Assembly (NCBI GenBank): GCA_024679065.1
Contig: JAGIQG010000013.1
Location: 19,282,001-19,346,000, forward strand
Direction: 5' to 3'
From: Sphyrna mokarran
Taxonomy: Eukaryota
DNA: 64,000 nucleotides
Shown: piece after piece, positions 1 through 64,000 of the stretch
How positions within the stretch are numbered: position 1 is the stretch's first letter
Layout of the letters: each line of letters opens with the position of its first letter
Position numbers and translations under genes: made by a program
The notes under the pieces: model-generated
Told to the model about the DNA's origin: nothing
Seen by the model: the letters and a program-made list of their open reading frames with translations, nothing else
The model's database searches: none

Positions 1-282
1 TCTACTATTTTATTTACCAATATTAATCACTTCAAATTCTTTCATTAGCCCATTGATTTCCCAATATATCCGGTATTTTTTTTGTATTTTCTATTCTGAA
101 CACTGATACAAAATATGTGTTTCTGTCTCTGCCATTTCTTTATTCTCCATTATATTTTCTTCTATCTCAGTCTTGAAGACATTTACTACTCTCTTCCTAT
201 TTACTTACTTGTAGAAGCTCAGAAAAACTGGTTTATATTTCTTGCTAGTTTACTTTTCTATTCTGTACATCCCTTATGTCAA

Positions 283-575
283 CACAGTGGCACAGTGATT
301 AGCACTACTGCCTCACAGTGCCAGAGACCTGGGTTCAATTCCTGGGTTGGATCACTGTCTATGTAGAGTCTGCACTTTGTCTGCGTGGGTTTCCTCTGGG
401 TCTTCTAGTTTCCTCCCACAGTCCAAAGATTTGTTGGTTAGATGCATTGGATGTGCTACATTGCCCCATCATGACAAGGGGTTTAGCAGGGTATATATGT
501 GGGGTTATGGGAATAGGACATGAGACGCATTGTCATCACTGATGCAGCCAAAAGGCTTTCTTCTGTATGATAACG
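283..575 (+). mobile_element. tRNA-derived SINE, HE1/V-SINE-like, tail type A
   Basis: Head CAGTGGCACAGTGATTAGCACTACTGCCTCACAG and B-box-like GGGTTCAATTCC. The central GGTTTCCTC...TTTCCTCCCACAGTCCAAAGA domain recurs more than 20 times in the window. Boundaries approximate. Confidence 0.8.
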
Positions 576-1399
576 ATTCTAAGATTCTAGCTATATAATT
601 GGTTTTATGTAAGTTTAACACTAGATTCAGGTTTAAGTACATCACTCTTGAATTAAATGTGAAATTCTATTATTTTATCATGATCACTCTTCCCCAGACG
701 ATCTTTTCATGTGAGACTACTAATTGCCCCAGTCTCAAATATACTCTTAAAGCCAGCCCTTGTAAAACCATTTCTACACAGGCACGTAAAAAGATGTGCT
801 CTGTAGGGCTCTTTAAGAACACAGTAGATTTATTTACAGTTCTCATTTGATCAATTATGGCTATCTGATTATTAATCTAGGTCAAAGATATATAAAATGG
901 CAATGCTACCTTCTGTTATTTCTTTATCTGCATATCTAGAACTAATTGAAAACAAATGCATTCTCTAGGCTATTGTACATGACTTTATTGTGTGCCATAG
1001 TGAACGGAGAGATCAAAATCCAAGTGTGAATTTGGGAAAATTTTGATTTCAAGAGCAACTAAGATGATATTAAAAATCAGAGCCAACTCATATAATGAGT
1101 CCATGTGATACCAGTTGCTTCTCAGAGGCTCAGTTTCGCCTCTGAGAAAGATTAAGAAGAAAGAAAATTGAGAAGGAAGAAAGATTGAGAAGGAAAAATT
1201 CCACTTCTCGCTCACTAGAAATGTTAACAGCTTCTTCCCTGCTGCTGTCAGACTTTCGAATAGAACTACCTTGCATTAAGTGGATCTTTCCCTACAGCCT
1301 AGCTACAACTGTAACACTACATTCTGCACTGTCTCCTTTCGTTCTCTACGAACAGTATGCTTTGTCTTTATAGTGCACAAAAACAATACTTTTCACTGC

Positions 1400-4085
1400 A
1401 AGTGGCAATAGTACATTAAATCAAAAAAATCAAAAACATTAAACATAAAGAGAAAGCATACTATTGCCCAAAGTTGGGTGGCAAGTCAGAAAGTGAAGCA
1501 GAATACAAAATAAACTAATGTGTAAAAGGTTAATATGAGGAACAGCTAGCTAGAAGTATAAAGATAGAGTGTTGAAATTATTTAAAAGAGAAACAAGTTA
1601 TGAAGTGAGCATTGGTCTTATAGAATGTCAGTCTGGGGAATTAATGGAAAATGAGGAGATGGCAGATGACAGACTGGAACAGGTATTTTGCACCAGCCTT
1701 CACTGTGGAAGAAAGAAGTAACATCCCAGAATTAGCTGCAAATCAGGAATTGGAAGGGGGTGAGGAAATTAGGAAAATCACAATCACCAGGGAAGCAGTA
1801 CTTAGAAAATTACAGGGTCTGTGGGCTGACAAGTCCCTGGGTCCTGCACTCTATCCCCGTGCATTTCTAAAGGGCATTTTGTTTCTCCCAGGTCACAAGA
1901 TGCAAAGCTGAACAGTCTTCCATGGCCCATTGAGATCTCCCATTACAGGCGAGCAATTCTGACAATTGGTTTTGAACTGTCGGGCAGCTTCCCCCCTTTG
2001 TACTCACACCACTGCCTGAGTATGGGTACTAATCACCCTGCAGTCATCCCCCCCTGAGTGTGAGACCCTGGAGGCACGAGGAGAGACACAGCCCAGTCCT
2101 GAATTCCCCCACTCTGCCCTGACAGCTCGGCCTCCCACATGACCCCACCTGATAAACTCCCCGCACCCCCTGCCCCATTGTGAGCCTCTTGTTTTCAAGT
2201 GCTCCAGCCAGCCCCCATGAAGAAAGGACACTCCCTCAGCTACGATATGGACAGAAACCTGGGAAATCTTCCTGTTTACCAGCCTTCACTTCCCCTTTAA
2301 AGCTAGGGGCACCCTAGCTAAAGGGAAGGTAAGATCTCCAAGTAAGTCCTCTCAACCCATCTCCTTGAGATGGTAATTCTGGGACCCCCAGCCCCATATT
2401 GAACTTATCTGTGTTCCCAGTGACCTCTCCGGTGCTCCCTGAGCAGTGCACACCACGGAGGGTGCTGGCTGCCTGGGCACTCATCTCTGAAGCTTCCCCA
2501 GATTCACACTAATATAAACCTGTTGTAAATGATGCCAGAATGAGGTCACACCACCACTTATTGAATATCTGGTAACGGGGGCAAGTCTCAGAGACAGTGT
2601 TCGCAAATGGCACGCTTGTGCATCAAAATAAGCATTCATTGGTCCTGTGGCATGTTACTCTGTTTACTCCCCCAGTGAGGGGGTTGGAAAATCAGAATTC
2701 AGAAACTTGCTGGCGCGAATCTTGTTTCTCGAGTCTCTCAGGATTTTGAGCACGCACCACAATTCCTGCAAACAGAGAGTGCGGGCTCAAAATCAGTCCA
2801 TTAGAACAGGACATTTAGATAAATTCAAGATAATCAGGCAGAGTCAACATGGTTTTGTGAAATGGAAATCATGTTTAACCAATTTCTTGGAGTTCTTTCA
2901 AGGAACAACATGCGCTGTGGATAAAGTGGAGCCTGTTCAAAAAAACATTTGATAAGGTTCCACATCAAAGGTTATTGTGGAAAATAAAACTCATGGTGTA
3001 AGAGGTAACATATGGGAATGGATTGAAAACTGGCTAGCTAACAAGAAACAGGGAGTAGGCATAAATGGGTAATATTCTGCTTTCAACATGTAATGAATTG
3101 TGTGCCATAGTGGTCTGTGCTGGGGCTTCAACTTTTTACAATCTATATAATTAATTTAGGTGAAGAGAGGGAAAGGATGTTTGGTATTTTTGCTAATGAA
3201 ACAAAGATAGGTAAGAAAGTATGCTATGAAGAGAACATTTAGAAGCTACAAGGGGATATCAATAGTTTGAATAAATGAGTGGACAAATATCTGAGTATAA
3301 TGTGGAAAAATGCAAAATTGTTCATTTTGGTAGAATATATAAAAAAGAAGCATATTATTTAAATGGTGAGAGATTGCAAAACTCTGAGATGCAGAAGAAT
3401 CTGGATGTTCTAGTGTATGAATCACTAAGGATTAATTTGCACATATAACAAGTAATTCAGCTAATAATCATTTGTTGTGAGGGGTTAGAATACAACAGCA
3501 GAGGGGTTATGTTTCAATTATACAGGTCATTGATGAGACCACATCCAGAGTAGTGCATACAATATTGGTCTTCTTATTTAAACAAAGATGTAAGTGTTTG
3601 AAAGCAGTTCAGGGAAGGTTACCAGGCTAATATCTGGAATAGGCAGGTTGCTTTATGGGGAAAGTTTGGACAGACAAGGCTTGTATCTATTAGTGTTTAG
3701 AAGAATAGAAGGTGACTTCATTAAAAAATGTAAAATCCTGAGGCTTCTTGAGAGGGTGGATGTGGAGAGGATGTTTCTTTAGTGGGAGAATCTAGGACTA
3801 GGGTCTAGAATTAAGGGGTCACCCATTTAGATCAGAGAAGAAGAGTATTTGTTTCTCTGAGGGTCACGGGTTTTCAGAACTTTGTTTCTCAAAAGAAGGT
3901 AGAAGCAGTCTTTGAACATTTTTAAGAGCTAGGTAGATTCTTGGTAAGCAAGGGGGTGAAAGGTTATCAGGGATTGATGGGAATGTTGAGACTGCAATCA
4001 GATCAACCATGATCTTGTTGAATAGCAGAGCAGGCTTGAGGGTTGAGTGCCTACTCCTACTCATTGTTCGTATGTCCTTATGCTT
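1400..4085 (+). mobile_element. Old degenerate CR1-clade LINE (RT to 3' end), interrupted at about 1860-2800 by another element
   Basis: Fragmented ORFs with CR1 ORF2 motifs (NRYFAPAFTVE, DKSLGP, SQHGFVKWKSCLTNFLEFF, LESRTRG-like) and many stops and frameshifts. Confidence 0.8.
1860..2800. mobile_element. GC-rich putative non-autonomous DNA transposon nested in CR1
   Basis: Interrupts CR1 homology. Shares the 22-mer AAAGGGCATTTTGTTTCTCCCA (1869-1890) with 22026-22047. Ends in ...AAAATCAGTCC, like other GGxxGxATT...AATxCxxCC-bounded elements in the window. Confidence 0.4.
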
Positions 4086-5149
4086 GTGTGAAGAAAACAA
4101 AGTCCTACAGCTGTGAAGAAGAAATGTCCTACTGGAGATTTATAAGATGATAAATGTGAACAGAACTTCAAAGTTAAACTGGAACGGTATGACAATTGGG
4201 ATAACAACTTCAAACTGGCAAAAGAGAAACCTAGGGATCATGTTAATAATTATTCAATGGATATCGATTTGTAAGAGGCTGACCAGCAGAGACTGCACAC
4301 CAGTGACCTCTGCTGTGATCTAAAGGCACAGGTTCCATTTGAATCCGACTGGTGAGTTGGGGCTTAGCTGCAATGAATGAAAAATGAGACAGAACCTTGC
4401 TTATGACTGCAGTCAGGAACCCAGGCCCAGACAGGGGCAAAATCTACAATGGGTGGCATGCTGTACCAGAAATCCCATTGATCTGAACATTGAGCTGCTC
4501 AGACAGTACCTTCACTGAGCTGGCTAGTATTGTATTGAGTTCAGCAATACACTCCCGAGTATGGTTCCAAAGTTAATTTATGACCCTCTGTTCTATGCTG
4601 CAGACCTTTAAGAAGCTGTGACACAAGCCCACATCACCAGCTGGGCAGCAAGAAATAGGGGAGGAGTAGGAGAAGGATCGGCTGAAGGGCAGAATTGACT
4701 ACCAGTGATAATGGAACGCAATAGATCATTTTAATATGGGTCTGATTCTTGCGCTGGTCAGGCCTGCATGGTTGATGGGCTCAGGAGTGGATGCAATATG
4801 TGCCTCCTGGCTGTGATCAGACCCTGACTGCAGTTACACATTGGCTAGCCAATTGCTGAGAAAGGCTCAATGCTACCGAGAGGGGGAGAGAATGGGCTCT
4901 GAGAGGAGCGAGGGGGTGGGTAGGCACTTCTGATGTGCTTGCTAAAGGCAGGCAGCTGCTGCAGAACTGCCTCAGGGAGCTGCAGTCCTGTAAACATTAA
5001 CTGAGAGGGGAGAATACAACACACTGTGTCAATGCAACACATTCAAACACCCGACAGCAGGACTCAAAAAACCCTCTCAGCCCCAGACGTCATTTTTTCA
5101 TTATATTTACCTTGCACGTTTCACCCAGCCCTGGATTGGAGTTGTAAAA

Positions 5150-5330
5150 AGTAAAGTAAAAGTAAAGTTTATTTATTAGTGTCACAAGTAGGCTTATATT
5201 AACGCTGCAATGAAAGTACTTGAAAAATCCCCCAGTTGCCAGACTCCAATGCCTGTTCAGATAACACTGAGGGAGAATTTAGCGTGGGCACACATCTTTC
5301 AGAGTGTGGGAGGAAAGTGGGGCACCCAAT
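5150..5330 (-). mobile_element. V-SINE fragment, tail type B
   Basis: AAAGTTTATTTATTAG...CACAAGTAGGCTTA...CTGCAATGAA tail shared with copies at 15240, 35920, 39745 and 63820. Confidence 0.75.
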
Positions 5331-5639
5331 TAGGAGCTGGATTTTAAACCAGATTTTGCTTCCAACTGGAATCTGTCTCAGAGGGCTGGATTCTGTTGTG
5401 GCTGCAATGATTCCACTGCTGGAGCTGACAGTGATTGGTGGGGAAATGGTTGCCGCTGGAGCTGCCATCCACGGTAAGGACATTAATCCAATCCCAGGAT
5501 TTGTCAAACATTCACAGGGCCAGCAGCCTTAGCAGCAACACTGGGAGTGCTGGCCATGGCTGACGCTGGACCTGGAAAGGAAGAATGCATTGATGGCCCT
5601 CACAACTGGACAAGTGAGTTCTTCTGACAGTAGCTGCTG

Positions 5640-6002
5640 ATGATGGTGTAGTGGCATTGTCACTAGACTAGTAACCCAAAGACCCAGGGTAATTCTGTCA
5701 GGGACCTGGGTTCAAATCCTAACACAGCAGATGGCAAAATTTGAATTTAATTTAAAAAAATCTGGAATTAAGAGTCTAGTGATAACACTTAACTATTGTC
5801 ATAAAAACGTATCTGGTTCACCAATGTCTTTTTGAGAAGGAAATCTGCCAGTCTCACCTGGTCTGGCTCGCAGGTGATTCCAGAGCCACAATTTTAAAAA
5901 AAATACCCCCTGAAATGGTCCAACAAGCCAATCAGTTCAAAGATCATTAGGGTTAGGCAATAAACGTGGGCCCTCTGACATCCACACCCTATGAATAAAA
6001 AA
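5640..6002 (+). mobile_element. Second tRNA-derived SINE family
   Basis: GGTGTAGTGG...CTAGTAA.CCA.AG...GGGTTCAAATCC head, GGAAATCTGCC...CCTGGTCTGG core and GGCAATAAA tail. Homologous to 15890-16180, 19760-20040 and 56400-56660. Confidence 0.7.
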
Positions 6003-6070
6003 GTATGAGTCTGATTGAATATAGCAGCACCCACACAGTGATGTAACAGAACACATGATCCACACCTAAG

Positions 6071-6240
6071 TGTTATTGGCTAGAGCTATGTGTACAAGCA
6101 AGTTTGGAGACAGCTTCTAGTTTGGACCTTTTACTTTTTATATATGTACCTAGTTCTTACAGTTAATAAATGCATACAGATAATATACATACAACTATGA
6201 AGACTTCATTAAGAACTTTTGAATGATAACATGGTGGCAG
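6071..6240 (+). mobile_element. Possible LTR remnant followed by a PBS-like sequence
   Basis: TGTTAT (6071) ... ATAACA (6231) inverted termini with internal TATATA and AATAAA, followed directly by TGGTGGCAG (Gypsy-like PBS start). No second LTR is seen. Confidence 0.25.
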
Positions 6241-8084
6241 GGAATACTTGAAATTAAAGACTATGACAGTTAATATACTTAAGACTTTCAAGACTTTGTC
6301 AAGACCTACTGAAAATAACCATCCGCCTATATCAATTCACTTGTCACGATGGTTTCTTTAGCCTTCTCACCACTTGATTTAGCTTGATGGGGAAGCTTTT
6401 ACTCTGTTTTAAGGGGGTGCAATCTTAAAAATTAACCCCTAGCAAGTTTTTATTCAGCGACAGAGGATATCTTCAAAATTATGCCATTGAATTGGTTCAG
6501 TGATGCATTTTGATGTGCTTTACATCTTCGTGCTCCCCTTACAAAGAGAGAAAGAGAGGTTTGCTAAATAATTTATCTTGAAGCTGGTGTGAGACTGGTG
6601 ATATGATGTGCCGAATGAAAATAGTTTTCCGAGCATCAAGAAGTGTAAATAACAGCTATTGCCATAATGAAGTAAGAAAACATTGAAAAAAAATGGTTGT
6701 GTAACAAAACTTAATGACACCTGCATAGATAAGGATATATAGAAAACCAGGACTCAAATGATACAGGAAACAGAGAGAAAAAAAATGCAAGATAGTGTTC
6801 TTATCGTGGTCAAATGATAATACAGGACCGATTGATCTGTTGCTAATGTGACCTTATTCTGACAAGCAAATGAGGCCACAGAGTAAAATGGGACATTCAG
6901 TTTCAGTTAGGATCTTACTTTCTTGCTAAGTTACTTGGTAGATCTTCTAAAAGCTGATCCTGGCAGTGTCTGGTTCCTGTTGCAGTATCAGTATTTTGGG
7001 GTCTTGTCACAAAAATGTGCCCTTCGTCAAATTCTGATCCTTAATCCATTGGCTGGAAACCCACATTGAACTTTTTAGACATGAGAGACTGAAGGAGACT
7101 TGAGAACTTATCCAAAAATGGCAAGCTAATTTGCCTCATTGTGCCTTCCACATTCCAATCCATTTAGTACACCATGGCAGAATCTTCCGGTCCTGCCACC
7201 AATGGCAATCACGGCAGGCACTGAAATTAGATGGTTTGAATTTTTTTCTTCCAATTTCTAAGGTGGCTAAAAGGCAGGTTAACTTCTTGATAAGGATGTC
7301 CAGATCCCCATTTGCTTGCAATAGCATCAAAAGACCACCCGGCTGGAATTACACCCATTCTCCCAGTTACATGCCCTGTCAGTAAGAATTTACAACATCC
7401 ACATTTAGGACTCTAAGTGACCTGCTTCACCTCTACCTCAAATCTAAGGTCAGTGAGTGTTGCTTTTACCCTCTTGTGGACCTCACATCACTCATAGGGA
7501 GTGACAGTATCAGAAAGTGTGCCAGAGCTGGAACCAGGGGCTGAGAGTGTTCTGGAGAGCAGGGTGTGTTGTTGATAGTAGTGTGCTTGTGGGGGGTGAA
7601 TTCAGGATACTGGTGATAGGAAGGAACAGTCACAGTTAGAGGAGGCAGTGGGATGCAGTACGTCCAGGGTTTGGTGGGTGAAAATCTCAGGGGAGGGTTG
7701 GGGATGTCACAGAGACAGGACCAGACAAGTAGCTCAGATAACAGGAGGAGCAGGGTCAGAGTGAGCATGGGGATAGTAATGGGTACCAGGCTCGAAGAAG
7801 GGAAGGAACAAAGAAAGAACAAAGAACAAAACAGCGTGGGAAACAGGCCCTTCGGCCCAATTGTAATGGATAACAAGGGAGGTCAACGGGTGATAGAGAG
7901 GAGCAGAATGGTGGCATTTGGTGAGTGGAGGGTGAGGTAAGGAGTGGTTGGTAGGTGACAGGGGAGGTAAAACTTGGTGGAGTAAGTCTGCAGTGTGACA
8001 CAAAGCATTTTACAAATGTCACCTTCATGACAGAGTTAGTCATTGAGTGAGATCCCTTGAATGAGGGGGAGGGTCTTTTAGGAT

Positions 8085-9190
8085 GAATAGAGTCAGCACA
8101 AATGGCTAACTATAAATGTGAAAAAAACTATAAATTTGGATAAATGGGATGGCACGGTGGCATAGTATTAGCACTACTACCTCACAGTGCCAGGGACACG
8201 GCTTTGATTCCTGGCTTGGGTCACTGTCTGTGTGGAGTTTGCACATTCTCCCCATGCCTGCATGGATTTCCTCCAGGTGCTCTGGTTTCCTCCCACAGTT
8301 TGAAAGACATGTTGGTTAGATACATTGACCCAAACAGGTACCAGAGGGTGGCGACTAGGGGAATGTCACAGTAACTTCATTGCAGTGTTAATGTAAGCCT
8401 TACTTGTCATTATTAAATGAACTTTGAAACTTTATAAAAGTGACATTATTCATTTTGGAGGCAAAAATAAGAAGGCAGATTACTAGCTGAGTGGCTGTAA
8501 ATTGGGAGAGAGGAGTGTGCAGTGGAACCTGCGTGTCCTTGTGCACCAATCACTGAAGGTAAGCATGTAGAAGGTAGAGAAGGCAAATGATATGTTGGCC
8601 TTTTTAGCAAATGGTTTCAAGGAACAGGGATGTGTTGTTGCAATTATACAGCGCCTTGGTGAGGCCACATCTAGAATATTGTGTGTAGTTCTGGTCTCCT
8701 TTTCTAAGGAAAGATGTTCTTGCTGTTGAGGGAATGCAGTGAAGATTTACAGGGCTGATTCTGGGGACGGTGGAACTGATGCATAAGGAGAGATTGATGA
8801 GGTTGGGATTGTTTTCGCTGGAATCTAGACAAATGAGTGGGGAGGATCTCATAGAGACGTATAAAATTCTAACAGGAATAGACAGGGTAGATGCAGGGAT
8901 AAAGGGAATGAAAAGATACCAAGATTTCAGATCAACAGATTTTACAGCAAGGACAGAGCTACCAACAGGAGGGTATTCCCGATGGTGCGGGAGTCCAGAG
9001 CCAGGGGACCACAGTCTGAGGATTTGGGGTAGGCCATTTAGAATGGAAGTGAGGAAACATTTCTTCACCCAAAGAATAGTGAGCCTGTGGAATTCATTAC
9101 CACAGGAAGTAGTTGATGCCAAAACATTGAATATATTCAAGAGGTGGCTGGATGTAACACTTGAGGTGAATGGAATCAAAAGTTATGATT
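8085..9190 (+). mobile_element. Degenerate CR1 3' fragment interrupted by a SINE
   Basis: ORF 8770-9213 has RLGLFSLESR...EDLIETYKIL...FFTQRIVSLWNSLPQEVV, the CR1 ORF2 C-terminus. Confidence 0.8.
8148..8430 (+). mobile_element. V-SINE, tail type B, nested in CR1
   Basis: GGCACGGTGGCATAGT head, V-domain core and ...AATGTAAGCCTTACTTGT tail. Confidence 0.8.
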
Positions 9191-9416
9191 TGATAACTTT
9201 TATCAAATCATGATAAATGATTATGATTTATCATAATCATATGATATTGATTATGATAATAATCATAATTATTATCATAATAGTGATATTATTATGATAA
9301 TATATAATAATTATCATATATTAATAATTATTAATTATTAATAATAATTAATAATTAATAATTATTATTTAATAATTATTATTAATTATAATTATTATAA
9401 TTATTATAATTATAAT
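9183..9416. repeat. Extremely AT-rich low-complexity tract ((AAT/TAT)n-like)
   Basis: About 230 nt made almost entirely of A/T, built from TTATAA, ATAATT and TCATGA-type units. Confidence 0.9.
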
Positions 9417-9724
9417 GGATGAGAAACCTGTTCAAATAATGTATGAGGTTTAAGAAAGACAAACAACAAAGAGCGGTGAACAGAATATTAATGCCCAAAT
9501 TAACCTTTCAATGTTGTCGAAACATTGTGGAGAATCAAGAATTACCAAATGAGTTGAATTAATTCTTTAACAATAAAAACTAGATAAAATTCATCTCAGA
9601 AAACTAAAATTTGTTGAGGATCAGTGAAGCATTGTAAGATGAAGCTCAAGAAAGTCTTCAGGATATCTGGATTGGAGATGCAACCTTCTGGAAAAGGAGT
9701 GAGAAAGCACACAGTGCAATGGAA

Positions 9725-12070
9725 ATAGAACATAGAACATAGAACATTACAGCACAGAACAGGCCCTTCGGCCTTCGATGTTGCACCGACCAAAATAAAA
9801 AGCAATGCCCCTCCAAACTAAACCATTCCCTTCTCTTCCATATACTTATCAATTAACCTCTTAAACGCCACCAAACTTGGCGCATCTACAACAGCTGCAG
9901 GCAGGGCATTCCACTCCCTAATCACTCTTTGAGTAAAGAACCTACCTCTGATATCCGTCCTATAACTCATACCCCTTAATTTAAAGCTGTGTCCCCTCGT
10001 GCTAGCTTTCTCCATCCTAGGAAAAAGGCTATCACTGTCCACCCTATCTAAACCTCTAATCATCTTATATGCTTCAATAAGATCCCCTCTTAGCCGCCTC
10101 CTTTCTAACGAAAACAACCTCAAATCCCTCAACCTCTCTTCATAAGACCTGCCCTCCATACCAGGCAACATCCTGGTAAACCTCCTCTGTACCCTCTCCA
10201 ATGCCTCCACATCTTTCTTATAATGTGGGGACCAGAACTGCACACAATACTCCAAGTGCGGCCGCACTAGAGTTTTGTACAGTTGCAACATGATGCTGCG
10301 GCTCCTAAATTCAATCCCCCTACCAATAAAAGCTAAGACTCCATATGCCTTCTTAACAACTTTATCCACTTGACTGCCTACTTTCAGGGATCTATTGACA
10401 CATACATCAAGATCCTTCTGTTCCTCAACACTATTAAGAGCCCTACCATTAGCCCTATACTCTACACATTTATTGTTCCTGCCAAAGTGCATTACCTCAC
10501 ACTTTTCCACATTAAACTCCATTTGCCACCTCTCGGCCCAGCTCTGCAACTTGTCCAAGTCACTCTGTAAACTATAACACCCCTCTTCACTATCTACCAC
10601 TCCACCGACTTTAGTGTCATCTGCAAATTTACTGATCCATCCCTCATCCAGATCATTTATAAAAATTACAAACAGCAGGGGCCCCAAAACAGACCCCTGA
10701 GGCACACCACTCGTCACCGAACTCCACGATGAATATCTCCCATCAACCACCACCCTCTGTCTTCTATCTGCCAGCCAATTCCTAATCCAATTAGCTAAAT
10801 CACCCTCTATTCCACACATCTGCATTTTCTGTAGAAGTCTTCCATGGGCCACCTTATCAAACGCCTTACTAAAGTCCATATATACTACATCAACCGCCTT
10901 ACCCCCATCCACCTCTCTGGTCACTTTCTCAAAAAACTCAATGAGGTTAGTAAGGCATGACCTACCCTTCACGAAACCATGCTGACTATCCCCAATCAAT
11001 TCATTTCTCTCTAAATAACTATAAATCCTATCCCTAATAATTCTCTCCAATACCTTGCCCACAACAGAAGTAAGACTCACTGGCCTATAATTCCCTGGAA
11101 GGTCTCTCTTCCCCTTCTTAAACAATGGGACCACATTCGCTATCCTCCAGTCCTCCGGAACCACACCCGTAACCAACGAGGACCTGAAGATCAGAGCCAG
11201 AGGCTCTGCAATCTCCTCTCTTGCCTCCCAGAGAATCCTAGGGTAAATCCCGTCCGGCCCAGGGGACTTATCCAACTTCAAACCCTCGAGAATTTCTAGC
11301 ACATCCTCCCTATCTACTACAATACTTCCCAATTTGCAACCCTGTACCTCAGTGTTCTCCATAGCTACATTTCCAGCACTCTGCGTGAATACCGAAGAGA
11401 AATATTTATTCAGTGCCTCACCAATCTCTTCAGGCTCCACGCACAACTTCCCACTGCTGTCTATGACTGGCCCTAATCTTGCCCTAACCAATCTTCTATT
11501 CTTAACATATCGAAAGAAAGCTTTAGGATTCTCCTTAATCCTATCAGCCAACATCTTCTCGTGTCCCCTCTTAGCTCTCCTCAATTCACTTTTTAGCTCC
11601 TTCCTGGCTAATCTATAGCTATCCATTGCACTAACTGAGCCTTCAAGCCTCATCCTGACATAAGCCTCCTTTTTCTTCTTAACCAGCAAATCAACTTTTT
11701 TCGTACACCAAGGCTCTCTTACTCGACCATTTCCTCCCTGCCTGACAGGGACATACTTATCAAGGACTCGCAGCAGCTGCTCCTTGAATAAGCACCACAT
11801 TCCAGATGTTCCCAGTCCCTGTAGTTTCCTAGTCCAATCTATGCACCCTAATTCTCTCCTGATGGCCTCATAATTACCCTTCCCCCAGCTATAACTACTG
11901 CCCCCAGCTTCATGCCTATCCCTGTCCATCACTAAGGTGAACGTAACAGAATTGTGGTCACTATCACCAAAATGTTCACTAACTTCCAAGCCTAACACCT
12001 GGTCTGGCTCATTGCCCAGCACCAAATCCAATGTAGCCTCACCTCTAGAATGCAATGTAGCCTCACCTCT
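9725..12070 (-). mobile_element. Young 5'-truncated CR1 LINE with an uninterrupted ORF2 (end of endonuclease, RT, C-terminus)
   Basis: ORF 9818-12133 has SDHNSV (APE end), KSPGPDG, NYRPVSLTS, DFSKAFD, GVPQGSVLGP and KFADD, plus a (TTCTATG)n 3' tail. About the first 20 aa of the ORF are flank read-through. Confidence 0.95.
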
Positions 12071-12129
12071 GGTGTTTATAAAAAATTCATAAACACCATG
12101 ATTATGCTCGAGAACAGAAAAATAGCAAA

Positions 12130-12460
12130 TCATAGAATCACCATAGTGCAGAAGGAGGCCATTCAGCCCATTGAGTCTGCACTGATCATAATCCTACCCT
12201 AGGACATCTCAACACAACCCCATACATTTACCCCACTAATCCCTCCATCCTACTCATCCCAGGACACTATGGGCAATTCAGCACGGCCAATCAACCTAAC
12301 TTGCATGTCTCTGGACTGTGGAAGGAAACCAGAGAACCCAGAGGAAACCCATGCAGACATGGGGAGAATGTACAAACTTCACACATTCAGTGACTCAAGC
12401 TGGGAATCAAACCCAGGTCTCTGGATCTGTGAAGCAGCAGTGCTAAGCACTGTGCTACCA
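12130..12460 (-). mobile_element. V-SINE, tail type A
   Basis: CATAGAATC...GTGCAGAAGGAGGCCATTC tail to GCAGTGCTAAGCACTGTGC head. Confidence 0.8.
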
Positions 12461-12599
12461 ATGTGACATGTATTAGATTACAAATGAATGAAGGCACCAT
12501 TTAGATTAATTTAATCATGGAACCAACAACAATCCAGTGAGCCAAATGCCTCGTCCTGTGTTGTAACTTGCAATGCTCAATAAAGCCATAAAGTGAAAG

Positions 12600-12870
12600 C
12601 TAAATAAAGAACAAGGAACAGGACAGCACAAGAACAGGCCCTTTGGCCCTCTAAGCCTGCACAGATAGTGATGTTTGCCTAAACTAAAACCATATGCACT
12701 TAACATATCCTTCCATTCCCATCTTATTCATGTATTGGTCTAGTTGCCCCTTAAATGCTGCTATCTCATACCTGCTCTCACCATCTCCCTGGGCAGCGCG
12801 TTCCAGACATTCACCACTCTCTGTGTAAAAAACACTTGCCTCGTACATCCCCTCTAAATTTTTCTCCATG
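12600..12870 (-). mobile_element. CR1 3'-end fragment
   Basis: GCGCGTTCCAGACATTCACCACTCTCTGTGTAAAAAA (FFTQRVVNVWNAL) and a GGCCCTTTGGCCC tail hairpin. Confidence 0.75.
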
Positions 12871-13014
12871 CCCCAAATACGATTATGTTACACTACTGTA
12901 GCCCGTCAATTGAATTTCATTCAATTTAATATTAGTTTTATTGTTGAAACGAGATTTAATACTGAACTTTGCAGTAGTCAAAAATTATCTTGTTGAAGAC
13001 AAAGATTTTTTATT

Positions 13015-13132
13015 AACCACATTGTTTAGTTGCAAGCCTCGTATCACCTTACATCACATATATCTCCAAAAGAGGAAGCGTTGGCAGTAGTTACTGAGAG
13101 TTACTCTCTGTTTTGTCCATCCTTAACTTCAG
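13015..13132 (+). promoter_or_regulatory. Putative promoter and non-coding first exon of the IgSF receptor gene
   Basis: RUNX site AACCACA (13015-13021), PU.1/ETS-like AAAAGAGGAAGCG (13068-13080) and a perfect donor CAG|GTAAGT at 13132/13133, in repeat-free DNA. The leader exon at 20130 starts with an acceptor, so an upstream exon is required. Confidence 0.55.
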
Positions 13133-14289
13133 GTAAGTGCTTCATTTTGTTGTCTTTTCTGGAGGGTTTTTTGGGTCTTAAACAACGTGACAACAATAAG
13201 TCAGAAACTGACAGTTTAGTGTGTTTAGACAGCTTCAAAGAAATGGTCAAACCTCCAGATGAAAGTTCTGTCGGGCGTTTCAGAGATAGAAGGGGCAGTG
13301 GCTGAAGCTACACCATTGACGTTCTACTATTTAATGGAACGTTTTCACTCTCTGCATAATTCTGTAAAAACGCAATTACATTTTTCTGATTGCCATCAAT
13401 AAACTTTTGTCGACAATGTATTTTTCTTATGAACAAAGATTTATTGCAACAAATTAAACTAATCTGTAAATTTCTTTTAACTAATAAGTTGGATTTATTT
13501 TGAGGAAACAGTGTCTGCTAAATTTAGTTTAGGATCCTATTATCATTTAAAAGAAAGAAACTGCAAATGTTGAAAACCTGGAGGTCAAATGAATCATTAG
13601 AAATCTGTCATAGTCTGAAGAATCTTGATTTGTGCTTGGAAAATACTGTGTGATTTAGGAGATACAGGGTTTTATGGGTACATGTTGTAATACAGTTTAT
13701 GTCAAAATTTAGAATGGAACTTCCTATGTTTACATTTATAATAGGAAAGCCCATCTGCATTTTACAAAGGGAAAAGGCATGTAACCATTTACACCAGTAA
13801 ATAAGACGCAAGCGCTTATATGTTTCAATTTTATGATCTCAGATTTTGATAGATATTCAGGCCACCTAAAATAATATTCAAAAAACTTTTGATAAACTAT
13901 ATTTTTCCTCAACAACTGAAATTTCAAAGGCTAAAATGAATATTTAAAGAAACATTACGCATTTCACAATGGCATGCCTAATTATAATCCATTGAGAACT
14001 GTTTTGTCTTTTGATACCAGATTTTATTTGAAGGTCTCAGCCTTTCTGCAAAACCTGGCTGTATGTCCGATATTTTCGCCCAGCGTTGTGGCTCCATATT
14101 TATATTGTGCAAGTTGTCAGTTGCCACTCTGTATAACTTCCTAGGATGCATCAGCAGCATTTAGATGGACAGTGGCTGGAATCTTATCACTGTTCACACC
14201 AGTGGGATTTCCCATTCCGTTGCAGTGAATGGAGATTTAGCTGATCTTTCAGCTTCGCTGCAGTGGGATGGTAGTGTGAACAGCTGGTA

Positions 14290-14522
14290 GGTTTTACTAT
14301 GAAGATCCTCTAGCTGCCACACTCTGGTGCCTGTTTGGATACACTGAAGGAGAATTTAGCATAGCCAGTCCACCTAATCCACAAATCTGTAGACTGTGGG
14401 AGGAAACCAGAGCATCCAAAGGAAACCCATGCAGATACAGGGAGAATGTGCAAACTCCACACAGGCAGGAATTGAACTCAGGTCCCTGGCGTTGTGAGGC
14501 AGCGGTGCTAACCACTGTGCCA
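14290..14522 (-). mobile_element. V-SINE, tail type B (partial)
   Basis: Core and head ...GTGAGGCAGCGGTGCTAACCACTGTGCC. Confidence 0.8.
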
Positions 14523-14721
14523 AAGATTTTAAAAAGTAGATTGATTTTTTTTTTCAGTCTTTTAAACAAGATCTACTTTGTTGTTTATCTTTCAAAATTA
14601 TTTGAAGAAAAGCTAAAAGACACACTTCAAAAGCATTATCTGGCTAAAAACTGCATGAAGTTTTTGTAAAGATGTATAGTAGCTGTGTGTGTGAATGAGT
14701 GAGTGTATGAATGAATGAGTG

Positions 14722-14726
<5 letters not shown>

Positions 14727-14796
<70 letters not shown>
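14727..14796. repeat. (GT)35 microsatellite
   Basis: Perfect GT dinucleotide run preceded by TGAG/TGAA repeats. Confidence 0.98.
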
Positions 14797-14805
<9 letters not shown>

Positions 14806-14829
14806 TGTAAATTGGCCTTTAGAGACATA

Positions 14830-14968
14830 CATGGGAGGAATTTCCCCATTTCACCGTCACAGGAATCACTGCAGGAAGGACAAAAAATCTGCTGGACAAT
14901 GCAAAGGCCCATTGACCTCAGGCGGGAATTTCAAACCTTGGGGCAAGCATGGCTAGAAAATCCATCCA
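14830..14968. mobile_element. Short MITE-like element
   Basis: GGGAGGAATTT...AAAATCCATCC termini. Internal TTGACCTCAGGCGGGAATTT is the near reverse complement of AAAATCCTGCCCGAGGTCAA in the 57358-57485 copy. Confidence 0.45.
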
Positions 14969-15239
14969 TGGGCTTCAAGGGAAAAAAAAGTTCATTTGGT
15001 ATCATTTGGAATGATATCATTTGGAAAACTGGGTGTTTTTAGTGCAGGATATCATACAATCACCCAGTAATATTAGATCTCTCTCTCTCTCACTGATGAA
15101 CTAAACTTCTTGTCATATAGATTCTCCATTACCAAGATCTAATTCTACTTCCGTAACATCACCCATCTCCACTCCACGTTAGCTCATCCACTGCCAAAAC
15201 TCCAATGATGATTTTGCTACCTCCAAAGCTGCCTTAAAA

Positions 15240-15497
15240 AAAGTTAATTTATTAGTCACAAATAAGGTAATGAAGTTACTGTAAAATTCCCCTAGTCATC
15301 ACAATTCAGTGCCTGTTCCGGTTAATGCACCTAACCAGCACATCTTTCAGACTGTGGGAGGAAACTAGAGCACCTGAAGGAAACACATGCAGACATGGGG
15401 AGAACATGCAAACTCTACCTAGACCGTGACCCAAACCAGGAATCAAACCAGGATCCCTGGCATTGTGAGGCAGCAGTGCTAACTACTATGCCACTGT
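15240..15497 (-). mobile_element. V-SINE, tail type B
   Basis: Same head, core and tail as other type B copies. Confidence 0.8.
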
Positions 15498-15887
15498 GGT
15501 CAGCATCTCACTTCAAACTTTCCATAAACTTGTGGTGATCCAAAATCATTGCTGGCCATGTTTTAACACACCTAGGCCCCATGACCTATACTGAATTTGA
15601 AACCAGCAATATCTTCATTTTAAAATTCTCACTCTTGTTTTATTGTCTCCCCATGGCCTCATCCCCCTCTAAGTTGACAAACTTCTCCAGTCCCACTATC
15701 CTCCATGATCTCTACACTCCTCCAATTCTGGCCTTTTTGAATATCTCTGATTTCGAAACTGCTTTGGAGGCAGCACTTTCATCAATCTAAGCTTGAATTA
15801 CTTAACTAAGCATTTCTGTCTATCTATTCTCCTTTAAATTCCTTATAATCAACCTTTTTTTACCACAAGTTTTTGGTTACCTGTCCT

Positions 15888-16180
15888 GGTGGCACAGTGG
15901 CTTTGACACAGGACTAGTAATCCAAAGATCCAGAGTAATGTTCAAACCTCACCATGGCAGACAGTGAAATTTGAATTCAATAAAAGGCTCTTGAATTGAA
16001 AGTCTAATGATGGGCATGAAACCATTGTCAATTATTGTTAAAACCCATCTGGCTAATGCTCTTTACGGAAGGAAACCAGTCATTGAGTAAGGCACTTGCA
16101 AAATCAAGAGCAATCAGGGATGGGTAATTAGTGCTGGCCCAACCAGTGATGCCCACACGCTCTATACAAAATAAAAAGAA
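15888..16180 (+). mobile_element. Second tRNA-derived SINE family
   Basis: Homologous to 5640-6002. Confidence 0.7.
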
Positions 16181-17259
16181 AAAGAATATTTGCTTAAGTG
16201 TTCAGGACAAGATATTCAGCCCCCCAAAACTAGGGTCAATTTAGCATGGCCAATCAACCTGACCCACATATCTTGAGTGTGGGAGGAAACTGGATGTTCC
16301 GATGAAACATTTTAAGGCATTTTACTAAGTTAAGTGAGCTATATAAATGCAAGCTATTGTTGCCAATCAGCAGCAGAAATACAGCAATGAGACAACCCAC
16401 ACAATGTACAGCCCTCTGTTCTGCATAATGACAGGTTTCTACAACGATGCTGACCAAAAGTCGTATTCTTGCTGTGAAACCCCAGGAGCTTCATTGCAGT
16501 GCTACCCACGTCAGGACAAGCTTTTCGAGAAACTCTAGTTTGTTCCCAATGTTGTGAAGTCATATTCTGGCTTCTCAGCATTGATCTGGCAAACCCAAGC
16601 TGAGTTGGGCGGGGGTGGGGGACAGGGGCTAACTGGAATCAGGCCCACCACCCCTGGAAACAGTACAGAAGCAGTTTCAATAGATGTTTGTTGACATAAG
16701 CCTGAGTAATACCTTTATAGCATTATTTTTGATTGGCAGCTTCCACAACCCATCATCATAGTGTGGCTCACAGTTTCGTTGACAGCTTCAAGTGGTCACA
16801 AAAGATTAGCTGTCATTAATTGGAGCTATGATTACAAATGTTTGTTTTATAACAGAATTATGTACTTGAAAGTTAAATGTATTGAATGGACTTTTATCAT
16901 GGAAGTGTTATTTTATATATAGTGAAGATTGTAATAGACACTTCTTATCATCTTATGGCTCCTGAGATCTGCCCAAGGAAGGAACTGTGTGTGCTGACAT
17001 ACAGTGTTTAAGGGTGGGGTCTATTAAGTTGACACTGGGGCTTATAAAGACCAAAGGATGAGTGGGGATAGTGGATTGGAATGAGTTGACAAACCTTGGC
17101 ATAAAGGGTGGAGAATATAGGTTTTCATAGAGGGTATGAGGGCCATGGGGGAACAAGGTGGCATGGATGGGTGAAAGCTGGAGACCTTTTTTTAAAATCG
17201 TCTTTACTAAAACAGGGATAAAGTTTTTAAACAGCTTCCTGGATCTCTGTCTATGAAGA

Positions 17260-17570
17260 GCCTGTATGTTCTCCCCGTGTCTGCATGGGTTTGCTCTGGA
17301 TGCTCTGGTTTCCTCCCACAGTCTAAAAGACTGAATAGGTGCCGGAATGTAGCGACTAGAGGAATTTCACAGTAACAACATTGCAGTGTTCATGTAAGGC
17401 TACTTGTAACACCAATAAATAAATTTTGAACTCATTTAGAAACATAGAATCCTACAGTGCAGAAGGAGGCGATTGAGACTGCACCAACTCTCTTCAGGCC
17501 CACTTCCCTGCCCAATCCTCATAACCCTGCACATTTACCATGGCCAATCCACCTAATGTATACATCTTTG
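17260..17570. mobile_element. Two SINE fragments tail-to-tail (type B on +, type A on -)
   Basis: Type B core and tail at 17260-17430, then a reversed type A tail CATAGAATCCTACAGTGCAGAAGGAGG. Confidence 0.7.
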
Positions 17571-17994
17571 AATTTTATTGATATTTACAGACTAACAATG
17601 AGATTGAGTGTTTGTTATGGTCTGTAAAAGCTGCTAAAGCCAAACCTTCTCGCTTTTTGGTTAAAACGAGCTTGATAATGCAAATAAATAAATGAACAAA
17701 GCTAATAAACTAAACCAAGATTTAAACTTTGAGTCAGGGAATGGCAGCATAATTGAGATTTGTGATATTCTACTCTCTACGGAAGTGAACTAGTCTGTTC
17801 AACTCAGGTGTTTGAATTCTGTGATCCTGGAAGTTTCGAAATTGCTCTTCTAAATGCTATGCTTCCTTATTAAATCAGAGCAACGAGATCCTTTACATGA
17901 ATTGAGAAACACATAAATGAATGGGAATTCTGATCAAAATTTAATAGATAATTGATTCCCAGAGGAGCTTAACATGCCCTAATGTCTTTGTTAA

Positions 17995-18190
17995 TGCCCG
18001 GTTTCCTCCCACATCCCAAAAATGTGCTCTTAGGCTGATTGGGTAACAAATTGTCCCTATATGGGAATCTTCAACAATAGGCATAGCCTAAAGACAAGGA
18101 TATGTCATTAGGACGTTAGGACGGCTGCGTGGGCTCGTTGGGCCAAAGGGCCTGTTTCCTGTGCTGTGTTGCTCTTTGTTGTTCTTTGTA
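17995..18190 (+). mobile_element. 5'-truncated element with V-SINE core and type C (TTCTTTG)n tail
   Basis: Similar to 26325-26540, ending GGGCTCGTTGGGCCAAAGGGCCTGTTTCCTGTGCTGT. Confidence 0.7.
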
Positions 18191-19172
18191 ATTGACCCAA
18201 TATTCACAGCCTTTTGATCAGCGAGCTCTATGTTTCTAACAGAAAAATTAAAACTGACTGCTGGTTGACAAACTTTCAGATTAACATTAGAAGCATCTTC
18301 TCCACAAATCAACACCTAATTGCACAATGCAAAGTGATTGTTCAATGAATATATGTATAGCCTTCGTTCCTGCCTTTGTCCCTGACAATTAGAACAATGA
18401 CACTCAGACAGGCTGTGTATCTTTTTCACTTCACTTGCCTAACATGCACAGAGAATATTAAGAATAAGAAGTAAACATATAGTCTGGGTGTGATAAATAA
18501 CAAGAGATAATAAATGCTCTGTCACAAGCAATATTTCAACACTGTAATTTTAATATGATGGTACATCATAGTATCTGCAAAATACTCCTGTTTTGATTCT
18601 AGCATGAATATCATAGTGTCACCTCCAAATAATATCTACCTGCATTATATTACAAAATAATTTCCGTTCTATTGATGAATTAGTCTATTTTGTTGTAATC
18701 CCTTTGACCTGTCATAATTCACTGAAAAATTACTCATTTTTTTAAATGCCGAGTTTTTTAGTACATCTCCTTCTGAGACATAAATCAGTTTACATGGCCT
18801 GGCAATCTGTTTAACCTTTAAATCTCACTCCATTATTTCTTCAATTTTGATGGTCTAATGTTGTTTAGGTACTCGTTTCTAAAGATTAAAACAAAGTGTT
18901 AGAGATAAGTAGTCAAAGTACACTAAATCAGCCAATCTTCACTACAAAATGGTAAGCACTGTAGTACCAGAGACCCAGGTTCAACTCCAGTCTTGAGTTA
19001 TGGTCCGTGTGGAGTTTGAAGGTTTTTCCTTGTGTCTGCGTGGGTCTCCTCCAGGTGCCCCGATTTCCTCCTATAGTCCAAAGATGTGCAGGTTAGGTGG
19101 ATTGGCCATGCTCAGTCCTATGTGTGGGTTAGATAGGGTATCTATAATGGATGAGCTGGGTTGTGGGGATAG

Positions 19173-19644
19173 CTCAGTAAGAGGTCTGACAACACCAATT
19201 TTAAATCCAACCGATTTATGTGATAGTAAACTTGCAAGCTTTCGGCCTTTGTAGCCTTCGTCAGGCGGATGAGGTGTTCTGGTCTGCAATAGCAGACATA
19301 TCAGCAGAGACAGTTTACAGATTGCTGATTAGAACGCGAATCCTTACACCTAACCTGCTATTCAATTCTTAAAGTGGCTAACAATGTGAGTGAAGGAGCA
19401 CTGAGCACAGGTTAAAGAGATGTGTATTGTCTCCAGACAGCACAGTAAGTGAGGTTTTTTGCTAACCCAGGCAAGTCATGGAGGTTACAGATGGTGTGAC
19501 ATGAAGCCAAGATCCCTGTTAAGACCGTCCTCGTGTGCGGAAATTGGTTATCAGTCTCTGCTCAGCAGCTCTGCGCTGTCGTGTGTCGTGAAGGCCCCCT
19601 TGAAGAATGTTTATCTGAAGGTCAGAGGCCGAATGCCCGATACC
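19173..19644 (-). mobile_element. Penelope-like element fragment (GIY-YIG C-terminus plus pLTR with hammerhead motif)
   Basis: Homologous to 27770-28130. Flanked by a 12-bp target-site duplication TTGTGGGGATAG (19161-19172 and 19645-19656). Confidence 0.8.
19234..19267 (-). ncRNA. Minimal hammerhead ribozyme motif (Penelope pLTR type)
   Basis: Minus strand reads GC-CUGACGA-A-GGCU-acaaa-GGCC-GAAA-GC-UU-GC: an intact CUGANGA/GAAA core, a helix II and a palindromic AAGCUU mini helix III. Confidence 0.65.
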
Positions 19645-19759
19645 TTGTGGGGATAGGGTAGGGGTATGGGTCTGGGTGAGATGGTCTCTTGAGAGTCAGC
19701 GCAGACTCAACTGATCGAATTACCTCCTTCTGTAATTGTAGGGATTCTACAAGAAGGGG

Positions 19760-20045
19760 AGCTGGTGGTGCAGTGAAACTGGATTAACGATCCAGGAAAA
19801 CAGGATAATGCTCTGGGCACCTGGTCTGAATCCCACCATGGCAGATGGTGGATAGTCAATAAAAATCTGGAATTAAATGTCTAATGATTTCCATTATTGG
19901 AAAAAATCAATTTTTCCATTAATGCCCTTTAGGGCTTTAGACTTTACCTGGTCTGGCCTACATCTAACTCCAGATCCATGATGATGTAGCTGACTCTGAA
20001 ATCACCCAGCAAGCCATTCAAATTGTCAAGGCTTATTTGGGATAA
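19760..20045 (+). mobile_element. Second tRNA-derived SINE family
   Basis: Homologous to 5640-6002. Confidence 0.65.
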
Positions 20046-20142
20046 ATATATGTAAATAAATAATAACATGAAGGAAAAGCAACAACAGTTATCTTTCAAA
20101 ACTCATTGCTTCCTTTTCTATATTTTCAGAACTTGCCATATC

Positions 20143-20206
20143 ATGTCATTGCTGGAAAATCAAGGCATCAGGCTCTTTATTTTACTGCGCATCCTTCTCA
20201 GCGCAG
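20143..20206 (+). CDS. IgSF V(J)-C1-TM receptor, leader exon (MSLLENQGIRLFILLRILLSA-G)
   Basis: Acceptor TCCTTTTCTATATTTTCAG at 20129/20130, ATG at 20143 and a hydrophobic signal-like core. The phase-1 donor CAG|GTGAGT matches the V exon. Confidence 0.85.
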
Positions 20207-20679
20207 GTGAGTTGGCTTACAATGTTTTCTTCCAACCCACGTGACAAAGTTACAAACATATTTTGACTTTTTTAATCCCGTTAAATAAGGTTTTATAACT
20301 GACTGCTTGAACCTGTTCAATTGTAATGGACACATTGGTCAAACTTCCTCCTACAAATGTCAATTAGCCCAATGCTCACGTCTAGCGTTTTCTGCTTTCA
20401 TTTCCAGGATGGTTTTCTTTTTATTTTGTAAATGCAGCATTACTTTATAGTACTAATTTCTTCAAAGGCAGGCTTGAGTGATACTCTTTAAATGTGAAAT
20501 TAACCCATGAACCCATTTCAGAAGTATAGATATTGTACAGTGCTTGAGAAGTTGGTATTTGTGTGCCAGAATGCCAAGTTATACACATTCCATAGATTAT
20601 TTAGTACAACTGATTTTTTTCATGTAGATAAAGTCCTGCTGTGGGGACTGGAAGCAGGGAGGCCACCCTGGCTTCATAG

Positions 20680-21010
20680 AATCATAGAATTGCTACAGTG
20701 TAGAAAAAGCCATTCAGCCCATCGAGTCTGCAATGATTTATTGACAGAGCATCTTACCTAAGCTTTCTCCCCATCTGTGTAACCCCACATTTCCCATCAT
20801 GTCCGCGTGGGTTTTCTCTCGGTGCTCTGGTTTCCTCCCACACTCCAAAGATGAGTGGATTAGGTTGATTGGCCGTACTAAATTACCCCTTACTGTCAAG
20901 GGGATTAGCAGGGTAAATACATGGAGTTACGGGGTGGGGCCTGAGTGGGGCCGTTGTCAGTACAGGCTTGATGGGCCAAATGGTGCCTTTCTGCACTGTA
21001 AAAATTCCAT
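20680..21010. mobile_element. Rearranged V-SINE type A pieces (- then +)
   Basis: Reversed tail at 20680-20790, then forward core and tail at 20795-21010. Confidence 0.65.
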
Positions 21011-22548
21011 GAACAAGAGGCCCCTGAGAAGATGCTGATGTGGTTTTCTTTCCAGCCAACCTTTTACACTACGTAGGGATCAAAATAACCACCAAAGTGA
21101 TGTTTTTTCATTTTTTGGACTTTCGCTGAGAGACCTCTGGGCCATAACAGGAGCTAGCAGGGACAGAACTGGGCTGGACAAAAAGCCTATCTCAGTGATC
21201 CAACACTATTCTCCAGCTGGAACAAAAAGAATGATGTGAAAAAACGGTCCTCCAGCACTCACTTCTTACTCTCCCTCATCCCCCCCCCACATTCATTTCC
21301 CGTACTAACTCATTGCATGACACTGCCATCTGCTTCCCATCGTCCCCCATATTCTCCACACCAACCTATGCCCCTCCATCCACTTCAAGCCATGACTGCT
21401 CATATTCCCCATGGCCCTATATATTCCTTATGAGAACTTAATACCAATTAATGCCAATCCATACACTCCACCATCTATTGATGAATCATTATTTTTTAAA
21501 GAACGCTCATTGATAAAAACCCATTCACTTAATTTAATGTTCTTTAATTCCTTATAAGAATAAGCATTTGTATTCACAATCACACTTCAAATACTTTATT
21601 AGCATTTGGGGCAGTCAATCAAACTATGAAATGGCAGGTACCCCACTGTGATAACAATAGGTTGTGAAATCCATCATGCAATACTCCACTCCAGCATTCA
21701 CACACTGTGATCTTGTGTTTATTTGTTAAGAGAGAGTTACAACTGTTAGGACTGAATTTTTACGCAGATGAAGAGGCTCTCCTTTCATGAAAACAGTGCG
21801 GAGGTCCACATCTTGTCTCTGAATCCCTATAATAGTAACCCTCAGGGTTATTTCAACAACTGGAAAAGACTGATTTTTTTCTCAAAACTGCAGGTAGTTT
21901 TTTTTCAAATGTTTAAAGGGCAGGAGATGTAAATACCTTGACAGCCCCGCCTTGATATTTCCCTTGCCAGTTCCAATGGGTTCATTCACTTTTTATGCAC
22001 GCTCGTATCTATCTTTCACAATCTCAAAGGGCATTTTGTTTCTCCCAAACGGGAATTGACCACTCCCAAAGGTGCCATGGAACCAAACTCAAAAATATAC
22101 CTTACCTCCACAAACTGGTATTTTCTCTTTCCTGAGAATTTTGATAAGTTTAGATCATCTCCTACATGGTTATTATGCAAAAGCCACATTTCTCACTCCT
22201 GCTAAACTAAAACAGTATCATGGATGTCCAAACTTTGACCCCATTGCAAAAATGCGTTCAGAGGCAAAGCTTGCAGATGGCACTATTTTCGAAAGGAGGG
22301 GGGTTGGGGAGTTGGGGGAGGAGGAGGTGGCCTCTCCAATGGGTGAAAATTCAGGCTTAACACGATGTGAGTCTCTGTCAGCAAACAAACGGGAAGTGTG
22401 TGAATACTGGAGTCAAGGGCTTATCATCGAAATGGGCTGACCCCAGATTTTAAACGGGTTCATTAGTGACATGTGAGCAGGATGACGGTTTGTCAATGTT
22501 GGATGTTCCAGATAAATTAATGACCTTGTGTTTTTTTCTCGCTCCAAG

Positions 22549-22914
22549 GCAAAAGCCAAAACTTGACAGTTTCCCAAATGCCGTCAGCGGTCAAGGCATT
22601 AAAAGGACAGACGGTGATAATAAACTGTCTCTACAGCAATGAAAACGGAGAACAGTTGAGGATAAAATGGGGGAAAAAGAACAGTACGCAAGCACTTTGT
22701 GATTATACCTACAATAAAAATGATGCAAAGTATACAATATGGCATTGTAAAGAACATACTAACATGACAGTGGATCTCTCAACAAACTCATCGTCTTTAA
22801 TAATCCACGACCTTCACTTAGAAGACTCCAGTATTTATTTCTGTCAGCTTTTTATTGAAATACCTCCACCTGCATTAATAGCAATTGGTAATGGCACACG
22901 CCTCACAGTGGAAG
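22549..22914 (+). CDS. IgSF receptor V-set exon with germline-joined J-like G strand (CD28/CD28H/NKp30-like V)
   Basis: Acceptor TTTTTTCTCGCTCCAAG|. Translates GKSQNLTVSQMP...VIINCLY...LRIKWG...ALCDY...WHCKE...SLIIHDLHLEDSSIYFCQLFIEIPPPALIAIGNGTRLTVE, with canonical Cys/Trp/DxxxYxC and GxGTxLTV. Donor G|GTGAGT, phase 1. Confidence 0.93.
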
Positions 22915-24209
22915 GTGAGTTTGTTGTAGTATCGCCCTGCAATGTAAACTACCAGTAAAATTGAACAGTAATAACTGTTCCTAAGACGGTGACACTTAAA
23001 CAAGTATTTCAGTGGCTACATATGCTTTAATGTTCTGAGGTCTTGAAAGAAGCTATGGAAAAGCAAATTCTTCCTTGTGTTTTTTTTCATTTGTTCAATG
23101 GCACCATTTTTAAACGTGTGGAAGAGAAGGCTGCTGGGAGTGAGAGATATCAATAGGAATGGGGAAAACAAATACAAGTCAACACGGTGACACGGTGGTT
23201 AGCATCAGGAAAAATGTTTTTCTCTGGGCTCCACAGGACCAACTTGGGCTGTAATTCGCCCTCCTTTCTTTGTTCTTTGTTCTCCAGAGGAGATTTTAGT
23301 GAATGTTAATAGAGGGAGGAAGGAAATATTTACAGTGTCTCCTTATCTCGTAAAGTGCCTCACATCCAATGGACACAGCAAGATCCCATAAAAAAAAAAT
23401 CAATAAGTTAATTAGTTTATGACGCTATTAGTTGAGGGAAAGATATTGGCTTTGGTATCAGAAGATTTATTACTCTTTTTCGCAAAGTACAATGAGATTT
23501 TCACATCCATCAAAGACAGATAGACAAGACCTTAGCTATACCTCTGACAGTACAATCTGCCCTCAGTACTGCATTGACATGTCAGACTAAAATCCAAATG
23601 ACCAACTCCTGGAGTGTGATTGGAATGTGTTTGGAATTCTGTCCCAAAGTTAATAATAGGAGTTAAGGATGGGGCTCTCAAAAATAGGAACTAATCATTT
23701 GTTGGATTTTCAAAATTCAAAAGCTCTATACTCAGGCAATATTTTTAATTCTATTTAAATGTATGTAATTTTATCACCTCAACAATATTTCAGTAATTTT
23801 CAATAATAAATTCCACAAGGGCAGAAAGCACACAGTCAAAAATCGACTCCAGAATCTTCAATAGATGGCAAAATGTTTCAAAAACAATTCTTTTCTAAAG
23901 CTTAGCAGATTTCTGATATCTGAAACATGAGATTCCGTTATCGACGTAAGGATCTAGGACCGTACTTACACACCGGGCTGGAAGAGGAAACTGGGCCATA
24001 TCTATCTCTGTTGTGGTTGCATAGTTTGCTGCTTCTTTGGTCATCAGTATTATCATGATTAGCAAATTTTTGACAGACATCCTTTCAATCAGACTCAAAC
24101 CAACTGTAGTTTCAATAAACCTACCACATAAGCTGTCCACATTAACTGCATCCTCCGTTGAAAGAAATAACAAAGGTGAATTCAAACTTTGACCAGGATT
24201 CAAAGTTAA

Positions 24210-24527
24210 AATCATAGAAACCATACTGTGCAGAAGGAGACCATTTGGCCCATCAAGCCTGCACCAAACAACAATCCCACCCAGGCCCTATCCCCATAAT
24301 CTCATGTGTTTACTTCATTAGTTACCCCTGACACTAAGGGGCAATTTAGGATGGTCAATCAACCTAACCTGCACATCTTTGAACTGTGGAATGGAACTGG
24401 AGCATCCAGAAGAAACCCATTCAGGTATGGGGAGAACATGCAAACTCCAGGAAGCAGTTACCCAAGCTGGAATTGAACCCACGTCCCTGGCATTGTGAAG
24501 CAGCAGTACTAACCACTGTGCCACTGT
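24210..24527 (-). mobile_element. V-SINE, tail type A
   Basis: Full head, core and tail. Confidence 0.85.
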
Positions 24528-25202
24528 GCTATCCTATTAACAACAATGGTGATGGTGATTTTGACAGAATTGATCATCCCTCTCTCTGAATGTGGCACAG
24601 TCCATATAGGATGTTCAAAGCTATTTTAGTAATCTGCTTGGGTTAGTTATTAAGTGGAGAGTTTCTCGGTGAATCCAATTCAATCCAAAGATTTTGCTCA
24701 GAGATAAATTATTTTCCATTCCCCACCCTCCACCATTCACTTTGTAACTTGTGTTTTAATTCCAACAAGTTAGGGATAATTTATCCAATTTTATCTATAA
24801 TTAAATCAAATATATTAAATCTCTTAAGCCTAAGATGTCTTTCAGAAGAGCTCGTGTAGAAACTTTGCAATCAATTTGCAGAGTTGGAATGCTTACCAAC
24901 ATTTTTCCTGAGTAACAACATTCAAACCAACTTCACGCACAACCTGGCTGGTCTGTTATTTTTTCTTATGAAGTAAGGAGACAGATTTGGAGACACTGAG
25001 ATGGTGGAGCAAGTGCCAATTTTAGCCCTTGATTTTGTGTTTCTTGCATTGGTTTCCACCTCAGTGCCTTCCTCCTAAATTGCTTCAAAGAAATTAGCAA
25101 ACTCAGTCACCCACCCTCAACAGCAACGTAGGAAATGGAACAGAGGCCTGGGAGGGAAGAGGAATCAGGAGTATTCAGACTAGGAGCAAACAGTAATCTT
25201 GA

Positions 25203-26790
25203 TATGGTGGCACAATGATTGCAGCAGGACATAGATAGGCTGGTAGCTTGGACAGACAGATGGCAGATGGAATTCAATTCTGATAAATGTGAGGTCATGC
25301 ATTTCGGGAGAAAGAATGTAGGGGGGAGGTATGTGATAAAGGGTAGACCTATTAAGAGTATAGAAACGCAGAGGGACCTGGGGGTGCAGGTGAACAAGTC
25401 TCTGAAGGTGGCAGAGCACGTGGAGAAGGTTGTGAAGAAAGCATATAGTATGTTAGCCTTTATAGGAAGGGGTATAGAGTACAAGAGCTGGCCTTAAATG
25501 TTGCAGCTGTATAAAACGTTGGTTAGACCTCATTTGGAACACTGCGTCCAGTTCTGGTCGCCCTACTACTGGAAGGACGTGGAGACTCTGGAGAGAGTGC
25601 AGAGGAGGTTTATCAGGATGCTGCCTGGTATGGAAGGTCTGAGTTATGAGGAGAGATTAGGCAAATTGGGACTGTTTTCTTTAGAAAGACGTAGACTTAG
25701 AGGAGATCTAATAGAGGTGTACAAGATTTTGAAGGGGATAGATAGAGTAAACAGGGTTAAGCTTTTTCCTAGGATGGACTCAAATAGCACGAGGGGTCAC
25801 GGGCTTAGGGTGAGGGGAGGTAAGGTATAATTTGGATGCTAGAGGGAGTTTTTTCACACAGAGGGTGGTGGGGGTATGGAATGCGCTGCCAAGTAAAGTG
25901 GTGGAGGCAGGTACTCTGGAGTTATTTAAGAAATACTCAGATGGGCACATGAACAGAATGGGAATGGAGGGGTATAGAAAACTGATTTAAAACAGAGATC
26001 ATGAGCCTTGGGAGTCCCTGGGAAGTGTGTAAATAGATGATGATGATATTGATGTAATTGTTTTTATCCTACACATGCTTTGGTCCACCTTGTTGTCTAA
26101 CGAGGGGCATACACGCGATGGGTCGTGAGAGGGCTGCTCTTGGATCTTTTTCGAGAGTATCCTACTGCTTCACGTTGTTAGTGTACGCTTGACCTGGACC
26201 TTCTGATGGGCAACACGACAGCTCAGGGACTATCGCTGTGCTGTGCAGATACATAGACTTGGGCCTGTGTCTGTAGGAGTTTGCGCATTCTCCCCATGCT
26301 TGCATGGGTTTTCTCCGGGAGCTCCGGTTTCCTCCCACATCCCAAAGATGTGCTCTGAGGCTAATTGGCAAAACAAATTCTCCCTAAATTGTCTCAAATT
26401 TGGTTTTTAAATCCATAGATCTATAAACATGGACAGGGATAGTGGGTAGAGATGGGAACATTGGGGTGGCGGCGCGGGCTCGTTGGGCCGAAGGGCCTGT
26501 TTCCCGTGCTGTTTTGTTCTTTGTTCTTTGTTCTTTGTTCACTGTGGCTTCACAGTGCCAGAGATCTGGATTCAACTCCCGCTGTAGGTCACTGTCTGTG
26601 TGGGGTGTACACGTTCTCCCCATGTCTGTGTGGGTTTCCTCTGGGTGCTCCCGCTTCCTCCCACATTCTGAAAGATGTGTTGGTTAGGTGCATTGACCTG
26701 AACAGACTGTGGCAACCAGGGAAATTTCACAAAAACTTCATTGGAGTGTGAATGTAAGCCTTACTTGTGACTAATAAGTAAACTTTACAT
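25203..26790 (+). mobile_element. V-SINE type B split by a CR1 insertion
   Basis: Head GGTGGCACAATGATT at about 25206-25220. The remainder ACTGTGGCTTCACAGTGCCAG... resumes at 26541. Confidence 0.7.
25220..26540 (+). mobile_element. 5'-truncated CR1 LINE with a long 3' UTR containing a V-SINE core and (TTCTTTG)n tail
   Basis: ORFs 25219-25497 and 25498-25830 encode the CR1 RT C-terminus ([39 protein letters not shown]). These run on into unique UTR, a SINE core and a tail. Confidence 0.8.
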
Positions 26791-26868
26791 TTTTTTCATT
26801 CAGCAGAACCTTGAAAGAAACAAGGGGAGGGAGCCAATCTGACCTTGTATCTGACAATAAAGGTCACA

Positions 26869-27020
26869 TAAGAAGTTTTACAACACCAGATTAAAGTTCA
26901 ACAGGTTTATTTGGTAGCTATTGGCGTTTGCTACCAAATAAACCTGTTGGACTTCAACCTAGTGTTGTGAGACTTCTTACTATGTTTACCCCAGTCCAAC
27001 ACCAGCAACTCCACATCATG
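26869..27020. repeat. Penelope-terminus-derived fold-back (about 50-bp stem, 11-nt loop) plus extension
   Basis: 26869-26918 is the near reverse complement of 26930-26979. The sequence matches the Penelope ends at 27695-27785 and 29971-30000. Confidence 0.8.
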
Positions 27021-27236
27021 AATAGGGGTCACAGCATGGGAGAATTTGATAAATGGCTGGGGAACTCAGATCAGCCTAATATAACGTTTTTAAAACGTCT
27101 GTGGTTAGCTTTTAAACTCAGTTCTCATCACAGACATAAACTCACAAACTAATGGTTGACAGAAAGAGGAGAAAAATGTGACTGGCTGCGTGAAGATTGG
27201 AAATGAAAGGTATAACTTGTTACGATTGATTTTCAG

Positions 27237-27542
27237 CTCCTCCCACTGTCCAGTTAAGAGCAGAGACTTTGCCTTACCCTCATGAAGGTATACAGTTAAT
27301 CTGCACCTCACTGGAGTTCTACCCTGAGAATATTCAAGTCTCCTGGTTTCAGAATGGACAGTTGATCTCCAATGGCACCAAGAATGGGAGACTCAATGTG
27401 AACAATGATGGTTCATTCTCCATTAAAAGCTTCCTGAATCTTTCTCTATTTGACTGGAATGAAGGCGAGAATTATTCCTGTCAAGTGAACCACTCAACAC
27501 TGTCTGCACCCATCACTGAAAGAATTTCTGCTTCGAATGAAG
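27237..27542 (+). CDS. IgSF receptor C1-set domain exon
   Basis: Acceptor TTGATTTTCAG|. Translates APPTVQL...LICTSLEFYPENIQVSWFQNG...NNDGSFSIKSFLNL...YSCQVNHSTL, with the C1 signatures CxxxxFYP, VxW, DGSF and YxCxVxH. Donor G|GTAAAA, phases 1-1. Confidence 0.93.
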
Positions 27543-28599
27543 GTAAAAATAACATCATGTCCTATTGTATAGATGGTATTAAATGTAATTCCTCATCAGT
27601 AAAACACATAAATGATGACTGACGCTTTAATTTCTAATCTGCCTCACTGGACAGCATTCTTCATCTGCTTTGTTTCCTGGTGTTGAGTGAGAGCCATGAT
27701 GTGTAGATGCCAGTGTTGGACTGGGGTAAACACAGTAAGAAGTCTCACAATACCAGATTAAAGTCCAACAGGTTTATCAGATAGCATGAACATTTGGAGT
27801 TTCAGGCTCCTTCTTCAGGTGAGTGAGGAGTTATGTTCACAAACAGGGCATATACAGACACAAATTCAATTTACAAGATAATGGTTGGAATGCGAGTCTT
27901 TACAGGTAATCAAGGCTTAGAAGTACAGACAACGTGAGTGGAGAGAGGGTTAAGCACAGGTTAAAAAGATGTGTATTGTCTCCAGCCAGGACAGTTAGAG
28001 AGATTTTGCAAGTTCAGGCAAGTCGTGGAGATTACAGATAGTGTGACATGAACGCAAGATCCCAGTTGAAGCCGTCCTCATGTGTGTGGAATTTGGCTAT
28101 CAGTTTCTGCTCAACAATTTTGTGTTGTTGTGTGTCGGAACATGGCAGACTATGTACTCTTCCTCAACCTCAAACAGACTATTGTCCATAGAAAACTATC
28201 CAGCCTTCAGGAGAAAAGCAACCACGACACCACACAACCCTGCCACAGCAACCTCTGCAAGATATGCCCGATCATCAACATGGATGCCATAATCTCACAT
28301 GAGAACACCATCCACCAGATACACAGTACCTACTCTCGCAACTTGGCCAAGGAAAGGATGTCCCGAGGCATGGTACATTGGGGAGAACATGCAGACACTA
28401 CGACAATGATGAAAGAACACCATTCGACAATCACCAGGCAAGTCTTCTTGTCGGGGAACATTTCAGGAGTCACAGGCATTCAGCTTCTGATTTTTAAGCA
28501 AGCACTCTCCAAGGTGGTCTTCATGACACATGACAATGCAGAATTGTGGAGTAGAAACTAATAGTCAAGTTCCATACACATTTGGACGGCCTCAACGAG

Positions 28600-29710
28600 G
28601 ATGCAGATGTGTGGAATAGAGGGTGATTTAGCTAATTGGATTAGAAATTGGCTGGCAGATAGAAGACAGAGGGTGGTGGTTGATGGGAGATATTCATCGT
28701 GGAGTTCGGTGACGAGTGTGTGCCTCAGGGGTCTGTTTTGGGGCCCCTGCTGTTTGTAATTTTTATAAATGATCTGGATGAGGGTATTGAGGGATGGATC
28801 AGTAAATTTGCAGATGATACTAAAGTTGGTGGTGTGGTAGATAGTGAAGAGGGGTGTTTTAGTTTACAGAGTGACTTGGACAAGTTGCAGAGCTGGGCCG
28901 AGAGGTGGCAAATGGAGTTTAATGTGGAAAAGTGTGAGGTAATGCACTGTGGCAGGAACAATAAATGTGTAGAGTATAGGGCTAATGGTAGGGCTCTTAA
29001 TAGTGTTGAGGAACAGAAGGATCTTGGTGTATGTGTCAATAGATCCCTGAAAGTAGGCAGTCAAGTGGATAAAGTTGTTAAGAAGGCTTATGGAGTCTTA
29101 GCTGTTATTGGTAGGGGGATTGAATTTAGGAGCCGCAGCATCATGTTGCAGCTGTACAAAACTCTAGTGCGGCCGCACTTGGAGTATTGTGTGCAGTTCT
29201 GGTCGCCACATTATAAGAAAGATGTGGAGGCATTGGAGAGGGTACAGAGGAGGTTTACCAGGATGTTGCCTGGTATGGAGGGCAGGTCCTATGAAGAGAG
29301 GTTGAAGGATTTGAGGTTGTTTTCGTTAGAAAGGAGGCGGCTAAGAGGGGATCTTATTGAAGCATATAAGATGATTAGAGGTTTAGATAGGGTGGACAGT
29401 GATAGCCTTTTTCCTAGGATGGAGAAAGCTAGCACGAGGGGACACAGCTTTAAATTAAGGGGTATGAGTTATAGGACGGATATCAGAGGTAGGTTCTTTA
29501 CTCAAAGAGTGATTAGGGAGTGGAATGCCCTGCCTGCAGCTGTTGTAGATGCGCCAAGTTTGGTGGCGTTCAAGAGGTTAGTTGATAAGTATATGGATGA
29601 GAAGGGAATGGTTTAGTTAGGAGGGGCATTGCTTTTTATTTTGGTCGGCACAACATCGAAGGCCGAAGGGCCTGTTCTGTGCTGTATTGTTCTATGTTCT
29701 ATGTTCTATG
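28600..29710 (+). mobile_element. Young 5'-truncated CR1 (same family as 9725-12070) nested in the Penelope element
   Basis: ORF 28699-29616 is almost identical to the C-terminal part of ORF 9818-12133. (TTCTATG)n tail. Confidence 0.95.
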
Positions 29711-29935
29711 TCACACTATCTGTAATCCCCACAATTTGCCTAGACTTGCAAAATCTCTCTAACTGTCCTGGCTGGAGACAATACACATCTCTTTAACCTG
29801 TGCTTAACTCTCTCTCCACTCATATTGTCTGTACTTCTAAGCCTTGATTACCTGTAAAGACTCGCATTCCAACCATTATCTTGTAAATTGAGTTTGTGTC
29901 TGTATATGCCTTGTTTGTGAACACAAATCCTCACT

Positions 29936-29971
29936 CACCTGAAGAAGGAGCGAGAACTCCGAAATCTTGTG
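29936..29971 (+). ncRNA. Minimal hammerhead ribozyme motif (Penelope pLTR), slightly degenerate
   Basis: CAC-CUGAAGA-A-GGAG-cgagaa-CUCC-GAAA-UC-UU-GUG. The inverted copy at about 27785-27822 has lost GAAA. Confidence 0.55.
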
Positions 29972-30114
29972 CTACCAAATAAACCTGTTTGACATTAACT
30001 TATTGAGTGAGAGAACAGAGAATTTCCTAAGCTTCTTTGAATAGTATAACGGTTAATATATGCCTGGAAAAACAACATTTCTTTAATGTTTCATCCAGAG
30101 ATTGACAGCGGTTA

Positions 30115-32590
30115 GAACATAGAACATAGAACATCGAACAGCACAGCAGAGGCTCTTCAGGCCTCGATGTTATGCCGAGCTATGTCTGAACCCAAGGTCA
30201 AGCTATCCCACTCCCTATAATTCTGGTGTGTTCCATGTGCCTATCCAATAACTGCTTGAAAGAGAGAGAGAGAGTTGAGGGCACTGGGGATAGAGAGACT
30301 GAGAGAAATGAGGGGCCTGGGGATGGAGAGAGAGAGAGAGAGATGAGGGAACTGGGGATGGAGAGGGAGAGAGAGAGAGACAGAGAGCGGGGGACTGAGG
30401 ATGGAGAGAGAGAGAGAGGAGGGGAACTGGGGATAGAGAGAGAGGAGGGGAACTGGGGATGGAGAGAGAGGAGGGGAACTGGGGATGGAGAGAGAGGGAG
30501 GGTACTGGGGATGGAGAGAGAGAAGGGGGGGAACTGGTGTCAAATTCCACTGTCACAGCAGGCAGTGTATTCCACTCACTGTGTAAAGAATCTACTTGGG
30601 ACATTCCTCTTATATCTCCCACCCTGAACCTTATAGTTATGCCCCTTAATAACAGTTACATCCACCCAAGGGAATAGTCTCAAACTATTCCCCTTATCAT
30701 CTTACAAACCACTATTAAGTCGCCTCTCATCCTCCTCCGCTCTAAAGAGAAAAGCCCCAGCTCCCTCAACCTTTCCTCATAAGATCTACCCTCCAAACCG
30801 GGCAGCATCCTGGTAAATCTCCCCTGCACTCTCTCCAATCTTTCTTATAGCAAGGTGATCAGAAGTGCACACAATATTCCAAATGTGGTCTCATCAAGGT
30901 CTGGTATAGTTGCGGCGTAACCCCATGGCTCTTCAACTCAAACCCCCTGTTAATAAACGCTAACACACTGTAAACCTTCTTCATGGTTCTATCCACTTGA
31001 GTGGCAACCTTCAGAGATCTGTGGATATGAACTCCAAGATCTCTCTGTTCTCCACATTTCTCAGAGTCCTCCCATTGACCCTGTAATCCACATCCAAGTT
31101 TGTCCTACCAAAATGAATCCCCTCGCACTTATCAGGATTAAACTTCATCTGTCACTTTTCAGCCCAGCTCTGCATCCTATCTGCAGTCTACAAGAGCCCT
31201 CCATTTTATCCATTACTCCACCAATTTTGGTGTCATCAGCAAATTTACTGACCCACCCTTCAGCCCCCTCTTCCAAGTCATTGAGAAAAGTCACAAATAG
31301 CAAAGGACCCAGCACTGACCCCTGTGGTACATCGCTGATAACTGGTCTCCAGTCTGAAAATTTTCCCTCCACCATCACCCTCTCTCTTCTATGACACAGA
31401 TAGTTACTTATCCAATTGGCCAAATTTCCTTCTATCCCACACCTCCTTACTTTCTTCATGAGCCTACCATGGAGAACCTTATCAAATGTCTTACTAAAAT
31501 CCATGTATACGACATCAACTGCTCTACCTTTGTCTACACGCCTGGTTACCTCCACAAAGAATTCAATCAAATTTGTGAGGCAGGACTTACCCCTCACGAA
31601 ACTGTGCTGACTCTCTCGGACTGAGCTCATCTTTCCAAATGGTTATAAATCCTATCCCTCAGGACCTTTTCTATTAACTTACCAACCACTAAAATAAGAC
31701 TAACTGGCCTATAATTACAAGGGTCATTCCTATTTCCTTTCTTGAAGAGAGGAACAACATTTACCACTCTCCAGTCCTCTGGCACAATCCCTGTGGACAG
31801 CGAGGACCAAGGGTCAAAGCTAAAGGCTCCGCAATCATATCCCTTGCCTCCCAAAGTATCCTAGGATGTATCCCATCTGGCCCAGGGGGCTTATTGATGC
31901 TCAGATTTTTCAAAATTGCTACTACTACATCTTCCCTCAAGAACATCTACCTCCTCCATCCTATCAGCCTGTATCACACTGCCATCCTTAAAAACTTCCT
32001 CTCTCCTTAGTGAACACTGAAGAAAAGTATTCATTCAATGCCTCACCTATCTCTTCTGACTCCATACACAAGTTCCCACTACTATCCTTGACGAGCCCTA
32101 ACCTCACCTTGGTTATTTCTCATATGAGATTAAAAAACCTTGGGGTTTTCCTTTATCTGACCTGCCAAGCATTCTCATGCCCCCTCCTAAGCTCTCCTAA
32201 GTCTTTTTTTTTTGACTCATTCCTAGCTATCTTGTAACCCTTAAGCGACACAACTGAATCTTGTTTTTTCATCCTTACATAGGCTTCACCTTCCTTTGAG
32301 AATCATGGTTCCCTCACTTGGCCATTTCCTCCCTGCCTGATAGGGACATACCTATCAAGGACGTGCAGTGTTTATTCCTTTAACAAGCTCCACTTTTCAT
32401 TTGTGCCCATATCTGACAGTTTCTATTCCCAACTTATGCTCCCTAATTCTTGCTTAATGGCATCAAATTACCCCTGCCCCAATTATAAACTTGCCCTGCT
32501 GTATGACCCTATCCCTCCCCGTTGCAATAATGAAGGACACTGAATTGTGGTTGCTATCTCCAAAGTGCTCTCCACTCCAACACTTGGCCT
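30115..32590 (-). mobile_element. Older CR1 LINE, frameshifted
   Basis: ORFs 31145-31630, 31627-31854 and 31761-31946 have SQHSFVRGKSCLTNLIEFF, VPQGSVLGPLLF, KFADDT, NYRPVSL and KPPGPDGIHPRIL. The 3' tail reads (CATAGAA)n on the + strand. Confidence 0.9.
30260..30535. repeat. Purine-rich minisatellite (GGGAACTGGGGATGGAGAGAGAG-like unit)
   Basis: About 8 imperfect units with GA microsatellite spacers, inserted in the CR1 3' region. Confidence 0.9.
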
Positions 32591-32714
32591 GGTTTATTAC
32601 CCAGTACCAATTCCTAGGCTGACAGTACCAAATGTCAGCCTAGATTGTGCACTACAGCGACCAACTGACTCAACCTGACCTCCATAAATTTAAGTCAGTT
32701 GCATCATTTCATGT

Positions 32715-32900
32715 AGGGTTTCCTCTGGGTGCTCCGGTTCCCTCCCAGAGGCCGAAAGATGCGCTGGTTAGGTGCATTGGCCATGCTAAATTCTCCCTCA
32801 GTGTACCCGAACAGGCGCCGGAGTGAGGCGACTAGGGAATTTTCACAGTAACTTCATTGCGGTGTTAACGTAAGCCTACTTGCGACACTATAAATAAGCT
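32715..32900 (+). mobile_element. V-SINE type B, 5'-truncated
   Basis: Core and tail close to the type B consensus. Confidence 0.8.
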
Positions 32901-33025
32901 TAAACATGTGCAAAGATTAAACAAAATCTCCATTAAACTTGGTACGTTGATAATGAAATGGTATTATTTCAATGTCTGCCTATTGGTGGATAGTCATATA
33001 CTGCCTTCTCAATAACTCTTCACAG

Positions 33026-33135
33026 ATGTAAAGGATAACAAAAGTTTTATGTGGGCAATGGTACTAAGACTCATGATCTTTGCTACGGCAACACTGATTG
33101 CGATGGCAGCCTTTATTTTATATTTCAGGTATCAT
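33026..33135 (+). CDS. IgSF receptor transmembrane exon (DVKDNKSFMWAMVLRLMIFATATLIAMAAFILYFRYH)
   Basis: Acceptor CTCTTCACAG| in phase 1, hydrophobic helix with an Arg near the outer leaflet, donor CAT|GTAAGT in phase 0. An alternative donor CAG|GTATCA lies at 33128/33129. Confidence 0.88.
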
Positions 33136-33789
33136 GTAAGTTCTCTTGTTTATTGCCATTTTATGAAGCAAGTGTGGTATCTGCTGGATTATTAGGTTTC
33201 TTCTGGGACCAGTGGGCACTGCCACTGTATGAAGTTTAAGCTTTTTCTGTTTGCACCATTTTAAGTTCATTTATTAAGCATAATAACCCAGACTGCCAAA
33301 CCCCTCCTCCAGACCTTTTGTGTTGCTTCTTTCCAATGGATTTTTGTTTGTATTGGATAAGAATTATGTTCTCCTGATCCCACAAATGAACTCCCTACTT
33401 AAAAAAGGGCATGTGCTTTGGTCTGCTCCAATGCAGCGAATAACTCTATCAGTGAAAAGTGATTCGTCACACTCAAATTCATAATTCATCACACTCAAAC
33501 ACCTTCAGATAATGAACTGGATCAATGGTTCATCATAAAAAGAGGTGACCAAATGCTGAGTGCAATCAGTCATCTTAGAATGACTCTGTTCATTATTTAG
33601 AATTTTGAGATTTGCCCTTCTTTGAGATTTTGGAGGTGATTATTTCACCAGGAGGTGAAAAATACAAAAGGAGCACCTAATGAAGAAAATTGTACCCAGT
33701 GAAAGATCAGTAGCACATCAATGGTCTTTGTTCATTTTTTGTGAGGTCTCTATTCCTCCATTCACTAAATTTAATGAAAAATTCATATG

Positions 33790-34110
33790 AATATAGTCAT
33801 ACAATCATACAATACAGAAGGAGGCCATTTGGCCCATTGAGTCCACACTGACCACAATCCCAACTAGGTCCTATCCCCATAATCCCGTGCATTTGTCCTA
33901 GCTAGTTGCCCTGATACTAAGGGGGAATTTAGCATGGCCAATCCATCTAACCCACACGTCTTTGGACTGTGGGAGGAAACCAGAGCACTCGGAGGAAACC
34001 CATGCAAACATTGGGAGAATGTGCAAACACCACATCGACAGTGATCCAAGCTGGGAATCAAATCCAGGTCCCTGGTGATGTGAGACTAACCACTGTGCCA
34101 CTGTGTTGCC
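33790..34110 (-). mobile_element. V-SINE, tail type A
   Basis: Full head, core and tail. Confidence 0.85.
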
Positions 34111-34244
34111 CATGAAGAAACCTACTGCACATGTAATTATTTGTTTGATTATGACAGCAACAGAAGTGGGCATAACCCATTGTTCATATGTGCTTGATTT
34201 ACACTCTTTCATTGCGTAGGTTGTCAAAATTTCCAAAAGGGGAA

Positions 34245-34620
34245 ACAACAAATTTGCATTGATATAGCATCTTTCCTGGCCACAGGATGAGTCAAATCAT
34301 TTTACTACCAATTAAGCAATTTGATGTGTGCTCACCGTGCAATGTAGGTAATGTGGCTGCCAACTTTCTGACAGCAAGATCCCATAACGACCACGTATCT
34401 GCTTTGGTGATGTTGGCACAGGGAGAAATAATAGCCAAGATGCTGAGGAAAATCTTACTCCATTCTTTGAATAATGGCGTTGGATATTTTGCACCCAGCT
34501 TTGAGAGCAGATGACATTATGGTTTCACTGAATCTGAAAGATGGCACTGTTAATAGTGCAGCGCTCCACTGGTGCTACACTTGGTTGTGTGAGCAGGTCT
34601 CTAGAAAGCTTTACAAACAT
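34245..34620 (-). mobile_element. Old SINE (possibly DeuSINE/SacSINE-like)
   Basis: ACAACAAATTTGCATTGATATAGCATCTTT...ACAGCAAGATCCCATAA...TGAAAGATGGCAC. Related degenerate pieces lie at about 23340-23640 and 35430-35500. Confidence 0.4.
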
Positions 34621-34974
34621 GCCCACCAACCCCTCCGCCACCCTACTGACTGCTCTATCCATGGCATTACGGACAAACCAGCATGGATTAGAGACTCACA
34701 CTCCAGCAGACTTTGAAGTCCCCTCTGAATACCAGACCATATCTGATGCCACAGGCCACACTTTGGAAAAGTTACCTATCCACAAAGTTAATTAATGAAC
34801 CCACCCTGTGCATTCATATATGTAGCTTCCAGTGCACACAAGTGTGCCAAACTGCAAGCCCCACTGACAATCTTAACTTGGTTGTCAGCGTAATTCTGAG
34901 CATGTCACAACCGTACCACAATCTTCCATTTCTGCAATCTCTCATTCACCATTTTTATCATTTCTTGTTCCCAG

Positions 34975-35046
34975 GATACCGATGATGAATTTGAACCAAC
35001 TGCACCAAGTTATAAAAGAACAACAGTTACAAGCAAAACTCACTAG
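34975..35046 (+). CDS. IgSF receptor cytoplasmic and terminal exon (DTDDEFEPTAPSYKRTTVTSKTH*)
   Basis: Strong acceptor TTTTTATCATTTCTTGTTCCCAG|. Open in phase 0 to TAG at 35044-35046, with AATAAA downstream. Confidence 0.75.
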   Translation, partial: DTDDEFEPTAPSYKRTTVTSKTH

Positions 35047-35123
35047 AGCAACAAATGCCAGCCTATGGGACTTTTAAGTCGAAAATAGTCCAATTGAAAA
35101 ACATGCTTAGAATTCCAACTTAA

Positions 35124-35129
35124 AATAAA
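35124..35129 (+). terminator. Putative poly(A) signal of the IgSF gene
   Basis: AATAAA 78 nt after the stop. A second AATAAA lies at 35426-35431. Confidence 0.5.
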
Positions 35130-35919
35130 CATACGTTACAGGGCTCTTGTTAAAGATATAATTTATCTTAATCCCATTGCAAGCTTGTCCACAGATGAAA
35201 CTAAATGCTTGTGGTCAAAATGGGAACTTTCATTTGTGTCATTCACAATCTATCTCCACAATGATTGGACATCAAGAGATGTACAGTCAGGTATACAGGA
35301 TACTGTGGGAAATGCCTACATCACGTGATAAACATAGAGAGCTGAATAGCGTGACACAAAGGGGTTGTTCCTGCATTTGAAGCTGAAGATTTAGCAACTG
35401 TATCACCACATTGGAGATGGTTTAGAATAAAAGGCTTGCATTTATCGAGTTCTATACATAATTTCAACACATTCCAAAATCCTTATAACAAAATAGCCAG
35501 TAAGAATGTGTAAGTTGAAATATCATTAAAGGCCGATTAATCCAGGGGAGAAAGTAACTGAAGCTTTCTGCTCAGTGTTAGATCTAGATCATCTTTACAA
35601 TTAGGCAGAATTTAGAAATATTTGGGAATGTTGAATGTCTGACCTGGTTGTTTAAACAAAATGAATCGTGTTTTTTATGATTTCTTTTTGGTGTGTGACT
35701 GGTTTTAAAAATTCTTTTTGCCCACATCTATCCTTGCATATTATTTTGGATTGTAATATAACTACTTATGCTCTGTGAACTGATTCAAAAACAATTCAGC
35801 AATGTATAAAGATTAAAATGGGTTGGAGTTGACAAATTTCGGAGTTCTTTGTACCGTTATTCACACTTAATCAATTGCAGAGTGCAATGGGGAGTTCAAA
35901 ACCAAGGGTCACAAATTTA

Positions 35920-49000: not shown

Positions 49001-52000
49001 TAACTGTACAGTTAGTTTAGACCCTGATTCCCCTTTAACTAACTTAATCTTACAGTCCAGAATGTTTAAAACAGAAAGTTAAAGAATTTGCTAAAAAATG
49101 AGTCAAACAGTAATTTTGTGCCGAATAAATAATGTGCTGTACTGCATCAGTTGCTAGATAAATGAATGGCGAACTTTAGATACAGGTCAGGAAAGGATTT
49201 TTGGTTTACATTATTGTTTTGTTGAGAGAAGTGCACCCATGTCCTGGTAGTCAACAGTGAAGACCAAAGCTTCAAATTAAAGCACATAACAATGCAGACA
49301 CAGCTTTCCTGAGGTCCACATGCCTATTTTGGTGTGGAAACCTGAATCGCAAATTGTGATTTTTCATGTCAAAGTTAGAAATGGGTGGAGTAAGCAAGGG
49401 AACAGAATGGGGTGGGAATGAATGTTCACTTGCCTTACCCAGTAACAATGAGATGGAAGAGCTGATTCACACTGGAGTTTATGCATTATAAGGCAGAACA
49501 ATATTTCATTTTGTTGAAGAAATTGATAAATTCATTCTCTTAACGTCTGAGAATCCAGAGTGAAATCCGTTATGAACTGGACACTGAATTGCTCCTCTCT
49601 ATTTTTATATAAAGTACGCATTATAAAGAGGCACAAAATTGCAGTGAAACTTGTATTAGGATTAATGTCTCCACTAATAAAATTGTGCTCACCTACATGA
49701 ATAGAATTTTTTTTTTTTAAAAGGTAGAGAAACAAATGTTGACCTAACCTGAAATAATGCATTTAGATCTATCCAGATTTCTGTATGCTGCATGCTTCAG
49801 AAATCTTATTTTCATCCAAATCCTTCCTTTTACTTTTTCTCGCATGATGGCAATACTTAATGTTGATACATCGTTCGATCTATGACCACAAGCTCATTAT
49901 CTATTACCCCACTCCCCATTTCTCCTGCCCCACAACACTCAACCCTTAAAACTGGCCTTTCTTCAATGTGGTTACTGATGGCTATTTCATTCTGGGACCA
50001 GAGTTGAGGCTCAGTTCTTATGCATACGTGTTTTCATTTTGAGTGATGGGACAGGGCATTGGTGTAGTTACTATCAGGCACTGGAACACGTCATCTCTGA
50101 TGTGCTGGGATAAATAGATTAATATCAAAACACCAGTGATATCAACTGATGCAGCGTAGGATCACAAATCAAAACTGCATCTCAATCATGTAATTCATGA
50201 ACCCACAAAGCCATAATGAAATTCACGTTTCTTTCAAGAATGTTGAATATGGTTAATATGGCCACTATACTATTGATATTTTCTTCTTCATGACAAACCT
50301 TACATATTTTCAAAGTGTCTATATTCATAGAATATTTTCATATAATCCTTACAGTGCAGAAGGAGGCCATGCAGCCCATTGAGCCTGCACCAAGAACAAT
50401 CACACCCAGGTTCTACCCCTGTAACCGAACATACTTACTCTGGTAATCTCCTGACACTAAGGGACAATTTAGCATGAACAATCAACCTAACCCACACATC
50501 TTTGGACTGTGGGAGGAAACCAACGCATCTGGAGGAAACCCATGCAGACATGGAGAGAACATGTAAATTCCTCATGGACAGTCACCAAGGCTGAACTTGA
50601 ACCCTAGCAGCTCAGTTGAAGCCAACTCAACTTCATCGATTGAGGGTGGGAAAAGCAAATTAATCTGACTGTCAAGACTGAAATTCAAAGTGAGATACCT
50701 TAAATAAATTTATAACGGCCATCACAGAAGTTACACTGGAGAAAAGTACATGTGCATTTGGGAAAAAACAAGTTAGAATTCAAAGGCTATCATGTGCAGA
50801 CAACATTCTTTCCTACAGTTCCACCCTTCTGGATTCCATTTTTTGGGGCACAAATCTTAATTACAAAGTCAGCATTTCTTAGAAGTTGAATATGATTGCC
50901 CAAGAGTTTAACATTGCAAACAAAATTTACAATGAATACGACAATTTACCAAGAAATGTACTTCAGATTTTGACCACCCCTCTGTTAGTATCTTATTCTT
51001 GGAGTCAGATCTGGCTTAGGTTTAACATGTACCTAAACCAGACAGCAAGATATATTTGTGCATCATAGACTGTTTAGTTCAGGTAGGAGTACCTAATACA
51101 TGTTCCATTATAACTGTGCCATTATATTTATTACTACCTTTTTTATTGCAAATTCCAGTCACAATCTTCAAAAAGAACAAAACATCTCTGTTGTGAACAG
51201 CATGTACTATTCCTCATGTGCTGCTTATAAAAATTGGATATAATACATACAGTACACCAAATAACCCTGCAAGTTTGTGTGAAAAATAGACTTATTCTCG
51301 TACAATTAATATCTGGCGTTTGTTGGTGTCAAGGATGTTGGGTTAACGACCGTTAATACCCAGGCAACAACTGGTGTTGTATCACTGTGACTACATGGAA
51401 CAGCACAAGACTGTGTTCATGTAGATGCTGATGACTGACCCTCACTTTGAGTCCAAGCTGTTTTCCATTCTGGTAACATGATCTTCAACCAACCAACCAA
51501 CATAAGAAAAATATTTTGCATTTCAAGCTAAGCAGTACTAAAACATCAGTAATTGTAGTTGTTGGTCTGACAGAAGACTTTTGTTTTGTTTCTCTTCTCC
51601 TTTGTGCTGATAATACTTCTGCAACCTGAAATAAGACCTGAATATCTCCTCAGTAATTTGCTGATTTAGTAACCCTACAACCATCATAATAATCATTCAC
51701 TGTAAAAAACACAGCAGTGCAACAGTTGGGACCTAAAAAGCTTTGCAGGATTTCTGCCACTATTAGTGCCTAATTGCTTAAAAAATAAGCAAATTACTTT
51801 ACACATCTTAACAGTATATTGGAAAACAGTCACGTCCAGTAAACCAGCCCCATGCAAGGGCCAGTGAGGTTTAGCAAGAGGAAGCAAAAACAATAGGTGT
51901 CGAGTCATCATGGAAAACAAAAAAAAAACAAGCAAAAAAGATTGTATGCGTGTAACAAAAGGTATCATCTGTACAGAGACAGATTGTGCTATTAAACTCA

Positions 52001-52612
52001 ACTATAGATTAACAGAGATTTCAACTAAATAATGGCGCCATTGAAATAAAATGTCTTAATGTAATGGGCAAATGTAAAGAACTTCGAACTTCAGTAATAT
52101 CTTTTCCTGCCACACCATCTCAGTAATCGGGCAGGAATTCATGATTAAACAGTTTCTGTGAAGCTCAAATCAAAATGTGCTTAAAAAAAGAAAATAAAGA
52201 GAGGTTGACAATATCTAGTCACTAGCACAGTGCATCAGTGTTACTTGAGAAAAGCTAGAAGTTGCAGCAAACTTGAGTAGCTCACACTCTGATCGTGTAG
52301 CGTGCAGCGGCAAGAATTGCCAGTAGGTTTCATGGGCAGTTGCTCTGTGTAACAGCTATTTTTTTTATATAACCAGGCTGTCTTCAGACAGGGAACCAAA
52401 AGCTGGAGAAACTGGTCGAGCCCCATTTACAAGTGTTTAATGCTCAAGCTCTGAGCCTGTCCGAGAGGCTTTGCCGAGCCAGTGTTTCCCAGCTGTCCTG
52501 TGAGGATCCCAGCCACGGAAGGGCGAGACTCCCACAATGCAGTCTATGTCAGGTCAAACTGACCCATCTCCTGTGTTTCTAGACTTTGTAGAGATACAAA
52601 GTAATAATGCAT
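43100..52612 (-). other. BBX: Putative long 3' UTR of BBX
   Basis: About 9.5 kb of AT-rich, nearly repeat-free sequence (one SINE) downstream of the BBX stop. AATAAA on - at 43116-43121. The true end is not determined. Confidence 0.5.
50340..50610 (-). mobile_element. V-SINE, tail type A
   Basis: Tail and core present, head truncated. Confidence 0.8.
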
Positions 52613-52700
52613 TTATTGGTCTGCACAGGAGATAAGTACTGAAGTTTGTGCCATTTCCTTGGGTTGTCCATCATGGTTCAGAGAAACTGCACGCTGGCCT
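52613..52700 (-). CDS. BBX: HMG-box transcription factor BBX, last coding exon
   Basis: (R)GQRAVSLNHDGQPKEMAQTSVLISCADQ* matches the vertebrate BBX C-terminus (...DGQPKEM...VLISCADQ). Acceptor TTTTTCTGCAG|, phase 2. Confidence 0.92.
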
Positions 52701-55217
52701 CTGCAGAAAAACAAAAACAACAATAAGAATCAGTGCTACTCACACTCACACACACACCAACAAGTTACCTTCACTATCCCAAGTTTTCCTGGGGACCTTC
52801 ATAATGTAACAGTGCATGAACTGACAAGTTTTCTGTGTTCAAATAAGATAAATTTGAATGTGCATTAAAATATTGTAAATAGCAGGTTTACTTTGCACCC
52901 AAACTATACCACTAGATGGCATAGCAAATAAAAGCTGTACGAGCACAATTAGGTGTGAAATTAGAATCTGCTTGTTAAATTTTAGACTAGTTTCAATAAA
53001 TCTACTATGCATGCATTCTGCCTCCATTTTTAATCATGTATTATAGAAATCTGACTCACTGTGCCTGCAACAACTCTCTGAAGAAGCTCTGGAAGTCCTA
53101 CTCAGGACTTTCACTATGGCCCTGTAAAAGTTTCCTTTTTAAGGATATATCCTGTTCCCTTTTGAAAGTTAAGGTTACATCTGTTTCCACTACTCCTTCA
53201 GGTTGCAGGTTGTAAGATCTCTCTCAGTTGGATTTTCTCACTGGAGGGCAGGTTTAATTCCGAGACCCAAACCTGATGAGGAACAGGAAGCAGCTGCTAC
53301 TTTCACCGAGTTAGGGATCTTGCTTAAGGGGTGGGCCTGTCTTTTAATAAGAGATGGAAATGGAGGCAGCTCAGTCAAAAGACGGACCATGTTAAACTGA
53401 AAGCTGGAAGGGAGGCCAAGAATCTAGGACACGGTAGGCTGGTGATGCCTATTTTAAAAATTGATGACTTTTTATATAATGAGGCCTGACCTCTCTGCAA
53501 TCTGCAAGCCTCTTCAATTCCAATTCAAACCACTTCTCATATTATTAGCTGATCCTGTCCCCAGCTCTATTGAGCTGCTTTGAATTCCAACAGCTGTAAT
53601 GTTTGACAACCTTGCTAGAAATTAGAAATTTATTAGGAACAGGGTCTCAGGAGTTCATGTCAATGCAAATACCTCAGTAATAGGATTGGGCCTGTTCCAT
53701 AGCTTGCTCCTTCCTTTGCCCTCAAGAAAATGGTGGAAGGCAGAAGTGGAGGCAAACATTCCAATTACTCTCCTCAACGGCCATTTTATCTATTGTCCTA
53801 CTCATTGGGACGGGGAAAATATGGTCTGGTGTCAAAACATTTCTTCTAATCTTCGCTTTGTTGCCAATCATCTTAAATCCATGCCCCACATTTACTTTCT
53901 CTCTTGCCAATGAAAATGGTTTCTTCTCATTACTCCCTCATAGCTTCCCCACCTCAACAATTAATTTTCTCCGTAACTTTCACTGTTCTCAGGAAAACAA
54001 TTCCAGCTTCTCCAGTCTTTCCAAGTAGATCATCATTATATAATCCTTTTCTATTTAAACAGCAAAATGTCAGAAGTAGAGAAGTACAGACAAGAAATAA
54101 TGACAGAAGTAGTCGATAGGAAATGCTCACAGATGCAAGATTTTTAATATATTGTAGAGATGCATTGGTAAGTTTTATGAACTTACCCCTAGGATCAAAG
54201 AATGGAGGCCCATTTTATTGGGTTCCTATCTCCTTTATATCCACCTTGTATTTGTTGGATTTCAGGTGGGTGTGGGTGAGATAGGCAGGGATGATCTTGG
54301 CCTCTTGCTTTGTTTTCTTTGGACCATTGAAACCTGATGCTGCGCCCTTCCCATGGATTCCACCAACAGGAGGGTCAGAAGAGTGCTACTACGCACAAGC
54401 TAAAAATTAGGAGCTGAATTTTTCCGTCCCAGTATTGAGTTAACACGTATCTGGAGGACCAAACAGGAGGTGGGTAGGGCCCATAATTTGACAATTACCA
54501 GGCCATTCTTCCTGGCTGCCATTTTCTTTGTGTCGGGAGAAGTGATGGATTATGATGGCAATGGGGTGGGGAGGGGTATGGGGTGAGGGTGAAGGCTGGA
54601 GGACTTAAAACCCATGGCTAGCTCTGAGCCCATCTCTTCAAGACCAAAGGTGGGCCTTTGAACCTGCCTGCCTCTGCAGCTGCCTCAGAATCTATTTAGG
54701 AAGTCGAAACTCTGACTCCAACCAGGTCACATTTGAATGGGCCAACATTCTGAAGTCTGGAATATAACTTTGGGAAATGCTCCAATTCGATGTTCCTGTT
54801 GCTGACAGGAATACTTGGCACTTCAATATTTCTCAGCAATATTAGGATGTATTTAGAACTATTTCCTGTGGAGAAATTACCAGCCCTCCTGTGCATTTTG
54901 CACAGATTATTTCTGTTCAACACCAGTCACAGTGAGAGGCTGGAAAAGGCATTCCAGATAGTATAAACAAGGTAACCAAAGGAACAGTATTAAATATATT
55001 GCAATACATAGACATTTTAAAAAATACTGATAGGAACATTACAGTGATGAACTAATTTTATTTCATTGAATGGTTTTATTGTAGAATACAACTTTTATCC
55101 AATATTGGTAAGATCTTCGAAATTTGTCAACAATTTCTCTTCCTATAGTTAAAACAAACACTCTGCAGTTAAGACTGATTATTTTACACTGTGCCAATAA
55201 CTTATTAGTCATCTCAC

Positions 55218-55425
55218 CTATGTGCATTCTCCATGGCTGCAACTTCTGCCAAAGCAGCTAAACTGAAAAACGCTGGGATAGCAGATGTTGTTTGCACTTC
55301 TGGCGAAATACTGCATGCCTGTTCAGTTTCTGAACGACTGTAGTTGACTCCACTAACTAAAGTGTTTGTCTTTTGTGGCTGCTTTTTCTTTTCCTGTTTA
55401 CATGGCATCTTCTCCTTGGTCAGAT
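55218..55425 (-). CDS. BBX: BBX coding exon
   Basis: (D)LTKEKMPCK...AIPAFFSLAALAEVAAMENAHR contains the BBX AFFSLAALAEVAAMEN motif. AG/GT boundaries, phases 1 and 2. Confidence 0.92.
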
Positions 55426-55449
55426 CTGCAGTAATTTATAAGCAGTTAG

Positions 55450-55760
55450 AATAGAATCCATACAGTGCAAAAGGAGGCTATTTGGCCCATCAATCCTGCA
55501 CCAACAACAATCCCACCCACAACTCATCCCCATAATCCCACGTATTTACCCTGCTAATCCCCCTGACACTAAGGGGCAATTTAGCACGAACAATCAACAT
55601 AGCCCGCACATTTTTGAACTGTGGGAGGAAACCGGAACACCTGGAGGAAAGCCATGCAGACACGGGGAGAACATGAAAACTCCACACAGAAGACACCAGA
55701 GGCTGGAATTGAACCTGGGTCCCTGGTGCTGTGAGACAGCAGTGCTAACCACTGTGCCAT
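55450..55760 (-). mobile_element. V-SINE, tail type A
   Basis: Full head, core and tail. Confidence 0.85.
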
Positions 55761-56669
55761 CTATAATTCTGAGATAGGGAATTTAGAAAAGACAAAAAAA
55801 TACATAATAATGCCAGCACATTAAAAAATGAATTACTCTCATTGTTTTAGTAATTACTTCTCTCTGTACATTCCCCTTTGACAGACAGTAGATAGCTAAC
55901 TTGGTTTAAGGTCTCTTCCAATGGCAGTGTGCAAGCAACCATCGATACTGACTACAGAAAATACATGCAAGGAGACAGGGTGATTTAGGTACTCATTACT
56001 TATTCTTGTGTACAATGGCTTCACCTCTCACTATTTCCTACACAAGTGGGATCAAGAACTTATTATAGAACAAACACTTAACATAAACCTTCACCCAAGT
56101 TGGATGAATAGTTACATCAAAAAGTATTGTGGCACTGTCTTAAAGTTATTAGGAATGGGCAAAGAGAGGGTGCACCTATGGTGCCGTTCTAACTTCCACT
56201 TTCTGATGCCACTGCCACTGAATTCTGGAGTAGGGTTCAACTTTAAGCATACATTTTATAAAACCCATTTCAGAGTCTCTTGAGTACTTTATAAACTTAA
56301 AAGTGTTGATTTAAATGCATTGAGAAGCAAGTGCGTTTCTTTGGTATTTCAATATGTTAAAAAATCATAAGCACACATACGCAAAGCTTGCCTCTGTGCA
56401 TGACATTAGGTGCAGTACTGCAGACGGCATGGTACTGAATTGGCAATTTGTGGGCTAGCACAAGATCAAATGACTGTGAGAAATATCAGATTGTTGCAAT
56501 AACCCCAATGCTTCATTAATATCCTTCAGGGAAGGAAATCTGTTGCCAGTATTCAATGGTATATACATAACTCTGGTCCACACAATTTAAATGACTTAAG
56601 CCATTCATTTGAATGAACAATCTCTAGGGTAAATTGGGATAGGCAAGAAATGCACCCCTCATTGATATT

Positions 56670-56945
56670 GGGGCAACACAGTGGTTAGCACTGCTGTCTT
56701 ACAGCATCAGGAGCCTGGGTTCAATTCCTGGTTTGGATCACTGTCTGTGTGGAGTTTGCATCTTCCCCCTCCCCCGTGTCTGTGTGGGTTTCCTCTGGGT
56801 GCTCCAATTTCCTTTCCTACAATCTGAAAGACGTACTAGTTAGACGTACTAGTCCGAACAGGTGCCAGACTGTGACGACCCAGGGGAGATTCACAGTAAC
56901 GTTATTGCAGTGTTAATGAAAGCCTTACTTGTGATTAATAAATAA
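56670..56945 (+). mobile_element. V-SINE, tail type B
   Basis: Full head, core and tail. Confidence 0.8.
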
Positions 56946-57357
56946 TCTTTATATCGACAAAAACAAGAAAAAAAAGGATTTGCAGATCATTACTTTAGCT
57001 ACTGATAGGAGATCGACAGCCAAGTTATAATCACAGCTTAAATGTAATGCATGTGTAATACATTCCTGCGTACAAACATACAAAGAAATTCAAAAATTAA
57101 GTTGAATGCCTCATAGGAAACTAAAATGGAAATTGATATTAATGCTTTAATACCATCAAAAATTCATTCAGTATGGAGGTTGTACCATTAAAAAAAAATA
57201 GCAAGTGCATTCATTACAAATCGAAACCCTATTCAACTATTTACCCGAAGTCCATCCTCTGAGAATATTATCTTCCACTTTTAAAAGAATGCACACACAT
57301 GGTTATCTGCATTTTATGACATAAGTAATAACTGGGCTCTCAGCTCCAGCAACATCT

Positions 57358-57485
57358 GGGGCAGGATTTTCTGACTGTGTTCGCCCAAAGATTGTAAAAT
57401 CCTGCCCGAGGTCAAGGACCTTTGAATGGTCCTGTCCTGCTTGTCACAATTCCCGTGGAGGGCGGGATGGGAGGATTCCATTCTT
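57358..57485. mobile_element. Short MITE-like element
   Basis: GGGGCAGGATTTT...AAAATCCTGCCC internal hairpin. Related to 14830-14968. Confidence 0.45.
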
Positions 57486-58175
57486 TCAGTCTGCATACAC
57501 ACAACGAAATGAGAAAATCAGGAAGTTCTTTATGTGTTGTACTGTTCTTTCACAAGCCTTAGCAACTCATTGATCAAGTTGGGATTCAAGTACATGAAAG
57601 ACATACCGCTATGGTACTTACCCACTAGTTAACTCCCAAATATATTGGAGGAGGTTAGGGCACATTCCAATGTAAGTGAATTTTTAATGGTCTTCTAAGA
57701 TTTAAATACTGCCAAGCAACTTAAAAATTTAACTTTACCAGTGTGGAATTCCATTCATTTGAATTTTGTTATTAGAGTTTTTAAGAAATATTTTTAATAT
57801 TTTTCTTCTATTACACTCTCTCAATCCCATCATTTTCTCCCTCTCTTTATTTTCTGTACATGAATTCACATTACATTCAATATTTTCAATTTATGCCTCC
57901 TGGCTTACTGTGGACTTCAATGAGGATTTTCCTATCTGGTTGGTTGAAGAGACTAGAGCCACTGGAGCAGTTGATGTTCCAGAATAAAAGTGGGCACCGT
58001 CTGAACTTAAGTACTGACTAGTTTTCTCTACTCCCCTGTTGAGGGCACAGCCCAGGAAATGACCTCCAAATACCATGAACTGCCACCCAAAAACACTGCA
58101 TAAAATCGGTGGGTAGTGAACAGCGAGCGCTGTTGTTTTGCCACTGACTGCAAAGTCTGGTCACCTTACACCTAC

Positions 58176-58364
58176 CTCCTGCAGGTGACAGACGGCCATC
58201 AGCTGTTCGTATTAAATGTGTTATTTTTGTTTTTCTGGCCTTGCGCTTTTGGCTGCCAACGAGGGGTTCTTGTGTCACGGCTGTTAGTGGACTGCTTGGA
58301 ACTGATGGGGCATGATCCACCTTCTCCGTTTGTTCCTCAGAGTTCGTGTCTTGTGGTACTATGG
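58176..58364 (-). CDS. BBX: BBX coding exon
   Basis: IVPQDTNSEEQTEKVDHAP...EPLVGSQKRKARKTKITHLIRTADGRLSPAG matches BBX. Acceptor TTCTTATATTTCAG|, donor G|GTAGGT, phases 1-1. Confidence 0.92.
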
Positions 58365-59279
58365 CTGAAATATAAGAAACTATTAAGTTAACTTAATGAC
58401 AAGCATTAAACAATAGCATGCTGTGAGTTCATTTAGAGAATATTGTAAAAATCTATTGACTTATTTCCTGTGCTGATACTTATGCCTCCTTAATTGATCT
58501 AACTCTGTCAATTTGCTATTATTGTGAAAGTTCTCTACATTGCTGATAATTTTTACTTGGTATCTCCAATTGAAATAAATAGTTTGATCTAAAAGGTACA
58601 CAATGTGTACACATTAGAATTCAGTTCTTTAACTAAATGTTTTTGAAGCAAATTTGTATCATTCAATTCAATCATTATAAAACATTAATGCTAGGAATTT
58701 GTAGAACTTCTTTTTTCAAGCTTCCAGGCTTATATTAAAATCCTTCTAAATTAATTACGACACACATGCCAGAAACAAAGGATTACCACAGCCTCAAATA
58801 TATAGGATGAGATGGGAATCCACAGATAGTGTGTACAATACCAGTGACCTTGACACAACTGATTTAGAAAAGCACACAGCCACTGCATGTTTAGAACTTC
58901 TTGTACTTTAACTAAAGGATTTTCAGCACCAGATTTAAAAACAGAAGCATATTGGATAATGCAATTGAATCTGACACTCAGCGGTATAAGTACATTCCAA
59001 ATTTCACTAAGATATAGTCAGCAGGTGATCACTTTTATATTTAGGGCTTTACCCAGTGTGAGACTGAGTTGCTGAATAGTTAAATGGGCAGTTATTCAAT
59101 GATTTGCAATAATGCTTTGTGGTAGATTAATGATGTATTTACTGGATTCAAAGGAATACTAGAAATCATTAAATGGTTATCCTAACTGGAGGCTCTGAGA
59201 TGATTAAGGACATTAACTTTCACTCTTTTAGAAATGCACTGTTTCTCTTTGCAGTGGAATCTGCATACTTAAATTCTAC

Positions 59280-59333
59280 CCATAGCGCAGAAGCTAATGG
59301 ATTTTAAACAGCAAATGTTTTTATAATGGATTC
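59280..59333 (-). CDS. BBX: Candidate small BBX exon (GIHYKNICCLKSISFCAM)
   Basis: 54-nt open phase 1-1 segment with TTTCTCCAATGTCAG| and G|GTAGAA, located where a short segment is expected. No clear sequence similarity. Confidence 0.25.
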
Positions 59334-59893
59334 CTGACATTGGAGAAAGTTGACATTTTATTTCATTTTAGAATGGTCTAATTTGGCCCTTATAATCCAT
59401 ATAGGTTTAGGCATCAAATCTCTTAGTATCAATTAGCGGTCAATTAGACTAGGATACTTTTATTGCAGCCATTCATTTAATGGCTGTTCCATTTGGAAGT
59501 TAGTATAACTTATTTCATAGTTATTGTAATTTATGATAATAGTAATAAAAAGAGATTAACCGAATATGATTACCGTAGATTTAATTATATCCAACAGACT
59601 GCAAGGCCACAATATGCAACCTAACAATCTCACTGGAGCACTTAGGACATTATAGACAAATTTACATGCACGCTTTTTTGTATGTGTAACATCCTTTGGG
59701 AACAATTAAAATATTTTATATGCTTATTTCTATCCATGTGTCATTCTATGAACATCTGCAGTTACAGCTCTTATGCACAAGCTAAGCAATGCAATATTTT
59801 CAAAAGGATTCAAGAGCTGAGGCAACTTCTTCCCTTATCCCACTCTCTCCATCAGAGATTCTACTAAATAGCAAAATTAACCTTTATTGGTAC

Positions 59894-59965
59894 CTTTTTC
59901 AGTTAAATGATGTGTGTTCTTTTGGTGTTTACACTTGCTGACTATTTTCTGAGATGGAGATGATC
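59894..59965 (-). CDS. BBX: BBX coding exon
   Basis: (G)SSPSQKIVSKCKHQKNTHHLTEK resembles BBX KIVSKYKHKKEK..PEK. Acceptor TATATTTTTTAG|, donor G|GTACCA, phases 1-1. Confidence 0.8.
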
Positions 59966-60209
59966 CTAAAAAATATAAATAAAAATATATAAAAAAAGAA
60001 AATGTTGGCTTTAACCAAATGGGTTCCTAATGCCAACAGCATAAGGTTATCCCACAATCCGATCTAAATAATGGAAAATGAAAGTATTGATACGCCTTAA
60101 GTCTGGTCCACTGGTCATTTTCAGTGCAAGGACAATATACGTGCAAACTTCCACATTAGAATTAACAGAGGGGGATTATTTGTAAGAACAGTGACAATGG
60201 GCAGGAGGG

Positions 60210-60530
60210 GTGGGAGACATGGTGGCACAATGGTTAGCACTATTGCCTCACAGTGCCAGGGACCCGGGTTCAATTCCAGCCTTGGGTGACTGCCTGTGTG
60301 GAGTCTGCACGTTATCCCTGTGTATGCATGGGTGTCTTCCAGGTGCTCTGGTTTCCTCCCACAGTCCCAAAGTGTGCAGGTTAGATGGACTGGCCATGCT
60401 GAATTGCCCCTTAGCATCAGGGGTGTTAGCAAGATAAATACATGGGATAAATACAATAGGACCTAAGTCGGATTGTGTTCAGTGCAGATTCTACGGGCCA
60501 AGCAGTCTCCTTCTGCACTGTAGAGGCTTT
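60210..60530 (+). mobile_element. V-SINE, tail type A
   Basis: Full head, core and tail. Confidence 0.85.
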
Positions 60531-60635
60531 ACGATTATAACTACCCATTTATTAGACTGAATAGCTCTCAAAAGAGAGGTACAAAATCAAATGCTCCGAT
60601 TACTTCTGACATAAAAGTGAGTCCTCCAGTGCTAC

Positions 60636-60784
60636 CTTTATCACTTTTTTGTTGCTCAGTGGATCCACTCCTGTTCTTTTTCTTTTTCCTTGTCACTGTT
60701 GTGTTCTTGCGGTCAAAAGTTACTGGACTATATTGTGGAAGGCTGTTGAACTTCTTTGCAAATTCCTGGTCTAGATTCCCTAAT
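60636..60784 (-). CDS. BBX: BBX coding exon
   Basis: LGNLDQEFAKKFNSLPQYSPVTFDRKNTTVTRKKKK...SDK contains the BBX KFNSLPQYSPVTFDRK motif. Phases 2 and 1. Confidence 0.93.
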
Positions 60785-61767
60785 CTGGAAGGCAAAGAAG
60801 ATAGTTCTTAAACACATTATTTTCATGTTCTTAATTATCCACAAGCTTTCCAGGTTTCTCCTTCAGTTCCAGGTTAAGCAGGATCTTTGTTGGACAGAGT
60901 AGCCAGCACAGACAGACTGCAGAAGACTGGTGTTTCTAATGTGTTGGTACAGACTCGATGGGCCGAAGGGCCTCATCTGCGCTGTATAATCCGATGAAAC
61001 TGCAAAAGTTGGGAATTTGATGCAAGTTGGAATTTGGTATAGAGGGAGAAGGAGGTGTTTTTTTTTTGCCCCCAGTGTAGTGGTTAATGAAAGCTACTGT
61101 GTATAGTTTTACATTTCGACTTTGACTAGTATTTTAGTGCTTAGTGCAAGGAAGTGTGCAGAAAAAGAGGAATACCTACAAACAAACTGAAAAGTAGATA
61201 GAAATGATCCAGAATAGCTTTGTGTATCTAGACTGCAATATGTAGGAGTTAATGGGTACAGAGACTAAGATGGAGCAGATATCTCTGTCTGAGGCGCACT
61301 GTTATTCAGCTGAAATGCAATTGGTGATGCTTGGACACACAGGAGCAGTAACTGGTTAATTTCTTCAAGTCTTAGATCACAGAGAGATGCAGTTTCATAA
61401 ACGGGGTTGGTGTGACTGATGACATACAATGTAAGAATTACATGTTGTAATTGTGATTTATAACTAGAAAAATGTATATGAAAACTAATAATGCTCATGT
61501 GCAAAAAGTACAAAACCAAGGATTAGAGAGGTTATTCACAGAAGTGAGAAATGTAAGCCGATAAATTCCTGAGGGTTAATTAGCAGTCAACTGCCAATCT
61601 GTGGCAAATTACCTGCGCTTCAATTGTAAAGAGCTTGTCTTATCCAATTCCTGACTCAGACTAGGAGTGGTGTGTCCACAGCTCCAATAGCAAAGTGTAA
61701 AAGGAGCAGAGTGAAAGGAATACACCCTCTTTTTACAGTACTGGGTGATCCTGCGTGGGGAGGGAAT

Positions 61768-61788
61768 GGGGGGGGGGGGGGGGGGGGG
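61768..61788. repeat. Poly-G tract (G21) within a G-rich patch
   Basis: Directly visible homopolymer flanked by further G runs. Confidence 0.9.
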
Positions 61789-62167
61789 TCGGGGGTAATA
61801 GGTATTTTATTGAAGGCAGTATAGGGGATCTCCTGGAGGTTGGGAGTTGGGGGTGCAGCTGTACCACATAATGCTCTGTCTGGATGTCTAATATAGTTAT
61901 CTTGGAGTTAGAAGTGATTTTCTTTTTCTTCTAATTCATTCAGAGTAACTATGAAGCTAAAACTGGCAGAACCATTCAAAGTTAGCAATTTAAATTGTTT
62001 TGTCAGATGGTCCCTGCCCAGTGCAATTATCCAGGGGAAACTAGCTCTTCTGGACAACTGGTGGATAACCCTTATAATGGGAACTCCCAAAAGAGATTCC
62101 CCAGCACATCACTGGGGTATTCCCCCAAATGTGACATTAGGAAGCCCATGACATTATGGTCCAGTAA

Positions 62168-62445
62168 GGGCAGCATGGTGGCACAGTGGTTAACACTGCT
62201 GCCTCACAGCACCAGATATTCAGGTTCAATTCTGGCCTTGGGTGACCATCTCTGTGGATTTTGCGCATTCTTCTGGTATGTGCGTAGGTTTCCTCTGGGT
62301 GCTCTGGTTTCCTCCTGCAATGCTTATTAGGTTGATTGGCCATGCTAAATTGTCCCTTAGTGTCAGGGAGATTAGTAGAGTAAATACATGGGATTGTTCT
62401 CGAAGCAGGTTTGATGACCCGAATGACCTCCTTCTGCACTGTAGT
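62168..62445 (+). mobile_element. V-SINE, tail type A
   Basis: Full head, core and tail. Confidence 0.85.
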
Positions 62446-62890
62446 GATTATATAATAAAGCACTGGCAGAATGTTTCCATCCCTAAACAAAACCTCGATG
62501 TTGTTCAATTATGGAGGAAAACAAATGTTTGTGCATACATTTATATATTCTTGATGGCTGAACGTTCTGAAAAATGAAGTACTCTTTAATAGCCGACATT
62601 TGATCCACACAGTTTAAATATCACATAATATGATGCTATCAGTCACAGTTAAAAGCATACAGACAGAAAGATTGATGGTGTCATGGGTATAATCCTTTCC
62701 TTCAAGGTCCACTGAAAATCAGATGTCAGTGATAAGTCCATTTTATAATCATACAGTTTGCAAAACAGACACAAAAGATGGTTCGGCACACAAATCCATT
62801 AGCTAATCACGACTCAGTGGCAGACAAGCTGCCAGATTAAATTGCCAACGTAAATGGCGAGGAAAGCAGGAAAAGCCACTGATTACTTAC

Positions 62891-63029
62891 CCAAGAGCAG
62901 ATTCGTCCTTTTGTTTCAATTTCTTCAACTTCTTGGTTCCACTGGTCCCAACGTTTGAAAATGGCCAATCTTCTTCTTTCCAACAGCCCTCATGGTCAGA
63001 TGACCCCCCCTTTCCTGAGGCTTTCTTAC
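62891..63029 (-). CDS. BBX: BBX coding exon (upstream exons lie beyond the window)
   Basis: (G)KKASGKGGSSDHEGCWKEEDWPFSNVGTSGTKKLKKLKQKDESALG matches BBX SSDHEGCW.EE.W.FS..GTSG.KK. Donor GG|GTAAGT in phase 2 joins the 60784 exon. Confidence 0.9.
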
Positions 63030-63819
63030 CTAAAAGCAATACAAATACATTTCTGCATCATTTAGTGAACACTCCAGGAATTGGGGTCACCATGCAGAGG
63101 GACAGCGTGTCATCGAACTCCTTCGAAACTCAATTCTTATTCCCCAGTAATGAACTAGCTTGCTTCTTCTCAAGATCAAATTCTCCAAGTTTTTTTGTAA
63201 CTAACTGCCCAAATAGAGGGAAATTTATATTATTAAAACAAGGGTTTCAATTCACCAGTTTTAAATTTTGTATTGTTTGATAATTCATTAGAAAAACTTT
63301 TGAATCATATTAACTACATCTACTGGCCTGCACTTTTGAACTGCACAAAATCATCGGCTAGACAATAGTCTGAGATCTGCAATCCTCCATTCAGTGCTGT
63401 AATACCTGACCTTTGCATCATGTTATCCTCTGCCAGCTGCCACACCAGCCACAGAACAGAGAGTGAATGACAAAGTGCTCTCCCAATATGACTCTTTCTC
63501 CCAGCTGCTGGGGTGAGCATTAAAATCAGTATGCTTTCATCTATCACTATTTATTTGGCAGACTCCAGGTCCCTGATCTTAGCAATGCTGACAAAGTTGA
63601 AAACAATACAGAACAATCCCTATCCCTTTGAAAATGCTCATCTGCTGATGAGAGGGGAGTTTAAACAGGCAGGATCTGTACTGCCAATTTCATAAACATA
63701 CGGTTACAGAAAGTATCACTAGAGATGAACACTTATTTCCTTTTAGACCTTACCTCTGCAGCTTGGGGACAATTGTTGTTATCTGGGAAATATTTTGGTA
63801 GCTTGCACATCTTTAAAAA

Positions 63820-64000
63820 AGTTAAAAGTTAAAGTTTATTTATTAGTCAGAAGTAAGGCTTACACTAACACTGCAATGAAGTTACTGTGAATTTCCCCTA
63901 GTCGCCACACAGTGGCACTGTTTAGGTCAATGCACCTAACCAGCACATCTTTTAGACAGAGAGGAAACCGGATCACCTGGAGGAAAAGCACAGACATTGG
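63820..64000 (-). mobile_element. V-SINE, tail type B, cut by the window end
   Basis: Type B tail and core. Confidence 0.8.

Follow-up and report, generated by a model that had tools for sequence, protein, structure and literature searches.

A predicted paired-receptor triad with CD28-type V domains and added C1 domains beside an HHLA2-like gene in a shark

The stretch of Sphyrna mokarran DNA analysed here (the window; 64,000 nucleotides of contig JAGIQG010000013.1, hereafter C335) contains a complete immunoglobulin-superfamily gene, gene A, on the forward strand and the 3' end of BBX on the reverse strand. Gene A consists of leader, V, C1, transmembrane (TM) and tail exons, joined at AG/GT splice sites with intron phases 1-1-1-0 into an open frame of 305 amino acids. 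The features are as follows, in window coordinates unless a contig is given.

20143-20206, + strand: gene A leader exon, ATG at 20143, in line with orthologue leaders
22549-22914, + strand: gene A joined-VJ V exon, with EIPPP loop, GxG G strand and extra Cys pair C50/C66 (domain numbering)
27237-27542, + strand: gene A C1 exon (Pfam C1-set), within a conversion tract of about 27212-27550
33026-33135, + strand: gene A TM exon, Arg near the outer end of the helix, in line with orthologues
34975-35046, + strand: gene A last exon (stop at 35046), 23-residue tail without a conserved Tyr motif
52613..63029, - strand: BBX 3' exons, the gene running on to the right of the window
near 62890-63029, 60630-60760, 58180-58390 and 55220-55425, - strand: BBX exons
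52613-52699, - strand: BBX last coding exon
C335:19379171-19379476, - strand, right of the window: BBX HMG-box exon, Pfam E 6.6e-14

Both Ig domains of gene A were recognised by Pfam (V-set E 6.5e-14, C1-set E 2.5e-18), and the V exon also matched the ICOS V-set_2 profile at 31.1 bits (cut-off 28). The last exon at 34975 was preferred because the same DDE(F/Y)E motif occurs in five orthologue models; beyond this acidic motif the reading frame is unlike that of the orthologues. An alternative tail exon at window position 34221 was rejected, as the orthologues use the 34975 splice. A previous sequence-only reading of the window had stated that the receptor gene is not CD47 and that it converges on BBX. 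Our analysis agrees on both points: gene A has a C1 domain, a single TM helix and no V-set_CD47 match, and the exon models place the two stop codons about 17.6 kb apart. Non-repeat open frames in this gap gave no Pfam match over the cut-off. The minus-strand gene was named BBX because of its HMG box, its synteny and C-terminal motifs like those of BBX.

Two paralogues of gene A, B and C, lie to the left of the window, forming a row of three related receptor genes. Each V exon is accompanied by a single C1 exon, a TM exon and a tail.

C335:19.305 Mb: V exon of gene A
C335:19.266 Mb: V exon of gene B
C335:19.172 Mb: V exon of gene C

The V domain of A shares 29% identity with that of B and 50% with that of C. 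A B7-family gene of V-C-V layout, HHLA2-like, lies 164 kb left of the start of gene A, with about 17 kb between the end of gene C and its own start. The order BBX, A, B, C, HHLA2-like, CIP2A, DZIP3 is collinear with human 3q13, CIP2A and DZIP3 keeping their human order and orientation, and A, B and C occupy the slot of CD47 and IFT57 in human. Human HHLA2 is built as IgV1-IgC-IgV2-TM and groups with B7-H4 and B7-H3 (PMC10173190). The shark gene has this architecture, its TM exon being a candidate, together with a B7 group III likeness and the CIP2A/DZIP3/BBX synteny. Among solved structures its V1 domain is nearest B7-H4 and B7-H3; an HHLA2 cluster ranked 19th of 30 at 0.91 in an Atlas search, and no HHLA2 chain was among the 60 structure matches listed. 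A scan of 143 of the 154 non-repeat frames of at least 85 amino acids between HHLA2 and BBX (7 frames that span a locus border were set aside, as were 4 known Ig exons) found only the C1 domain of gene C over the cut-off. Between CIP2A and the HHLA2-like gene, a motif scan found no myosin motifs.

The sequence-only reading had further proposed looking to the left of the window for CD47, IFT57, HHLA2 and tandem paralogues, and had suggested that the receptor may sit beside its ligand, HHLA2-like or CD47. The paralogues are there as B and C, with opposite predicted signalling that is new to that reading, and linkage to an HHLA2-like gene, followed by CIP2A and DZIP3, was seen in this one genome, that of Sphyrna mokarran. 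IFT57 was found on another scaffold, of 150 Mb, beside a dynein heavy chain gene, and the 140 kb around it held no Ig-like V exon. CD47 was not found in the interval and had no convincing match in the genome: profile PF04549 matched none of 6 candidates, its control being silent as well, and PF08204 gave 8 weak matches, none of them on C335, of which the 4 inspected resembled generic Ig exons. With IFT57 elsewhere and CD47 not found, the CD47/SIRP option is unsupported. The proposal of a receptor beside its ligand is supported as to linkage with the HHLA2-like gene and lacks support as to CD47, and HHLA2 binding gains weak support from a complex model described below.

Orthologues of gene A are carried by six other sharks and by batoids, and A, B and C lie together on one chromosome-length contig in Carcharodon and in Scyliorhinus. 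Gene A is therefore old, ruling out the recent translocation that the sequence-only reading had allowed for. The TM Arg was present in five of eight A-type database proteins; two of the others are models without a TM exon and one is aberrant. The tail of gene B carries a YxN motif (YVNI) and an ITIM-like motif, both seen again in Carcharodon, Scyliorhinus and Rhincodon. The tail of gene C carries an ITIM, VIYSLL, found in 4/4 complete shark C-type orthologues, with related motifs in skate and chimaera. C-type relatives extend to chimaera and, among bony vertebrates, to bony fish, lungfish, a caecilian and turtles. Database proteins from these groups include XP_007893987 (Callorhinchus), XP_015196712 (gar), XP_043927033 (lungfish), XP_030060973 (caecilian) and XP_037763572 (green turtle). 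Bony vertebrates had only C-type members among the matches listed, and 9 of the 11 listed matches of bony-vertebrate type bear a terminal Y-S-x-(L/V/I) motif. A and C are thus linked, related paralogues with opposite motifs (TM Arg and ITIM) conserved across sharks, as paired receptors are. We predict from these motifs that A, B and C form a paired-receptor triad kept across sharks, with one activating (A), one co-stimulatory (B) and one inhibitory (C) member. The family, with its relatives in fish, lungfish, caecilian and turtles, is apparently undescribed. Automatic NCBI names of the orthologues are inconsistent (SIRP-alpha-like for several, Ig light chain, MHC class I, CEACAM1, HFE), and our literature searches found no published description of the locus or family; the 2012 B7-evolution, 2019 primordial-immune-complex, 2021 shark NCR3 and 2019 PRARP papers lay outside this comparison, limiting the claim of novelty.

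The C1 exons of A and C share 97% DNA identity over 339 bp. Within species these exons are 93-100% identical, being homogenised in 4/4 species representing four shark lineages, whereas the A and C V domains are 48-56% identical. An A+C clade in the V tree was rejected (p-AU 1.1e-44), and between species the V domain of C (58-76% identity) evolves faster than that of A (75-90%). At the sequence level, the C1 exons of A and C thus evolve in concert by gene conversion and the V domains stay distinct. Paired receptors are expected to share or homogenise the ligand-binding domain, and conversion in published cases is mainly of this kind (PMC3210942). Here conversion between a predicted activating gene and a predicted inhibitory one is confined to the C1 exon. 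This is the reverse of the usual pattern, and it predicts a conserved interaction through C1.

The CD28 family is defined by a single IgV-TM-cytoplasmic layout, the CDR3 motif YxC..(E)IP(PP) and a Tyr motif (Quiniou et al. 2024, PMC11599192). The loops of A (EIPPP..GNG), C (EIPPP..GKG) and B (SVPPP) fit the CDR3 motif with or without GxG; P105 and P106 are invariant, and the extra Cys pair is at least 90% conserved, across 37 sequences. The layout differs, A, B, C and their orthologues having V plus C1, and the conserved cytoplasmic Tyr motif is missing from gene A, with YVNI in B and VIYSLL in C. For the modelled V domain of gene A (pLDDT 91.4), the best 10 Foldseek matches were all CTLA-4. 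The evidence from fold is thin, however: in VIA-align the highest score went to TCR V domains (Z 15.7), and PD-1 (14.7) and CD28 (14.5) were near-tied. Sequence searches of solved structures favoured antibody V domains, antibodies swamping the results, and the best C1 match was UrIg2, a rank owed largely to its several C1 domains. The Atlas search with the receptor returned generic V-C1 clusters only. None of the fold-search matches listed was NKp30, SIRP or CD47, which excludes none of the three.

CD28H-family loci are the closest paralogues that this genome has outside the cluster (29-35% identity); V trees, with long branches, leave the placement of the cluster relative to this family unsettled. 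CD28H, HL1, HL2 and CD28X look-alikes sit elsewhere in the genome, among them a motif-matched CD28H copy on contig C838. Gene A was rejected as the TMIGD2/CD28H orthologue: its neighbours are BBX, HHLA2-like, CIP2A and DZIP3, not fsd1/stap2, and the CD28H match is on C838. By eye, the extra Cys pair is present in amniote CD28H, the group to which the proven HHLA2 receptor belongs, and missing in shark CD28H. Being probably ancestral, the pair is no evidence of a tie between the cluster and TMIGD2. A second V-C1 gene adjoins a B7-like V exon on contig C760. There are 35 B7-like V matches in the genome, and not one of them shares a contig with any of the four V-only CD28H-family loci.

The DNA itself establishes how the genes are built, that they form a cluster collinear with CIP2A and DZIP3, that their signalling motifs are conserved and that the C1 exons of A and C evolve in concert. 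Building on this, we lean slightly towards reading A, B and C as a leukocyte paired set that recognises a ligand of the B7 family, for which the neighbouring HHLA2 is the likely candidate. Gene A would quite probably activate, its TM Arg pairing with the Asp in a dimer of CD3-zeta or of FcR-gamma. The genome contains a CD3-zeta-like and an FcR-gamma-like TM exon, both named by likeness. Our FcR-gamma-like candidate is at odds with a report of no FcR-gamma in sharks (PMC4016189). Gene B would co-stimulate or modulate through its YxN (GRB2-type) and ITIM-like motifs, and gene C, with good confidence, would inhibit via its ITIM. The PPP loop would engage the IgV face of a B7 protein as in CD28/CTLA-4; some B7 is a reasonably probable partner, HHLA2 itself a tentative one. 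It is possible, if somewhat doubtful, that the common C1 keeps A and C interchangeable at a dimer or partner surface, their V domains differing in affinity or ligand.

A complex model of the gene A V domain with HHLA2-like V1 passed weakly, scoring 0.58 against 0.29 for the best control, with runs agreeing in at least 94% of contacts and a partner pLDDT of at least 89. Among 78 solved pairs 51 attained the pass mark, as did 2 of 108 mismatched pairs, and passes at or below 0.60 comprise just 5 of the 78 solved pairs but all 4 passing mismatches. The pass may be an echo of complexes already solved, CTLA-4/B7 or PD-1/PD-L1, and the modelling does not tell B7 members apart.

Linkage is not proof of binding, because Ig-superfamily genes cluster by descent. 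CD28, CTLA-4 and human TMIGD2 are all unlinked to their ligands. Human TMIGD2 lies on chromosome 19 (PMC10173190). Because A and C differ so much in their V domains, a common ligand is not assured either, and the separate CD28H on C838 could be the HHLA2 receptor. The triad might then be real and its adjacency to HHLA2 inherited from an old Ig-superfamily neighbourhood, with other B7 or butyrophilin, self or microbial ligands and with CD28H reading HHLA2. We judge this unlikely on balance, if a serious contender: the motif-matched CD28H, the many candidate ligands among 35 B7-like V matches, the low identity of the B and C V domains to that of A (29% and 50%) and the faster evolution of C's V domain speak for it, but the tight linkage of C to the HHLA2-like gene (about 17 kb), the weak complex pass and the second V-C1 gene beside a B7-like V exon on C760 do not.

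It is improbable that the genes encode non-rearranging antigen-receptor-like chains in the style of UrIg/PRARP, pairing via C1, for example as an A-C heterodimer of an adaptor-binding and an ITIM chain whose interface C1 homogenisation preserves. The joined VJ plus C1 layout, UrIg2 as best C1 structure match, TCR V domains at the top of the VIA list and homogenisation of C1, not V, in 4/4 species would all suit such chains. Yet in its PPP loop and second Cys pair the V domain is of CD28 type, UrIg2 owes its rank largely to having several C1 domains, bony vertebrates have only C-type members among the matches listed, and the locus is neither the MHC nor the AgR complex of PMC12227049. The CD28-type loop and Cys pair, the CD28H-family loci as nearest paralogues and a neighbourhood lacking MHC genes also make it very improbable that gene A belongs to the NKp30/NCR3 family, carries C1 as an extra domain and binds B7-H6, although NKp30 likewise has a VJ domain, a TM Arg and a short tail. 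Orthology to SIRPs linked to their ligand CD47 is the most far-fetched reading: several orthologues are auto-named SIRP-alpha-like, and V plus C1 combined with either an ITIM or a charged TM helix is reminiscent of SIRP-alpha and -beta, but those names are inconsistent, the V domain is CD28-type, each gene has one C1 in place of the SIRP V-C1-C1 layout, and CD47 is not in the interval and has no convincing genome match.

HHLA2 is a human checkpoint ligand with a KIR as inhibitory receptor. A search of sharks turned up no KIR homologue (PMC4016189), which raises the question of what restrains HHLA2 signalling outside mammals; under our preferred reading of a B7-directed paired set, three expressible, named candidates stand beside the HHLA2-like ligand gene. 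The VJ-C1 branch also forms a link between the CD28 family and those non-rearranging antigen-receptor-like genes that figure in discussions of how adaptive immunity arose; a 2024 survey (PMC11599192) would have excluded it because of its single-V definition. A broader and, taken jointly, unlikely scenario is that a gnathostome-wide VJ-C1 branch of CD28-related receptors arose beside HHLA2 and still reads it. Both the activating and the inhibitory member would persist in sharks and rays, with a co-stimulatory third in sharks; the inhibitory member would persist in bony fish, lungfish, a caecilian and turtles; mammals would have lost the branch from the slot now filled by CD47/IFT57 and re-recruited KIR3DL3 as inhibitory HHLA2 receptor. 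Continuous conversion of C1, not of the binding domain, would keep A and C compatible.

Among known systems, CD28H/TMIGD2, CD28HL1-3 and CD28X share with the cluster a V domain with the YxC..EIP(PP) loop and GxG (PMC11599192); YVNI of gene B fits the CD28H tail consensus, and human TMIGD2 binds the IgV1 domain of HHLA2, whose like adjoins the cluster here. All nine members described are however V-TM-tail (PMC11599192), whereas the cluster genes are V-C1, form a triad and include in gene A a TM Arg without a tail motif. BBX, HHLA2, DZIP3 and three cluster-family accessions are absent from the nine supplements of PMC11599192, indicating that the locus is new relative to that survey. The CD28/CTLA-4/ICOS cluster resembles A, B and C in its three tandem genes, opposed signals, PPP loop, second V Cys pair and the CTLA-4 Foldseek matches; the shark genes add C1, an adaptor-coupled member and a candidate ligand next door. 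NKp30/NCR3 shares the joined VJ exon but has a single VJ domain, and UrIg and PRARP share the non-rearranging VJ-C1 layout, a J-like strand lying inside the V exon of gene A. Relative to UrIg, UrIg2, PRARP and NCR3, the cluster differs in its CD28-type V and its position outside the MHC and AgR complex. These two are the UrIg loci (PMC12227049). Siglec-11/16, KLRC, PIR and CD300A/C have in common with A and C linked activating and inhibitory genes, opposite orientation and post-speciation conversion. A further parallel is human HHLA2 itself, one B7 ligand with opposed receptors, TMIGD2 (activating) and KIR3DL3 (inhibitory) (PMC10173190). In human, however, neither receptor is related to the other or linked to HHLA2, whereas in this shark paralogues beside the ligand gene would serve.

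Gene A, the receptor gene of the window, has an intact reading frame with a product of 305 aa. BBX lies on the opposite strand, confirming the convergent arrangement proposed in the sequence-only reading. The exons, in window positions, are as follows:

20143-20206, + strand, gene A leader exon
22549-22914, + strand, gene A V exon (Pfam V-set match)
27237-27542, + strand, gene A C1 exon (Pfam C1-set match)
33026-33135, + strand, gene A transmembrane (TM) exon
34975-35046, + strand, gene A last exon
52613-52699, - strand, BBX last coding exon

The BBX HMG box lies right of the window, and the nearest orthologue of gene A is that of Mustelus (90% in V). Intergenic and intronic DNA of the window is filled by many LINE fragments (including 8743-9210, 25183-25827, 28590-29615 and 37753-38260) and SINEs. 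An open 791-aa LINE reverse-transcriptase frame occupies 9821-12193 (-); from its motifs we take the LINE to be CR1/L2-like.

The scaffold, C335, is 85 Mb of a 2.77 Gb genome. We examined 400 kb left and 60 kb right of the window, finding these features (C335 positions):

19268486 to 19259757, - strand, gene B (V, C1, neutral TM, tail)
19173707 to 19154652, - strand, gene C (V, C1, neutral TM, tail)
19137928, - strand, leader of a B7-family (HHLA2-like) gene
19135460-819, - strand, HHLA2-like first IgV
19133507-833, - strand, HHLA2-like IgC
19128143-538, - strand, HHLA2-like second IgV
19113844, - strand, HHLA2-like candidate TM exon, best of 3 candidates
19052593-19088305, + strand, CIP2A (11/11 candidates at this place)
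18894527-5207, - strand, DZIP3 HEPN exon (E 1.9e-31)

The locus is a three-gene cluster of CD28-related V-C1 paired receptors. The four marker genes, DZIP3 among them, match human 3q13 in order and strand. The shark HHLA2-BBX interval is occupied by the three receptors, with A in the position and orientation of CD47. BBX, CD47, IFT57, HHLA2, MYH15 and KIAA1524/CIP2A are the human contents given in the available text of PMC8254995. The first V domain of the HHLA2-like gene has B7-H4 (E 2.3e-18) and B7-H3 as its closest solved structures; a V-C-V layout and membership of one group with B7x and B7-H3 are what characterises HHLA2 in print (PMC10173190, text available in part). CD47 was not found in the HHLA2-BBX interval and had no convincing match elsewhere in the genome searches, and IFT57 is on another contig (C771, 150 Mb). 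The suggestion that the receptor lies beside its ligand gained real support for HHLA2 and none for CD47; annotation left of the window yielded the HHLA2-like gene and tandem paralogues B and C but neither CD47 nor IFT57. On C771, IFT57 and a dynein heavy chain gene are arranged head to head (G000:C771:51253216-51306993, L063-L068), a ciliary-gene pairing unlike the human IFT57 position. Transposase-like frames, presumably SPIN/hAT from their likeness, lie in the DZIP3-CIP2A region (G000:C335:19041396-19042738; L035, L034). Two more C1 exons and a B7-like V exon occur together about 16 Mb off on the same scaffold (G000:C335:34984070-35101672).

The V domain of gene A is of the CD28 type: it carries YxC..EIPPP..GxG along with a joined J-like strand and an extra Cys pair, and exceeds the Pfam cut-off for ICOS V-set. 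Across 37 aligned relatives two prolines never vary, and conservation of the extra cysteines is 90% or higher. The modelled domain (pLDDT 91.4) retrieved only CTLA-4 in the Foldseek top 10 (E 1e-10 to 6e-10), with one TCR at 7e-10. In VIA-align the best matches were TCR V domains (Z 15.7, rmsd 2.4, 111 aligned), followed closely by PD-1 (14.7) and CD28 (14.5), so fold alone is not decisive. The extra Cys pair is kept in amniote CD28H and missing in shark CD28H in the alignment of PMC11599192, as far as its available text goes. As the pair also occurs in CD28, CTLA-4 and ICOS, it is probably ancestral. Gene B orthologues of Carcharodon, Scyliorhinus and Rhincodon (P0008-P0012) are without the first canonical V cysteine, and that of Scyliorhinus is without the second also; the Sphyrna gene B V exon (L004:4055-4471) has both. 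The gene B C1 has a conserved CC pair which could form an inter-chain bond.

Five further genome matches to the gene A V domain were found. Matched by eye against the PMC11599192 tables, four fit by loop motif CD28H (contig C838), CD28HL2 and CD28HL1 (both on contig C1) and CD28X (contig C2). Identity of gene A as CD28H was rejected because the CD28H-fitting locus sits separately on C838. In its available text, that survey admits V-TM-tail proteins only, and a term search of all nine of its supplements returned none of BBX, HHLA2, DZIP3 or three accessions of the cluster's family. The cluster is also unmentioned in the available text of PMC12227049 (including a term search), PMC10751288 and PMC13262535. 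No description appeared in the literature searched, outside which lie most subscription journals, and a prior mention is possible.

The three genes carry opposed signalling motifs. In gene A an Arg sits close to the outer end of the TM helix, a feature shared by 5/8 A-type database proteins (the remainder being two models without the TM exon and one aberrant); receptors with a TM Arg pair with zeta or gamma chains. Its tail is short and, as the frame past an acidic motif varies among species, is without a conserved motif. The TM of gene C is neutral, and its tail contains the ITIM VIYSLL, which 4/4 complete shark orthologues share unchanged; ITIMs recruit SHP phosphatases. Gene B combines a neutral TM with a tail bearing YVNI, SNYSFI and a terminal Tyr motif, which recur in Carcharodon, Scyliorhinus and Rhincodon, and YxN is the CD28H tail consensus (PMC11599192, available text). 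C335 also carries a CD3-zeta-like TM exon, 1.9 Mb away from the cluster (G000:C335:17364945-17365031, L115), and an FcR-gamma-like one lies on another contig (C446:11045007-11045090, L116); a 2014 paper (PMC4016189) reports, in its available text, that a gamma chain was not found in sharks. Past its acidic motif, the last exon of gene A (window 34975-35097) is shifted in frame relative to Heterodontus and Pristiophorus. Read in the alternative frame, it resembles the longer tail of those two, so there is either a small indel in the Sphyrna lineage or an assembly error.

Orthologues of A, B and C are assigned to contigs of one and the same length in Carcharodon (118,536,060) and likewise in Scyliorhinus canicula (211,674,833), as are those of A and C in Mustelus; some linked orthologues carry consecutive accessions. 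Batoids have both A-type and C-type genes. A C-type protein was searched against cluster representatives, and 19 of the best 150 matches, picked as short or single-stretch, were viewed. Full-length relatives were found among them, ten of which are named here: Callorhinchus (a transcript-type RefSeq record), Hemitrygon, sea turtles, lungfish, caecilian, bowfin, gar, loach, Carassius and a mormyrid. These ten include neither mammals nor birds. Most viewed relatives keep the PPP loop, extra cysteines and C1, and 9/11 bony-vertebrate-type matches viewed have a terminal Y-S-x-(L/V/I) motif. Their automatic database names are inconsistent.

The genome holds 35 B7-like V matches, which fall into about 18 sites spread over 11 contigs. 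By our own arithmetic a random point falls within 170 kb of such a site about 0.2% of the time, though Ig genes are not randomly placed. A B7-like V lies close by in each of the two V-C1 loci that have a PPP loop, namely the present cluster and contig C760 (43 kb), while the contigs carrying the four V-only CD28H-family loci hold none of the 35. Modelling A-V with the HHLA2-like V1 scored 0.58 against 0.29 for the best control, with contacts agreeing at 94% or more and partner pLDDT of at least 89, a weak support. The mark for such models was reached by 51/78 solved and 2/108 mismatched pairs; at this level, of 0.60 or under, fell only 5/78 solved pairs but all 4 passing mismatches. The score may simply reflect solved CD28-family/B7 complexes, and it is unable to single out HHLA2. 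We judge the chance that at least one of A, B and C binds HHLA2 to be somewhat short of even. On C760 itself, 38 kb separate a second V(ISPPP, GxG)-C1 gene and a B7-like IgV exon (G000:C760:36897135-36902095, 36940046-36955460; L101, L102, L106, L107). Behind the IgV, in the same orientation, come a candidate TM exon (36946635) and a NACHT exon of 586 aa (Pfam E 7e-24). The arrangement could represent a membrane NLR of IgV-TM-NACHT type, or else another pair of receptor and B7 neighbours.

Genes A and C, on opposite strands, are separated by 139 kb. Over 339 bp their C1 exons show 97% identity, differing at 9 places in 101 codons, 3 of them silent, with the likeness stopping about 25 bases into the upstream and about 9 into the downstream intron; the V exons share 66% identity. 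Comparing A with C inside each of four species gave identities of 93-100% for C1 and 48-56% for V; comparing orthologues gave 79-89% for C1 and 58-90% for V. In topology tests on 11 rows, omitting species without both genes, C1 rejected an orthologue clade (p-AU 5.7e-7) and V a within-species one (p-AU 1.1e-44). Among 150 candidates scored, only A and C were near-identical C1 copies. A and C may share a common C1 interface; the same pattern could instead result from neutral conversion acting on the last alignable island. Homogenisation of C1 differs from published paired receptors, where, in the available text of PMC3210942, it is mainly the ligand-binding domain that is homogenised. A head-to-head arrangement is published for SIGLEC11/16 (PMC5701461, available text).
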